From a virus (Duplodnaviria; Caudoviricetes): a stretch of 55,858 bases of DNA. The notes below the pieces were generated by a model, which was given only the letters and a program-made list of their open reading frames with translations, was not told the origin of the DNA and did no database searches. The DNA lies in IMG/VR virus record IMGVR_UViG_3300021364_000027, positions 1 through 55,858 of that record. The stretch is one strand, 5' to 3'. The translations under genes and the position numbers were made by a program. This document shows positions 1-55,858 of this stretch, piece by piece. The stretch's first letter is position 1. Every line of letters begins with the position of its first letter.

Positions 1-942
1 GTTCTTTTTGTTATCACTTAAATATGTTGGACGTAAATGTTCCGGATGCTGAATAACTTGTTGGAAAAATGCTTCTGGTCCATACCACATGTTATTATCC
101 TTAGCAAATTTGTATAATTTTTTCCAATGCGGCAAAGTAAAATTACTCCACGTAGGAGTAAGGTTATGAAAAGAATCTGGAAAGTCTTTTTTTAGTTGTT
201 TAATATTTTTTTCTATATTTGTCCAATTACTATTAAGCCTTACAGCATCATTAATTTCTCCAAACCCGTCTACACTATAACACCAATTAACCGTTTTAAA
301 TCTTTTTAATTCATTTACAAATTCTTGTTTGTATAAACTAGCATTTGTTACTATTAATATTTTTACAGTATCAGGAAGCTCCTTAAGAAATGGTATATAT
401 TCTTTAATCATAAATGGCTCGCCTCCTAATAAAGTTAATCTTTGCAATGATTTTGCTTGACGAGTAAACTTTGCCATTGTTTCTTTTGAGTCTATCCACT
501 TTGGATCTTTTGATGTCCAATTCGTAGGAAGAAAATTAAAATTTTTAGATAAATCATAAATGCCTGAACTACTTGTAGGTGTACAAATAATACAAGCAAG
601 ATTACACAAATTTTTTAAACTTACTTGGCTTTGTAATATGTTAGGTTGAGATATTAAAGGATTATAGCCAGGATAGTTCTCCTTTATCTGTTCTACACGT
701 AAACTAAAATTTGTATTTCTTTCTTTTGTCATACAAATTTTACAAGCTTCAGGCCAAAGATTTTGGGTAAAAATTTTTTTTTGCTCTGCTTGCCAACGTC
801 TCAATTTTTTTATACTTTTAAATCTATAATCAGTTGTCCAACAACAACCATAAAAAGTACCATCTACTTCTACGTTGACTTCATAATCTAGTACTGGACA
901 CCCTTGAGATACCGGAGGAATTGTATACGTTTTTTTTATCAT
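1..942 (-). CDS. Radical SAM protein with N-terminal Twitch/SPASM-like Cys domain (clade A), 3' end truncated by window edge
   Basis: Not in the ORF track. Hand translation from ATG at 942 (ATGA overlap with the upstream stop) gives MIKKTYTIPP..GCP..DGTFYGCCW..PEACKIC..NLCNLACIICTPTSSS..LLGGEPF. Confidence 0.88.
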   Translation of the reverse strand, partial: MIKKTYTIPPVSQGCPVLDYEVNVEVDGTFYGCCWTTDYRFKSIKKLRRWQAEQKKIFTQNLWPEACKICMTKERNTNFSLRVEQIKENYPGYNPLISQPNILQSQVSLKNLCNLACIICTPTSSSGIYDLSKNFNFLPTNWTSKDPKWIDSKETMAKFTRQAKSLQRLTLLGGEPFMIKEYIPFLKELPDTVKILIVTNASLYKQEFVNELKRFKTVNWCYSVDGFGEINDAVRLNSNWTNIEKNIKQLKKDFPDSFHNLTPTWSNFTLPHWKKLYKFAKDNNMWYGPEAFFQQVIQHPEHLRPTYLSDNKKN

Positions 943-2036
943 TCTACATACCTATTTTTTGTCATCTTTACTGTGTTAGTATTTAAGTTTGTAGATATGT
1001 GTTTGTTTTCCCAACGCTGACGTCTACTTTTTATACATGTATTTGTACAAATAGGATTACAGTCTGTGGGCAAGTTGCCTCCATGGTTTCTATTTGTCCA
1101 GCTTGATGTCAAATCATTAGAGAAAAATTTTCCATTTACAATATCATTTATTTCATTATAATATGCGTTATTCCAATTTTTACCATAAGCATTTTCATAC
1201 CTAGCTGTATGCTCTGGAAAATGTACAACTTGATAGCGTACATTGTATAAGAAACAGCAAGGAAAAATTTCTCCTGTGTGGGCTACAAAATATGCTTTTT
1301 CGTCATTTGAGGTTTTACAATAGATGTCTCCATTGTGATATTTTTCATCGCTCATACTGTGGACATATCTATCCCAATTCCATTGTGACCGTTTCTTTTC
1401 TAATTCTGTTCTTTCATATAACTTATCTAGCTCTCTATTGTCCAAGCAGGTATCAGGGCGTTCTTTGAATCTTGTGAATCCAATTTGTTTAGCAAGATCT
1501 TTGGCTTCTTCAATTTGATGCTCATTCCAAGGAAAAACAACCCACTGCCATTGTGGACGGCCTCCGGCTTTGACAAACGCTTTTGCGTTTTCCATAATCT
1601 TGTCAAAGTCTGTTCCTCTACGATATATTGGGTTAGTGTCCTTTAAACCATCAACACTGAAGTTCAATGTATACCTACTGCCTTGTAGTATTGTTGCCAT
1701 TTCGGCCCAGTACTCTGGTTTACGCAAACTACCGTTTGTGTGTATAACTATACTCTTATCAGTATTATACACTATGTGACGTAGCATGTCAAGAAAGTCA
1801 GGATGCATAGGCGGATCGTCAATACTACCACAAAACTGTATTTCTTCTATATCTTTGAAAAAATCAGCATCAACAATTTTTTTGAAAATATCAATGTGTA
1901 AAAAAATGTTTTTTTTAATAACAGGATTTAGTTTTAGTTCATCAAGTGGATCAGCACGACTACACCCAATACAATTGGCATTACAATTACTACTAATTTC
2001 AAATTGTAATACTTTTGGTTTATCTAAATAGTGCAT
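939..2036 (-). CDS. Radical SAM protein with C-terminal Twitch-like Cys domain (clade B)
   Basis: CNANCIGC motif, HTNGSLR, FSVDGL, C-terminal C..GEIFPCC..CTNTC. Confidence 0.9.
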   Translation of the reverse strand: MHYLDKPKVLQFEISSNCNANCIGCSRADPLDELKLNPVIKKNIFLHIDIFKKIVDADFFKDIEEIQFCGSIDDPPMHPDFLDMLRHIVYNTDKSIVIHTNGSLRKPEYWAEMATILQGSRYTLNFSVDGLKDTNPIYRRGTDFDKIMENAKAFVKAGGRPQWQWVVFPWNEHQIEEAKDLAKQIGFTRFKERPDTCLDNRELDKLYERTELEKKRSQWNWDRYVHSMSDEKYHNGDIYCKTSNDEKAYFVAHTGEIFPCCFLYNVRYQVVHFPEHTARYENAYGKNWNNAYYNEINDIVNGKFFSNDLTSSWTNRNHGGNLPTDCNPICTNTCIKSRRQRWENKHISTNLNTNTVKMTKNRYVE

Positions 2037-2971
2037 TTGTCAATCTCAATATCACTTCCACAAGTACATTCTTTGTAAGCACAAATAATTGGTTCATTTA
2101 AAAGATTTACTTTTTCTGGTGATGTTTTTATATTGCCCATACTTACCTTATTGTTACAAGCATTAGCAGGAACAACATCACCGTTTGCTTTTATAACTAC
2201 TAAATCTCTGCCAATATTACATGCCCATCCTTCGAAACGGTTTTTACCTGCTTGTATTAAATCATGATTGTTTTCTTGTGTAATAGAACCGTCGTCATAA
2301 TAACAGTTGATGCCTAAACTGGTTTTGTTGCGTTTTGTGCTGGGCCTATTAGCAGTGCTGCGATGTGCTTCAGCCATCCACTGTCTTTGCTCATCAGTGT
2401 AGGGCATCCAGTCTCGCTGTCCAAATTCAATTTGTAGCTTTTTTATCTGTATGGGCACCACAGTGTTGTCTCGCAGTTTTTCGTATATACCAACACACTT
2501 GTCCCACGCATTGATATCCATTAGCATTTGAATGTTGGTTTGACAATCCTGTTGTATTGTATTCACAACTTCAATGGTGTGATCTACATCAGCTTCTTGA
2601 TGGTGATAGCTAATGCTTACTTTATCCAAGTATGGCTTGGTTCTGTTCCACCATTTGATTGTTCTACTGCCGTTGGTTAGAATGTTTACTACACTATTAG
2701 GATCAACTGACTTAATGATTTCACTGAGCTTTGTAAAGTTCTTCCACACTGTAGGCTCGCCGCCTAGTATAGTATATATTCTATGATCATGTGTGCTTTG
2801 TTCTGTGATACGCCGTACTACAGTTTCACACTGTTCAATATCAGGCCAATACAAATCGCCACCATTGCTGTCCGGTGTACAGTATGTACATTTGAAATTA
2901 CACACATTGCTGAGTATCCAGTCTACTACCAGTATGTTGTTTCTTGTTTTTATTTTGTATAAGTTTGCCAT
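2024..2971 (-). CDS. Radical SAM protein with C-terminal Cys cluster (clade C)
   Basis: WILSNVCNFKCTYC, GGEPT, TNGSR, FEGWACNIG, C-terminal CAYKECTCGSD. Confidence 0.9.
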   Translation of the reverse strand: MANLYKIKTRNNILVVDWILSNVCNFKCTYCTPDSNGGDLYWPDIEQCETVVRRITEQSTHDHRIYTILGGEPTVWKNFTKLSEIIKSVDPNSVVNILTNGSRTIKWWNRTKPYLDKVSISYHHQEADVDHTIEVVNTIQQDCQTNIQMLMDINAWDKCVGIYEKLRDNTVVPIQIKKLQIEFGQRDWMPYTDEQRQWMAEAHRSTANRPSTKRNKTSLGINCYYDDGSITQENNHDLIQAGKNRFEGWACNIGRDLVVIKANGDVVPANACNNKVSMGNIKTSPEKVNLLNEPIICAYKECTCGSDIEIDKCTI

Positions 2972-3633
2972 AATAATTCAAATCTTTTCCAATCGTCAGG
3001 ATAATCAATGTCCAAACTTGCCATCCATGATGATTTGTAGAATCCTATTTTACCCGGTAGTCTATTTCCAGTTTGTACAAAATCTTTGTGCCGACTTACA
3101 AACACTGCTGAATTTATTTCGTACACAGATTCTAGTGTTTGTGTCAACGGCCAATATCCTACAGCATTAGGATCGTAATTCAATGGCTCTCCATCTTTCC
3201 ATAAAAAATTTTTAATTTCATTTGCTGTCGCTACACTATCGTATTCAGAGTCAGCGTAAAATTCTAACAAGTCGTCAATGTCATGTTCAGTAAAGAACGG
3301 TGCTGTAGCAAAAACCATTGCTATGTTATCTGCTGGTATGTTTGTTACTTGTTGAGACAGATGTTTTACCCACACATCTCCCGGACAAGTACCGGCATAC
3401 TGTGTATCTCTTTTGTGTAAATGTACTTTTTTATCTCCAGGAAGTTTTGAAACTATATCTAAAACTTCGTTACTTTCACTACTAACAAATATTTCTGAGA
3501 TGTGTTGACTTTTTTGTAATTGTTCTATTTTTATTTCGGTAATTCCATAAAGATACTTTCCCACTGGACGCAGATTCTTGCGTGGCACTCTTTCGCTGTT
3601 TCCTTTTATAGGTAGTATAGCAAGTGTGTTCAT
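2950..3633 (-). CDS. Acylneuraminate (CMP-nonulosonate) cytidylyltransferase, NeuA family
   Basis: ILPIKGNSERVPRKNLR N-terminal motif, ATAPF, TQTL..YEINSA, LDIDYPDDW. Start moved to 3633 (ATGA overlap with upstream stop). Confidence 0.88.
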   Translation of the reverse strand: MNTLAILPIKGNSERVPRKNLRPVGKYLYGITEIKIEQLQKSQHISEIFVSSESNEVLDIVSKLPGDKKVHLHKRDTQYAGTCPGDVWVKHLSQQVTNIPADNIAMVFATAPFFTEHDIDDLLEFYADSEYDSVATANEIKNFLWKDGEPLNYDPNAVGYWPLTQTLESVYEINSAVFVSRHKDFVQTGNRLPGKIGFYKSSWMASLDIDYPDDWKRFELLWQTYTK

Positions 3634-4757
3634 AATAATTCTTCTGCCCATGGATATGCTGCTAAAAACTCTACATTACATCTATAGTCCCAAATGTCCT
3701 TGCTGTAATGTTGTAGTAGACTGCGTTCAGTTGTACTTATTTGTCTGTGTTCGTACATGGTTTTAGTCTGGAATGTTCTCCAATTAGTATTCACATCAAT
3801 AAATTCTACAGCAGCAAATTGTTTGTAAAATTCTGTTCTAGCATCTAGCGGAATCAATCTAAAGTCCAAGAAACTAGGATAGTCAACTTCATTATAACTT
3901 ACTCTTGCTTGGGGAAACTGATTAGCCCAAGCAAAAAACTCTGGCATGTTGTGATATGTAAGCATACTCACAGCAGGTGTAAGTCCTACCATACAACGGC
4001 TGTTGTACATTCTAACAAAATTGCGTTCAATGGTTTGCCAACGAGCAGGGTACCGCTGATACTCCAATGCTGCTCCTACAGCGTCAATACTACACATTAG
4101 CTCTACATGCCGAAACTTTTCTAATGTTTGTAATATGCGAGTTTTGGCACTGGTACAGTTGGTTATGAATTCTATTTCAAGATCAGTTTTGCCTCGCTCT
4201 ACCAACTTGTACAAAAATTCTTCTACTTCCGGCATGATAAAAGGCTCACCGCCAGCAAATCTCAGCGTTTGTAAGTCTGGTAAATCCAGCACTAAATCCA
4301 GCAAGCGTCCTACATCTGTGTCCACGGTGCTGGGTATGCTACGAAGCAAGTCATTGTCCACACCATTAGCTTTTAATTCCAGTGCTAGGTTTGCTATTTG
4401 GTCACTGAAACCTCCGCTACACATTTTACACTGTAAATTACACTTGTTGCTGAGTCTTAGATCCAAGTGTCTTATGCTTTGATCAGTGCTGCCGTACTGT
4501 TGATTAACTCTGTGGCGTTTGCTTTCTCTGCCGTTGCGTTCGTTGTGCCAGCAACTTTCACATGCTGTGTTTTCTATGCTTGATTCTAAATCTTTGCGTA
4601 CAGTGTTCAGCCATGAATTTGATTTGTACCAAGCATTCATATCGTCAACTGTGTTCCAGTCTACCCTTATGTCACGCTTTTGTATACAGCAATGTCCTAC
4701 TCTGCCTGTGGTGTCTATATTAAAGCCGTTGTTGGTCAGTGTACAAAATTTATTCAT
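3630..4757 (-). CDS. Radical SAM protein with N-terminal Twitch/SPASM-like domain (clade A)
   Basis: FC..GRVGHCC..CESCW, then LDLRLSNKCNLQCKMC, FAGGEPF, SIDAVG..EYQRYP. Confidence 0.9.
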   Translation of the reverse strand: MNKFCTLTNNGFNIDTTGRVGHCCIQKRDIRVDWNTVDDMNAWYKSNSWLNTVRKDLESSIENTACESCWHNERNGRESKRHRVNQQYGSTDQSIRHLDLRLSNKCNLQCKMCSGGFSDQIANLALELKANGVDNDLLRSIPSTVDTDVGRLLDLVLDLPDLQTLRFAGGEPFIMPEVEEFLYKLVERGKTDLEIEFITNCTSAKTRILQTLEKFRHVELMCSIDAVGAALEYQRYPARWQTIERNFVRMYNSRCMVGLTPAVSMLTYHNMPEFFAWANQFPQARVSYNEVDYPSFLDFRLIPLDARTEFYKQFAAVEFIDVNTNWRTFQTKTMYEHRQISTTERSLLQHYSKDIWDYRCNVEFLAAYPWAEELL

Positions 4758-5772
4758 AACTGCCCTCTAGCCACAAATCGTTATTCAGTAGTTTTTGATA
4801 TATTGGCTCAAGATCTACTTCTATTGAGGTTCTATCTTTTCGAAAGTTTTGTTGTTTTACTCTACATTTATCAAACACTGTACCAATATCGTCTGTTTTA
4901 TTAATTTCAACACTTGGTCTTATAATTTCTGCGTTCCAACAATTGTGATTGTTTATAAATTCCAACTTTTTTCCAAACTTTAAAAACAATAAATTTTGAA
5001 ATTTAATTTGATTGTCGCCTATTAAGTCGTATAAAGCAAGTTTATCTTTTGTAAACAAATCAAAAAAAGTTTTTTCAACATCAGGAAACCATTGTGATAT
5101 AATATTTTGTTTATGAACATACAGATAATCTGCTATCAACGGCTTACTAAATCTTACACTTAATATATGAGACATAACTTGTGTACTAATATTTTCTAAA
5201 TCGTTAGCACTATAATTTATAATATCTAAACATCTTTGTAAATCACCAGACTGAAAATAAAATAAACAATCTGGTCTTGTTTGTAAAATTAAATCATATT
5301 CGCTGTCTATTAAACTATAACCTCTTGCTGCTCCCCAGTGCTGTGACATAAAATGTAATGCATGTAATCTACGTTTATAATCAAATTTTTTTGAAGATCC
5401 GCCATATAGAAGATTAGGAGCATGTGTATCAATATTTAAAATATTTTTAAAAGTTTTGTCTTTGGCATTTTCTTTTATTATATTATTAACAGTATTCAAA
5501 AATTTACTAGTTCCCTCAATAATATATTTTTTTGGCTTCCAATATTTTAAATAATTTTCATGTATGTAATTTAAATCTTGAATTTCAACATCATATAGAT
5601 TTTGTGGCCTGTTCTTTGCATCTGTAGCATCGCATATCGTTTCTGTGTTTGTGGTATGAATAAAAACATCAAATTGGTGTTGCGGATTTTCGTCAACAAC
5701 AAAGCGTTGAAATAATTCTGATCCTAATTGAGCACATCTAGCTTGTCCTCTTAACACTACAGCAATTTTCAT
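4750..5772 (-). CDS. Putative glycosyltransferase-like protein
   Basis: MKIAVVLRGQAR start, DVFIHT and YDLILQTRPD motifs resemble an uncharacterised GT-like family seen in sugar-modification loci; context supports this. Confidence 0.5.
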   Translation of the reverse strand: MKIAVVLRGQARCAQLGSELFQRFVVDENPQHQFDVFIHTTNTETICDATDAKNRPQNLYDVEIQDLNYIHENYLKYWKPKKYIIEGTSKFLNTVNNIIKENAKDKTFKNILNIDTHAPNLLYGGSSKKFDYKRRLHALHFMSQHWGAARGYSLIDSEYDLILQTRPDCLFYFQSGDLQRCLDIINYSANDLENISTQVMSHILSVRFSKPLIADYLYVHKQNIISQWFPDVEKTFFDLFTKDKLALYDLIGDNQIKFQNLLFLKFGKKLEFINNHNCWNAEIIRPSVEINKTDDIGTVFDKCRVKQQNFRKDRTSIEVDLEPIYQKLLNNDLWLEGSYE

Positions 5773-6440
5773 TTTACTATCTCAAACTTGTATCTGTCTA
5801 TTAAAGATTCGTGGCAATAATGTGTTTCATAACTATGAGGACAAAATGGATTAACTACTCTAGTGTAATTTTTTGTTTTTAAATATTCACTTATCTCATC
5901 AACTTCTTCTTCGGCTGTTTCGATACTTATTAATCCAACAACATAGTTATCCCATGGCCATGCTTTTAATATTTCAAATTCACTTCCTTCAGTATCAAGA
6001 GCAAGATAATCAATATTTTTTTTGTATCTATATCTTTGTAATAATCTTGCAGGTGATACACATCTTTTCATCACTGTTTTACCATATTTTTCGTGATATA
6101 TTGCATGATGACTGCGTAAGTGTTTTTGTATACCGCTTAGTGCTTCAGACGCCCATTCAAGTTCTTCTATCCTGCCTTCGCATTCTACAAATTCAATTGT
6201 TCCATCAAAGTTATATACACAAGCATTTAAAGGATTTTTTCTGCTTACATGACACTCTTTGTAGTATTTTGAATTTGGCTCGACAGCTACTCCAAACCAA
6301 TCTAATTTTTTTTCTAAAACATAGCAACTGCTGATTCTATTTCCACTGCAAGCACCTAATTCGACAAAGGATCCGTTGCGTTTATAATCATACACTTCGG
6401 CTACCCATTGATCATTTCTATGTAAACTATTCCATTTCAT
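5769..6440 (-). CDS. FkbM-family SAM-dependent methyltransferase
   Basis: FVELGA..G..S, W.GVAVEPN, IDYLALDTEGSEFEIL. Confidence 0.88.
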   Translation of the reverse strand: MKWNSLHRNDQWVAEVYDYKRNGSFVELGACSGNRISSCYVLEKKLDWFGVAVEPNSKYYKECHVSRKNPLNACVYNFDGTIEFVECEGRIEELEWASEALSGIQKHLRSHHAIYHEKYGKTVMKRCVSPARLLQRYRYKKNIDYLALDTEGSEFEILKAWPWDNYVVGLISIETAEEEVDEISEYLKTKNYTRVVNPFCPHSYETHYCHESLIDRYKFEIVK

Positions 6441-7459
6441 GTTATCACCGTATTATATATTGGAGCAGGTTTTTCTTTGCCGCCGCATTTATTACATATA
6501 TCAATACTCTCACGCTGCCATGCTAAATGTAAATCATTGGCAAATTCTTGTGTTAATGTACGCAAGTTAGCATTTCTTATATGGTTGTTTTTATACTTTG
6601 AATAATTAAAGTTTGTTCTTAGATCAAGTTGCCTACCACTGATATAGCAGCATGGCCAAATGTTTCCCCAAGGATCAATTTGTAGCATGCCTTCCTCAGC
6701 ATATGGACAAGCAAAACTTCCCACAGGTTGTACAGCATCAGTAGCGGGTGTTGCTACATGCGAGCGGAATGTATCACGTCTGGCATATTTTTTACTAAAT
6801 GTTTTTGTGTCAGGACCAGATAACTTTTGCTGTGGAAAATCTTTGTAGGCTTTCATATCAACATCTGATCTATTGCGATTAGTTTGAAAAGCCATGCAGC
6901 CTACTGATTCAGCAAATTCGCTGATAGCATCAATATCATTTTTGTTGTAATCAAAAACAATACATTTCCATATACTGTTGCCACCGGCATTGTTAAACGC
7001 ACGTAGGTTGTCTATACGTTTTTTCCAGTCAATGCCACGCCTATACATATCATGATTGTGTTCAAGTCCGTCAATACCCCATTTGATATCATGCTTTGCA
7101 AATCGTTGTAATACCACAGCAAGGTCGTGCCAAAATTTTGTATTACGTGCGCCGCCGTTGGTATTTAAATTTAAATATACATCTGTTTTGACTTCAACTA
7201 ATATTTCCATCATTTCAATAAAATTTGGATTCATGCTGAAGTCACCAAAATTACCATTGAAAATAATTTCTTGAACGTTTTGTAAATTGTCTTTGGTTAT
7301 AAAACTGCGCCAATCCTCAACACTGATATGATTTAGTTTTAGATTAGGATGATTTTCGCCGCCGTCGATGTTTCTATCACATGCTCCGCAATAAGCATTA
7401 CAATAACTTGTACAATCTATTTCTATTTTTTTAATTGTTTCAAACTGATAAAGATTCAT
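6437..7459 (-). CDS. Radical SAM protein (clade B)
   Basis: CNAYCGAC, GNFGD, NTNGGAR, IDGL, GNIWPCC, CNKC. Start set at MNLYQF (7459) by alignment with paralogues. Confidence 0.9.
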   Translation of the reverse strand: MNLYQFETIKKIEIDCTSYCNAYCGACDRNIDGGENHPNLKLNHISVEDWRSFITKDNLQNVQEIIFNGNFGDFSMNPNFIEMMEILVEVKTDVYLNLNTNGGARNTKFWHDLAVVLQRFAKHDIKWGIDGLEHNHDMYRRGIDWKKRIDNLRAFNNAGGNSIWKCIVFDYNKNDIDAISEFAESVGCMAFQTNRNRSDVDMKAYKDFPQQKLSGPDTKTFSKKYARRDTFRSHVATPATDAVQPVGSFACPYAEEGMLQIDPWGNIWPCCYISGRQLDLRTNFNYSKYKNNHIRNANLRTLTQEFANDLHLAWQRESIDICNKCGGKEKPAPIYNTVIT

Positions 7460-8450
7460 TGTGTTGAGTAGGCCTATTGGTTTTATGTAAACAATTATTA
7501 CATATCTCGTAAGAGCTATCCTTCCAAGCATTTGATAAGTCAATATTAAAAAAGTCAAGAATACTCTGTAAACTTTGTGAGTTAATATCGTTATAACTAA
7601 GATACTTATCGTATGGGAAGGGCTTATGTTTAGTAACTTGATTACCTTGTATAAAACAACACGGCCATACTATGCCAAATGGATCTATAACTACAATACG
7701 TTCTTTGGCAAAAGGACATTCACTGTCTATGTGTTGCAACAAAGGAATTATTGTAGGTGTCCAATTATAAAATACTTTGTAATTATTTTCAAATTCTTCT
7801 CTGCTGGGTGCTGTGATAATGCCTTTTTCAAACTTTTTGTAATCGCATACCTCTATATGCTGTTCTCTGCTTCTATACGTTTTAAATTTTTTACAACCAC
7901 TGTCCTGTGCAAATTTTACAATTTTTTCTATTTGATGTTTGTTATGATCAAAAACAATAGTGCGACATTGAGCAAATCCGCCGTTGCTGGTAAAAGTAAG
8001 CAAATTAACAACTAATTTATTCCAAATTACACCACGTCGGTATATATGATTTGTATCTTCTAATCCGTCAATAGCAAACTGAACATAATGATAATCAAAT
8101 CTATTCAAAACATTTGCCAGTGCTTTCCAAAAATTTGTACTTCTTGCTCCGCCGTTTGTACTAATTTTTATAATCAAATCAGTTTTGACATCAGCTAACA
8201 AGTTTAAATAACCTACAAATTCAGGATGCATGATCGCATCTCCAAAATTTCCGTCAAAGTGTATTTCTTTAATATTCTTTAAATTTTGTTTTGTAATAAT
8301 TTTACGCCATGTATCCAAAGACATATGTTGTAAATTTACATCTTTGTGAAGTTGGCCGCCATTAACATTTCTATCGCAAGCACCACAAAAAGCGTTGCAA
8401 TAATTTGTAATTTCTATTTCTAAAACTTGTGTGTTTTCTATAGAATACAT
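7440..8450 (-). CDS. Radical SAM protein (clade B), close paralogue of 6437-7459
   Basis: CNAFCGACDRN, GNFGD, STNGGAR, FAIDGLEDTN, GIVWPCC, CNNC. Confidence 0.9.
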   Translation of the reverse strand: MYSIENTQVLEIEITNYCNAFCGACDRNVNGGQLHKDVNLQHMSLDTWRKIITKQNLKNIKEIHFDGNFGDAIMHPEFVGYLNLLADVKTDLIIKISTNGGARSTNFWKALANVLNRFDYHYVQFAIDGLEDTNHIYRRGVIWNKLVVNLLTFTSNGGFAQCRTIVFDHNKHQIEKIVKFAQDSGCKKFKTYRSREQHIEVCDYKKFEKGIITAPSREEFENNYKVFYNWTPTIIPLLQHIDSECPFAKERIVVIDPFGIVWPCCFIQGNQVTKHKPFPYDKYLSYNDINSQSLQSILDFFNIDLSNAWKDSSYEICNNCLHKTNRPTQHNESLSV

Positions 8451-9529
8451 TACTTAAATTGTTCTCCAAAAGGATCAAATTCTTTTCCGCATTTCATTGA
8501 ACAAACTTTTAATTTTCCGTTTCCACAACTTGGTTGATTCCAACTATCTTCAATTTCGTCAAATAGTCCTGTATCAAATACTGCTTTGAGTCCATGCTTT
8601 TTAGCACTAATTGCGTCTTTGCCGCCGGAACGTTCAATGAAATCCCATACTTGTTCTACCATAGGATTTTTATGCCACCACTTGTACATACGTCCAGCAG
8701 TCCAACAACAGGGCATTGCTAATCCTTCTGCTGTAATAAACAAACTACCTTCGTCTTTTACTTTGCAATTCACAGGTACTACATCATAGTAAGCATCCAT
8801 TGATCCATATTTTTGTATAAGCATATCTTGTTTGCTTAATGCTTTGTTTTGATACTTTTTGTCAGGTTTTTTTAATTCTGTTGTTTTTTCACCTTTGCGG
8901 TTTACTGCTTGGTGTGATTCTTTCTTTTTACTGTCTGCTGTAATAAATCTTCCGGTTTTCTTTGCTTGAAATTTTTCACAACCGTGTGCATTTGCAATAA
9001 CTTTTGCAGCTTCAACTTGATGTTGATTGTGTTCAAATATTAAAAAGTCCCAACGTGCTCTGCCGCCTGCGGCAGTAAATGCTTTCATATTGCGACTTAC
9101 ATTATCCCATACAACACCCTGCCTGTATATGTGATTAGTATCCCTAAGCCCGTCCACGCTAAAGATAACAGCACCCATCCTGCCAAAGACTTGGGCAAGT
9201 TCACGCCACCATTCTTCATTTTTTGCTCCTGCATTAGTGTTCATAGAGAGCCACATGTCTTTATTATGCTCTCGAAAGTATTTGAAAATTTCTAGGGTAT
9301 CTCTTGCAACAATAGGATCTCCTAAGTTGCCACACATGTACATTGTTTTTAATTGTTTGATAAAGTCTGGTTCAAAGATGCGCTTACAATCATCAAGTGT
9401 AAGTTCACTCAAATCAATGTGTGGATTTAAATCACCACCATTCTGATTACGGTCGCACATAGGGCAACTTGCTTGGCAGTTCTGTGTGTTTTCTAAATGA
9501 ACCACACGTATATCTTCATATTTATACAT
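8450..9529 (-). CDS. Radical SAM protein (clade B)
   Basis: CQASCPMCDRN, CGNLGDP, FSVDGL, AMPCCW, CSMKCG. Confidence 0.9.
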   Translation of the reverse strand: MYKYEDIRVVHLENTQNCQASCPMCDRNQNGGDLNPHIDLSELTLDDCKRIFEPDFIKQLKTMYMCGNLGDPIVARDTLEIFKYFREHNKDMWLSMNTNAGAKNEEWWRELAQVFGRMGAVIFSVDGLRDTNHIYRQGVVWDNVSRNMKAFTAAGGRARWDFLIFEHNQHQVEAAKVIANAHGCEKFQAKKTGRFITADSKKKESHQAVNRKGEKTTELKKPDKKYQNKALSKQDMLIQKYGSMDAYYDVVPVNCKVKDEGSLFITAEGLAMPCCWTAGRMYKWWHKNPMVEQVWDFIERSGGKDAISAKKHGLKAVFDTGLFDEIEDSWNQPSCGNGKLKVCSMKCGKEFDPFGEQFK

Positions 9530-9746
9530 CGTATACCAACTTTACATCCTTACCAGGCCCAACTTTACTGGGCAAATCTCCGTACTGATCTATGTACCAT
9601 TCTATTACAGCCTTATACCAGTTCCAACTATTATGGTGTGCTGCTTTGTTAAATTGCCAAATGTTGTTGTTTGTTGCTTCTATTGTACTTAGAGCTCTTG
9701 CACTTTCTAATTGCAATTCTCTAGTTGTAAAATTACTTAAATCCAT
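9522..9746 (-). CDS. Small Trp-rich hypothetical protein (74 aa)
   Basis: Fills the gap exactly and is translationally coupled on both sides; no recognisable motif. Confidence 0.7.
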   Translation of the reverse strand: MDLSNFTTRELQLESARALSTIEATNNNIWQFNKAAHHNSWNWYKAVIEWYIDQYGDLPSKVGPGKDVKLVYDV

Positions 9747-10642
9747 TACTTGCGTCCAATCAACATAAACCTTTTATATCCTGGTAGCTCTAATTCGCCT
9801 TCGTACAAAATTTCAGATAACTTAAATTTCTTTTTCATAGCTTCTACACTTGTGACACAATTAACATGTTCTTCAATATCAAATAAATTATTACTCTGAA
9901 TTGCGATAATAGAGTTTTGTTTAATATTATAAAACCATTGTTCGTCCATATGTTCAGCACTGGTATTAACAATTAAGTCAGGCACAAATTTAGTAGGAAA
10001 AGTTTCTCCTGCTGCATTTGTCAAAGGCACTGTGCAATGATTTAAAAATTGTTCTATGTCTTCAATTTTCATGCACGAACTCTTAACTTTCCAATCTGTA
10101 ATCAAATGATTGTTAATAATTTTATCACTGATATGACATGCTTGCGGATCTTGATCTATTACACGAATTTTATCAAACTCAATATGCTGATCAAAAAATC
10201 TAACTAATTGTCCCATCCATCCAGCATATATTAAAATATTATCAAATTTTGGATTGATTTTTTGTAATTCTTCGATTAACCAAATCTTACTTCTAATTTG
10301 TCCTCTACTAAATGCATCTGCAAGTGCATTCATATCATAACCATTGCGTCCATACTTATGGAAAATATCTAAGATGTCTACATCTGGAAGTCTTTTTCTC
10401 ATTACACTTACAGTTTCAACAAAGTCAATAGGTTCTTGTTCAAGAAGTTTAAAATAAAAATTAAACCGTGATAGTTTTTCGCTTGGATCACCAGAATCTG
10501 CTAAACACAAATTTTTTACACTGTTTGCTTTGTTTTCGCTAAAGTATACGCTAATAAGTTGATCAACAAATAATTTTGAAATAAAATCATCTTCAAAATC
10601 AAAATAATCTTGTAATCCATATAACCAACTAGGTGGTTGCAT
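9746..10642 (-). CDS. Class I SAM-dependent methyltransferase-like protein with N-terminal extension
   Basis: GQIRSKIWL, YAGWMG glycine motif, IDQD, NTSAEHM; paralogue of 26361-26966. Confidence 0.7.
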   Translation of the reverse strand: MQPPSWLYGLQDYFDFEDDFISKLFVDQLISVYFSENKANSVKNLCLADSGDPSEKLSRFNFYFKLLEQEPIDFVETVSVMRKRLPDVDILDIFHKYGRNGYDMNALADAFSRGQIRSKIWLIEELQKINPKFDNILIYAGWMGQLVRFFDQHIEFDKIRVIDQDPQACHISDKIINNHLITDWKVKSSCMKIEDIEQFLNHCTVPLTNAAGETFPTKFVPDLIVNTSAEHMDEQWFYNIKQNSIIAIQSNNLFDIEEHVNCVTSVEAMKKKFKLSEILYEGELELPGYKRFMLIGRK

Positions 10643-12254
10643 TAAATTTCTCCTTTAACCAATCAAAGTCATTGATTTTTCTAAGTGCTTCTATATCGCC
10701 AGAGTGTTTTTCACCATATGCTTTTCCGGCTTTTGCGCCAAGTATAGCATACTCACCATATTTACGTTCTGTGCCAACACTGGTCCATATTGTTAGACGC
10801 TCTTGTGTTTCTGTATCTTTTTGCCTATCAATTACTTTACTACTTAATTTACAGCATTCTCTAAATGCACTTTTCCATGTTTCAAACTCGCCTGTGTTAA
10901 ATCCAGTAATAACACTAAGCTCTCCTACAGCTCTAAACTTATCGCTGATACTTGTTGTCATATCTGGCTTGGTTAAATCCATATCAATTGTTTTTTGTGT
11001 TGGAAATAATTTTACGCCGCCGTATCCATAAATCAAATCATTGATAGGATTAATACTTCTCCACACATGCACTGTATCTTTATCCCATTGCGCACACTGA
11101 TAGTCAAAATTAAATTCTTTTAATATTGTTGCATCACCATCAATAATCCAAAACATTTCAGTATCACAAAGTTTTGCTGCTTCTATATGTGCTTGGTGAA
11201 TGCCTTTAACTCCGTGAACACGTTTACAATGAGGGAAACGTTCTAATACTTTTTTGTAGTTTTTATCCGCATTTGGTTCTTGATAGCTGATAAAAACCAT
11301 ATCATAAGGATTTGGTGTGCTTATAGTAATATCAACTTCCTTTTTGTTGGCAATGAACTTGTATTCAAATTCACGTCTGCTAAATTTTGCATACTTACTG
11401 CATAAGATTATTCCATCGTGATACTTGCCGTTTAGAAAAGCATGATTTATATTTCTGTCAAATGTTTGGTCATGACTGAAATATGTATCAAACTTAAATC
11501 TAGGTGTTGGATTTACATAGTTAGGAATAAACCAAAACATTTCAGTTGGTGAATTTTCTAAAGCATCAAGATATTCTTCATAACATGTAAAGTAATACTT
11601 TTGATACAATGTTGGTCCACTGCCAACAATATCCCATTCTTTTCTGCTTACTAAATGTCTATGTTCTATTTCTTTTTTTGTGACTGGCTTGTGTTTTGAA
11701 CATAGGAATAAGCCATTGTATAGTTTCCTTCCATTAACATCATGTATAAATGCATGGTTTTCTCTCCTGTTGTATGTGTCGTGGTGTGTGAAATATAAAT
11801 CTGGAATATTTGACTTTATGTTTTTTGTATCGACCCAAAACAATTCAGATGATGATGTTTCAAGAGCTTGTAAATATTGTTCATAGGTATCAATGTAAAA
11901 ATGATTGTAAGGCAACGGTTTACTAGCAACTATGTCTACTTTTTTATGCTGCACAAAAAATCTATGTGTAAGTTCTTTATCACTAAAATTTTTATTTTTT
12001 GGCAATAAAAATACACCATCATATGTTTTATCATTTAAAAACACATGAGGCAAATCTTGGCTCCATTCGTCAGGAACATAATCAAAATTAAAACTGTTTT
12101 CAATTTCTATATCATCAAAAACAATCCAAACAAAATTAGTCAAACTGATTTGCTGTGCTTTTTGCACAGTATCAGCTTTTTTTGCTACTAAAACTCTTTT
12201 CTTGAGTTGATTATATTGTTCTTGGTTGTTTCCTACAAACACAATGTCAAACAT
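10629..12254 (-). CDS. Glycosyltransferase-like (GT-A) protein with tandem degenerate repeats
   Basis: C-terminal domain YDMVFISYQEPNA..RVHGVKG..AH..FWIIDGD..YGYGGVK..AFRE is paralogous to 41778-42701; three N-terminal partial copies. Confidence 0.6.
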   Translation of the reverse strand: MFDIVFVGNNQEQYNQLKKRVLVAKKADTVQKAQQISLTNFVWIVFDDIEIENSFNFDYVPDEWSQDLPHVFLNDKTYDGVFLLPKNKNFSDKELTHRFFVQHKKVDIVASKPLPYNHFYIDTYEQYLQALETSSSELFWVDTKNIKSNIPDLYFTHHDTYNRRENHAFIHDVNGRKLYNGLFLCSKHKPVTKKEIEHRHLVSRKEWDIVGSGPTLYQKYYFTCYEEYLDALENSPTEMFWFIPNYVNPTPRFKFDTYFSHDQTFDRNINHAFLNGKYHDGIILCSKYAKFSRREFEYKFIANKKEVDITISTPNPYDMVFISYQEPNADKNYKKVLERFPHCKRVHGVKGIHQAHIEAAKLCDTEMFWIIDGDATILKEFNFDYQCAQWDKDTVHVWRSINPINDLIYGYGGVKLFPTQKTIDMDLTKPDMTTSISDKFRAVGELSVITGFNTGEFETWKSAFRECCKLSSKVIDRQKDTETQERLTIWTSVGTERKYGEYAILGAKAGKAYGEKHSGDIEALRKINDFDWLKEKFNATT

Positions 12255-12259
12255 ACTGT

Positions 12260-12288
12260 ATTATATATGTTCTAAAAAAGTATGTCAA
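12260..12288 (-). promoter_or_regulatory. Perfect sigma70-type promoter TTGACA-N17-TATAAT, likely leaderless
   Basis: Minus strand reads TTGACA tacttttttagaacata TATAAT acagt ATG(12254). Confidence 0.85.
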
Positions 12289-12303
12289 GACCTAATTGAC
12301 CGA

Positions 12304-12320
12304 TAAATATATTATAGGAG
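12304..12320 (+). promoter_or_regulatory. TAAATA late-promoter-like motif plus AGGAG ribosome-binding site
   Basis: gaTAAATAtattatAGGAGacatgctATG(12328). Confidence 0.65.
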
Positions 12321-12327
12321 ACATGCT

Positions 12328-14181
12328 ATGGAAGTATATGAAGGTGGCCAGTATCGCATAGATATTGTAGGTAGTGATAGTTCACTGATTGTTGATAGTA
12401 ATACAGGAACTATTAGAGCAAATATTGCAAATCACGAAGGAGATGTTTTACTTGATCTAGACATTGCCAAAATGTACGGTTCTATACAAGGTAATATTTT
12501 TGATACTGAAAGCAACATAGCATATAATGCTTCAGAGAAAACATTTCATGGAATTTTCGACGGTGCGTTAACAAAAAATGGATTAGTTTTAATAAATCAG
12601 CACAGTTCTAATGTGCCATTAGCAGACGACATTTATGGTCCAGGCAACATTGTTGCATATGATAGACAACAAAACAAATTCTATGGCAACTTTGCAGGCA
12701 ATATTGTCGACAACACAGGTAATGTTTTACTATCAACAGATACAGAGTTTCCAAAACTTGTTGCCGATGTCCAAGGTAATGTCTACGACAATGACGGTGT
12801 TGTAGTGCTCGATGTTGATAACGGTCGTCTAAATAATATTTCATACACAGGTAGTATTCAAAAACAAATCGAACCAGGAACTTATGATTACGCATACAAT
12901 CAAGAAACTGACACATTTAAAGGCAAGTTTTACGGAAACATAATTGACGAATCCCAAAACATTTTAGTAGATGTAGACAATCACAAAATTAATGTTTCAT
13001 TGTATGGACACATTAGAAGTTTGATTAACAACAATATTGTATATAATGCTGATACAGAAACTTTTGCAGGTAATGTATCAGGCGATATTATCGACGAAAC
13101 TGACGATGTAGTTTTAAATCCAGCACTGAGACGTTTAAATTCTAGTGTATACGACAGTAATGGAAATATATTATTAGATTATGAGAACAGAACATTTTAC
13201 GGAACTGTGACCGGAGTAAACGCTAATGTCTTAGATGGTGACATTATCGATGGCACTGACACAATTTTTACAGTTCATAACAGAACATTTTTAGAAGAAA
13301 TTTCTGGTAATTTTGTAGGAAGTTTCAAAGGTAATTTATTAGACGGTGATAATAATTATATCTATGACTATTCTGCTAATAGTTTAAATGCAGGATCTGT
13401 AAATGCTACAACATTAACTGGACACCATGCAGGTACACATTCAGGTAATTACACGCACACAGATGGTGTCTTGTTCGATGCAACACTCAAACACTGGAGT
13501 GGAGTAAGTCTAAACGGTAATATTTTTGCAGATAATGGTTTAGAAGTTTTTGATGCTACAGCAAATACATTGTCTACCCAAACAGTATATGCAGATACAG
13601 TTGTTGCTACAAGTTTAGATCTCGATACCACAGAAATTACAAGAGATGGTATAAATGTTATTGTTGAAAGTGCATTTAGTATGCCAGCACTAACTGGAAA
13701 ATTTTACCGTTCTACTCAGCCAAATATTCCCGATTGGTATCAACAAGGTATTAGGGTAGAAGCTATCGGTGGATCATGGTTAGATCCGGCAGCAGTCTCA
13801 GCAGGAACTAAACTTCCTGCACTAGCATTTAATGCTGCAATTGCCTATGCATATCAAGATGATTCTACTTATGAAAATGATAACGATTTACAATTTGCAA
13901 GTGTTGCAGGTATCTATGCAAAAATTCCCGACGATGCAGTAATAAGCACATCAGCAGGCGAACACAGAGGTTGTCCGGGTGAATTAATATTTGCTACACA
14001 ATCACCTACATATGGTGTAAATTATATGATACTCGATGCTAATGGACAACTTGCAGTTGACTTGAAAGATTTTAAAGTACATGGAGAAACAGGAGTCACA
14101 CCAAGCAACACCAGCACACCAGACAGTTGGCTACAAGCAACTGTCAATGGCGAAACTAGGTTTATCCCGCTTTACAGCTAA
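12328..14181 (+). CDS. Repeat-rich fibre-like virion protein (putative)
   Basis: More than 10 imperfect ~22-26 aa repeats of type F.G.F.G[N/D]I.D..G.[VI]L.D; C-terminal TPDSWLQATVNGETRFIPLY resembles phage fibre termini; late-type promoter. Confidence 0.6.
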   Translation: MEVYEGGQYRIDIVGSDSSLIVDSNTGTIRANIANHEGDVLLDLDIAKMYGSIQGNIFDTESNIAYNASEKTFHGIFDGALTKNGLVLINQHSSNVPLADDIYGPGNIVAYDRQQNKFYGNFAGNIVDNTGNVLLSTDTEFPKLVADVQGNVYDNDGVVVLDVDNGRLNNISYTGSIQKQIEPGTYDYAYNQETDTFKGKFYGNIIDESQNILVDVDNHKINVSLYGHIRSLINNNIVYNADTETFAGNVSGDIIDETDDVVLNPALRRLNSSVYDSNGNILLDYENRTFYGTVTGVNANVLDGDIIDGTDTIFTVHNRTFLEEISGNFVGSFKGNLLDGDNNYIYDYSANSLNAGSVNATTLTGHHAGTHSGNYTHTDGVLFDATLKHWSGVSLNGNIFADNGLEVFDATANTLSTQTVYADTVVATSLDLDTTEITRDGINVIVESAFSMPALTGKFYRSTQPNIPDWYQQGIRVEAIGGSWLDPAAVSAGTKLPALAFNAAIAYAYQDDSTYENDNDLQFASVAGIYAKIPDDAVISTSAGEHRGCPGELIFATQSPTYGVNYMILDANGQLAVDLKDFKVHGETGVTPSNTSTPDSWLQATVNGETRFIPLYS

Positions 14182-14849
14182 TGTTTGAATACTACTATAA
14201 CACAGTGCCAGGCAAAGGCCTGTGTAGAAACAATCTTGTATATACAAGCAAGATAGATAGACAAAATAATCTATTTAGTGTGCATTATACAGTAGACCAA
14301 ACCTATCATAAAAATGAGTGTTTACCTCAAGCAGTACTCAACGAAAAATGGCGTAGAGAATTTAAGTATACTTTAGAAGCACCTCACACACTTGACGTTA
14401 AAGAACTTGATAGTATTAAACGTAGAATAATTTTCAATATCCAAGGTGATGATTTTTGGCAACTTGCTGATTGCGACTGGCGTAATTTTGATAAAATACT
14501 GCCAGACTGGCAAGAACAAATGCTTACTATATTACAAGATTATAGAAACAAAGGCATATGGAAATACAGTCTGCATCCAAGCAGTTTTTTTATCATAGAC
14601 GATCAACTAAGAACTGTAAATCATTTCTTTTGCTACAGCGACGACGAACCTGAGGTAAGTATAGAAAGTGTACTTGATCATATTAGCAAAGATAGACAAG
14701 CAAAACTTTTTGAATATTTAGATACTCATGGAATAGATCCAAGAAAAACTTTTTCTTTTAAGTTTTACGGAGGTGTAGTATTGGATAACTTTAACAGTGA
14801 CTATCCTAAAGAATTTATAGAAGCAGCAAAGAAAATTTATCTGGCATAG
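14181..14849 (+). CDS. Hypothetical protein, possible degenerate protein-kinase-like fold
   Basis: GIWKYSLHPSSFFIIDDQLRTVNHF follows the spacing of the kinase catalytic loop and DFG segment, but without the canonical Asp/Asn. Confidence 0.35.
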   Translation: MFEYYYNTVPGKGLCRNNLVYTSKIDRQNNLFSVHYTVDQTYHKNECLPQAVLNEKWRREFKYTLEAPHTLDVKELDSIKRRIIFNIQGDDFWQLADCDWRNFDKILPDWQEQMLTILQDYRNKGIWKYSLHPSSFFIIDDQLRTVNHFFCYSDDEPEVSIESVLDHISKDRQAKLFEYLDTHGIDPRKTFSFKFYGGVVLDNFNSDYPKEFIEAAKKIYLA

Positions 14850-15471
14850 CATCACGCAAATGTTGAATCCAAAAAGCATTCGTTTTAAATTTTACACCAG
14901 TTGACGTGATTGCAAAATCGTTCATTGCTCCTCTACTGTTAATTTCATTTAGCAATGGAGAAATATACTTGTCAAAAATAAATCTCGGATTATCTCCTCC
15001 TGCGATAATTTCTACAGCGTCCGTGACCCAGTCAGCTCTCTTTAACAAACATCTAACTACTAATTGATATCTTGGATATTGACCAAAGTTAGCAGCACTG
15101 TGATTACGTCCAGCATCCATTAAATAGTACTTGCCGTCGGGTTTTAAAGGAAACATATGATTGTTGTGTAAATCAAGAAGTGCTGCTGTATCTCCTGATA
15201 AATTCAAATGATATCTGTTGTCAATATCGCTGTGTAGTTGATAGCATGTGCCGCACTCTTGCCTAATAATACGTGCTTCTCCAATGTCTGGTAAGACACT
15301 TAGCAATTCCTCAAACACAGTACCTCGGTAGTGTGGACTTATTTTCCAAGGATCATAGAAAAAATCTCCAGTGGGCATATTAAGCACATTTTTACCTGTC
15401 CAGTCTTTGCACAATTCTGCTGCTTTTTGAATTAATTTTAAGTCTATACTGTAATCAGTGTTGCTAATCAT
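14815..15471 (-). CDS. Asp/Asn beta-hydroxylase-like Fe(II)/2OG oxygenase
   Basis: EARII..CYQLHSDIDNRYHL..MDAGRNHSAANFG..RYQLV (HxD...H triad). Confidence 0.7.
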   Translation of the reverse strand: MISNTDYSIDLKLIQKAAELCKDWTGKNVLNMPTGDFFYDPWKISPHYRGTVFEELLSVLPDIGEARIIRQECGTCYQLHSDIDNRYHLNLSGDTAALLDLHNNHMFPLKPDGKYYLMDAGRNHSAANFGQYPRYQLVVRCLLKRADWVTDAVEIIAGGDNPRFIFDKYISPLLNEINSRGAMNDFAITSTGVKFKTNAFWIQHLRDAMPDKFSLLLL

Positions 15472-15475
15472 ACAG

Positions 15476-15492
15476 TATTTAACGTATAAGTA
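15476..15492. promoter_or_regulatory. Back-to-back late-type motifs in a 26-bp divergent gap
   Basis: Minus: TAAATA-ctgt-ATG(15471). Plus: TAAGTA-tttgt-ATG(15498). Confidence 0.6.
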
Positions 15493-15497
15493 TTTGT

Positions 15498-16304
15498 ATG
15501 ATACGTGGTTTCGAAAACTTACCCTACATCGATTTAGATCCTTTTTTAGACATTGAAGGATTCAAAAATTTAAATGCTGAGATTTGTCGAGGCATGGCTC
15601 AAGCAAGACCGTTTGCCAAAGAAGGCACATGGATGCCAGCAGGTTTTGACTTAAAAGACATGAGCTATATTGGCAATTGGAAGCCTGTGTACAAAGCCTT
15701 TGAAGAATACCAAGCACTAGAAGCAGATAATCCTATACGCATAGAAGGCGATAAAATTTTTCCTACAGACTTTACAAACTATGCTGAACGTAATCAATTT
15801 GTTAGATATTTGAAAAGTGCTATGGGCGCACATGATCCGTACATATACTATGTATTACAAGAAGAAGGCACTAATATGAAAGATAGAGGTGCTGAACAAA
15901 GAGCAGCCACAGAAGAAAGTACTTACTTTCCAGGTGTTATGAGTTGGATAGCAGATCTACAGAAAAAATCAATTGTAGAACACGTAGGTAGAGTAATGTT
16001 TTTTGTAAGTGAAGCAAGTAGTAGACCTTTTGAGCATAGAGATTTAGATCCAGAAGTCAAAGACTACACTGATCACAATATTGAATTTATTCATATACGA
16101 CCAAACACCAAGCGTGGCTTTTATATTTGGGATCCAGAGCACAAACGCAAGCATTATGTAAATTCTCATGCTTGTTTTTTCAATGACCAAGACTGGCATG
16201 GTGGTGAATTTTCTATGGAACAAGAATATGGACTGCGTATTGATTGTAAATTTACTCAAGAATTCAAAAAACGCATAGGAATAGGACACTTGACACATTA
16301 CTAA
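15498..16304 (+). CDS. Putative Fe(II)/2OG oxygenase-like protein
   Basis: GRVMFF..FEHRD..FFNDQDWHGG..LRID fits an HxD...H...R jelly-roll pattern. Confidence 0.5.
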   Translation: MIRGFENLPYIDLDPFLDIEGFKNLNAEICRGMAQARPFAKEGTWMPAGFDLKDMSYIGNWKPVYKAFEEYQALEADNPIRIEGDKIFPTDFTNYAERNQFVRYLKSAMGAHDPYIYYVLQEEGTNMKDRGAEQRAATEESTYFPGVMSWIADLQKKSIVEHVGRVMFFVSEASSRPFEHRDLDPEVKDYTDHNIEFIHIRPNTKRGFYIWDPEHKRKHYVNSHACFFNDQDWHGGEFSMEQEYGLRIDCKFTQEFKKRIGIGHLTHY

Positions 16305-16317
16305 AATGTGTTATAAT
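16290..16317 (+). promoter_or_regulatory. Sigma70-type promoter TTGACA-N16-TATAAT with extended -10, likely leaderless
   Basis: TTGACA cattactaaaatgTGt TATAAT ttaat ATG(16323). Confidence 0.8.
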
Positions 16318-16322
16318 TTAAT

Positions 16323-17018
16323 ATGGTAATCGACAGAGTTTACATCCCTCTTAAAAAAGAATGGAAACGTATTGGCATCAGTCTAAGTGGCGGTGCTGAC
16401 AGTGCTTTATTGGCTTACTTTGTGTTGAGCAACACAAATGCTGATATTTACTTTACTACACAGGTGCGTATGTGGAAAACACGCCCCTGGCAACGTTGGA
16501 TTGCTAGAGATGTGGTAAGTTGGTTCCGTGAAAAGTTCCATAATCGCATTGAACACATCGAAGGGTTTATACCACCAGAGATGGAAGAGCCAAACACAAC
16601 ACACATAATAGACGAGTACGGTCAAAGCAAGCCTGGCAATAGAATTATACTGCGAGCACACAATGAATACATTGCACATCTACACAACCTAGATGCATGG
16701 TATGCTGCTGTGACTCTAAATCCTAATGAAAAGTTTGAAGGTGCTCCTGAGGATAGAGAATATGCCAGGCTTCCTGCTGAAACAGAGCATATGGGTGTGA
16801 CAGTATGTCATCCATTCAGTATGGTTCGTAAAAATTGGATTATAAAACAATATGTTGATAACGAAATCGGTGAACTATTAGAAATTACACGTAGTTGTGA
16901 GGGAGAATTTGAAGGGCTAGACTATACAACTTACAAACCTTATCAACCTGTGCCATACTGTAATGAGTGTTTTTGGTGTAAAGAACGTGAATGGGGTATA
17001 GAAAATGCACACAAGTAA
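16323..17018 (+). CDS. QueC-like PP-loop ATPase (adenine nucleotide alpha hydrolase)
   Basis: ISLSGGADSA PP-loop and C-terminal TRSC..CNECFWCKER Zn motif. Confidence 0.75.
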   Translation: MVIDRVYIPLKKEWKRIGISLSGGADSALLAYFVLSNTNADIYFTTQVRMWKTRPWQRWIARDVVSWFREKFHNRIEHIEGFIPPEMEEPNTTHIIDEYGQSKPGNRIILRAHNEYIAHLHNLDAWYAAVTLNPNEKFEGAPEDREYARLPAETEHMGVTVCHPFSMVRKNWIIKQYVDNEIGELLEITRSCEGEFEGLDYTTYKPYQPVPYCNECFWCKEREWGIENAHK

Positions 17019-18255
17019 AACTTTTTGTTTGCACCCTTTTACAGGTCTTGCTACTAGAGAAGATGGTGCAATCAAAGTGTGCTGTCGTAGTCAGCCTATT
17101 GGTTGGATACAGGATGAAACATTGGAAAGTGCATGGAATAATAAAAACATGCGTAGAGTGCGTGAACAAGTGCTTAACAATGAAATACCAGCAGAATGCG
17201 TACCTTGCTTTGATTTAGAAGCACAAGGCGTAGAAAGTTTAAGGCAAAGACACATACGTGATAGTTTTCCTGATGCACGTATAAACTTGTATCCAGATGC
17301 ATTAGATAAATTAGCAGACGATTATAGTATGCCGTTTGAATTTCCTACTATCGAAATCAAAATAAACAACTTGTGTAATCTTAAATGTCGTATGTGCAAT
17401 CCGTTGGACAGCACACAGTGGAAAGATTGGGAACAAGTAGAACAGTTTTATGAGGAAGAAGGCAATTACTTAGTAGATGCTGTGCGCAAACTAGGACTAA
17501 CACGAGCACCATACATTGGTTTGTTTGAGGATAGTGCAGAGTTTTGGGATAATTTAGAAAAGTTGCTGCCATATTTCCGCAGAGTTGAGTTTGCTGGTGG
17601 TGAGCCACTGATGGATCCTAGTCACTATCGCATTTTAGATATGTTAGCACCATACGGTGAAAACATTGAAATAAAGTATGCTACAAATGGCACTGTGACG
17701 GGTATAAAGGGCGGAAGGACCATACACGACTATTGGCCTAAGTTTAAGAACGTGGTTGTAAATGTAAGCATAGACGGGCTACACGGTGTGTATGAATACA
17801 TTAGAGGCAATGGTAAGTTTGAAGAAGTGGAAGAAAATATCAAAATCTTTAAGAGCTTTCCTAATGTAAAATATGTTGTAGGTGCTTGTACTGTACAAGT
17901 AGGCAATGTTATGCAACTACCGGACATTATAGATTACTTTTTAAATACCATGGGCATTGTATTTTATTCACACAGAGTAAATTATCCAAATGTGTTGAGT
18001 GCTCAATGTTTGCCCGTTGAATACAAAGAAAATGTTATTAACCAATTGACTGCAATGAAAGAAACTGTTGTAAATTATCCAGTAATGAAATTAGATAAAA
18101 GATTGCTTCCTATTACTTTACAACAAATACAAGACAATATTAATTTTTTACAAGCCCGTGATTTAAGCACCAAATGGGCAGATACATTAGCGTTTAATCA
18201 TAAATTAGATGCTAGTAGAAATCAAGGACCATTTGAAAAAATATGTTTAGTGTAG
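17005..18255 (+). CDS. Radical SAM protein (clade A)
   Basis: FCLHPF..DGAIKVCC..CVPC, CNLKCRMC, FAGGEPL, SIDG..YEYIR. Confidence 0.9.
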   Translation: MHTSKTFCLHPFTGLATREDGAIKVCCRSQPIGWIQDETLESAWNNKNMRRVREQVLNNEIPAECVPCFDLEAQGVESLRQRHIRDSFPDARINLYPDALDKLADDYSMPFEFPTIEIKINNLCNLKCRMCNPLDSTQWKDWEQVEQFYEEEGNYLVDAVRKLGLTRAPYIGLFEDSAEFWDNLEKLLPYFRRVEFAGGEPLMDPSHYRILDMLAPYGENIEIKYATNGTVTGIKGGRTIHDYWPKFKNVVVNVSIDGLHGVYEYIRGNGKFEEVEENIKIFKSFPNVKYVVGACTVQVGNVMQLPDIIDYFLNTMGIVFYSHRVNYPNVLSAQCLPVEYKENVINQLTAMKETVVNYPVMKLDKRLLPITLQQIQDNINFLQARDLSTKWADTLAFNHKLDASRNQGPFEKICLV

Positions 18256-19139
18256 AAAACAGATGGCCACACTACAAAGATAGTGTAAAAGTAGAATGGA
18301 ATCTAGGCAAACGTTGTAATCTAGACTGTTCATACTGCCCACCTGAAATACACGACCAACATAGTCCGCACACAAACATAGGAAAACTTTTTAACACTGT
18401 AGATACACTTTCAAAAATTGACAACGTGAGGATTAGTTTTACCGGAGGTGAACCATGTGTACATCCTCAATTCGAACAGCTGGTAGAATATGCTAGACCA
18501 AAAATCAAATGGCTAAGTGTGACTACAAACGCAACAAGAAAGGCAGACTTCTATTTAAATTTGCGTGTCAATTACATTGTTTTTAGTTTACATTTTGAAG
18601 ATGTTGACTGGCGAAGTAGACTTAACAATATAATCTATCTAGCTGGCACACTAAATGGAACAAAATTTCCAAAAGATTATCATGTAATGATAATGGCTCA
18701 TCACGATTATATGAAAGAAGTTAAATTAGCAACAAGATGGCTAATTGAACACAATATTGCTTTTAGTATTAGACGTATACGCTGGACTGAAAGACATGAT
18801 TGGTTTGATGATATGAGATACCAAGCAGAAGATTTGGAGTGGATTAAAAGTACAGATACAACAGCTAAACCAAATACACTTGTAGATAGCAAAGAGTTGC
18901 TACACACAAACGATATACTAAAAAATAATCTCAATAACTTCAAAGGCTGGCAGTGTAGAGCAGGTATAGAAAGTTTAATGATAAATTGGGACGGAGAAGT
19001 ACACAGAGCAACCTGCCGAGTTGGTGGTAGTTTAGGAAATATATACGAAGGTAGTTTTCAAAGGCCAGATATACCAGTAATATGTTCAAGAGAATGGTGT
19101 ACTTGTGCTGCTGATGTAAATATAACAAAATGGAAGTAG
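18243..19139 (+). CDS. Radical SAM protein (clade C)
   Basis: WNLGKRCNLDCSYC, TGGEP, FKGWQCRAG, CSREWCTCAAD. Confidence 0.9.
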   Translation: MFSVENRWPHYKDSVKVEWNLGKRCNLDCSYCPPEIHDQHSPHTNIGKLFNTVDTLSKIDNVRISFTGGEPCVHPQFEQLVEYARPKIKWLSVTTNATRKADFYLNLRVNYIVFSLHFEDVDWRSRLNNIIYLAGTLNGTKFPKDYHVMIMAHHDYMKEVKLATRWLIEHNIAFSIRRIRWTERHDWFDDMRYQAEDLEWIKSTDTTAKPNTLVDSKELLHTNDILKNNLNNFKGWQCRAGIESLMINWDGEVHRATCRVGGSLGNIYEGSFQRPDIPVICSREWCTCAADVNITKWK

Positions 19140-20191
19140 ATGCGATTAAATTAACCAAGCCTGAACCTATGATGATTACATGGGATATAGGCAGGCGTTG
19201 TAATTTTGACTGTACTTATTGCGAAAGTACAAGACACAATACCTACAGTCCTCCTACTAGTTGGGAAAATTTATGTTCCACACTGGATTTTATAAAACAA
19301 TACACAAGATTATATAATCAACCCAATGCTAACATAGGATTTACAGGAGGTGAGCCAACTGTAAATCCACGATTCTGGGACTTTGTGGAAAAAATTAACA
19401 ACGAAACTGAGTTTCAAGTTGGCATGACCAGCAACGGTACATGGCCAGAAAAGCATATTAACTTTATAAAAGATAATTTTGTAGGTATAACACTGAGTTA
19501 TCATGCTGAAGCAAATCTTTTTAGCAAAGAACGCACCATTGATAACGCTATACTGGTAAAACAAGCAGGAATGTGGCTTACTGTGAATGTAATGATGCAC
19601 ACTGACCACTGGGACGAATGTGTTGAAGTTCACGAAAAACTCAAATCACACGGTATAGACAGCAAACCTACCATGATTGGTGATGGCAACCTTGGTGTCA
19701 CAGATTGGTTTGAGGACACAGAAGGTGTAAAACGTAGAACCAGTCACCCGTATACCAAACAACAACAAGAATGGTATCTACGAGAAAAAGGTTTACCCTC
19801 AGATATAGTGGAAAAAATTGCTGAAGGCTATGAATTACCAAGAGGTTGCTGTGGTGCTAGAAGCATAGAAGGCAGTTGCAATGGCTGTTGGCAAAATGTT
19901 GAAGCAGTGAACACCAACTTCCAAGGATGGTACTGTGCTGTTAATCGTTATTTTCTACATATCGATCAACACACAGAAAAAGTATATCATCATCAAACCT
20001 GTCAAACCAGTTTCAGTGGCAGGAAAGGAGCAATAGGTAGACTCAGCAATCCTGATGGTATACTGAACTATGCTTATGAAAACAGAGATAGAATCATACG
20101 CTGCCCACACAGTAGATGTGGTTGCGGTATGTGTGTGCCCAAAGCTAGGTCACTTGATGTTTTTCGACAAATTGTTGGCTCGGGTTTGTAG
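19130..20191 (+). CDS. Radical SAM protein (clade C, Cys-rich variant)
   Basis: WDIGRRCNFDCTYC, TGGEPT, RGCC, FQGWYC, CPHSRCGCGMCVPK. Confidence 0.9.
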   Translation: MEVDAIKLTKPEPMMITWDIGRRCNFDCTYCESTRHNTYSPPTSWENLCSTLDFIKQYTRLYNQPNANIGFTGGEPTVNPRFWDFVEKINNETEFQVGMTSNGTWPEKHINFIKDNFVGITLSYHAEANLFSKERTIDNAILVKQAGMWLTVNVMMHTDHWDECVEVHEKLKSHGIDSKPTMIGDGNLGVTDWFEDTEGVKRRTSHPYTKQQQEWYLREKGLPSDIVEKIAEGYELPRGCCGARSIEGSCNGCWQNVEAVNTNFQGWYCAVNRYFLHIDQHTEKVYHHQTCQTSFSGRKGAIGRLSNPDGILNYAYENRDRIIRCPHSRCGCGMCVPKARSLDVFRQIVGSGL

Positions 20192-21191
20192 TTAGATTGC
20201 CACAGGTTCTAGCACAGGTATACAATTTATGTGTAGTCCAATAGCGTTTCCACACTGATGTATATCCAGGCTTGCTGATAACTTGTTTGATGCTTTGTTT
20301 GCGTAGATTTGTGTTGCCCATGTCAGCTATCAAAAACTCGTATTGACTTTTGATTTTTTGTTTTGCTTCGTACAACGGATCTTGTCTGTTATGATAATTG
20401 TAGGGTATGCTGGCTAAAAAGCAGCAAGGCATTAAATCTAAATGTGCGTCTATGTAAACTTCACGTTGCTTTTTTGCCCAACAGTCTATCACACTTGCTT
20501 CTACTAGATCTGGTATTTGTTGAGGGTCAATAGGTTGTGTGGGCATGTGCGGTTCCAATGTGTCTATAACATGTCCTAGATTGTTTTTTACATCGAAGCT
20601 GTTTTCAAAAGCAAATCTACTGCTGTCTTTCACAGAAAAATATTTGAACTCATAGTATTTTGAAACTTCTTGTGCTGCTTTTACTTGGTCAGCATTGTGT
20701 TTGAATCTTATCATGCTCCATTCTGCTGTGCCGCCGGCATTGATAAATGCTCTGGCATTGTTTATGATTTTGTTATAGTCTGTATTGATTCTATATCTGC
20801 TGTGTGTATTAGCTAATCCGTCTATGGCAAAAACAACTTTGTGTTCTGCGGGCAAATGTTTTGGTAGGTCTTTCCACCAACGTTCATTTCGCAAACTACC
20901 ATTGGTGTGTATGTCGATATAGATATCATCATCCTTTACCCAGTCTAACATTTTAACTAGATGAAAGTTCAATAGAGGATCGCCAAAGTTGCCACAGAAT
21001 GTAATTTTTTCAATTTGTCTCTTGACTTCTTGATCAAAAACCTGTATAAAGTCATTAACAGTCCAGTCTGCTTCACGTAGCAAAGGATTTTCTATGCCGC
21101 CATGACGGTTCCTACTACACATAGGACACTGTGCTTGGCAACGATTTGATATTTCTATGTGAACACTTTTGAGATCTGTAAAACTAAACAC
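20145..21191 (-). CDS. Radical SAM protein (clade B)
   Basis: CQAQCPMCSRN, FCGNFGDP, HTNGSLR, FAIDGL, LMPCCF, CARTCG. Confidence 0.9.
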   Translation of the reverse strand: MFSFTDLKSVHIEISNRCQAQCPMCSRNRHGGIENPLLREADWTVNDFIQVFDQEVKRQIEKITFCGNFGDPLLNFHLVKMLDWVKDDDIYIDIHTNGSLRNERWWKDLPKHLPAEHKVVFAIDGLANTHSRYRINTDYNKIINNARAFINAGGTAEWSMIRFKHNADQVKAAQEVSKYYEFKYFSVKDSSRFAFENSFDVKNNLGHVIDTLEPHMPTQPIDPQQIPDLVEASVIDCWAKKQREVYIDAHLDLMPCCFLASIPYNYHNRQDPLYEAKQKIKSQYEFLIADMGNTNLRKQSIKQVISKPGYTSVWKRYWTTHKLYTCARTCGNLTTNPSQQFVEKHQVT

Positions 21192-21195
21192 TTTT

Positions 21196-21225
21196 TATTT
21201 ATATGCGCACTTAATGAACTAAATA
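21196..21225. promoter_or_regulatory. Divergent pair of TAAATA late-type motifs
   Basis: Minus: TATAAATA-aaaa-GTG(21191). Plus: TAAATA-ccat-ATG(21230). Confidence 0.7.
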
Positions 21226-21229
21226 CCAT

Positions 21230-21979
21230 ATGGATCACACTGAATTTTATCAGCAGTACAAAGATGCCGCAACAGAATTACATCCACTTCCAGATTATGA
21301 TTTAGAAGATCAAGCACGTTGGATTATTTCAGGAAATGGCTATCAATATCTAGAATTAGACTGGATGTTCCCAACCAATAAGTGGCAAAAGGAAAGCAGT
21401 TTTGCTGAACCTTATTATGTAGCACACAGAGACGAAGCCACAGGAGAAGGCACACACCATGGATGGAGTAGTTGTGTACTACACGGTATAGGCGTGGACA
21501 AAACCAATGTATATCAAACATATGGATATGAAACAGAACCTGAATATAGTTGGACAGAACTAGGAGAAAAGTGTAAAAGCATACGCATGTTTTTTGACAC
21601 TGTGTTTCCAGCAGAACGCTTTGCTAGAATACGTTTTATGAGATTAGCACCAGGAGGTTGGATATCACCACACAATGACTTTTCACCTATGGTGACTTCT
21701 GAAAATCTTTTTGACTTTCCAATACCTGTTAACATTGCTGTGGATCATCCCAACGATTGTCACATGACCTTAAAAGATGCTGGTGTAGTTCCTTTTGAGT
21801 CTGGCAAGATGTGTTTGGTAAACATATTCCGTGATCACAGTGTGGTAAACTTCAGTGACCGTCCAAGAATACACATTATCGCCCACTGTTATTTGGGCAA
21901 TCGCAAGAAAGAGTACTGTCAATTAATTGTAGATAGTTATCGTAAACAACATGAACGTATATCCAAGCAAATTCACTGA
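21230..21979 (+). CDS. Asp/Asn beta-hydroxylase family Fe(II)/2OG oxygenase
   Basis: RIRFMRLAPGGWISPHND..HSVVNFSDRPRIHII. Confidence 0.8.
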   Translation: MDHTEFYQQYKDAATELHPLPDYDLEDQARWIISGNGYQYLELDWMFPTNKWQKESSFAEPYYVAHRDEATGEGTHHGWSSCVLHGIGVDKTNVYQTYGYETEPEYSWTELGEKCKSIRMFFDTVFPAERFARIRFMRLAPGGWISPHNDFSPMVTSENLFDFPIPVNIAVDHPNDCHMTLKDAGVVPFESGKMCLVNIFRDHSVVNFSDRPRIHIIAHCYLGNRKKEYCQLIVDSYRKQHERISKQIH

Positions 21980-23108
21980 TAATAAAACCTGTGTATGTAT
22001 TGTAAACGATATTGCTGAATACACTGTGGATCGTCAACTGGTTGTAAATCGTGCTGACTACACAATCAGCAACTTAACTGGCATGGGTTATACTGTGTTT
22101 GAACACACTAATGTAGACAAACTGCTACAACGTGCCTGTGGCAAATACGATCGTGCTGTTGTAATCAGTGCTGGCACAGAATTCATCAACGGCACACAGT
22201 TTTTTGACACCCATCCTGAAGAATACGATTTGCTGTGCCATATACTAGACGGTGGCGATGCTTACTATGGCATACACCCTCAGTGTTTCAGTATCAACTT
22301 AAAAACATATGTAGACCTAGGCTGCCCTGAGTTTGGTCAAGCTGAATATTTTACAGATTACCAAGAACTGGAACCAATCCGCAGTCACGATAGCATACAT
22401 GATGGTTATTTGCCCAGTTGGATTGGTGCTGGAAAAATAATTGTAAACTATAAACACAAACAAGCAGGTTGGAATTTGATAAAGACACTGCTGGACAATC
22501 ACCGCACCATTGCTGCGTATAGCAAAGATCAACGTGAGGGAAAGTTTTATCAATACAGATCAGGAGAAACTACCGGCTATATCTACCAAAAATATAACTA
22601 CTGTCTGACTACACACGTACATACTCAGGCTACAGGTAAGCCCGACTATCCAAGAGTATATGATACACCTGTTATGCGTCTCGTAGCGCCTGCTAATCCT
22701 GCTGCTGCTGAACAACGTGGCCCTGCTGCTGAACACATTTATTATGATTACAATTTGTCAGCACTAGAAGCAGCAGGAGGCGGCATACACGTTGATCCTA
22801 TAAACACACCTGATGACTTTGTAGCACACATACCCAAAGACAATCCGCAAGGCACAGTGATTGACATGAGCAACGTTTTTTGTTATGAAGGTACTGCTGC
22901 CATGTACAGTTTGCGTTATAGAGTAGCTCAAGAGAATCGTTTAATAGAATTGCTACAACAAGAACTAGGTGATGCTACTGTTATATTTGATCAACGGGCA
23001 GCAGAGGGTATACAGCCTTGGATAGCTGAAACAGGGCTTGTGAAAGATCTTACTCTGACTGACTATAATTCTCTAGATTTGCCATCATGGCATCAAACTG
23101 TGATTTAG
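21951..23108 (+). CDS. Hypothetical protein
   Basis: 385-aa ORF overlapping and co-oriented with the hydroxylase; no confident motif. Confidence 0.7.
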   Translation: MNVYPSKFTDNKTCVCIVNDIAEYTVDRQLVVNRADYTISNLTGMGYTVFEHTNVDKLLQRACGKYDRAVVISAGTEFINGTQFFDTHPEEYDLLCHILDGGDAYYGIHPQCFSINLKTYVDLGCPEFGQAEYFTDYQELEPIRSHDSIHDGYLPSWIGAGKIIVNYKHKQAGWNLIKTLLDNHRTIAAYSKDQREGKFYQYRSGETTGYIYQKYNYCLTTHVHTQATGKPDYPRVYDTPVMRLVAPANPAAAEQRGPAAEHIYYDYNLSALEAAGGGIHVDPINTPDDFVAHIPKDNPQGTVIDMSNVFCYEGTAAMYSLRYRVAQENRLIELLQQELGDATVIFDQRAAEGIQPWIAETGLVKDLTLTDYNSLDLPSWHQTVI

Positions 23109-24087
23109 TCCGTGCTTTAGGCGCACATATGCCACACCAACAACTGCTCTTTTTACACACAATACCATTGCTGTGCATCTTTGCAAAGATACTTTCAGTA
23201 TCGCTTAGATATCCAATAGGTCCAACTTGGTTATCGTAATTCATTTTACAATCTTTATTTGTAAATACTTCGCCTGTGTTTTGCCTTATGTACAAAAAGT
23301 TGTCTGCAACACTGCATGTCCAACCTTTAAATTTATTATTAACATAGTTGGTCATACAGCCGCTGGCACATAAATCTTTTTTACTGCAACAACTACGTCC
23401 TTCTGCACTCAAGTTTAATCCTTTGACTAACAAATGAGCAAGTTTATCTTTGGTTGTTATTTTTCTGCCAAGCAAGTATTCACTTTGTTCTGCATTGTAA
23501 TTAAAACGCATATCTAGCCAATGATGATCAATTTGTCTTGGTACACACTTTATATCATTTGCAGCACACCATTCAATCATTTCTATACAAGTATCCCAGT
23601 GTTTAGGATGCATCATTATTGCTACATGAAAGTTTTTGTTTTTTTCTTTTAGGTATAAAATATTTGCTTTTACTAGATTGTGTTGCTTTTCACTTGCTTC
23701 TGCATGAAAACTTATGGTCATAAAGTCTGTATATGTGCAAATCCTACTCCATAAGTTTTTACCAACAACTGCATTGGTAATAAAACTTACACCCAGATAA
23801 TAATCATGTTCTTGCTTTTTTTGATTTATATATTTTAATATATGTATTATACTAGGATGAAATAAACTTTCTCCACCTTGTATGTTTAAATTTGCTTTTT
23901 GTACATTTTTGCGTTTTAAATATTCTAATATAAAGTCAATTGTATTTAGAGAATTTGCCAATGGCGGATGTTCTGTGCGATTATCATGTCCGTCTCCACA
24001 ATAACTGCAATCAAGATTGCATTTCAGTGTGCTTTCCCATGCAACTTGAAATATGTTTTTTGTATATGGGTGTAAAGTATCAAACAT
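23050..24087 (-). CDS. Radical SAM protein (clade C, Cys-rich variant)
   Basis: WESTLKCNLDCSYC, GGE, RSCC, FKGWTC, CKKSSCWCGICAPK; paralogue of 19130-20191. Confidence 0.9.
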   Translation of the reverse strand: MFDTLHPYTKNIFQVAWESTLKCNLDCSYCGDGHDNRTEHPPLANSLNTIDFILEYLKRKNVQKANLNIQGGESLFHPSIIHILKYINQKKQEHDYYLGVSFITNAVVGKNLWSRICTYTDFMTISFHAEASEKQHNLVKANILYLKEKNKNFHVAIMMHPKHWDTCIEMIEWCAANDIKCVPRQIDHHWLDMRFNYNAEQSEYLLGRKITTKDKLAHLLVKGLNLSAEGRSCCSKKDLCASGCMTNYVNNKFKGWTCSVADNFLYIRQNTGEVFTNKDCKMNYDNQVGPIGYLSDTESIFAKMHSNGIVCKKSSCWCGICAPKARTKSQFDAMMANLENYSQSE

Positions 24088-24988
24088 GTTCCCTCCACTT
24101 AGTAGTAATTGTTTCGCCGCTGCATGGACATGTATACTTACTACATTTTATAGATTTGATTTCTATATCAGGTAAATCATATATGTTGTAGCCAAGATCA
24201 GTTCCGCAATTGCCACCAACATTCCCTTGTCTATCTATTTTAACAATATCAACACCCAAATTACACTGCCAGCCCTCAAAGTGATTGAGGTTGTTTACCA
24301 CAAAGTAGTTGTCGTCAGTGTGTGTTTCACCGTCTATACTGAATTTGGTTCTTGGCTTGCGTTGAACTTCGGTATACCAATCCATATCAGGATATTGCTT
24401 GATTGGATTACGCACATACTCTAATTGTTCTTCGTTGTAGCGATGTTCGCCGTCATATAAAACAGTCTTTGCAAGCACAGGAAACGGCTTGCAACCGCCT
24501 ACTACAGCGTCTACAAGGCGCTTACAGCGCCCGAAGTGTTCAGGATCCATCAATACGTCAATATTTGTTTCTACACGGTAATCGTATAACAGTTCAGCAA
24601 CTGACTTACAATGGGCAGGATCTCCTGATTCATGATGTAAACTGATATGGACCACATCAAAACAATGCCAGTGTCTTCTCCACCAACTAAGACTTTGACT
24701 AGCATTGGTACTCAAACATATTTTAATATCGTGTGCCATTTTAAGTGTATTACACAGACGTGGCAAGTGTTTCCACAGTGTAGGCTCACCTCCTATCAGA
24801 TACAATCTAGTAGGTCTGTCGTGTTGTTTAATATATTTTAGCAGTGCTGTTTCTAATCGATCTACATCAGGCCAGCGCACTGTGCCTTCATTAGCACCTG
24901 GGAAACAATAGCTACACTTGTAATTACAAGTATTGCCCAAGTCCAATTCAATGACAAAATCTGTATCGTGGTTTTCAATAGATATCAT
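24080..24988 (-). CDS. Radical SAM protein (clade C)
   Basis: LGNTCNYKCSYC, GGEPT, FEGWQCNLG, CSKYTCPC. Confidence 0.9.
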   Translation of the reverse strand: MISIENHDTDFVIELDLGNTCNYKCSYCFPGANEGTVRWPDVDRLETALLKYIKQHDRPTRLYLIGGEPTLWKHLPRLCNTLKMAHDIKICLSTNASQSLSWWRRHWHCFDVVHISLHHESGDPAHCKSVAELLYDYRVETNIDVLMDPEHFGRCKRLVDAVVGGCKPFPVLAKTVLYDGEHRYNEEQLEYVRNPIKQYPDMDWYTEVQRKPRTKFSIDGETHTDDNYFVVNNLNHFEGWQCNLGVDIVKIDRQGNVGGNCGTDLGYNIYDLPDIEIKSIKCSKYTCPCSGETITTKWREHV

Positions 24989-26364
24989 AACAAGTGAGCT
25001 AATTCAGGAAATACATCTTTAGCATTAACTCCTCTAATAGCATCAAGTTTGTTTACATACTCTTTAAATCCTGGCAGCAAATGGCTCTTGTCGTCTGCGT
25101 CCATATGATTCAATATTGCTGCCCATCGTCTCCAACCATAAGGATTTTGTTCCCAAAAGGTAAAATCTGTTGTCCAATTATCTTTCAGGTAGTTTTTGAA
25201 TTTACCAAACAATTCACGTATTTCTGCTTTGTCTTCTTTGGGCAATATTTGTATGCTCAAAAACGTTGGAATGTATAGTAGGTGCATATTTACTAAACCA
25301 CCACCTGCTTTTACACCTCGAATTTCTTCTGTGTTGACTTTTTTGAAATTCTGTGATATTTTCCAATGTATAAAATCTGGCAAATGTTTTATGTTGAAAA
25401 TTTGTATAGCAGTAGCAATACTTGGACGTATGTTGTCTGGTGTATTATCCAGCATGTGTAAGTTGCGCTCTACTGTTTCCCAGTCAGTAGGATAGCGTAT
25501 GTAGTTGTTGCGTGGTCCAGCAGCGTCCATGCTGACACCCACTTTTACTATTTCAAAATGACGCCACAAATCAATTAAATCTTTATCAACCAGTATGCCA
25601 TTTGTATTGTAGCGTAAACGTATACGTTTATTATATCCTTGTCTGACAATTTCTTCGATGAACTTTTTGTGTTCAGCAATCATTAGTGGTTCACCACCAG
25701 CAAAGTATACCTCACGTAAATTGGGTATTTGTTTATATAAGTCGTCCCAGAATATTTCTTGTTCGTGCCACTTGTTATTAAAAGCAGCTTTGTCCCACTG
25801 CATTTGTCTTTTGACTTCTGGATCTTCCAACTGTGGTTCTAATACTTTCCAGTCCTTTACCCACTTGCTGCTGTCATGTGGTGAACACATTACACATTTG
25901 ATATTACAGGTGTGCCCTAATCGTAAATCTAAATATTTTAATTCTTCTTTGTAGTATCCATCTGTGTGTGTTTCGTTTAATAAATCTTGTATATCAAGAC
26001 CACGTTCCATCCACGTTCCTGTTTCCCACACACGTTTGCTTACTACACCTTTTGATTCTTCAGCAAAACATTTACTACAACTTGCAGGTATTTTTCCGTC
26101 CATCATAGTGCGTCTTACACCACGCATGTATTCACTGTTCCATGCTTCCATAGGTGATGTTGTCGCAAAGTTTATATGCTGTCCGCTATCGTCTTTTACA
26201 ATACCTACTGTGTGATCTGTACCTGCTCCGCTGGCGTTAGCACTACAGCACAAACGCATATCTCCATTAGGGCGTGTTGCCATATGTATCCAAGGCAAAG
26301 CGCAAAATGTTTCTGTTGCTTCTGCTTTTAATCTATTATTAAATAAATCTAAAAAATCTTTCAT
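24985..26364 (-). CDS. Radical SAM protein (clade A)
   Basis: FCALPWIH..GDMRLCC..CSKC, CNIKCVMC, YFAGGEPL, YIRYP. Confidence 0.9.
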   Translation of the reverse strand: MKDFLDLFNNRLKAEATETFCALPWIHMATRPNGDMRLCCSANASGAGTDHTVGIVKDDSGQHINFATTSPMEAWNSEYMRGVRRTMMDGKIPASCSKCFAEESKGVVSKRVWETGTWMERGLDIQDLLNETHTDGYYKEELKYLDLRLGHTCNIKCVMCSPHDSSKWVKDWKVLEPQLEDPEVKRQMQWDKAAFNNKWHEQEIFWDDLYKQIPNLREVYFAGGEPLMIAEHKKFIEEIVRQGYNKRIRLRYNTNGILVDKDLIDLWRHFEIVKVGVSMDAAGPRNNYIRYPTDWETVERNLHMLDNTPDNIRPSIATAIQIFNIKHLPDFIHWKISQNFKKVNTEEIRGVKAGGGLVNMHLLYIPTFLSIQILPKEDKAEIRELFGKFKNYLKDNWTTDFTFWEQNPYGWRRWAAILNHMDADDKSHLLPGFKEYVNKLDAIRGVNAKDVFPELAHLL

Positions 26365-26966
26365 TTGCGCCCAATCAATAAGTATCTATCATACAGCGGA
26401 AGTTTTAGTGTATCTTTGTACATAATATCTCCTAGTCCGCTGTTGTCGGCAAATTGATGTAGACTATCGTAGCACCTTACATGATCAGGCACTTCTTTAT
26501 AATTGTTATTTTGCAGCACAACCAAACAATTATCAGGCACATTGCTCAACCAAAGGTTGTATTGTTCTTGTGTAATATGCTCTGTGCTTGTGTTAATAAC
26601 TACGTCAGGCTCATATTCGTATTTATACTCGCACATGTCTGCTGTAATTGCCGTAAACTTGCCTATCATTTCTTGACTTTTACATATCATGTTTGCTGTT
26701 TCTTCGCAGCTAGGATCAATATCAATGCTGCGTATGTCATTAATATCAAGTCTGCTGTTGAATAGTAAACTACTTAACACTCCGTTCCAGCCACCATGTA
26801 TTACTATGTTTAATGGTTTTATAGGTGTGTAGCCACTTAGTTTTTCAATAAGCCAAACTTTGCTTTTTATTTGACCTTTCCAAAAACTTTCAAGCACTCC
26901 AAAATGATTTTCGCTGTTGCGCACAGCGTCCATCCAAAATGCTACATCGTCCAAGTTTACCAGCAT
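26361..26966 (-). CDS. Class I SAM-dependent methyltransferase-like protein
   Basis: GQIKSKVWL, IHGGWNG, SIDIDP, ADM, INTSTEH. Confidence 0.75.
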   Translation of the reverse strand: MLVNLDDVAFWMDAVRNSENHFGVLESFWKGQIKSKVWLIEKLSGYTPIKPLNIVIHGGWNGVLSSLLFNSRLDINDIRSIDIDPSCEETANMICKSQEMIGKFTAITADMCEYKYEYEPDVVINTSTEHITQEQYNLWLSNVPDNCLVVLQNNNYKEVPDHVRCYDSLHQFADNSGLGDIMYKDTLKLPLYDRYLLIGRK

Positions 26967-28045
26967 GTTTTAATCATTTCTTTTCTTATTTTTTGGAAGT
27001 GCTTAAAATTATGTTTACGTATTTCTAATGTAATGCTGTTTAGTTCTTCCACACTATACTTAGTAATTGTATTATACAACGTTTCTGTGGCTTTGTAAAG
27101 TCTTTTATCATCTGGTAGTTCGTCATAACTTTCATCCCATATACTATCAAAAGTTTTAAAACCAAGCTCACGTAAATATTTTAAACTATACTGTGGGCCT
27201 ACAAGAACAAATGCTTGTTTACATACAATCGGTTTCCATATTTTTTCACTAAAAAATATATGATGATGTAAGTTGTGTTCTTTTCCATAATGTGTTTCAG
27301 TCACTAAATTAATTAAACATTCGTTGTAAATCATTCTATTGTAATCGTGCGGTCTGCTACCACGAGAAAAATCTTCTGTATCAAAATTTAATGGTAATTT
27401 TGTTTTTGTAATTTCTTTTTGATTATTCAGTATCTTACCTATTTCTTGTGTATAATTTTGATTATAAGACATAACATTTTGTACATATGGCATACGTTCA
27501 TGATAAGTTTCGTACTGTGTGTCTAAACAAGTGACTATGCCTTGATCTAATATATCAAAATAATCTAATAATGTCACTGTTTGTAATCTATGCGGATGAG
27601 GACGATTGTTAAGACAACAAAAGTATGTTGCTTTTTTATATTCAATTTTATGTAAACGATAATCAATTAGGTTATCGTACACTCTATGATACCATTCTGG
27701 GTAATAGAATGTTTTAAAATTTCCAGAAAGTGGCCATTTAGCATATTCTTTATCTGCATCTAAAAGAGAAGTTGCAAAAAATACTTTTCCATGTAGATTA
27801 TTGTTTACAACAAAACTATCAATTTTTGAAAATCTACGTAAAGCAAATCCTTCTAAAATATCATGTAATATTAAAAACACATTTGGTTTGTCCAATTCTT
27901 TCAAGTAATCTAGCTCTTCTCGTCGTCTAAAATGTTCAATAAAAAAATATTTTCCGTTGCCTTGCCATTGTTCATAAGGCAAGTATTCTAAGCCAAATGG
28001 GTTTGTATATCTTGTATGTTTTTTATTTGAATACACGTTCAGCAA
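26957..28045 (-). CDS. Putative glycosyltransferase (GT10-like motif family, copy 1)
   Basis: CLNNRPHPHR, NLVTET..FSEKIWKP..LRELGFKTF..WDESYD. Confidence 0.5.
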   Translation of the reverse strand: MLNVYSNKKHTRYTNPFGLEYLPYEQWQGNGKYFFIEHFRRREELDYLKELDKPNVFLILHDILEGFALRRFSKIDSFVVNNNLHGKVFFATSLLDADKEYAKWPLSGNFKTFYYPEWYHRVYDNLIDYRLHKIEYKKATYFCCLNNRPHPHRLQTVTLLDYFDILDQGIVTCLDTQYETYHERMPYVQNVMSYNQNYTQEIGKILNNQKEITKTKLPLNFDTEDFSRGSRPHDYNRMIYNECLINLVTETHYGKEHNLHHHIFFSEKIWKPIVCKQAFVLVGPQYSLKYLRELGFKTFDSIWDESYDELPDDKRLYKATETLYNTITKYSVEELNSITLEIRKHNFKHFQKIRKEMIKTCW

Positions 28046-28982
28046 CCTTAAAATTATGTCTACGTATTTTAAAAGTTATATTATTTAATTCTTCTAATGT
28101 ATAATTTTCATACAAATGTTTAAGTTGATCTATAGCAGCAAACATTCTTTTATCATTACTCATATTGTCATAACTTTCGTCAATGATGCTGTCGAATGTT
28201 TTGAATCCTTTTGTTTTTAAATATTGCAAAGAATGTTTTTGCCCAATTAAAATTAGTATTTGTCCTGCAAACATAGGTTTAATAATCTTTTCAGTAAGAA
28301 ATAAACCTGGTTCATGATAAAATGTTTCAGACGTTAAATTTACTAGGCTATTATAAATTTTTGGATTTAGGTCAAGGGGTTTACTATGTTGTAATCTGTC
28401 ATCTTGCTCAACATAATCTATATGTAAAGGTATTTTGCTTTCTGTATCTTTAATATATTTTGCAACCTTTTCAGGTAATATATCTGGCTCCATACATCTT
28501 TGCGTAAATTGATTTGCACTGGTTTTTTCGATTTCTCTAAAACTAACTTTACCTTTGTCTAATAGTTTTAAATAATTCATATAAACCAAAGATTGACATC
28601 TATGTGAGTGTTGCCTATTGTTTAAAAAACAGAAAAAGTTTTTCTTTTTATATTTAGGAGAGGCATGATTACCACGAAAATGAGTTGCAAAAGTTTTAAA
28701 ATGAATATTATAAACTTTAACAGAATAAAGTTTTGGCTTAGATGTTTGTTTTAACCATTTTTTATATAAACTTTCAACATGAAAATTACCGCTCAAATAA
28801 ACAAGTCTACATTTCATATTGTATTTTTTATAAAATACGTGCAAATTTAAAAAATGATTCCAACAGTCTCCTTCGCTATTATTATCAACTACAACTGTAC
28901 TCTTAGGATTCTTAACAGCTCTCAAATATTTACTAGGAAGAATTAAAGGCTCGTGATAATTTAGGTCAATATGCTCTGCCAA
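28023..28982 (-). CDS. Putative glycosyltransferase (GT10-like motif family, copy 2)
   Basis: FLNNRQHSHR, NLTSET..FLTEKIIKP..GFKTF..IDESYD. Confidence 0.5.
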   Translation of the reverse strand: MAEHIDLNYHEPLILPSKYLRAVKNPKSTVVVDNNSEGDCWNHFLNLHVFYKKYNMKCRLVYLSGNFHVESLYKKWLKQTSKPKLYSVKVYNIHFKTFATHFRGNHASPKYKKKNFFCFLNNRQHSHRCQSLVYMNYLKLLDKGKVSFREIEKTSANQFTQRCMEPDILPEKVAKYIKDTESKIPLHIDYVEQDDRLQHSKPLDLNPKIYNSLVNLTSETFYHEPGLFLTEKIIKPMFAGQILILIGQKHSLQYLKTKGFKTFDSIIDESYDNMSNDKRMFAAIDQLKHLYENYTLEELNNITFKIRRHNFKVAERVFK

Positions 28983-29872
28983 TGATGGATTGTCCTTTCA
29001 ATACCTTCTTCATAAGATACTTTAGGTGTCCATCCTGTTTTACTTGTAAGCAAGTTGTGATTACTGTTGAGCCACCAAATTTCACCATGACGTGGATCTT
29101 TTGTATCCCAATTTATTTGTCCTGTCCAATCTAATTGTTCAGCAATGTAATCTGCACAATGTCTAATTTTTCTTGGATCGTCTGGTCCAATTGTATAGAA
29201 GTTTCCTTTACATGCATCTCTATTTTCAATAACTGCCATCCATGCATCTAACAAATCACTAATGTAAATAAAGTTTCTATATGGTTCTGCATATCCTAAA
29301 TTACAAGTATCTCCTTTGATCATTTGCGCAATAATTTGTTCTGTCACAAAAAAGTCATTGTCTTTACGTCCATAACTATTTGTTTGTCTAAAACTTGCCC
29401 AAGGCAACCCGTATGCTCTACCAGCATATTCTAAATATTTTTCACAACCATACTTAGCAACAGCATAAGGAGCATTTGGATTTGGCTGCGTATGTTCATC
29501 AAAAGCAACGCTTTCTTTATAAGTTCCGGTTTGTTCTACTTCATCTGAAATGGGTTGCCAGCCATAAACTTCCATAGTGCTTGCGAATACAAAATAAGGT
29601 AATGTGCTAAGTTGTCTACATGCTTCGATAAGATTTACTGTTCCTACATAATTTACTTCACTGAAACTTACTTGTTCATAAAAACTCTTTTGTACTTCAG
29701 TTCTAGCAGCAAGGTGAACAACAATGTCAGGGTTCACTGCTTTTACTTCTTGTTGAATACCTGTATGGTGTGTCAAGTCTGTTTTAAGTTCATGGACTTC
29801 TCCAATTGCTTGTAATCGTGGCAACAAGTGTTGTCCAATAAATCCGCTAGATCCAGTTAGTAATATTTTCAT
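28961..29872 (-). CDS. NAD-dependent nucleotide-sugar epimerase/dehydratase (extended SDR)
   Basis: MKILLTGSSGFIG, HLAA, ST.EVYG, YAVAK (YxxxK). Start 29872 has an AAGGAG RBS. Confidence 0.92.
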   Translation of the reverse strand: MKILLTGSSGFIGQHLLPRLQAIGEVHELKTDLTHHTGIQQEVKAVNPDIVVHLAARTEVQKSFYEQVSFSEVNYVGTVNLIEACRQLSTLPYFVFASTMEVYGWQPISDEVEQTGTYKESVAFDEHTQPNPNAPYAVAKYGCEKYLEYAGRAYGLPWASFRQTNSYGRKDNDFFVTEQIIAQMIKGDTCNLGYAEPYRNFIYISDLLDAWMAVIENRDACKGNFYTIGPDDPRKIRHCADYIAEQLDWTGQINWDTKDPRHGEIWWLNSNHNLLTSKTGWTPKVSYEEGIERTIHHWQSILT

Positions 29873-29888
29873 GTAAAACTCCTTACTA

Positions 29889-29936
29889 TATTTACAATCC
29901 ATTAAGTATATGTTTATTAGATCTGGTGGTTAAATA
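29889..29936. promoter_or_regulatory. Divergent pair of TAAATA late-type motifs
   Basis: Minus: TAAATA-tagt-AAGGAG..ATG(29872). Plus: TAAATA-catt-ATG(29941). Confidence 0.7.
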
Positions 29937-29940
29937 CATT

Positions 29941-30528
29941 ATGTTTGATATTGTAGATGAGTTTGAAAGACAAATAGCAGATTTTTTTGGTGCTCCGTAT
30001 GCTGTAAGCACCGACTGCTGTACTCATGCAATCGAACTGTGTTTAAGATATAAAAATGTGACACATGTGACTGTGCCTAAACAAACATATCTGAGTGTGC
30101 CAATGACTGCAAAAAAAGTTGGTGCAACTGTGTCTTGGTCTAATAGTAGATGGGAAGAATATTACTGCTTAACTTCTAATATATACGATGCTGCTGTGTT
30201 ATGGAGAGCTAATAGTTATATACCAAACACATATATGTGTTTGAGTTTTCAATTTAGAAAACATCTTAGCCTCGGCAGAGGTGGTGCAATTTTATTAAGC
30301 AGCAAAGAAGAAAGAGACGATCTAATAAAATTAGGTTATGATGGTAGACATAGAGATGCTCCGTGGGCAGAACAAGATATTAATACTATGGGTTATCACT
30401 ATTATATGACACCAGAAACTGCACAACTTGGTTTAGATAAACTACCCGATGCTATTAAATCTACCCCTAAATTATGGACATGGAAAGATTATCCTAATAT
30501 ACATAATCAGGTAGCTCATATGGTTTGA
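29941..30528 (+). CDS. DegT/DnrJ/EryC1/StrS-family PLP aminotransferase, short form
   Basis: FE..IADFFGAPYAV..CTHAI, YDAA, SFQFRKHL (PLP Lys), GRGG, GYHYYM; only ~195 aa. Confidence 0.8.
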   Translation: MFDIVDEFERQIADFFGAPYAVSTDCCTHAIELCLRYKNVTHVTVPKQTYLSVPMTAKKVGATVSWSNSRWEEYYCLTSNIYDAAVLWRANSYIPNTYMCLSFQFRKHLSLGRGGAILLSSKEERDDLIKLGYDGRHRDAPWAEQDINTMGYHYYMTPETAQLGLDKLPDAIKSTPKLWTWKDYPNIHNQVAHMV

Positions 30529-31309
30529 ACAATCTATGAATAGGTTGATACTTAGGATTTTTACGTAGTTCTGTGCATAACCAATCTTGCAATTTATGTG
30601 AATCAGTTATACGATTTGTTTGCACGTATATTTCAATATCACTCTGCAATCTGTCTATAAATTTATGTGTTGATTTAGTTAGTTTCCATCCTAAATCTTT
30701 ATACACATTTTGTATTAGTAAGTTTTTATGACTAGCAATATCAGGATGAATATCATTAATAATTTTAAATGAAAGATTTGCATCGTCAAATTGCCTAACT
30801 GTAATTTGAGGTAATTTTTTATCATATAAATTTTTAAGTCCTTTTGCAATTCTTAAATCTTGTTCAGAATAATTTATACCAGATAATCCATGTTCAGCAA
30901 GTATTGGATCAAATGTATGAGCTTGCCATAATATATTTTCTGCATAAGACTTATTGACTGATAAAATAGAAGTATAATTTCTAACAATATCATTAGTCAC
31001 ACTCCAATTACGTTGATGCCATAATCTACGCTCTTTAGGTGCATGAAATATGCTGCCATAATTTTCCCAATGGGTATTGGATATCCAATCAAATCTTTCA
31101 AATCCAGACCATAAGATTACAATTTTGTCATCTTTGGTAAAATTAAATTTTGCATCTGCTTCAAACACTCTACTTGCAATACCAACATTCCCTAAGCCAG
31201 CAATTGCAAAATTATAAAAATCTACACCTTTATCAAAGGCCATAATATCTGCCCATGTAGGCCAACCATATCTTGTAAAACTACAACCAAAAGCAAACAA
31301 TCTATTCAT
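30494..31309 (-). CDS. SGNH-hydrolase-like protein (GCS variant, copy 1)
   Basis: FAFGCSFT, NFAIAGLGN, WSGFER, DIHP. Confidence 0.6.
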   Translation of the reverse strand: MNRLFAFGCSFTRYGWPTWADIMAFDKGVDFYNFAIAGLGNVGIASRVFEADAKFNFTKDDKIVILWSGFERFDWISNTHWENYGSIFHAPKERRLWHQRNWSVTNDIVRNYTSILSVNKSYAENILWQAHTFDPILAEHGLSGINYSEQDLRIAKGLKNLYDKKLPQITVRQFDDANLSFKIINDIHPDIASHKNLLIQNVYKDLGWKLTKSTHKFIDRLQSDIEIYVQTNRITDSHKLQDWLCTELRKNPKYQPIHRLFKPYELPDYVY

Positions 31310-32360
31310 TTGCAACAATCCATTCATCTATACGTTTGTGGTCAAAAAATATTTTATCTTTGTAATGATTAGCAAAATGTTTGTTGTTTGTAGTTGAAAA
31401 ATTTTTATATACTTCTGGTGGAAACACACTTTCTGTAGATTTAATTAGTTTTATTAAATGTTGAAAATTGTGTTCTATTTTATACTTGCAAGAATCATAT
31501 AAGTGTGAATAATTAGAATCTTTATATTTTGCCACTTGTTGCCATAATGCGTCTGCCCTATCTTCGTCATTTTCTATACTGTCAAAACTGTAATCAAAAA
31601 TATTATCATACAACTCAAAACCTAATTCAACAAGTGCTTTGTGATAATTAGGCACACTAAATGTTATAAAAGGACGCTTGTGTAATATTGGTACAAAAGT
31701 TTTTTCTGTCATAAACAAACATTCTGTGTTGCTTTCACAAACTACACTAAATGTACTATCACTAAATTGCTCTGGAGGATATAATATTTCGCCATCTCTT
31801 CCTTTCCAATCTAAATGCCTGGCTATCCTATAATCAGTAAAATATTTCCATTCATGACCTTCGTAAATATCATTAGTTGACCAAGATATATGACCGTACT
31901 TTTCACATTTGTTTTTGTATAACATATCCATAAAAATACATCTGTGAGGATGTCCTCTGTTGTTTAAACTTGTAAACAATTTTTTTGGAGCAACAACCTT
32001 ATGTATTTTCCAGCGTTGATCAACATGTCTTTGTAAAGCTAAGTTTGCAAAGTAGTGCATAAATTGCACTAGGTTTTTACCCTTTGTTATATAATGTCTA
32101 TTGTTTAATTTACTCAAGTATGCTGGTCTAAACAAATATACTTTAACATTGTTTTCGTCAGCAAATGCAAGAAATTGTTTCCAAGATCTTTTATCATTGT
32201 AAATATAGATAATTTCGTATTCTTCAAATCCTATCAAATATAAAGTCTTACATTCTGGACGTTGCATTGCTTTTTTCAACTCGTTGGCCATCTTCTCGCC
32301 TACACTATGAGCCCATACAAACCACCAAACGCATCCATTATTATCAATAGGAAAATTCAT
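31302..32360 (-). CDS. Putative glycosyltransferase (GT10-like motif family, copy 3)
   Basis: SLNNRGHPHR, SVVCES..FMTEKTFVP..LGFELY..FDYSFD. Confidence 0.5.
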   Translation of the reverse strand: MNFPIDNNGCVWWFVWAHSVGEKMANELKKAMQRPECKTLYLIGFEEYEIIYIYNDKRSWKQFLAFADENNVKVYLFRPAYLSKLNNRHYITKGKNLVQFMHYFANLALQRHVDQRWKIHKVVAPKKLFTSLNNRGHPHRCIFMDMLYKNKCEKYGHISWSTNDIYEGHEWKYFTDYRIARHLDWKGRDGEILYPPEQFSDSTFSVVCESNTECLFMTEKTFVPILHKRPFITFSVPNYHKALVELGFELYDNIFDYSFDSIENDEDRADALWQQVAKYKDSNYSHLYDSCKYKIEHNFQHLIKLIKSTESVFPPEVYKNFSTTNNKHFANHYKDKIFFDHKRIDEWIVANE

Positions 32361-33076
32361 TTCATAAACTCTCTTGGGTTGAAATCAAATACTTCATTTA
32401 ATTTTTTTCTGTTCCTTAGCTGTTGACTAGCATTGATATGTGTTTGATTCCAGTAATCTTTGTTTTCTTTACTGATTTTTATATTCATTACTTTTTCAAC
32501 CATTCTTACATGATCTAATATATCTGGATGAGAGTCTTGTAAAACTCCAAAAGATTTGCTGCCTTTTTCGGCTTTAAAATATTGCATTTCTGGTAATGTA
32601 GCAGCAAACTTATTATACAAATCATTTACTTCAGGTCCGGCTATATCTGTATCTTCCCAAGCAGAAGGAAAAGCACTTGCTTGAAATTTTATTAAATCTT
32701 TATATGTGCCATTTACTTGATTTATAGCAGTAGTATTTTTTACAATGTCGTGTTCCCAGGACCAAAAATACTTGTGATACTTGTTCCAAATACGTTCACC
32801 TATATTACTAAAGACGTTGCCATATTGTGCAAAGCCTTCACCTAGTATTCTATCCTCACGATTCCAACTAGTCCATAGTATCATAATTTCATCATCTGAT
32901 GTAAATTTATGCTTTACATCAGCTTCCATAATTCTATAGCTAATACCAACGTTTCCGATACCTGCTAAACCGTAATTGTAAACTTGTGTGTCAGTTAATT
33001 CTCTATCTAAAATTTCAGGCCAACACGGCCAATAGTAATGAGTAAAACTGCAACCAAATGTGAATAATCTGCGCAT
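32357..33076 (-). CDS. SGNH-hydrolase-like protein (GCS variant, copy 2)
   Basis: FTFGCSFT, NYGLAGIGN, WTSWNRED, DSHP; close paralogue of 30494-31309. Confidence 0.6.
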   Translation of the reverse strand: MRRLFTFGCSFTHYYWPCWPEILDRELTDTQVYNYGLAGIGNVGISYRIMEADVKHKFTSDDEIMILWTSWNREDRILGEGFAQYGNVFSNIGERIWNKYHKYFWSWEHDIVKNTTAINQVNGTYKDLIKFQASAFPSAWEDTDIAGPEVNDLYNKFAATLPEMQYFKAEKGSKSFGVLQDSHPDILDHVRMVEKVMNIKISKENKDYWNQTHINASQQLRNRKKLNEVFDFNPREFMK

Positions 33077-33085
33077 ATATTGCCT

Positions 33086-33091
33086 TAAATA
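33086..33091 (+). promoter_or_regulatory. TAAATA late-type motif, leaderless spacing
   Basis: TAAATA-ctgt-ATG(33096); the 13-mer is identical to the one upstream of 15471. Confidence 0.7.
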
Positions 33092-33095
33092 CTGT

Positions 33096-34097
33096 ATGAA
33101 TATTTATAGTACAAATGAATGGGATCCACTAAAGAAGGTTTGTGTCGGAGTTGCTGACTATTGTCGCATTCCTGAAATGGACGAAAGTCTACGTGTTATT
33201 AATTACGCAGACAGACAGGATGTAAGTGATGTAAAGGCTGGTCTATATCCTGATCAAGTTGTAGAAGAATCAAACGAAGATCTTGAAACTTTTGTAAAGT
33301 TTTTAGAAGGTGAAGGTGTAGAAGTTGTAAGACCAAAACGTACACCAGAAGTTGAATACTATAACTACTGCCCACGTGATACTGTATTTGTTCATGGCAA
33401 CAGAGCTTTTGCTGCGCCAATGGCACTAGCAGCAAGAGAAACAGAATGGCGCCATCTACTGCCTGGTGTTGCTCCTATCGAAATAGGGCACCGCATAGAC
33501 AGAACAGGATTGTATGACGAATCCTGTGTCGGAGATCCGGATCGCCTTGCCCTCACTGAAGTAGCACCATGCTTTGACGCTGCTAATGCAATTAGAGCTA
33601 ACGACGATATTTTGTATTTGGTAAGCAATAGTGGCAACAAAGCAGGTGCTGCTTATTTAAGCACATGGATAAACAAACCTGAAAATAATTTTTCTGAGCC
33701 AGGCAACATACGTGTTCATAGATTAGAAAATGTCTATAGTTATATGCACATTGACAGCACTATTGCGTTCTTACGTGAAGGATTACTACTTGCTAATCCA
33801 AGCAGAATTAAAAGTATGGATGTATTACCTGCGCCGTTCAACACATGGGATGTAATTTGGGCACCTGATCCTGTAGATGCTGGACACTATCCTGGACTAT
33901 GTAATAGCAGTATATGGACTTGGAATGTAAACCTGTTTAGTGTTAATCCTAATCTTGTTGTGTTAGAAGAACATCAAGAACCAACTCGTAAAGCACTAGA
34001 AGCACACGGTATTGAATGTGCTATGCTACCACTGCGTCATGCTAGAACACTAGGTGGTTGTTTTCATTGTTGCACGTTAGACCTTGTAAGAGGCTAA
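33096..34097 (+). CDS. Amidinotransferase (glycine / inosamine-phosphate amidinotransferase family)
   Basis: NEWDPLKKV.VG, NYCPRD, FDAA, SGN..G, HIDST, RTLGGCFHCCTLD (catalytic Asp/His/Cys). Confidence 0.92.
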   Translation: MNIYSTNEWDPLKKVCVGVADYCRIPEMDESLRVINYADRQDVSDVKAGLYPDQVVEESNEDLETFVKFLEGEGVEVVRPKRTPEVEYYNYCPRDTVFVHGNRAFAAPMALAARETEWRHLLPGVAPIEIGHRIDRTGLYDESCVGDPDRLALTEVAPCFDAANAIRANDDILYLVSNSGNKAGAAYLSTWINKPENNFSEPGNIRVHRLENVYSYMHIDSTIAFLREGLLLANPSRIKSMDVLPAPFNTWDVIWAPDPVDAGHYPGLCNSSIWTWNVNLFSVNPNLVVLEEHQEPTRKALEAHGIECAMLPLRHARTLGGCFHCCTLDLVRG

Positions 34098-34850
34098 TAA
34101 TGCGTCAGCAGTTTGTCGATGGAAATCTACTCCGTCATGCATACAATCTCTAGCTTCCATATTACCAGCAGTGGGATTTATATATTGCATATCAACGCTT
34201 AGTAAAAAATCTAATTCTTCGTCCCAACTAAAGTTTATAACAGGCACGCCTAAATTTTGCCAAACTAAATTAAAACTTTCAATACTTGCACATACAGATT
34301 TTTTAAGTTCTCCCATATCTTGAATGTATCTTTTGACCCACCATTTTCCGTCATGTGTTGATGTTTCGCTCATATCTAGCCAACGAATACCTTCATCTTC
34401 TTCAAATCCAAATTGCTTTCTTGTAATCTGTGGCCACTGTGCTACTACTAATTTAGGCAAAGGTAAATTATTTGCTTTCCATAAAAGACTGTTAAATTGT
34501 AAAACTTCAGGACTACTGGCTTGTTTAGCTATATTAAACAAATCAAGTTGCAACTCATTTGCTAACATAGTACACCAAATATCCTCAGTGTTTAACCCAA
34601 CACCTTCTGTATAACTACATCCAGTTGCAAGTAAAAAAGGTTTTGAAATATCTTCTATTTCTTTAGTTCTATATCCTAAGCTATTAAAACTATATTCAAT
34701 TGTTTCATTAAGGTATTTCCAGTCTTTTGGCATTTTTTTACAATTCTTTTTATATTCATCTTCGTCGTCAGTTGAGAAAAAATCCATGCTTTTATTAGCT
34801 GATTGCCAATCAACCAGTAAAGGACTATTTTTTTTAAAAAAGAGTGCCAT
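34077..34850 (-). CDS. SGNH-hydrolase-like protein (GCS variant, copy 3)
   Basis: Y.FNSLGYR, ATGCSYTEGVG, NIA, ARDCMHDG..H. Start set at MALFF, which has a GGAG RBS. Confidence 0.6.
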   Translation of the reverse strand: MALFFKKNSPLLVDWQSANKSMDFFSTDDEDEYKKNCKKMPKDWKYLNETIEYSFNSLGYRTKEIEDISKPFLLATGCSYTEGVGLNTEDIWCTMLANELQLDLFNIAKQASSPEVLQFNSLLWKANNLPLPKLVVAQWPQITRKQFGFEEDEGIRWLDMSETSTHDGKWWVKRYIQDMGELKKSVCASIESFNLVWQNLGVPVINFSWDEELDFLLSVDMQYINPTAGNMEARDCMHDGVDFHRQTADALLASYKV

Positions 34851-34865
34851 AAAAATTACTCCAAA

Positions 34866-34885
34866 TAAATAACTACGCATATTTA
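34866..34885. promoter_or_regulatory. TAAATA motifs on both strands of a divergent gap
   Basis: Plus TAAATA at 34866-34871 and minus TAAATA at 34880-34885, each followed by GGAG before a start codon. Confidence 0.5.
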
Positions 34886-34902
34886 AAAACATCGGAGTCA
34901 TA

Positions 34903-36255
34903 GTGTCTTATAACTGGTTTAACTGTCTTTACTTCAGCCCAAGAAATAAATTTTTACCTGAGCTAATAATGCAAGACGGTAATAGAGCACCATTGCGACA
35001 AATAAGCAAAATAGAAATGCTTATGGATATTACCAAAGAAAGTTTTGTTGGTAAATTTAAAGAACCATTAATAATTTACAATGGCACTCATAACATTCCT
35101 AATTTAGACAAACTTTTTATAAGTGATAAACACACTGAAATTTTACAAACACAGCGTGTTCATTTTTTCTTTATGGAAGTGCTTACACACTATATTCCTA
35201 ATCCGTGGGGTAAACTGGAACCACATATTCTTAAAATTGACAACGAGCCTGAAAAGTTAAACAAAATTCGCTGCTACGAACTTGATACTTTAAACAAATG
35301 GGCAAAAGAAAAAAATATAGACTTGTATGTTTACTGTACAGATCATAGAAGTTGGGAGTATTATCAAAATCTATATCCTAACATAAAATTAAGAAGCATG
35401 GATTTATTTGTAAGTTGGTATAGTAGCAGATTTGAATTGCAAGAAGAATATAACAGGAGCGGTATGCTTCCAGGCGACATATATCCTATCATCGATTACA
35501 AAAAAATTAGGAAAAAGTTTTTTAGCGGAGCATGGAGATATGATCCAAGTAGACATTTTATAACAGCATTTCTTGCCAGCGAAGGATTAACTGAAAATAA
35601 CGAAATTAGTTTTTATCATAAATCAAGCAACGCAGACATGATTGCAAATATGTGGTTTGATTGGAATAAATTTGCAGCCAAACATCCTGCAATGAGTCAA
35701 GCATTGTTAAAAGGCAATGAATTACTACAACCGCAACTTCCCTTGAGTTTTGAGGTTAAAAATCCTTTGTCGTGCGACTTAAAACAAGGCGATCCAGATT
35801 ATAATACACCAGGAATGTATAATAGACGCAGAACTCAAGATCCAGCTAAAACCTACGATCGTGTGTTTTGTGCAATTATAAACGAAAGTAGAGTCACACA
35901 ACCATGGCCAAATGTTAGTGAAAAAACATTGAATGCTATGAAAAGTTTTAGGCCTTTTGTAATGGTTGCTGCACCACACACATTAAGGTATTTGAAAGAA
36001 ATGGGCTACAAAACCTTTAGCGATTTTTGGCCAGAAGATTATGACGATATCGAATGCACAAGTGACAGATTAGTTGAAGTATGCAATACTATAAAATATA
36101 TCGATTCATTTAGTATCGAAGATTGTAGGAAAATTTACAAAAAATTAATTCCAAGATTAATGCATAACTATAATGTTTTACAAAAAAACTACAAATGGTT
36201 TGATGAATACAACTTAAAATTAGATTCCCAAAGTTCATTGGCCCAATATGTATGA
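34903..36255 (+). CDS. Putative glycosyltransferase (GT10-like motif family, copy 4)
   Basis: AIINES..VSEKTL..RPF..LKEMGYKTFSDFWPEDYD. Confidence 0.5.
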   Translation: MSYNWFNCLYFSPRNKFLPELIMQDGNRAPLRQISKIEMLMDITKESFVGKFKEPLIIYNGTHNIPNLDKLFISDKHTEILQTQRVHFFFMEVLTHYIPNPWGKLEPHILKIDNEPEKLNKIRCYELDTLNKWAKEKNIDLYVYCTDHRSWEYYQNLYPNIKLRSMDLFVSWYSSRFELQEEYNRSGMLPGDIYPIIDYKKIRKKFFSGAWRYDPSRHFITAFLASEGLTENNEISFYHKSSNADMIANMWFDWNKFAAKHPAMSQALLKGNELLQPQLPLSFEVKNPLSCDLKQGDPDYNTPGMYNRRRTQDPAKTYDRVFCAIINESRVTQPWPNVSEKTLNAMKSFRPFVMVAAPHTLRYLKEMGYKTFSDFWPEDYDDIECTSDRLVEVCNTIKYIDSFSIEDCRKIYKKLIPRLMHNYNVLQKNYKWFDEYNLKLDSQSSLAQYV

Positions 36256-36947
36256 GCAGGCAATCGGTGATGCCAATACATTTGCCCTTCGACACTGTGT
36301 CCTTGATTTAAACAGTTTTCAAAGAAACTAAAATTTTCATCATCCCAATATAAAAAATTATCTTTGTCAATTTTATCGGCATAGTATTTGTATCTTTTGG
36401 AATTTTCACATGCTTGAAAACTATTCCTAAATGTATAACTAAAATTATGTGCTTTGAAAAAACTTTGTAATTCAATTATATTCATATACCTGTTTACTTG
36501 CCATTGTATAGGATTAATAAAAAGATGCTCACTCAGTGCATCTAAATTTTTGCGTATAGCAACTGGAGCCCAATCAGGATAATGCTGTGGATGTAAGTGT
36601 AAAACTTTTTTATCTGGTGTATAAGGAATAAATTTGTTTAAATTATATCTGTTTCTATCCCAATGATCATAAAAATATTCAGTACGTTCAGCACCTGTCC
36701 AGTTAATAAAAAAATGTGTTGTTTTTGCTTTTTCAAGATTATCTAATATCCAAAGCAATGTTGTTCTTTTGATGTAATCATTGCTACCACCGGGCATTGC
36801 AATGTTTGTATACTTCCAACCAAGTTTCTTTGCTATTTGAGCTGAATAGCAATTTTCTCTATTGTAATTGCCTTCACCTATACCGCTGCCTTCAATTTCA
36901 CTACCAGCAGTATGGCTACATCCATTGATAAACAAATGATCAATCAT
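36189..36947 (-). CDS. SGNH-hydrolase-like protein (GCS variant, copy 4)
   Basis: FINGCSHTAG, NIAMPGGSN, WTGAER, HH..AHTYWA. Confidence 0.6.
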   Translation of the reverse strand: MIDHLFINGCSHTAGSEIEGSGIGEGNYNRENCYSAQIAKKLGWKYTNIAMPGGSNDYIKRTTLLWILDNLEKAKTTHFFINWTGAERTEYFYDHWDRNRYNLNKFIPYTPDKKVLHLHPQHYPDWAPVAIRKNLDALSEHLFINPIQWQVNRYMNIIELQSFFKAHNFSYTFRNSFQACENSKRYKYYADKIDKDNFLYWDDENFSFFENCLNQGHSVEGQMYWHHRLPAHTYWANELWESNFKLYSSNHL

Positions 36948-37908
36948 TTACAGGTTCCTTTGGGATAATTATATCAGTTCCACAATGACAGTGTTGTTTA
37001 CTACATATAACTGGTTGCAAATCAAATGTCAAGTCTTTATCTAATATATTTCCGTGATTATTACCTACACCACAACTTGCACTACTGATATCGCCACGTG
37101 GATTGATAAAAAGTGCATCGTCTACAAAACACTTCCAACCAGCAAAAAAGTTTTGTCGTGCAGCAATAATTTTATTGCTGTTTACAGGTTCTATACCTGT
37201 GTCATAATGTGCATTACTAATTGCTTTGTTTTGTCTATACGGTTTTGGAATAGTTTGCACACTTTCAAATTGTGCTTGTTCTAAAAATTCTACTTTTGCA
37301 GGATCTTTGTATTCCCATGGTCCTGCATTCACACTCATTTCATCAAACAGTGGCGTCCATTCTAAGTTGTAATTTGGCACTTCTTTGCGCACACGTTCAC
37401 CAAACTCTTTTACTTCCCAAAAACGTTCTTCGTGCATCAGCATCTTTGTGCAAAGATAATCAACTTTGTCGCATAAAAATTGTGCATTTTCAATATAACG
37501 ATCTTTTTTGCTAAACTCTACATGAAAACTTGCAACAATGTCATCAAACAAATGATAGTGCTGTTCCCAATAACGCAAAGGTCTTGATAGATTTGTGTTA
37601 ACAGCAACAGTAAGGCTATCACCTAATTCCTCTTTCAAGTATTCAGTAAGCGGTATAAAGTTTTCCCAGTGTGTGGGTTCTCCTCCGCTGTAGAATATTT
37701 TGAAATACTTGTAGCCTCTGTCTTGATATTGTTGGAATATATTCCTTACATTTTGTTTGTAAGTATCAAGTGCTCCGTTGTTGCGATTGTCTCCTGCCCA
37801 GTTTCCTGGATTGCAATAGCTGCACTGGAAGTTGCAAAAGTTATTCACTTGCCATGTGATAGTAGCATACGGTTCTGCCATTGGTGTGATTTTAAGTAAG
37901 TTAGACAT
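36940..37908 (-). CDS. Radical SAM protein (clade C)
   Basis: WQVNNFCNFQCSYC, SGGEPT, TNLSR, FAGWKC, CSKQHCHCGTD. Confidence 0.9.
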   Translation of the reverse strand: MSNLLKITPMAEPYATITWQVNNFCNFQCSYCNPGNWAGDNRNNGALDTYKQNVRNIFQQYQDRGYKYFKIFYSGGEPTHWENFIPLTEYLKEELGDSLTVAVNTNLSRPLRYWEQHYHLFDDIVASFHVEFSKKDRYIENAQFLCDKVDYLCTKMLMHEERFWEVKEFGERVRKEVPNYNLEWTPLFDEMSVNAGPWEYKDPAKVEFLEQAQFESVQTIPKPYRQNKAISNAHYDTGIEPVNSNKIIAARQNFFAGWKCFVDDALFINPRGDISSASCGVGNNHGNILDKDLTFDLQPVICSKQHCHCGTDIIIPKEPVND

Positions 37909-39184
37909 ATTCTCTTAGCCACTCCAACTCTGGAAACGTTGCCCAAAAATCTTCTTTGCGATGTTGATCCAATCCGTGATTCTTTTCAAAGAACTGTTTT
38001 AGTTTTACAGTATCAAGTTCGCCTGTGTTCATAAACTGTATAACACTGTCAATTTTTCCTAATACATCTTTTACAACATCAGGCTTTGTGGCAATACGAT
38101 CTTTGATTTTGTCATATGCCCATGCTTTGTAATCAATATATTTACTGCGTAATTCTATTTTGAAATCATTGGGTATACTATCCAGTCTCATAAAGTCAGG
38201 ATCTGTAAGCATGTTCAATCTACAGTTTTCGATATCTACTAATCCACGCTCTACCCAGTCCTGATGAAAGTCTGGCCAGTTCCAGGCATTGTATAAACTA
38301 ATAGTAGGTGTAAGTTCAAAGTGTATGTTGGGCAATTCTTCAAGCATTTCTTGTCTATTGCGCTCTACAGTTTCCCAGTGTGTTCCGTGTCGCATAAACT
38401 CTGCTCTTGCACCCATTGCATCTAAACTTGCACTTACTTGAATATCAGAAAATTCTTTCCAGTAGTCAATGATGCTTTTTTGCTTGAATCTTAAATTACT
38501 GAAGTTTGTGGTATAGCGTAATCTTACATCTGTTTTACCAGTTTCAATCCAATGATCCAAAATCTTATAGTGTTCGTTTGTAATCAGTGGCTCGCCACCT
38601 GCCCAGTATACTTCTTCAACATCAGGCAAGTATTGCTGCAATTCATCCCAAAAGTTTTTGTGCTTTGCAACGTTAACAATAATGCTGCCGTTGTTTTTCA
38701 GTATGTTTGCTACTTCGTGTTTGCCGTATAGTTCACCGTGTTCTTGTGCATGTAAACTGCTCAACTCAGGTCCGCATGTTCTACACTTCATATTGCAGAT
38801 ATTGCTGAAACGTATGTCCATGTATGCCATGCGCATTTCGTCAATGCTGCCATCAGCATTTGTTTTTTCTACCAAATCAAAATGCTTATCACCAAACCAC
38901 TGATTGTGATTTTTGCGCAATGTCCAAATGTAAGTGCTGTCTTCAAGTTCATAGCAACGTCTACAGCAATCCAGTTTTTCGCCTTTTAGCATAGCAAGAC
39001 GTAGTTCTCGATACTTGTCGCTGTTCCATACTTCTGCAATGGTGTTTTCTTTAACATTGCCAAACGGTTGATCACTGTCTGCAATACAGCAAGGCATAGC
39101 TCTACCATCAGGCCAGGCGTGCATGTGTATCCAAGGAAGGATACAGAACGCCTTATTCTTTTTTAATAGATGTTCTTTATCCAT
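37901..39184 (-). CDS. Radical SAM protein (clade A)
   Basis: FCILPWIH..DGRAMPCC..CRRC, CNMKCRTC, AGGEPL. Confidence 0.9.
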   Translation of the reverse strand: MDKEHLLKKNKAFCILPWIHMHAWPDGRAMPCCIADSDQPFGNVKENTIAEVWNSDKYRELRLAMLKGEKLDCCRRCYELEDSTYIWTLRKNHNQWFGDKHFDLVEKTNADGSIDEMRMAYMDIRFSNICNMKCRTCGPELSSLHAQEHGELYGKHEVANILKNNGSIIVNVAKHKNFWDELQQYLPDVEEVYWAGGEPLITNEHYKILDHWIETGKTDVRLRYTTNFSNLRFKQKSIIDYWKEFSDIQVSASLDAMGARAEFMRHGTHWETVERNRQEMLEELPNIHFELTPTISLYNAWNWPDFHQDWVERGLVDIENCRLNMLTDPDFMRLDSIPNDFKIELRSKYIDYKAWAYDKIKDRIATKPDVVKDVLGKIDSVIQFMNTGELDTVKLKQFFEKNHGLDQHRKEDFWATFPELEWLREYV

Positions 39185-40406
39185 TCATTAATCCTGCAAG
39201 TTCTGGAAATACTTCAACAAAATTCTCATTGCGAATTTTATCACGTCTACTAGTATTATGTATAAACTCTTTGCCGTGTTCATCCCAAGTATGAGCACTG
39301 GTTGCAAAACGCATTGCATTTTCTACATGCTGCACACACCAATATTCGTCTTTGATTTGATTGATTAGTTTTAACAATCCCAGTGTGCCTTTTTCTTTTT
39401 CTTCTGGTGGCAAATTTTGCGCACTGTAAAAACTTGGATTCAACAAATGATAAATGCTGATATAATCGTGTTTGCGGAGTAAATCTTGGTCAATCATGTA
39501 TGTGAAAAAATCACCCAGTGTGACATAATTCAAGTTGCTTAATACACAGTTGAATTGATAATCAATAAAGTCTACATCTCTAATTGTGCGTAGATTGTTT
39601 TCAACTGTAAACCATTTTGTGCCGTTGCGTATGTATTCAGCTTTTTCGCCATAATGGTCCAAACTTGCACTGACTTCTACACCTTTGAAATTGCTCCACA
39701 TATCAAGTATATCATACTTTTTGTATTTAAAGTTGCTCATGTTTGTGTTGTAGCGTAATGTTATATCTTTACAGCTACCATTAGCAATCATTTCTTCAAG
39801 TATTGTATAATGTTCATCTGTGATCAGTGGCTCGCCACCTGCAAAGTATGCAAGTTCAATATTAGGTATTTGTTCAAGAACTTGATCCAACAACTTGCCG
39901 CTTTCGTCAGCATGTTGCACTACCCTAAATCCAGGAGGTGGAGCATCATGTTCTTTGTGTTCTTGTCCCCATTTGCTTGAAAATTCACTGCCGCAGGTTC
40001 TGCATTTGAAATTGCAAATGTTGCTGAAACGTATGTCGTAATAAGCCATTGTAAATTTATCAAGGCTACCGTCTTGGTTTGTAAAAGGCACTAGATCATC
40101 GTATTTGTCAGCAAACTTTTCAATGCTGTATTTTCTAAAACTGTATGGTGAACTTTCCTCATGTTTGTAGCAAAATTCACAGGCTTCATTTTTCCTTCCA
40201 GCAAGCATATCTAAACGTAATTGTTTCATACGCTCAACATTAAATGCTTGTTCCAGTGTGGTATCTTTTACGTTAGCAAAAGGTTCAACATAGTCGCTGC
40301 TACAACAAGGATATACATCTCCTTTTGGCGTCACATTCAAGTGTAGCCAAGGAAACATACAAAAAGTTTTACTGCTTTTTAAATGATCATCCTTAGAATG
40401 TTTCAT
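39177..40406 (-). CDS. Radical SAM protein (clade A), tandem paralogue of 37901-39184
   Basis: FCMFPWLH..GDVYPCC..CEFC, DIRFSNICNFKCRTC, FAGGEPL. Confidence 0.9.
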   Translation of the reverse strand: MKHSKDDHLKSSKTFCMFPWLHLNVTPKGDVYPCCSSDYVEPFANVKDTTLEQAFNVERMKQLRLDMLAGRKNEACEFCYKHEESSPYSFRKYSIEKFADKYDDLVPFTNQDGSLDKFTMAYYDIRFSNICNFKCRTCGSEFSSKWGQEHKEHDAPPPGFRVVQHADESGKLLDQVLEQIPNIELAYFAGGEPLITDEHYTILEEMIANGSCKDITLRYNTNMSNFKYKKYDILDMWSNFKGVEVSASLDHYGEKAEYIRNGTKWFTVENNLRTIRDVDFIDYQFNCVLSNLNYVTLGDFFTYMIDQDLLRKHDYISIYHLLNPSFYSAQNLPPEEKEKGTLGLLKLINQIKDEYWCVQHVENAMRFATSAHTWDEHGKEFIHNTSRRDKIRNENFVEVFPELAGLMNG

Positions 40407-41778
40407 CGGCTTCCTTACATAGTGCAAAGAAATCACTCATTTCAGGAAATGTTTTTTCAAAATCTGTACCACGTCTACGGTCGTGTTCTTTAAAGAAGTT
40501 CCAAAAGTCTTTGCGACCTTCTCTAATTTTGTTTACATCGTATCTAGTTGTTTTCATGTAATCAACAACACGTCTAAATTTTTCATATTCCATTTCACTG
40601 AAATGTTCTTTGCTGCCTTCTTTAACATTATCTTTAATAAATTGTAAATGGCTTTCCATATAGGGTATATAAATTTCTTTAGGCAAGATATTTATGTCAT
40701 ACTGCAAAGGTTCTTTTAGGTAAGGTGTATCAAAATGTATACGTTGCCAACGTCCGCTGTTTACATCATTATACATACGCCTTTGTTCTAATATTTTTTC
40801 AAGCAATGTTTGGAATGTTGTGACACTGAACAAACTAAATGTAATCATGTATGTCACAGGTGCGGTAGTATTACGCATAAAATAATCAAAATTACGTTCA
40901 AATACCTGTAAGTCTAACCCGTCACGAATGTACTCAGCACGTTCGTTCCAAGTATCTAAACTTGTAAACAATTTAAAACTTTTTATTTTGTTTTGTGTAA
41001 GCAAACTTTTTACGCTGTCTGTAAACTTTTCTAGTTGTTTTTCTTTGCCACCGAAATTACTGTTTACATTTAGCTCAAGATTGGGCTTAGGATCCTTTTC
41101 AAGTTCGTCAAACATCCTATACATACTTTTTTGCATAGTAGGTTCGCCGCCTGTAATACGTAAAATGTTTAAGGTTTTACTAACTTCGGGCCACCATTTC
41201 CACCAAGCTCGGAGATAAGGATTTGAATCTTCTTCATACACCCGGAACCAGTCAATATCACATCTATGATTTTTACTTTGCGTATATGGTCCATGTTGTC
41301 TTATTTCATTGTAAAATCTGCTGCTCGCTTTTGGATGACAATATCCGCAACGGAAATTACATTCGTTGCCAAACGAAATTTCAATATACTCAGGATTAAC
41401 ATTAAAATCCCACTTATTAAATTTTACTTCTTTTAACCTGTCTTCGTTGTAGATGCTACCGCTGCGAATATGTCTGTCACTGATATAATCATCACCCATA
41501 TTTTCAACATTCCAGCAATACTGACATCCAGCACATTGTTTGCCTTCTAGCATTTCTTTGCGTTCTTGCTTTTTATGTTGTGTGTTATGCAATGCACTAG
41601 GATTTGTTAACAACTCGTCAATATCAATTTTATGAGGTGCTGGATGATAACAACTATGTGTTTCACCTGTTTGTAAATAAATTGTTGTATGATACCATTT
41701 TGCAAAACAAAAAGTCGGCGAAAAGTGCCGCTTTGTGATATCATTGATATATTTTACTCTGTCTGTTTGGTTCGACAT
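40393..41778 (-). CDS. Radical SAM protein (clade A, divergent)
   Basis: FCFAKW..HSCYHP..CQYCW, CNFRCGYC, TGGEP, AEYIRDG. Confidence 0.9.
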   Translation of the reverse strand: MSNQTDRVKYINDITKRHFSPTFCFAKWYHTTIYLQTGETHSCYHPAPHKIDIDELLTNPSALHNTQHKKQERKEMLEGKQCAGCQYCWNVENMGDDYISDRHIRSGSIYNEDRLKEVKFNKWDFNVNPEYIEISFGNECNFRCGYCHPKASSRFYNEIRQHGPYTQSKNHRCDIDWFRVYEEDSNPYLRAWWKWWPEVSKTLNILRITGGEPTMQKSMYRMFDELEKDPKPNLELNVNSNFGGKEKQLEKFTDSVKSLLTQNKIKSFKLFTSLDTWNERAEYIRDGLDLQVFERNFDYFMRNTTAPVTYMITFSLFSVTTFQTLLEKILEQRRMYNDVNSGRWQRIHFDTPYLKEPLQYDINILPKEIYIPYMESHLQFIKDNVKEGSKEHFSEMEYEKFRRVVDYMKTTRYDVNKIREGRKDFWNFFKEHDRRRGTDFEKTFPEMSDFFALCKEADETF

Positions 41779-42701
41779 TATCGTCCTTTACGTGGTATCC
41801 TTGAAGGATTCATATACACTGTTTTAAAAAAGTTGCTTTGCTGTGCATTTAAACATTCTTCTGCAATAGGCAATTCCAGTTCGTGAATAAGTTTTTCACC
41901 TAGTACTTCTGTTTGTTCATCAATGTCGGACATATCTTTATTGTCCCAATAATTGTTTAGCCATTCGAAATCTCGAACATTAACAAAGTCCCAATCTGTA
42001 CACATTGTTTTATACAAACCTTCTCGTGCTCCGTGGATGGCCCAACGACCATTCTCAACATCTGCGCCAACCATTAACCAAACATACAACCTGTGTAAGT
42101 TTTTCCAATGATTTTTTTGAAACGCTTCTACAGTAGGTTTCATACCTCTGTCAAGTGCCATTTTTACACCTTCGCGGAAACCAGCACGCCATGCTTGATG
42201 CGGTGTAGCATTATTCATAATTTCACTATGACACTGATTGATTTGTATGTATTCTAAGTCCCAACAAAAATCTACCTGTGCATGTAGATTATCTGGATCT
42301 GCATTTTCATGCGTTTTCATGTTAAGAACTTTTTCTTTAGGCCAGCACTTTATTCCGCCATTGCCATACATAAGTCCGTTAATTGTATTTCTAGCACTCC
42401 AACTTACAACACAATTTTCAAATGCAACTTCTCTATTCCAGTGTGCATCTTCGTGACTATCTAAATCAAATTCTTTGCCAAGGAAATCTGCATTTACAAT
42501 ATTATCACCGTCAATAGTAATAAATCTATCAGTTTCACTTAGTTCAGCACATGCTTTGTGTGCTGCATCTGAACCTTCTACACCATGTACACGTTTTGCC
42601 CAAGGTACTTTAGTACACAAGTCTGCATAATTTTTTTCAGCGTTTGGCTCATCATAACTTAGATATATAATATCATAATCTAAAATTCTAAATTTACTCA
42701 T
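41778..42701 (-). CDS. Glycosyltransferase-like (GT-A) protein
   Basis: YDIIYLSYDEPNA, RVHGVEG..AH, FITIDGD (DxD), YGNGGIK, AGFREG. Confidence 0.6.
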   Translation of the reverse strand: MSKFRILDYDIIYLSYDEPNAEKNYADLCTKVPWAKRVHGVEGSDAAHKACAELSETDRFITIDGDNIVNADFLGKEFDLDSHEDAHWNREVAFENCVVSWSARNTINGLMYGNGGIKCWPKEKVLNMKTHENADPDNLHAQVDFCWDLEYIQINQCHSEIMNNATPHQAWRAGFREGVKMALDRGMKPTVEAFQKNHWKNLHRLYVWLMVGADVENGRWAIHGAREGLYKTMCTDWDFVNVRDFEWLNNYWDNKDMSDIDEQTEVLGEKLIHELELPIAEECLNAQQSNFFKTVYMNPSRIPRKGR

Positions 42702-43273
42702 TCGGAGACCTCATACGAATACTTCTCAAATCTTTTTATAGTATATACGCTTACAGCTGAAGAGTCAAGTTCTAAATCGGAGGCAAAGTTAACTTCTACT
42801 TTACCATTTTTTAAATCATCTATTGCACAATAAATGTATTGGTATAACACATGGGGATCGTGTGCTTTCGTAATACTAAATCCCATATCAGATCTAAAAC
42901 TTAGTTTGTTTGATAAAAGATTATCTTGGATTGCACGGTCTAATTCAACAGTCCACTTTTTTTCGTTTTTATTATGAGTAATAATAACATCTGGTCTGTT
43001 TTTATTATTTGCAGGAACGAGATATATTTGGTCGTTGATATCAAACTGGTATTCGTCTTCTATGTATCTATGAGATAGTATATGTTGTTTTGTGACTGTA
43101 TCAAATAACACAACATAATTACTAACTACTTCTTTGCCAGTAATTAAATTGTAAACATCTTCAATGTCTACTACTATGTAGTTTCCTAACTCTTTGTAAT
43201 TGTTTTTGATACTGGTAATATTACCATCTTCATCAAAATAAACATAACGCTTGTTGTTTACTTCTAACATCAT
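42698..43273 (-). CDS. Hypothetical protein
   Basis: Translationally coupled ORF within the operon; no confident motif. Confidence 0.75.
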   Translation of the reverse strand: MMLEVNNKRYVYFDEDGNITSIKNNYKELGNYIVVDIEDVYNLITGKEVVSNYVVLFDTVTKQHILSHRYIEDEYQFDINDQIYLVPANNKNRPDVIITHNKNEKKWTVELDRAIQDNLLSNKLSFRSDMGFSITKAHDPHVLYQYIYCAIDDLKNGKVEVNFASDLELDSSAVSVYTIKRFEKYSYEVSE

Positions 43274-44112
43274 ATTCCTAATTTATTTTCGTATGTGCTT
43301 ATAACATGATCATTACAAAAATTATCTTCTGTGTAATGAAATATACCACTTTGTGTATAATTACCTATTGTTAGTTTGCAATCGTTATCAAGATACACAC
43401 CTAGTTGTTTTTGCCAACTATCTACCCATAATTTATCCCAATTTTGATTATGTAATTTCATATGTGTAAAAGTTGGATAACTAGTTTTTAAAGTAATTTG
43501 ATCTTCACATTGTAAAACTTTTGCTGCAATCGCACTGCTTACATCCACACTGGGCCATTTTTGGAAATACTTGCCTCCAGCATATTGTCCGTAAAACAGT
43601 TCCCAATTGTGCATAATTGTTTCCACCCATTTAAAAAATTCGTGTGCTTGATCTGATTTTTTAAACCAATGAAATCCGGCATATAAATTAGGCAAATGAT
43701 GATTTCTAAATGCTTTTCTATAGTATGTATTATCTGATATTTCACCTCTATAATTTAAAACATCACTCACATAATATACTTGCTTTGTTTTTAGTAATTC
43801 GTACCAATGAGAAATATCAGATAAAACCAGCATATCAGTGTCAATTACTGCTGTTTCATCAAAAGGTGTAGCATGATAAATTTTCCAACGATTTTCAACT
43901 TTCCATGTTGAATTCTCTGCTTCATCTTTCCAAGGTATATCTACAATATGATCGTACAAAACTTTATATTTGTCATCAACAACGTCATTGGTAATAAGTG
44001 CAATTTTACAATCAGGATTAGTTAATCTTAGACTCATTGCAGCAACATTTGCCTGCTGAACATAATCAACATCGCTATTCTGTGCAAATAATGTAAAATT
44101 AAAGCTCATCAA
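43270..44112 (-). CDS. Putative GT-A glycosyltransferase (GT8-like)
   Basis: A.SLR..NP..IALIT, TPFDETAVIDTD (DxD), FTHMK. Confidence 0.65.
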   Translation of the reverse strand: MMSFNFTLFAQNSDVDYVQQANVAAMSLRLTNPDCKIALITNDVVDDKYKVLYDHIVDIPWKDEAENSTWKVENRWKIYHATPFDETAVIDTDMLVLSDISHWYELLKTKQVYYVSDVLNYRGEISDNTYYRKAFRNHHLPNLYAGFHWFKKSDQAHEFFKWVETIMHNWELFYGQYAGGKYFQKWPSVDVSSAIAAKVLQCEDQITLKTSYPTFTHMKLHNQNWDKLWVDSWQKQLGVYLDNDCKLTIGNYTQSGIFHYTEDNFCNDHVISTYENKLGI

Positions 44113-44929
44113 TTAACCTATTCAAACTAAATTTATTCATAATATGAACATTACAACCTTCAACTGTTGCAGGAAAATAATCTATACTATCTTTCTTTTG
44201 CAGTAAAAATTTTACTTTATCGTTTTTAATGTCTAAGCAAATGTCTTTGTCTAAAGTATAATATTTTTTCCCCGGTAATTGTTTTACAAAATTACCCGAC
44301 ATATGTCCATTCATTATGTGTATTGCAATGCTAAATGCAAAATCATTCCTAAACGTAGTTGCTGTAATTCTATATAAATTTTTGTAATGATACCAATATT
44401 CTTTGATGTGTGATACAAGATTAAAAAACAACTCTGTTTGTTTGTTTTTTCTAAAATAGATTACTGTTGCCCAATAAAAATCAATGCCGTTTGCAGATAT
44501 ATGTTTAAATTCACTTACATCTCTCCATCCAGATAATTCAGTGGAATTTTTATACAACATTACATCATTTGATTGTTCAAAACAATACTTCAAACAATCA
44601 TTACACAAAATATAATCAGTATCCATAATGATAGTTTCATCGTATGGGGATAGTTCGTATGCCCTGTGTCTATCTAAATTTTTCCATTGTAGTTTATACT
44701 CTTTGTATACACCATCTCTGTATGTTTTATAATTGTTGTTCTCGCTTGATATTTCTATTACGTTATCAAACTCGTGCTGATAGTTTACTTCTAAATACGA
44801 AGCATTATCTGTGACAAGAGATACTGGAATATTTAAATACTGTTTAATTCTTGCAGCACAAAATATTGCTTGCTTTATGTAATCTACTTGTGTGTTATTA
44901 CATGCAATTAGTAGAGCACCTTTGCTCAT
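44099..44929 (-). CDS. Putative GT-A glycosyltransferase (GT8-like), paralogue of 43270-44112
   Basis: SPYDETIIMDTD (DxD), WATVIYF, RND.AFSIA, HIMNK. Confidence 0.65.
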   Translation of the reverse strand: MSKGALLIACNNTQVDYIKQAIFCAARIKQYLNIPVSLVTDNASYLEVNYQHEFDNVIEISSENNNYKTYRDGVYKEYKLQWKNLDRHRAYELSPYDETIIMDTDYILCNDCLKYCFEQSNDVMLYKNSTELSGWRDVSEFKHISANGIDFYWATVIYFRKNKQTELFFNLVSHIKEYWYHYKNLYRITATTFRNDFAFSIAIHIMNGHMSGNFVKQLPGKKYYTLDKDICLDIKNDKVKFLLQKKDSIDYFPATVEGCNVHIMNKFSLNRLIDEL

Positions 44930-45270
44930 GTGTCAAACATACCTTCAACTGATCTATTTGTTTTTAGCTTATCGTATTCTACATAATATTTGTTGCTTGC
45001 TCTAAAATATGTATCTGATACGCCTTGTACAAACTCCTGCAAGTTTACATTAACAGGAATATCATTGCTATCAACAATAACTGTATCTTCTTGCCCTGCA
45101 GATATCATACTATAGCAAAACGTTATAAGTTCTTTTGTAGAAATAAACGTGCCTCCGCCATAATAATATAATAAATCTTCTTGATACTTTTCTTTCAAGA
45201 TGCGCTTTTGATTATCAAGTGTAATCATGTAATTACTAAAATCAAGAGCTTTTTTTAATCTTTCATCCAT
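44926..45270 (-). CDS. Hypothetical protein, first gene of the sigma70-driven operon
   Basis: GGAGG RBS; coupled to the downstream gene. Confidence 0.75.
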   Translation of the reverse strand: MDERLKKALDFSNYMITLDNQKRILKEKYQEDLLYYYGGGTFISTKELITFCYSMISAGQEDTVIVDSNDIPVNVNLQEFVQGVSDTYFRASNKYYVEYDKLKTNRSVEGMFDT

Positions 45271-45287
45271 GGTATACCTCCATTGTT

Positions 45288-45316
45288 AGTATACACAAAA
45301 AAAGATGATTTGTCAA
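45288..45316 (-). promoter_or_regulatory. Sigma70-type promoter TTGACA-N17-TATACT with extended -10
   Basis: Minus strand reads TTGACA aatcatctttttttgtg TATACT aacaatGGAGGtataccATG(45270). Confidence 0.85.
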
Positions 45317-45319
45317 CTA

Positions 45320-46372
45320 TTACAATACGCCGCCTGAGACATCGCCTAAGTTGTTTGAATTTGAAGTTGATGCATTTGTGACAATTCCACCTTTAGTAAT
45401 TCCGGTTAGGTCCACTGCTGGTTGAACAACAGAATTATATGTAAAACTACTATCAGGACTATAGCTACTACATGCGCTGTCCAATGTACCATTAACTTCT
45501 TCGTCGATAGGTGTTCCAGTACCAGCGCCGCCTAAATCTCCAGTGCCTGTATCACCGTCAAAGAATCTTATACGGAATCTAATACCAGTAGTAGATCCAC
45601 TTTGTACTTTACCATATATTCTATAGTTGTTGTCAGAATAAGCACCACTTCCAGTTTTATTAAACATTAACTGGTAGGATCCGGTTAGGTTGTCAAAACC
45701 TCTACTATAAGTAGTGCCAGATGATGCACTGGTATCATATTTGTCAATATACACTGTTCCCATTGCAGATAAAAGATTTGCCCAGTCTGTGGATTTTGCG
45801 CCTGTTCCTCCAGTTAGACTAGCAGTAAAATGCAATCTTCCGCCTGCATTTTCCCAAGCAATTTTTGCAGCAGAGGTTGCCCAATCAACATCAATTACAT
45901 GATAAAGGGCAGTTTGTCCACTGTTAACACCCCAGTTAGTGGTTCTTTGTGCAGTACCTGTTGATTCTAAACTAAAACTGCTTGCATCATAACTTAAATG
46001 ACTAGCTGGATAATTTGATACTGCTACACTCAATGCTTCATAATCATTGAATCCCATAAGTGTGCCATTTGATACTGCACTGAATGCACCTGTGCTTTGA
46101 TTGTAATCTTGAGACGTGTCGGCACCTATTGTTTGTCCTAAAGCAGGAACAGCTAAATTTGTTTCAACTGCACCAGTTTGGTGTACCCAACAAGACTGCA
46201 AATCAAGATACAGTTCTTCTAACTGTTCTGCTGCAACTTCGTCTACATCAGCAGCAACATCTGCTGATCTTGATGTTTGCGCCCAACTGGTCACATATAA
46301 AGAATCAATGATGTCTCTTCTATTGTTGTAATCAACAGCATTTACTCTATCTCCTACATTTACATTTACCAT
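45320..46372 (-). CDS. Virion structural protein (tail/baseplate-associated)
   Basis: S/T/G-rich; shares NAGG..ASL.GG.GAK..W and Y.NN.Y motifs with 46373-47305; lies in the tail module. Confidence 0.6.
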   Translation of the reverse strand: MVNVNVGDRVNAVDYNNRRDIIDSLYVTSWAQTSRSADVAADVDEVAAEQLEELYLDLQSCWVHQTGAVETNLAVPALGQTIGADTSQDYNQSTGAFSAVSNGTLMGFNDYEALSVAVSNYPASHLSYDASSFSLESTGTAQRTTNWGVNSGQTALYHVIDVDWATSAAKIAWENAGGRLHFTASLTGGTGAKSTDWANLLSAMGTVYIDKYDTSASSGTTYSRGFDNLTGSYQLMFNKTGSGAYSDNNYRIYGKVQSGSTTGIRFRIRFFDGDTGTGDLGGAGTGTPIDEEVNGTLDSACSSYSPDSSFTYNSVVQPAVDLTGITKGGIVTNASTSNSNNLGDVSGGVL

Positions 46373-47305
46373 TTATTCACCTAATGTTTGTGTATTTGCG
46401 TATGCAGGACTATCAACTTCAACATAACTACCTGTTGCACGTTGTTGCTCAACAATGCTTCTAAATGTTCCACTTACTGCTTCGTCAATACCAGATGTTC
46501 CATCACCTGGATCGTTTGGATCACCATCTCTGTAAATTACTTTAAAACTCAATTGATTTCCTGCAGAGTTAAGTTTGGCTTGGTATGTAATATTATTGTT
46601 TTCGTATGTGCCTGCACCCGGCTCATAGTACCATATATTAACATAATCATCACCCGCTGTCAAGTCATATGCACCACGATTATAATCAGTTCCTGAATCA
46701 GCAGTTGTATCTGTGTAAGCAAACTTAACAACACCTACAGTTGTGATCATACCTATCCAACTAGTGTATTTTGCTCCAGAACCTCCGCTTAGTGATGCCC
46801 TAGTTCTTACTTCTCCGCCGCTATTAAAAAATGCTCTTAGATGATCATTGTTATCAAAACTCACAGTCCATTCATGAATTATAGTTGATACAGTTGGATG
46901 ACCCCATTGTGTAGTCCTAGTCACAGCAAGTTTTGATTCAGGTGCTGTCATTTGATTGATATTGTATGATAATGCATTTGTTTCAATATCAACTGATGCT
47001 GTTTCATATTCTACATATACTGCATCAGTAATATCGTCTTCGCTTTCTACATCTGTTAATACTACAAAGCTATTGTTTTGATGGACATACGCTTTCTGCA
47101 AATCAGTCTTTAAATTTTGCATGTGTGTGGCATTAACTACAGTTGGATTGTTATTTACATTAGTAGGCAAGCTGCTACTTGCAACTGTTTGTCCGTATCC
47201 AAATGTGGGTCCGTATCTTTCTACATCGCCAACGCCGAGAACTTTATTAGCTCTATCTTGCATTTGGTTATATCGAGCAACGGAAATTATATCGCCAACT
47301 GCCAT
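46373..47305 (-). CDS. Virion structural protein (tail/baseplate-associated)
   Basis: MAVGDII..YN, GYGQ, RAFFNSGGE; paralogue of 45320-46372. Confidence 0.6.
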   Translation of the reverse strand: MAVGDIISVARYNQMQDRANKVLGVGDVERYGPTFGYGQTVASSSLPTNVNNNPTVVNATHMQNLKTDLQKAYVHQNNSFVVLTDVESEDDITDAVYVEYETASVDIETNALSYNINQMTAPESKLAVTRTTQWGHPTVSTIIHEWTVSFDNNDHLRAFFNSGGEVRTRASLSGGSGAKYTSWIGMITTVGVVKFAYTDTTADSGTDYNRGAYDLTAGDDYVNIWYYEPGAGTYENNNITYQAKLNSAGNQLSFKVIYRDGDPNDPGDGTSGIDEAVSGTFRSIVEQQRATGSYVEVDSPAYANTQTLGE

Positions 47306-47331
47306 ACTAAACTCCTAAAATTATATGCTAG

Positions 47332-47339
47332 TATTTATA
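47332..47339 (-). promoter_or_regulatory. T4-type late promoter consensus TATAAATA
   Basis: Overlaps the stop codon of the upstream fibre gene; AGGAG RBS follows before ATG 47305. Confidence 0.7.
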
Positions 47340-48831
47340 CTTTTAGGACACACTCGACTAGTTTGACTGAATCGTTATCGTTCGATTCAAGAGCTACACC
47401 TACTAATGCACTAGTGGCAATAGTTTTACAAACGCCGTTATCCCAAGCATATACAGCTTGTCCTTTTTTAACAGGTCCTTCGACTTTTACCGGAACACGA
47501 CCTTTCAATGCAATGTACTGTCCTTCAGCTTCACTGTTCATCATGATTGCAGGATCAGTTGATACTACACCAATACAAATATCACTTGATTGCGCCGGCC
47601 CTACTTCACAGCAATCATCTGCAATTACTGCTACTGCTGTTCCTGGTTCTAGTTCTGTTTCACCAGTTGTATATTTTTCTGCAAGGTCAGCATATCTTGC
47701 TTGTGTTGCAGTTCCTCTGAATAGGTTAGCATAAATATCACCGTCGCCGTCTCTAGCTGCAATAGTGTTAGCGTCTGAACCTGTTGATGCAGAACGGTAA
47801 ATACCAGATACTTCAAGGGTATCTGCTTGTGTTGCAGTTCCATTAAATGTATTTGCATAAATGTTGTTTAATGGATTTGCTGGTAAACCAACTGTTAATC
47901 CAGTTACTGCAGGATAAATGGCTTGATTAGTTATGTGCCACACATTTGTATCGTCTGCTTTAGAAATTATAACTTCATTTCTATGTAGTTGTAATCTAGG
48001 CGTTTCTAAATCTGCTCCAACTTTTACAGTCAAGTCAGTATCATTACCAACTGTAAATCCGTTGTCTCCAAAATTAACTGTGCTTGATGTAAAATCAATA
48101 GTTGCCCCAGTTTGAATAAAATCGCTTGGTGCGTATACCGCAGAACCATCTGTTAATTTAAATGCAGTTTGCGCTGATCCATAATATAAGTTTGTATTTC
48201 CTCTACTGTCTGTTCCTGAAATACCAGTTGACCCTACACCTCTTAAATTGTATCCTGCTTTGATTGTGGCAAAATCACTTGCTACCCAATTTGTAATATC
48301 AGGCTGACTTGTAGCAGGCACAAAATCAACTTCACTTACTATAGCAACAATATAATCTTCAACGTATGCAGCAGTGACGTTGTGATCTACTGCTCCAAGA
48401 TCGGCCAAAATAATGTTTTTCATTTCTGTTGTGCTGCCGGCAGTTGCTTGTGGACCAATTAGATTCCACTCATTGTTTGAATTTTTGCCGTATAATTGGT
48501 TAGTGGTGCTGTTCCACCATAGATCACCTTCTGCTAACCCTGTTGGTTGTGTAGCACTTACTTCAGCACCTGCTACAGATTTGTATTGAGTACCGTCATA
48601 TACTCTAATTTTTTCACTTGTTGCATCATACCAAATCTGACCTGTGACTGATTTTGTTGGAGCAACAGTTCCTTGGAAATTTTCTAACAAAAATACAAAG
48701 TTTTCGTTTTGTTGTTCTCCATATCCAGCAAAGTTTTTACCAATTAGTTTGAGTTCAGTTGTTGTATCAACTGTGCCGTCTTCAACTGTGACTAATTGTG
48801 ATCCGTTAAAACTATTAATTATATAAGCCAT
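47335..48831 (-). CDS. Tail fibre protein with C-terminal intramolecular-chaperone / peptidase G2-like domain
   Basis: Shared N-terminal domain (LIGKN..GYGE..NENF..LLENF..GQIWYD); C-terminal YADLAEKY..GVVST.P..MN..IALKGRVPVKV.G. Confidence 0.75.
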   Translation of the reverse strand: MAYIINSFNGSQLVTVEDGTVDTTTELKLIGKNFAGYGEQQNENFVFLLENFQGTVAPTKSVTGQIWYDATSEKIRVYDGTQYKSVAGAEVSATQPTGLAEGDLWWNSTTNQLYGKNSNNEWNLIGPQATAGSTTEMKNIILADLGAVDHNVTAAYVEDYIVAIVSEVDFVPATSQPDITNWVASDFATIKAGYNLRGVGSTGISGTDSRGNTNLYYGSAQTAFKLTDGSAVYAPSDFIQTGATIDFTSSTVNFGDNGFTVGNDTDLTVKVGADLETPRLQLHRNEVIISKADDTNVWHITNQAIYPAVTGLTVGLPANPLNNIYANTFNGTATQADTLEVSGIYRSASTGSDANTIAARDGDGDIYANLFRGTATQARYADLAEKYTTGETELEPGTAVAVIADDCCEVGPAQSSDICIGVVSTDPAIMMNSEAEGQYIALKGRVPVKVEGPVKKGQAVYAWDNGVCKTIATSALVGVALESNDNDSVKLVECVLKV

Positions 48832-48858
48832 TTAATCTACCCTATGATGCGTTAGTAG

Positions 48859-48864
48859 TATTTA
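48859..48864 (-). promoter_or_regulatory. TAAATA late-type motif
   Basis: In the 34-bp gap upstream of 47335-48831. Confidence 0.55.
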
Positions 48865-48865
48865 C

Positions 48866-50704
48866 CTAAACACTGCTGGTCAAGTCTTCTTGCCAAACCC
48901 ATGCTCCTGCTACTACTTCAAATCTTTTTAATGTTCTTGTGACTGTTAATGTGACACTATCTGTGACATCGCCAAAACTAAAATCAGCAAGTACTGATTG
49001 GTTTTGAACACCAGCACTGTCAACAGCAACAAAACTTTTTGAAACACCGTCTGTTCCGTTGTATGTGTATGAACCTGTATAACTAGTGCAATGTACTCTT
49101 GCATTTACACCGTTGTTTTTTCCTGCTGACGGCACTATATCATTTAACAAGTCAGCTAACTGAGAATTTGTTAATCCAGTAGAATCAACACTTACAGCAA
49201 CATCTAATGCTTTACTAACATCGTCTACATATTGTTTATTAGCAACATCATTAGCTGTTGCAGGAGTTGCAACATTTCTAATTTTTGTTGTACCTGTCAT
49301 GATAATATCACCATTGATATTAGCATTCAAATCATTACTTACAGTTAAGGTGTTTCCATTAAAATTAATATCGTCAATGTTCAATTCTGATAGTGTGCCA
49401 ATACTTGTAAGTCCGCTTGCTGTTGTGACACTACTATGAAGTTCATTTATTGTTAAAACATTTGTTCCGTTTATTCTATAACCATAACCATCAGCTACAT
49501 CAACATTTACGTTCGATGTCCATGCATTTGTTGCGTTTTTCCAAACCCATTCTTTGTCAAGACCAGATGATTTTAAAACAACACCACCATCGTCAACTGT
49601 TGCATCATCTCCTAAACTACTATCTTCAGTAATACCAAGTTCTACTTGTTTGTCTTCTACACGTAGTGTTGCTACTTCTAATGCAGTTTGTGTGCCTTCT
49701 ACAACCATATTGCCTGTGACTCGCAAATCTCCAGTAATATCGAGTGTATAAGAAGGTGTTGCATCAAAAATTCCCACACGATTGTTAGAAGCATCTACTG
49801 TAATTGCATCAACTGCTGCGCCACTGTTTGTGACTTGAATTTTAATATTGGCGTCTTCTCTTAATGCACCTAGTACAATGTCTCTGTCTGCTGAAGTTGT
49901 ATCTGTACTAATACTGAATCTACTTACATCTCCGACTAATGCACCTCTATCATTATTAATATGTAAATGTTGATTAGTAGTTTGATAAGTTGCAATTGGC
50001 AAAGACGGGCTTACTTGTAAAAAGCTACTCGGAGCAAAAACATCAGAACCCGAAATCAAGTTTTCTGAATTTGTGGCAGTGCCATTCCATTTAAAATTGC
50101 TGTAAGTAGGATTGATGTTAACACCCTGTTTAAATGTATAAGGCGATGTAAATCCATTAAGAAGTGCCACATTGGAATCAATAGTTGCTGCTGTAAAATC
50201 TTCTGCACAAACAAGAGCTACGGTTCTATTTCCAACACTCCATCTACCTACAGTTTTTGTAATTCCAAAGCTATCTATAAGACTAATTGCATCATATTCT
50301 GTTTTTGCTTGCGTTCTAGTATAACTAGGGCCAACTAGATACTCTGCTGCACCGTCACTAAAATAAAGTTGTTTATTAGTAGCGTCAATCCATAAATCAC
50401 CAGCAACCAAGGTTGGTTTAATTGCACTGTAAGTTGTTGTATCAGTGCCTCTAAACTGTTCGCCGTCCCAAACTTTTAGTCTGCCTTCGCTTGTATCATA
50501 CCAAATTTGTCCTCTTAAAGGATTTGCAGGAGCACTTGTAGCAGCAAAGTTTTCAATGATTTTTACAAAGTTTTCATTGAATGCTTCTCCATAGCCAGTG
50601 TAATTTCTGCCAACAAGTGTGACATCAGTTGATGTAGTATCTATAGCACCGTCAATTAAATCTACTAATAGAGTTCCATCGGTTTTATTAATTTTATAGC
50701 TCAT
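48866..50704 (-). CDS. Tail fibre protein
   Basis: Same N-terminal domain; NRVGI..TP..TLDITG and NVATP..DVANKQYVD fibre motifs. Confidence 0.75.
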   Translation of the reverse strand: MSYKINKTDGTLLVDLIDGAIDTTSTDVTLVGRNYTGYGEAFNENFVKIIENFAATSAPANPLRGQIWYDTSEGRLKVWDGEQFRGTDTTTYSAIKPTLVAGDLWIDATNKQLYFSDGAAEYLVGPSYTRTQAKTEYDAISLIDSFGITKTVGRWSVGNRTVALVCAEDFTAATIDSNVALLNGFTSPYTFKQGVNINPTYSNFKWNGTATNSENLISGSDVFAPSSFLQVSPSLPIATYQTTNQHLHINNDRGALVGDVSRFSISTDTTSADRDIVLGALREDANIKIQVTNSGAAVDAITVDASNNRVGIFDATPSYTLDITGDLRVTGNMVVEGTQTALEVATLRVEDKQVELGITEDSSLGDDATVDDGGVVLKSSGLDKEWVWKNATNAWTSNVNVDVADGYGYRINGTNVLTINELHSSVTTASGLTSIGTLSELNIDDINFNGNTLTVSNDLNANINGDIIMTGTTKIRNVATPATANDVANKQYVDDVSKALDVAVSVDSTGLTNSQLADLLNDIVPSAGKNNGVNARVHCTSYTGSYTYNGTDGVSKSFVAVDSAGVQNQSVLADFSFGDVTDSVTLTVTRTLKRFEVVAGAWVWQEDLTSSV

Positions 50705-52767
50705 TAAGACCCTCCTGTGTAGATAATAAACTCAACTGTTGTATACGGACTGGTATGATAATAAGGATTACTTTGTATGTCATTCATTGATCCTGTTCTA
50801 TCAATTCCTGTGCCTGTTGTCGTTCCTGAAATATTTTGAGAACTTGCACCAGTATCTGTGCCACCTGTGACATTTGTGACTCCATAATATTGTTCGCCGT
50901 TGTCGCCTTGCATACTGTGCGTGTGATCTGGTAATTGTTCTTGGGTAAGAATATGAGATTCAGAGCCGCCAGTTAAACCAACTGTATTAGCTGCTGTGTC
51001 GTTTAACACTCTGTTTCCGCTTGTTGCTGCACCCAAGTGTCCAAGTAAAAATCTTCCTCTAAAATCAGGTAGCACAAAAAAGTCTGGTGTACTAGGTGTT
51101 CCATATCGATCGCCTATAATAGCATATAACGGCTCATAATCGCCGCCTCGTGCAAGTTCTTGTCCGTGACATAACTCCCACCCAGTTGGTGCAACAGTTC
51201 CTGCGTATGGCATTATCATTGCAATTTGAAATACTGGTATTGTACTAACAATTTGTGCCTGCGTCATTTTACGCAAACCTTCTGAGTTATAAACTAGGAA
51301 TTCATCTGTTCCTGCTGTTGATACCGACACTGGAGTTTGATTTGTAAGAAAATTTGCATCAATATTCAATGTCCATTCTTTAGTTGTGCCGCCAACTTGA
51401 CCGTCAAATGTGACACTACCTGTTGCAGTCACATCACCTGCGCTATTGAATTGGAAAGTTGTAGGACTAGCAAGTTTACCTGCTGTTTGCGCACTACCGC
51501 TTACATTACCTGTGACATTTCCTTCTAAATTTCCGTGGAAAGTATTTGAATATACATGAGCATATTTTAAATTAGGTGTACCAATACTATTTGCTAAAGT
51601 TGTATAAGGTTGTATATTTTCAGCATAAATTGAGCTTGTATTATTTGTATCGTTTTGGTTAAAATAAGCATCACCGCCAACATTGATATCTTTTGCAATA
51701 CCAATTCCACCAGCTGTGTTAATTGCACCATCTGTTGTATTAGTACTGTTCAAGGTACTTGTAGAAATTATTTTTGATGCTTTTATATTTCCAGTGACAT
51801 CTAATGCTTCTTCTGGTGAAGTATTCAAAATACCATGTTTTCCATCAGATGCAATATACAAAGAGGTTTGATTTGCTCCACTGTTATTTGTGTTAAAATT
51901 AATTGATCCGTCTGTGGCTTTATTTCTAATAGTCACTGACGATCCTGTGACACTTGCTGTTAAGATTCCATTTTCACCAATAGTAAGTCCTGCATTGCTT
52001 GCAATCCTTTGTTCTTTTGTAAATCTATTTGTCACATCCTTTGTTGCAACATCTCCGTAGACAATGCTGTTATTTCCCCTTGCATCTACTAACGCTTCTG
52101 CTTTTTCACTGGTTCCATAATATTTTGCTTTTGCTCCAGAAAATATAGCTTCTGTTGGAATATTAACACCAGGTTTCATTACATAACCTGTAGGAAATCC
52201 AGTGACTTTAACTTTTGGTGTAAATTCAACATAGCTGTAAACTGCAATAATATTATTGTTTACATAATTAATTAATACTGTGTGATTTGCATCAGTGCCA
52301 AGTAGTGTGCTTGTGCCAACAAGTGTTTCTATTTTTGCGCCTGTAGCAGTAGACTCACTGTAGTCTGGTCCAATTAAAACCCAACCACTTCCACTATAGA
52401 TATATGCTTGTAAATTTGCTGTATCTACCCAAATATCTCCAAGTATACTTGCACTTGCTTCTGGCTGCGAAGCTGCTTTTTTAATACCGCCTGCTGCTAC
52501 CCATGCCGCACCATCGTATACTTTTAATTGATCTACACCTGTAGTTGTATCGTACCAAAGTTGTCCTTCTACTGGACTACTAGGTGCAGTAGTATTTGCA
52601 AAATTTTCTAAAATATGCAAAAAGTTTTCGTTGATATAAGCACCATAACCAGACAGATTCTGTCCTACTAATTTTAAACTTGTATCTGTAGAATTTAGTC
52701 CATTTTCTTCAACTGTAAGAGAACCTTTGTTAATTAAATCTGTAAAGTTTATGGTATAGTCTGCCAT
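50704..52767 (-). CDS. Tail fibre protein with phage tail-collar domain
   Basis: Same N-terminal domain; MIMPYAG..PTGWELCHGQ..LYAIIG..YG..LPDFRGRF..GGSESH.LT..LP.HTH. Confidence 0.85.
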   Translation of the reverse strand: MADYTINFTDLINKGSLTVEENGLNSTDTSLKLVGQNLSGYGAYINENFLHILENFANTTAPSSPVEGQLWYDTTTGVDQLKVYDGAAWVAAGGIKKAASQPEASASILGDIWVDTANLQAYIYSGSGWVLIGPDYSESTATGAKIETLVGTSTLLGTDANHTVLINYVNNNIIAVYSYVEFTPKVKVTGFPTGYVMKPGVNIPTEAIFSGAKAKYYGTSEKAEALVDARGNNSIVYGDVATKDVTNRFTKEQRIASNAGLTIGENGILTASVTGSSVTIRNKATDGSINFNTNNSGANQTSLYIASDGKHGILNTSPEEALDVTGNIKASKIISTSTLNSTNTTDGAINTAGGIGIAKDINVGGDAYFNQNDTNNTSSIYAENIQPYTTLANSIGTPNLKYAHVYSNTFHGNLEGNVTGNVSGSAQTAGKLASPTTFQFNSAGDVTATGSVTFDGQVGGTTKEWTLNIDANFLTNQTPVSVSTAGTDEFLVYNSEGLRKMTQAQIVSTIPVFQIAMIMPYAGTVAPTGWELCHGQELARGGDYEPLYAIIGDRYGTPSTPDFFVLPDFRGRFLLGHLGAATSGNRVLNDTAANTVGLTGGSESHILTQEQLPDHTHSMQGDNGEQYYGVTNVTGGTDTGASSQNISGTTTGTGIDRTGSMNDIQSNPYYHTSPYTTVEFIIYTGGS

Positions 52768-52769
52768 GA

Positions 52770-53378
52770 TTACCCCTCAATTCCACTTAAACTTTGAATC
52801 CTCACAGTATAGTCTACCTGTATCAAACGATTCAAACTTTTTTGTACTGGATGGAAAATAACATGTGTGATTAATCTTCCAGTTCCGCTTGCACTATAAC
52901 TACGTAAACCTAATTCATCAAATACATATAAACTGTCATTACTACCGGCAGTATCAAATGCATCTTGTCCTGATGGTTCTCCATAATCTAACAAGCATCT
53001 AACCAATATATCAGTATAATTTGTGCCACTAACATGTCTAATTTCAGTTTTATTTCTTGCTGGATCAGTGTTGTTAACACTGCGTTCATCTACTACTTTT
53101 GTAAATGTTTGATTATATAAACTGCTGTTTGTGCCTGTGCTATTTGGTGTTAAGTATGTCACAATACCTGTTGGATCAACACTGGTTCCGCCATTGCCAA
53201 AACTCATTTCATAAACAAAGCCTTCGCCTTGGTTAGCAAGACTTTCTGCTAGTGCAATACTCATATTTTCATAGTGAATCGCATTGCGTTTATTCACATA
53301 AATTTCGCCGCTATCGGGGTCAGAAATTTTAATGTGTCCTTCAACATGTATTCCATTTAGATCATTAAACTGTGTCAT
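52770..53378 (-). CDS. Putative baseplate/tail structural protein
   Basis: GHIKI.D..N, FG.GGT, FDELGL, HPVQKS; lies between the baseplate-like and fibre genes. Confidence 0.55.
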   Translation of the reverse strand: MTQFNDLNGIHVEGHIKISDPDSGEIYVNKRNAIHYENMSIALAESLANQGEGFVYEMSFGNGGTSVDPTGIVTYLTPNSTGTNSSLYNQTFTKVVDERSVNNTDPARNKTEIRHVSGTNYTDILVRCLLDYGEPSGQDAFDTAGSNDSLYVFDELGLRSYSASGTGRLITHVIFHPVQKSLNRLIQVDYTVRIQSLSGIEG

Positions 53379-53396
53379 CTTTTTTACCTTATACTG

Positions 53397-53402
53397 TATT
53401 TA
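53397..53402 (-). promoter_or_regulatory. TAAATA late-type motif
   Basis: TAAATA-cagt-ataAGGT..ATG(53378), overlapping the upstream stop. Confidence 0.55.
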
Positions 53403-55858
53403 TTTAGGTAGCTCAATTGTTGCTCCGCGAATAAATTTTGCTATTGGTGAAGAGCTGGTTCTAAGGGTTTCGTTTGGTTGAATCCATCTTTTTCCGGTTC
53501 TTTTCACTACTCTTATTTCTGTGTTTACAGCAGGAGTTGTTGTAAAGTTTATACGCTTTTCTCCTGATACATCTACTACTGTAAACTCTTGTGCTCTAAC
53601 TTGATCACCTTCTGTACTGTCTTGTGCTATTGTGTTATTGTAAACATCAACATCAACTTTACTTAACTTTCTGCCACCAACAAACACTTCAATTTCGTTT
53701 ATGTTATCAAATGTAAATCCAAGATCTACAATTTGACTTGACCCATCTGCAAAATCTCTATATACATCGTATGTGTCTTGGTAATCAATTGTTTCTCCTG
53801 GTCCTTGACCAAATGCTCTATCGCCTGCTTTGTGCAAACTCTTAACACCTGTGCCTAAGGTTCCTCTACGCAACTGAGACAATGTGTTTCCTTGGATTGC
53901 AAAGTATTCAATGCGTTCACCATCAATCCAAAGTATACCTGGTATATTTTTTGTTGTACTTGGTTGCTGTATGCCTGTTGTATCATCAAGCACAAGAGTA
54001 TTGTCATATGGTTGTAGGTCTGCTGCTAAAACATAACTGTTTTCTTGACTTAGACGCTTATAGTGTGTTCTGCCAAGCATATCTCTAAATATTCTATAAC
54101 CAAAACGTTTACCTGATACTGCATTAGCCCAGTGTAAAACTTGTATTTTGTCATTAGCAGCAGGAATTTCATTTAGTCTTACTGCATCAAGTTCTTCCAT
54201 TACTTCGTAGTCAATTAAAGGACGTAGTAATTTTTTATTTTTTACCACCCACACATATTGAGCTCCAGCTGCTTGACTATCAAGTTCAATAATACCACTT
54301 GTAAGCAAATTACGTCTTGTATATTCAGGAGTAAACTCATTAACAACTGTATCAGTGAGAACATCATAACTGTATCTTCTAAACTTGTTGACATCGTGAT
54401 TACTAAAGTGCATTACTCTGTAAGTTGTAAATATACCGTTGTATTTTTCTGGATCAATACTGATACTATCACTATCTACAAATTCTAAGTTTGCAATTTT
54501 CATTTGTGTAGAATCGTTTGTGACCCAGAAATCTTCATCAGCAACAAATTCATCTCTAATTTGTCTGGCCATACCTTGCACTACAACTACATTATTTGAT
54601 ACCGATTTAACAACTGGATTAAAAATAGTTGAAGTTGCTGTGCTTACTAATTTTAGAGGTTGTCCAACTGTGACCAAAGATTCCATGTTTATAGTGGTAC
54701 TACCGTCTAACTCTGTAAATTCTATTTGTGTATCAATAAAGTAATAATCAGCATTATTAATAACATAGATATCTAGTTTTGTTCCTGCTGGAGCAACTGT
54801 GTTTGACAAAATAGTAATTCTAGCACTTGTTTGATCCCAAGACCAAAACTGTCTATCAACTCTAACATCGTCAGCATAAACCAAAATATCTCTGCTGTTA
54901 ATCTGTGTTAGGTCTGCAAATGCCCAACTATCTAAATCATATACTCTATCAGACGTTGTAGTATATCTTATACTATAACCCGGATCTAGTATTTCATCAT
55001 CACCAAACACAATTAAGTTATGACCTAAAGGTTTAACATTGATAGGTGTTGGAGTATCTATAAAGTTCCAATAATTTCCTAGTGTTTGATTCCACGATAT
55101 ATCTTGATATATTTGACTATAACTTACAAGATTTGTATCATATACAGCATATTGTATTATATTGTCTTCGTCGAGTCTAATACTACCTCCTGGAAATTCT
55201 ATGGCAATTTTGTTTGCTGCTTCTGTGGTACTATCGCTTATATTCAAGAAGTAATCAGTGCCTTCGATTGCAATTCGACCATTAAGAACAACAATTGCAC
55301 TAGCATCACTGCTAAAATCTGCGGCTGTCACAAATCTCCAATTTTCTTCTTGTGGTTGATTTGCAAAATCATATGAATTAAGTTGTATTGTTTTAGCATC
55401 AATTAAATTGTTGCCATTAGAACCAAATGTCATTACAGTCACACTATCACCTGCATCAATGTTTTGATCGCTATCAATAAACACTACATTTAAATCAAAG
55501 TCTGTTGAAAATAAATCTTCTCTTAGAACTTTTTGATTAACCATTACAACAACATTTGTTTCTCCAAATGGTTTTTCAGGAAACTCAAATTCATTTGTTG
55601 AACCATCATAGACATAATTAGCAACAGCAATATTTGCTTGTCCATTATTAGGCCTTGTGTAAACTTGTAAGTCTAGTGTGTCTGTGACTGTTCCAGGCAC
55701 AAGTTCTTCGGGTCCTTTACTGTTTGTTTCAATAAAGAATCCGTCACCATCTACAACAATTTCTCCACTTGGTATACCAGTAGCAGTAGTCTTGTCAAGT
55801 GCGCCACCTGATAAACTTGTATCAAAGTTTGTGCTTACTGGAGCTAAAGATCCGTCGC
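53400..55858 (-). CDS. Large baseplate-wedge-like structural protein, 5' end outside the window
   Basis: Frame stays open from 55700 to the window edge (..VVDGDGF..GPEELVPG..); repeated V.VNG..L..DY beta modules; C-terminal IDGERIEY..LRRGTLGT. Confidence 0.65.
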   Translation of the reverse strand, partial: DGSLAPVSTNFDTSLSGGALDKTTATGIPSGEIVVDGDGFFIETNSKGPEELVPGTVTDTLDLQVYTRPNNGQANIAVANYVYDGSTNEFEFPEKPFGETNVVVMVNQKVLREDLFSTDFDLNVVFIDSDQNIDAGDSVTVMTFGSNGNNLIDAKTIQLNSYDFANQPQEENWRFVTAADFSSDASAIVVLNGRIAIEGTDYFLNISDSTTEAANKIAIEFPGGSIRLDEDNIIQYAVYDTNLVSYSQIYQDISWNQTLGNYWNFIDTPTPINVKPLGHNLIVFGDDEILDPGYSIRYTTTSDRVYDLDSWAFADLTQINSRDILVYADDVRVDRQFWSWDQTSARITILSNTVAPAGTKLDIYVINNADYYFIDTQIEFTELDGSTTINMESLVTVGQPLKLVSTATSTIFNPVVKSVSNNVVVVQGMARQIRDEFVADEDFWVTNDSTQMKIANLEFVDSDSISIDPEKYNGIFTTYRVMHFSNHDVNKFRRYSYDVLTDTVVNEFTPEYTRRNLLTSGIIELDSQAAGAQYVWVVKNKKLLRPLIDYEVMEELDAVRLNEIPAANDKIQVLHWANAVSGKRFGYRIFRDMLGRTHYKRLSQENSYVLAADLQPYDNTLVLDDTTGIQQPSTTKNIPGILWIDGERIEYFAIQGNTLSQLRRGTLGTGVKSLHKAGDRAFGQGPGETIDYQDTYDVYRDFADGSSQIVDLGFTFDNINEIEVFVGGRKLSKVDVDVYNNTIAQDSTEGDQVRAQEFTVVDVSGEKRINFTTTPAVNTEIRVVKRTGKRWIQPNETLRTSSSPIAKFIRGATIELPK

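What the first reader, a model, noticed from the sequence alone, without database searches (positions are those of the whole stretch)
1..45270. A 45-kb phage-encoded hypermodification locus with 18 radical SAM enzymes, next to the tail-fibre genes
Seen: about 48 genes, nearly all tailoring enzymes. They include 18 CxxxCxxC radical SAM proteins, ~9 GT-like proteins, 4 SGNH-like proteins, 3 methyltransferases, 3 Fe/2OG oxygenases, NeuA, an SDR epimerase, DegT, an amidinotransferase and a QueC-like ATPase. The block directly abuts tail genes and continues past the left edge. I see no obvious signal peptides, membrane spans, flippase or polymerase, so the product is probably cytoplasmic. Known: Twitch/SPASM radical SAMs act on sugars and aminocyclitols (BtrN-type) and on peptides. 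Inference: the locus builds a complex, radical-tailored glycan or other post-translational coat on virion proteins, or less likely on DNA. I know of no characterised phage pathway with radical SAM expansion on this scale.
Basis: partly seen in the sequence, partly recalled or inferred. Interest (0 to 1): 0.93.

Follow-up and report, generated by a model that had tools for sequence, protein, structure and literature searches.

The report
Jumbo-phage sugar-tailoring island, 18 radical SAMs
A fragment of an uncultured marine giant phage carries, beside its tail-fibre genes, a conserved block of about 47 soluble enzymes, including 18 radical SAM enzymes and at least 8 glycosyltransferase-like proteins, that most likely builds an unusual sugar coat whose target is still unknown.

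Summary
The window is a whole IMG/VR virus record. It carries 54 ORFs of at least 100 aa. Eighteen have CxxxCxxC, and all 18 match Radical_SAM.

The radical SAMs fall into three old paralog families:
- 7 with an N-terminal twitch domain (NCBIfam NF033640, all above its cut-off);
- 5 with the same Cys-rich domain at the C-terminus;
- 6 short ones with a different C-terminal Cys motif.

The other enzymes are sugar chemistry:
- an NDP-sugar 4,6-dehydratase, a short DegT and a StrB1-like amidinotransferase (E 1e-52);
- a CMP-sugar synthetase, an FkbM methyltransferase and a PP-loop ATPase;
- 4 GT-B-like, 2 GT-A-like and 2 GT8-like glycosyltransferases.

No protein has a membrane span.

The block is phage-borne and not a chimera. 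It is gene-by-gene syntenic with a 170-kb relative that has a T4-type portal and capsid gene, closest to Atu_ph07 and PA5oct jumbo phages. Independent assemblies bridge the enzyme/fibre junction. Related records hold 6 to 25 radical SAM matches.

Bacterial homologues of the twitch enzymes sit in O-antigen-type loci, which fits sugar or glycan tailoring. The acceptor is not shown. The island starts at a conserved sigma-70-type promoter, whereas the fibre genes have T4-late-type motifs, so adjacency does not mean co-expression.

Smaller versions have been noted in print, but none is characterised.

The parts
1..942 (-). g1, radical SAM family B (N-terminal twitch); runs off the left edge
   Evidence: PF04055 E 7.1e-10; NF033640 174.9 bits, cut-off 170
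939..2036 (-). g2, radical SAM family A (C-terminal twitch/SPASM-like)
   Evidence: PF04055 E 7.5e-12, SPASM 17 bits, below cut-off; alignment A8
2024..2971 (-). g3, radical SAM family C (short, C-terminal Cys motif)
   Evidence: PF04055 E 2.6e-12; alignment A7
2950..3651 (-). g4, CMP-sugar synthetase-like cytidylyltransferase
   Evidence: PF02348 35.8 bits, cut-off 22.6; PseF TIGR03584 49 bits, cut-off 205.7
3630..4757 (-). g5, radical SAM family B
   Evidence: PF04055 E 2e-7; NF033640 227.5 bits
4750..5772 (-). g6, unknown soluble protein
   Evidence: no Pfam or NCBIfam hit
5769..6440 (-). g7, FkbM-family methyltransferase
   Evidence: PF05050 E 1.4e-13
6437..7558 (-). g8, radical SAM family A; the listed TTG start is probably about 35 codons too far upstream
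   Evidence: PF04055 E 6.3e-7; N-terminal overhang against its paralogs in A8
7440..8450 (-). g9, radical SAM family A
   Evidence: PF04055 29.3 bits, SPASM 21.8 bits
8450..9529 (-). g10, radical SAM family A
   Evidence: PF04055 E 6.6e-8; 80% identical ortholog in G001
9746..10642 (-). g11, unknown; paralog of g27
   Evidence: blastp E 9e-32; no family hit
10629..12254 (-). g12, repeat N-terminus plus a g43-like GT-A domain
   Evidence: blastp against g43 E 4e-31 over residues 317-533; a 12/12 sigma-70-like site lies just upstream at 12288-12260
12328..14181 (+). g13, repeat-rich fibre-like protein inside the island; absent from G001
   Evidence: sequence repeats; Atlas leads to gp9/10, Mtd_N and gp37 at 0.87-0.89, leads only; no hit in related loci
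14181..14849 (+). g14, unknown
   Evidence: no family hit
14815..15471 (-). g15, weak Asp/Arg-hydroxylase-like cupin
   Evidence: PF05118 E 0.0054, below cut-off
15498..16304 (+). g16, unknown
   Evidence: no family hit
16323..17018 (+). g17, PP-loop ATPase-like
   Evidence: SGGADS at residue 22; only TilS_N at E 0.041
17005..18255 (+). g18, radical SAM family B
   Evidence: NF033640 315.5 bits
18243..19139 (+). g19, radical SAM family C
   Evidence: PF04055 E 3.4e-11
19130..20191 (+). g20, radical SAM family C
   Evidence: PF04055 E 4.3e-15
20145..21191 (-). g21, radical SAM family A
   Evidence: PF04055 E 2.7e-7
21230..21979 (+). g22, Asp/Arg beta-hydroxylase-family oxygenase
   Evidence: PF05118 E 2.5e-9
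21951..23108 (+). g23, unknown
   Evidence: no family hit
23050..24087 (-). g24, radical SAM family C
   Evidence: PF04055 E 1.5e-9
24080..24988 (-). g25, radical SAM family C
   Evidence: PF04055 E 5e-13
24985..26364 (-). g26, radical SAM family B
   Evidence: NF033640 394.6 bits; 4007 homologues at E <= 0.001 among 8000 scored candidates
26361..26966 (-). g27, unknown; paralog of g11
26957..28045 (-). g28, GT-B-fold glycosyltransferase-like
   Evidence: AF2 pLDDT 87.6; Foldseek hits Tps1, SenB, GtfA and T4 BGT
28023..28982 (-). g29, paralog of g28
   Evidence: blastp E 1e-45
28961..29902 (-). g30, NDP-sugar 4,6-dehydratase/epimerase (SDR)
   Evidence: PF01370 E 2.9e-37; dTDP-glucose 4,6-dehydratase and LegB are the best NCBIfam hits, both below cut-off
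29926..30528 (+). g31, short (200 aa) DegT-family aminotransferase-like protein
   Evidence: PF01041 E 1e-16; 54% identical to S-SCSM2R ORF305, 195 aa
30494..31327 (-). g32, DUF6071/SGNH-like (inconclusive)
   Evidence: virus-only Atlas clusters, one set with DUF6071 on 13% of members; conserved GCS and GxGN residues in A5
31302..32360 (-). g33, member of the g28 family
   Evidence: blastp E 9e-10 against g29; alignment A3
32357..33076 (-). g34, paralog of g32
   Evidence: blastp E 1e-40
33060..34097 (+). g35, amidinotransferase (StrB1-like)
   Evidence: PDB 1bwd E 1.2e-52, residues 18-344; YCPRD, HIDST and FHC aligned; 64% identical to S-SCSM2R ORF309
34077..34901 (-). g36, paralog of g38; weakly GDSL-like
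   Evidence: NF047475 E 0.004; blastp against g38 E 1e-4
34903..36255 (+). g37, member of the g28 family
   Evidence: blastp E 3e-9 against g28
36189..36947 (-). g38, DUF6071
   Evidence: PF19547 E 1.1e-10
36940..37908 (-). g39, radical SAM family C
   Evidence: PF04055 E 2.9e-7; orthologs of 53-58% identity in distant relatives
37901..39184 (-). g40, radical SAM family B
   Evidence: NF033640 390.6 bits; SPASM 50.2 bits; twitch part matches BtrN at E 0.0018
39177..40436 (-). g41, radical SAM family B
   Evidence: NF033640 381.6 bits
40393..41778 (-). g42, radical SAM family B
   Evidence: NF033640 313.4 bits; 35% identical over 457 aa to a Ralstonia phage RsoM2USA ORF
41778..42701 (-). g43, GT-A-fold glycosyltransferase-like (DGD motif)
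   Evidence: AF2 pLDDT 80.8; PDB hits SunS, PBCV-1 A64R and WrtF; BFVD hits viral GT2-like proteins
42698..43273 (-). g44, conserved unknown
   Evidence: 21 homologues in 21 loci
43270..44112 (-). g45, GT8-like (weak)
   Evidence: profile A2 against glycogenin E 0.0033
44099..44929 (-). g46, paralog of g45
44926..45270 (-). g47, conserved small unknown; first gene of the island on this side
   Evidence: 23 homologues in 23 loci
45288..45316 (-). sigma-70-type promoter-like site (TTGACA, 17 nt, TATACT) in the g48/g47 gap
   Evidence: best site of the scan, 11 of 12; present in 10 of 15 distinct upstream regions of relatives
45320..47305 (-). g48 and g49, paralogous Gly/Ser/Thr-rich, Cys-poor proteins; probably structural
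   Evidence: TATAAATA lies 27-34 nt upstream of g49 and is kept in 10 of 12 relatives
47335..52767 (-). g50, g51 and g52, tail-fibre paralogs with a shared N-terminus
   Evidence: PHROG tail and tail-fibre families; Collar domain in g52 E 1.1e-14
52770..53378 (-). g53, conserved baseplate/tail-region protein of Atu_ph07- and Rak2-type jumbo phages
   Evidence: phrog_11259 E 3.5e-68; 52% identical to Phosso, 51% to Atu_ph07
53400..55856 (-). g54, C-terminal 818 aa of a giant structural protein (4581 aa in G001)
   Evidence: Atu_ph07 has a 4449-aa structural protein two genes from its g53 homologue

Best explanation
The window is a fragment of an uncultured aquatic jumbo myovirus of the Atu_ph07/PA5oct/Rak2 type. 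CheckV rates the record 15% complete, which implies a genome of roughly 350-370 kb.

Coordinates 1-45270, and further DNA to the left, form a conserved, purifying-selected island of soluble enzymes. I read it as making unusual activated sugars, tailoring them by radical chemistry, and assembling them into a glycan in the infected cell's cytoplasm.

Shown by homology:
- an NDP-hexose 4,6-dehydratase (g30), a short DegT-type aminotransferase (g31) and a StrB1-type amidinotransferase (g35);
- a CMP-sugar synthetase (g4), an FkbM methyltransferase (g7), a hydroxylase (g22) and a PP-loop ATPase (g17);
- 8 glycosyltransferase-like proteins;
- 18 radical SAM enzymes, each with an auxiliary Fe-S (twitch/SPASM-like) domain and none with room for an N-terminal peptide-recognition domain.

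Inferred:
- g30, g31 and g35 act in that order to give an amino-, then guanidino-, deoxyhexose.
- The radical SAMs act on sugar or nucleotide-sugar intermediates. BtrN and BlsE are the nearest solved relatives of families B and A.
- The glycosyltransferases attach the product to a cytoplasmic acceptor.

My preferred acceptor is the phage's own fibre or virion proteins. The island itself is probably transcribed from host-type (early) promoters, ahead of the late fibre genes.

Odds: sugar/glycan-tailoring island about 0.85; virion proteins as the acceptor about 0.4.
For: Phage origin.
- G001 is a 170-kb IMG/VR relative. It is collinear with window 8.4-55.8 kb at 70-78% nucleotide identity and syntenic gene by gene from g10 to g54.
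- Its portal is 50-51% identical to those of Phosso and Atu_ph07, and it carries the start of a Gp23 capsid gene.
- g53 is 51-52% identical to the same phages.

Not a chimera. Contigs from three other runs bridge the junction: 10,626 nt over 42645-53270 with 18 differences, 3,094 nt over 42540-45633 with none, and 1,361 nt over 44856-46216 with none. The stretch is held by 20 rows of 11 studies.

Conservation.
- 28 of 29 related loci have at least 3 CxxxCxxC ORFs. GT-B-like genes occur in 28, the amidinotransferase in 25 and fibre genes in 20.
- The order g50-g49-g47-g46-g45-g43-g42 persists down to 23-45% identity.
- dN/dS against G001 is 0.04-0.11 for the 10 radical SAM pairs that could be computed, with dS saturated.
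- Whole related records hold 21, 16, 22, 6 and 25 Radical_SAM matches.

Sugar chemistry.

Bacterial context.
- Profile A6 found 245 encoding stretches, of which 77 loci were kept, at 32-46% identity.
- In both loci whose neighbours I annotated (2 of 77), the neighbours are GT4, GDSL-like, SDR, PhyH and a Wzt ABC ATPase.
- Across the 77 loci the recurrent neighbours are Wzt in 10, a family-C-like radical SAM in 10, GDSL-like in 8, SDR in 7 and GT4 in 5.

Cytoplasmic product: none of 54 proteins has a clear membrane span.

For a virion acceptor.
- Fibre genes flank the island, and a fibre-like gene (g13) lies inside it.
- Fold hits of g43 and g28 include protein-glycosylating enzymes: SunS, PBCV-1 A64R, GtfA and SdgB.
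Against: - No experiment and no direct sequence feature links the product to any acceptor.
- The island has its own conserved sigma-70-type promoters. Three of the 10 best sites lie in the 527 nt of intergenic gaps. g49, g50 and g53 instead carry T4-late-type motifs. Neighbourhood therefore does not imply co-expression with the fibres.
- In cyanophage S-SCSM2R the homologous short-DegT/amidinotransferase cassette lies among small non-structural genes.
- Bacterial homologues sit in exported O-antigen-type loci. This fits remodelling of the host surface equally well.
- The fold matches of the GT models are weak (TM 0.28-0.45), and the GT8 match is E 0.003.
- None of the 18 radical SAMs reaches the cut-off of any functionally defined NCBIfam equivalog.
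- 12 genes have no assignable function: g6, g11, g14, g16, g23, g27, g44, g47 and the four DUF6071-like genes.
- g31 has only about half the length of a normal DegT enzyme.
Confidence: 0.45

Rival explanations
1. The island remodels the host's surface glycan during infection. The soluble phage enzymes build or alter an undecaprenyl-linked O-antigen- or capsule-type chain in the cytoplasm, and the host's own ABC transporter exports it. This changes the cell surface early in infection, which could exclude other phages or stop progeny from sticking to debris.
For: - Bacterial homologues of the twitch radical SAMs lie in loci with Wzt ABC-transporter ATPases, GT4, SDR and GDSL-like genes.
- The island starts at conserved sigma-70-type promoters, which in T4-like phages mark early genes; that rule is my recall.
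- The authors of PMC7029224 (passages read) propose host O-chain modification for the glycosyltransferases in the pelagimyophage host recognition cluster.
Against: - The window has no priming transferase, flippase, polymerase, ligase or transporter, and no membrane protein at all. Everything after synthesis would have to be borrowed from the host.
- An investment of 45 kb or more, kept next to the fibres across relatives of 23-45% identity, is large for an exclusion function.
- The host is unknown, so no match to a host glycan locus could be tested.
Confidence: 0.25
2. The island makes a diffusible aminoglycoside- or aminocyclitol-like pseudo-oligosaccharide, a phage-encoded secondary metabolite, and not a polymer-bound glycan.
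For: - The best solved relative of g35 is the streptomycin enzyme StrB1, with its catalytic residues kept.
- The twitch domain of g40 matches BtrN (E 0.0018).
- DegT, a 4,6-dehydratase and GT-B enzymes are also typical of aminoglycoside clusters (my recall).
- PMC12801897 (passages read) calls the homologous cyanophage trio 'antibiotic synthesis genes'.
Against: - There is no cyclitol synthase, exporter or self-resistance gene in the window.
- Eight glycosyltransferase-like genes in three families, diverging faster than the sugar-making genes, look more like a glycan locus.
- The bacterial homologues sit in Wzt-type polysaccharide loci.
Confidence: 0.1
3. The radical SAMs modify proteins or peptides directly (cross-links, epimerisation, hydroxylation of fibre proteins), and the sugar enzymes are a separate function that happens to be interleaved.
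For: - Many SPASM/twitch enzymes are peptide maturases, and low-scoring NCBIfam hits include many RiPP maturases.
- Asp/Arg-hydroxylase-like genes g15 and g22 could act on proteins.
- Fibre genes are adjacent.
Against: - The radical SAM motif starts at residue 18-25 in families A and C, and family B has a twitch domain at its N-terminus. None has room for the usual N-terminal peptide-recognition domain.
- No small precursor-like ORFs fit in the tightly packed island; the intergenic gaps total 527 nt.
- The neighbouring fibre proteins have 0-5 cysteines.
- The nearest solved relatives of families A and B act on sugars: BlsE at E 1e-5 and BtrN.
Confidence: 0.08
4. The island hypermodifies the phage DNA with a complex glycan or amino-sugar adduct.
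For: - The fold hits of the g28 model include T4 DNA beta-glucosyltransferase.
- The early-type promoters fit a DNA-modification timetable.
- Radical SAM, PLP and PP-loop enzymes occur in known base-hypermodification pathways (my recall).
Against: - The window has no nucleotide kinase, hydroxymethylase, transglycosylase (DpdA/TGT) or QueC/D/E-type hit. g17 has only a PP-loop motif, and the QueE hits of family C score 22-35 bits against cut-offs above 200.
- Eight glycosyltransferases and a CMP-sugar synthetase exceed any known DNA glycosylation system (my recall).
Confidence: 0.05
5. Artefact: an assembly chimera, or a bacterial polysaccharide island mis-binned as viral.
For: The record is a linear fragment rated 15% complete. 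Homologues of the radical SAMs exist in bacterial MAGs.
Against: - Independent contigs from three studies bridge the junction between enzymes and tail genes.
- There is synteny with a 170-kb record that holds portal and capsid genes.
- In the six bacterial loci I compared, only the radical SAMs match, apart from one further ORF in L046.
Confidence: 0.02

Closest known systems
Host recognition cluster (HRC) of pelagimyophages and cyanomyophages (PMC7029224; passages read)
   Same: A large hypervariable island in the structural region next to a giant structural gene and the tail fibres. [quoted passage not shown] Mean size is 44.6 kb in pelagimyophages.
   Different: A different phage lineage: the portal is closest to Atu_ph07, PA5oct and Rak2-type jumbo phages, not to cyano- or pelagimyophages. 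The paper gives no radical SAM counts in the passages I read; its figures and supplements were not seen. Here there are 18 in 45 kb, and 6-25 per related record. I could not show that g54 is a VrlC homologue.
Cyanophage S-SCSM2R ORF301-310 cassette (PMC12801897; passages read; record PQ898602.1)
   Same: It holds a short DegT/AHBA_syn protein (195 aa, 54% identical to g31), an amidinotransferase (64% identical to g35), one radical SAM, five glycosyltransferases and 2OG oxygenases in one run of genes.
   Different: It has one radical SAM instead of 18, and that one is only distantly related (E 4e-5 to g5). It does not lie next to tail fibres. The authors read it as antibiotic synthesis, without tests.
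NCBIfam NF033640, twitch domain-containing radical SAM protein
   Same: g1, g5, g18, g26, g40, g41 and g42 all score above the family cut-off over nearly the full model.
   Different: The family has no assigned function. In bacteria it occurs as 1-8 copies per locus. Here there are seven copies plus eleven radical SAMs of two other families.
BtrN and BlsE, twitch radical SAM enzymes acting on an aminocyclitol and a sugar nucleoside
   Same: An auxiliary [4Fe-4S] twitch domain and no peptide-recognition domain. The g40 twitch part matches BtrN (E 0.0018), and the family A profile matches BlsE (E 1.1e-5).
   Different: The similarity is marginal. Domain order is inverted in family B, where the twitch domain is N-terminal. 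The TIGR04466 BlsE hits score 19-26 bits against a cut-off of 400. These are not orthologs.
StrB1 inosamine-phosphate amidinotransferase (PDB 1bwd)
   Same: E 1.2e-52 over the whole length. The Asp (YCPRD), His (HxDST) and Cys (FHC) positions are aligned.
   Different: Only moderately similar, as read from the printed alignment. There is no streptidine pathway around it, and its substrate here is unknown.
Virus-encoded virion glycosylation: chlorovirus PBCV-1 A64R, mimivirus fibril glycans, mycobacteriophage capsid and tail glycosylation (recalled, apart from the fold hits)
   Same: Soluble, virus-encoded glycosyltransferases and sugar-nucleotide enzymes working in the cytoplasm. The g43 model hits PBCV-1 A64R and a mycobacteriophage Ardmore protein.
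   Different: To my knowledge none of these systems uses radical SAM enzymes. Virion glycosylation has not been shown for this lineage.

Membership tests
Radical SAM superfamily (PF04055) | CxxxCxxC cluster-binding motif | tested here: met
   18 of 54 ORFs have it; none of the other 36 does
Radical SAM superfamily (PF04055) | Pfam score at or above the gathering cut-off (29.5 bits) | tested here: met
   15 of 18 are above it. g9 scores 29.3, g40 24.6 and g42 25.5; g40 and g42 pass NF033640 instead
Radical SAM superfamily (PF04055) | SAM-binding GGE motif | tested here: met
   GGEP is invariant in family B and GGE is invariant in family C. Family A has G..D at the aligned place
NF033640 N-terminal twitch radical SAM | Full-length score above 170 bits | tested here: met
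   7 of 7 family B proteins score 174.9-394.6 bits. The 11 others score 27-47 bits and are not members
SPASM/twitch auxiliary-cluster radical SAMs | Extra conserved cysteines outside the core that could bind a second Fe-S cluster | tested here: met
   Family B has C21, C39, C96 and C99. Family A has 5 invariant C-terminal Cys. Family C has 4 invariant C-terminal Cys (C269, C291, C325, C330) plus C332, which is nearly invariant. PF13186 is above its cut-off in 5 of 18. Cluster binding itself cannot be tested here
RiPP-maturase type SPASM enzymes | N-terminal peptide-recognition (RRE/PqqD-like) domain and a nearby precursor peptide gene | tested here: not met
   The motif starts at residue 18-25 in families A and C, and family B has an N-terminal twitch domain. 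Intergenic space totals 527 nt. All RiPP equivalog scores are far below their cut-offs
Viperin / MoaA / QueE / BtrN / BlsE equivalogs | Score above the curated NCBIfam cut-off | tested here: not met
   The best is viperin_w_prok at 47.7 bits against 180. MoaA scores <= 44 against 284, QueE <= 35 against 206-260, and BlsE <= 26 against 400
Amidinotransferase (StrB1/AGAT fold) | Full-length similarity and the Asp-His-Cys catalytic residues | tested here: met
   1bwd E 1.2e-52. D108 and C332 of the chain are aligned to identical residues, and the His motif is kept. The residue roles are recalled
GT-B glycosyltransferases | Two Rossmann-like domains and fold similarity to solved GT-B enzymes | tested here: met
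   g28 model pLDDT 87.6. All 40 listed Foldseek PDB hits are GT-B enzymes; E from 6.9e-5, TM 0.33-0.45. No Pfam GT family hit. Activity is untested
GT-A glycosyltransferases (GT2-like) | GT-A fold with a DxD motif | tested here: met
   g43 model pLDDT 80.8. Hits are SunS, A64R, WrtF, BcsA, RmlT and TarP at E >= 4e-4. D64-G65-D66 is invariant in A4
GT8 (glycogenin-like) | Significant profile match that includes the DxD region | tested here: inconclusive
   Profile A2 against glycogenin E 0.0033-0.05, over positions 3-108 only. No Pfam hit
SGNH/GDSL hydrolases | Blocks I-V with a Ser-Asp-His triad | tested here: inconclusive
   g38 is DUF6071. g36 matches a GDSL family at E 0.004. g32/34 have invariant G-C-S, G-x-G-N and D/H residues, but their profile found no PDB SGNH hit
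QueC / 7-deazaguanine pathway | QueC family match plus QueD, QueE, FolE and DpdA partners | tested here: not met
   g17 has only SGGADS. No QueC hit in Pfam or NCBIfam, and no partner genes in the window
Host recognition cluster of T4-like marine myophages | Hypervariable island between a VrlC-type giant structural gene and the neck genes, holding tail fibres plus glycan enzymes | tested here: inconclusive
   The giant structural gene, the fibres and the enzyme island are present. I could not show that g54 is homologous to VrlC: it matches only a 90-aa stretch in PA5oct-type phages. The lineage is not Straboviridae-like
Atu_ph07/PA5oct/Rak2-type jumbo myoviruses | Hallmark structural proteins closest to that group, and a jumbo genome size | tested here: met
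   The portal of the syntenic relative G001 is 50-51% identical to Phosso and Atu_ph07, 49.6% to PA5oct and 46% to E. coli jumbo phages of 350-380 kb. g53 is 42-52% identical to the same set. CheckV completeness of 15% for 55.9 kb and 48% for 170 kb implies about 350-370 kb. No closed genome is available

The most novel reading that the evidence does not exclude
A cosmopolitan lineage of aquatic jumbo phages makes a virus-specific 'radical glycocalyx'. Eighteen to 25 or more twitch/SPASM radical SAM enzymes, in three families that diverged long ago, carry out a series of distinct radical reactions on amino- and guanidino-deoxy sugars. Eight or more soluble glycosyltransferases then mount the products on the branched tail-fibre apparatus. 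There they would serve as a fast-diversifying host-recognition or shielding layer. This would be the first viral pathway, and one of very few glycan pathways anywhere, that depends on radical SAM chemistry at this scale. Agrobacterium phage Atu_ph07 would carry the ancestral three-gene version.
Probability: 0.3. Interest if true: 0.9.

Novelty: new variant of a known kind. Interest (0 to 1): 0.75.

Why it matters
Radical SAM enzymes are rare in phages, and radical chemistry is rare in glycan biosynthesis. Here one virus lineage spends about 15% of a genome of roughly 350 kb on them, keeps them under strong purifying selection, and turns up in many seawater, plankton, marsh and other aquatic metagenomes. 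Whatever it makes is probably new sugar chemistry with an ecological role in phage-host recognition or competition.

The work also makes the question testable. It defines three enzyme families. It proposes a dehydratase, aminotransferase and amidinotransferase route to a guanidino sugar. It identifies bacterial counterparts in O-antigen-type loci. It points to cultured phages with small versions of the island (Atu_ph07, Vibrio phages of the K566 type, cyanophage S-SCSM2R).

It also gives the function-less family NF033640 and DUF6071 a working context.

Tried and rejected
Searches that found nothing or little:
- Megablast of the tail region against cultured phages found no match.
- A search of bacterial genomes with g26 alone found no relative. 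A seven-paralog alignment was too divergent to search with. A closer alignment (A6) then worked.
- Profile searches of PDB sequences with the g28, g43 and g32 families gave only chance-level hits. Folding solved the first two. The g32/34 family stays unresolved.
- NCBIfam on 20 non-radical-SAM proteins added almost nothing.
- There are no tRNA genes.
- The C-terminus of g54 gave only a 90-aa match to PA5oct-type virion proteins, so the VrlC link is untested.

Promoter scans:
- The T4 late-promoter octamer is not enriched in the window as a whole: 5 found against 8.3 expected. Only its conserved position upstream of g49 is informative.
- The whole-region count of sigma-70-like sites is also not above the shuffles: 74 against 68.5. 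Only the best sites and their positions carry weight.

RNA run X18. It gave small contigs, 90-95% alike, over g39-g43, g46/47 and g52/53. These are contigs of a relative in an RNA library and do not show transcription. Parts without cover mean nothing.

dN/dS. dS is saturated (>1), so the ratios are rough. g14, g25, g27, g40 and g48 gave no value.

Readings I considered and rejected:
- A RiPP cluster, because there is no recognition domain and no precursor gene.
- A 7-deazaguanine pathway, because there are no QueC, QueD or DpdA genes.
- A bacterial island or chimera, because independent contigs bridge the junction and the block is syntenic with a phage record.

Papers. I read passages only of PMC7029224 and PMC12801897. 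All other papers were seen only in search listings. Supplements are closed and figures are not held, so radical SAM counts in published HRC maps may exist that I could not see.

Full report
WHAT IS THERE. The window is a complete IMG/VR virus record of 55,858 bases. It is linear, and CheckV rates it 15% complete. I took 54 non-nested ORFs of at least 100 aa from the 65 listed. Eighteen carry CxxxCxxC, and none of the other 36 does. All 18 match Pfam Radical_SAM at E <= 3.2e-5, and 15 reach the gathering score.

THREE RADICAL SAM FAMILIES. An all-against-all BLAST joins the 18 into one group that splits into three old families, 20-40% identical within each.
- Family B (g1, g5, g18, g26, g40, g41, g42) has a Cys-rich twitch domain in front of the radical SAM core. 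All seven pass the cut-off of NCBIfam NF033640, 'twitch domain-containing radical SAM protein'.
- Family A (g2, g8, g9, g10, g21) starts with the core at residue 18. g8 starts at residue 53 as listed, but its TTG start is probably about 35 codons too far upstream. The family carries the same cysteine pattern at the C-terminus.
- Family C (g3, g19, g20, g24, g25, g39) is short. It has a different C-terminal motif of four invariant cysteines and one nearly invariant.

None of the 18 reaches the cut-off of a functionally defined family; viperin, MoaA, QueE, BlsE and all RiPP maturases score far below. The nearest solved relatives are BlsE for family A (E 1e-5) and BtrN for the twitch part of g40 (E 0.0018). 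Family C matches only generic cores. None has room for an N-terminal peptide-recognition domain.

THE OTHER ENZYMES.
- Firm: g30, an NDP-sugar 4,6-dehydratase-type SDR. g35, an amidinotransferase with E 1.2e-52 to StrB1 and its Asp, His and Cys positions aligned. g7, an FkbM methyltransferase. g4, a CTP_transf_3 cytidylyltransferase. g22, an Asp/Arg-hydroxylase-family oxygenase.
- g31 is a DegT-family protein of only 200 aa. That short length is conserved in 23 loci and in a cultured cyanophage.
- Pfam found no glycosyltransferase at all, so I built family alignments from orthologs in related loci and folded two. The g28/29/33/37 family is GT-B (pLDDT 87.6; every listed PDB hit is a GT-B enzyme). 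g43, and by paralogy the C-terminus of g12, is GT-A with an invariant DGD (pLDDT 80.8). The g45/46 profile hits glycogenin weakly (E 0.003). That makes eight GT-like genes.
- The 'SGNH-like' four (g32, g34, g36, g38) are a DUF6071-related, virus-rich group with only weak GDSL signals.
- The 'QueC-like' g17 has a PP-loop motif and nothing more.
- g11 and g27, read as methyltransferases, are unverified, and I did not find a third oxygenase.
- No protein has a convincing membrane span.

IT IS A PHAGE, AND THE JUNCTION IS REAL.
- g50-52 are tail-fibre paralogs: PHROG tail families, and a Collar domain in g52.
- g53 is 51-52% identical to proteins of Sinorhizobium phage Phosso and Agrobacterium phage Atu_ph07, and 42-46% identical to other jumbo phages.
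- A 170-kb IMG/VR relative (G001) is collinear with window 8.4-55.8 kb at 70-78% nucleotide identity and syntenic gene by gene from g10 to g54.
- In G001, g54 is the end of a 4,581-aa protein. The portal is 50-51% identical to Phosso and Atu_ph07 and 49.6% to PA5oct. The record ends in the start of a Gp23 capsid gene.
- The 9.5-kb stretch from g39 to g48 is held by 20 rows of 11 studies labelled seawater, marine plankton, marsh and aquatic.
- Contigs of three runs from other studies bridge the enzyme/tail junction with 0-18 differences.

A chimera or a bacterial island is thus very unlikely.

HOW CONSERVED AND HOW LARGE.
- Of 29 related IMG/VR loci (each up to 10 kb either side of the g40 homologue), 28 have at least three CxxxCxxC ORFs. 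GT-B-like genes occur in 28, the amidinotransferase in 25 and fibre genes in 20; absences are partly contig ends.
- The order fibre, g49, g47, g46, g45, g43, then radical SAMs survives down to relatives of 23-45% protein identity.
- Five whole related records hold 21, 16, 22, 6 and 25 Radical_SAM matches.
- Against G001, dN/dS is 0.04-0.11 for the ten radical SAM pairs that could be computed, with dS saturated.
- The sugar-making genes and the g39-g43 core are the most conserved (86-93% identity). The GT-B and DUF6071-like genes diverge fastest (46-74%). That is the pattern of a glycan locus whose building blocks stay while linkages change.

CONTEXT OF THE BACTERIAL HOMOLOGUES.
- A profile of family B found 245 encoding stretches in bacterial genomes. 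Seventy-seven loci were kept, at 32-46% identity. Most are from Bdellovibrionota and Bacteroidota, with some from Myxococcota and Elusimicrobia.
- I annotated the neighbours in two loci on long contigs. They are a GT4, GDSL-like proteins right beside the radical SAM, an SDR epimerase, a PhyH dioxygenase and a Wzt ABC-transporter ATPase with its Wzt_C domain.
- Across the 77 loci the recurrent neighbours are Wzt (10 loci), a family-C-like radical SAM (10), GDSL-like (8), PhyH (7), SDR (7) and GT4 (5).
- Some Bdellovibrionota loci hold 4-8 such radical SAMs in the same order as g40-g39-g18-g42, with flanks unlike the phage.

So in cells these enzymes live in O-antigen-type glycan loci. This is the best independent support for sugar or glycan tailoring.

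TIMING.
- The single gap between g48 and g47 holds the best sigma-70-type site of the region (TTGACA, 17 nt, TATACT).
- The site is kept, in otherwise diverged sequence, in 10 of 15 distinct upstream regions of relatives.
- Three of the ten best sites in the whole window lie in the 527 nt of intergenic gaps, in front of g12, g17 and g47.
- Upstream of g49 lies TATAAATA, the T4 late-promoter consensus (recalled). It is kept in 10 of 12 relatives, and g50 and g53 have similar TAAATA motifs.

My inference is that the island is read by the unmodified host polymerase, early, and the fibre genes late.

WHAT IT MOST LIKELY DOES. The chemistry points to nucleotide sugars.
- Inferred route: dehydratase (g30), then aminotransferase (g31), then amidinotransferase (g35), giving an amino and then a guanidino deoxyhexose.
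- A CMP-activated sugar comes from g4.
- Methyl, hydroxyl and acyl changes come from g7, g22, g15 and the DUF6071 group.
- The radical steps are of unknown kind.
- Eight soluble transferases assemble the product on something in the cytoplasm.

Possible acceptors, with my odds:
- The phage's own fibre or virion proteins, about 0.4. For this: the fibres on one side, the fibre-like g13 inside, fold hits to protein-glycosylating enzymes, and precedents in other viruses (recalled).
- The host's surface glycan, about 0.25. For this: the early promoters, the Wzt context of the bacterial homologues, and the view taken in PMC7029224.
- An aminoglycoside-like small molecule, 0.1.
- Direct protein modification by the radical SAMs, 0.08.
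- DNA, 0.05.

WHAT IS KNOWN.
- PMC7029224 (passages read) describes the 'host recognition cluster' of pelagimyophages. It is a 44.6-kb mean island with fibres, GT8-rich glycosyltransferases and radical SAM cassettes, read as host O-chain modification.
- PMC12801897 (passages read) lists an AHBA_syn/DegT, an inosamine amidinotransferase and a radical SAM in cyanophage S-SCSM2R as 'antibiotic synthesis genes'. Two of these are 54% and 64% identical to g31 and g35.
- Cultured Vibrio phages of about 250 kb carry clusters of about five related radical SAMs, annotated only generically.
- Atu_ph07 has three CxxxCxxC ORFs, annotated as hypothetical, within 10 kb downstream of its g53 homologue and fibre gene.
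- Nine paper searches found no functional study of any of these, nothing on DUF6071, and nothing on radical SAM expansions in jumbo phages.

VERDICT. The kind of island has been noticed before in other marine myophages. This lineage, the scale, the three-family structure, the proposed guanidino-sugar route, the bacterial O-antigen-type counterparts and the promoter split are new here. I rate it a new variant of a known kind, interest 0.75.

Noticed in passing
window 45288-45316 (-) and 47332-47339 (-): A near-consensus sigma-70-type promoter sits in the g48/g47 gap. A T4-late-type TATAAATA sits 27-34 nt upstream of g49. Both are conserved in relatives, while the sequence around them diverges. 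This suggests two temporal classes side by side.
   Followed up: yes
window 12328-14181 (+): g13 is a 617-aa repeat-rich, fibre-like protein encoded in the middle of the enzyme island. It has no homologue in G001 or in the 29 related loci, so it looks like a variable structural gene inside the island.
   Followed up: partly
L039 (Atu_ph07, MF403008.1) locus 19025-25186: Three ORFs annotated as hypothetical (352, 365 and 360 aa) carry CxxxCxxC. They lie just downstream of the g53 homologue and a fibre gene with the g50-52 N-terminus. This is a small syntenic version of the island in a cultured phage.
   Followed up: partly
L043-L046, L052 (Bdellovibrionota MAG contigs): These bacterial loci hold 4-8 radical SAMs of families B and C, in the same order as g40-g39-g18-g42 at 39-45% identity. 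Their flanks do not match the phage. This could reflect gene exchange or hint at the host range.
   Followed up: partly
G001 (L031-L032), record 21-42 kb: The 170-kb relative has a second, smaller enzyme cluster outside the main island. It holds two more CxxxCxxC ORFs, three g28-family genes, a g30-like SDR and a second amidinotransferase 35% identical to g35.
   Followed up: no
window 29926-30528 (+): The DegT-family protein is only about half the normal length (200 aa). It is conserved at that length in 23 related loci and in cyanophage S-SCSM2R (195 aa), so this is a distinct short form and not a broken gene.
   Followed up: partly
window 6437-7558 (-): The listed TTG start of g8 gives a 35-residue N-terminal extension that its paralogs lack, and it overlaps g9 by 119 bases. 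The real start is probably the internal Met.
   Followed up: partly
window 10629-12254 (-): g12 has three tandem copies of a domain of about 100 residues in front of its GT-A domain. Its G001 ortholog is longer (702 aa).
   Followed up: no
L041 (Ralstonia phage RsoM2USA) locus 11345-13284: A g42-like twitch radical SAM (35% identical over 457 aa) lies next to a g38-like DUF6071 protein in another cultured jumbo phage. The same pairing occurs in the window.
   Followed up: no
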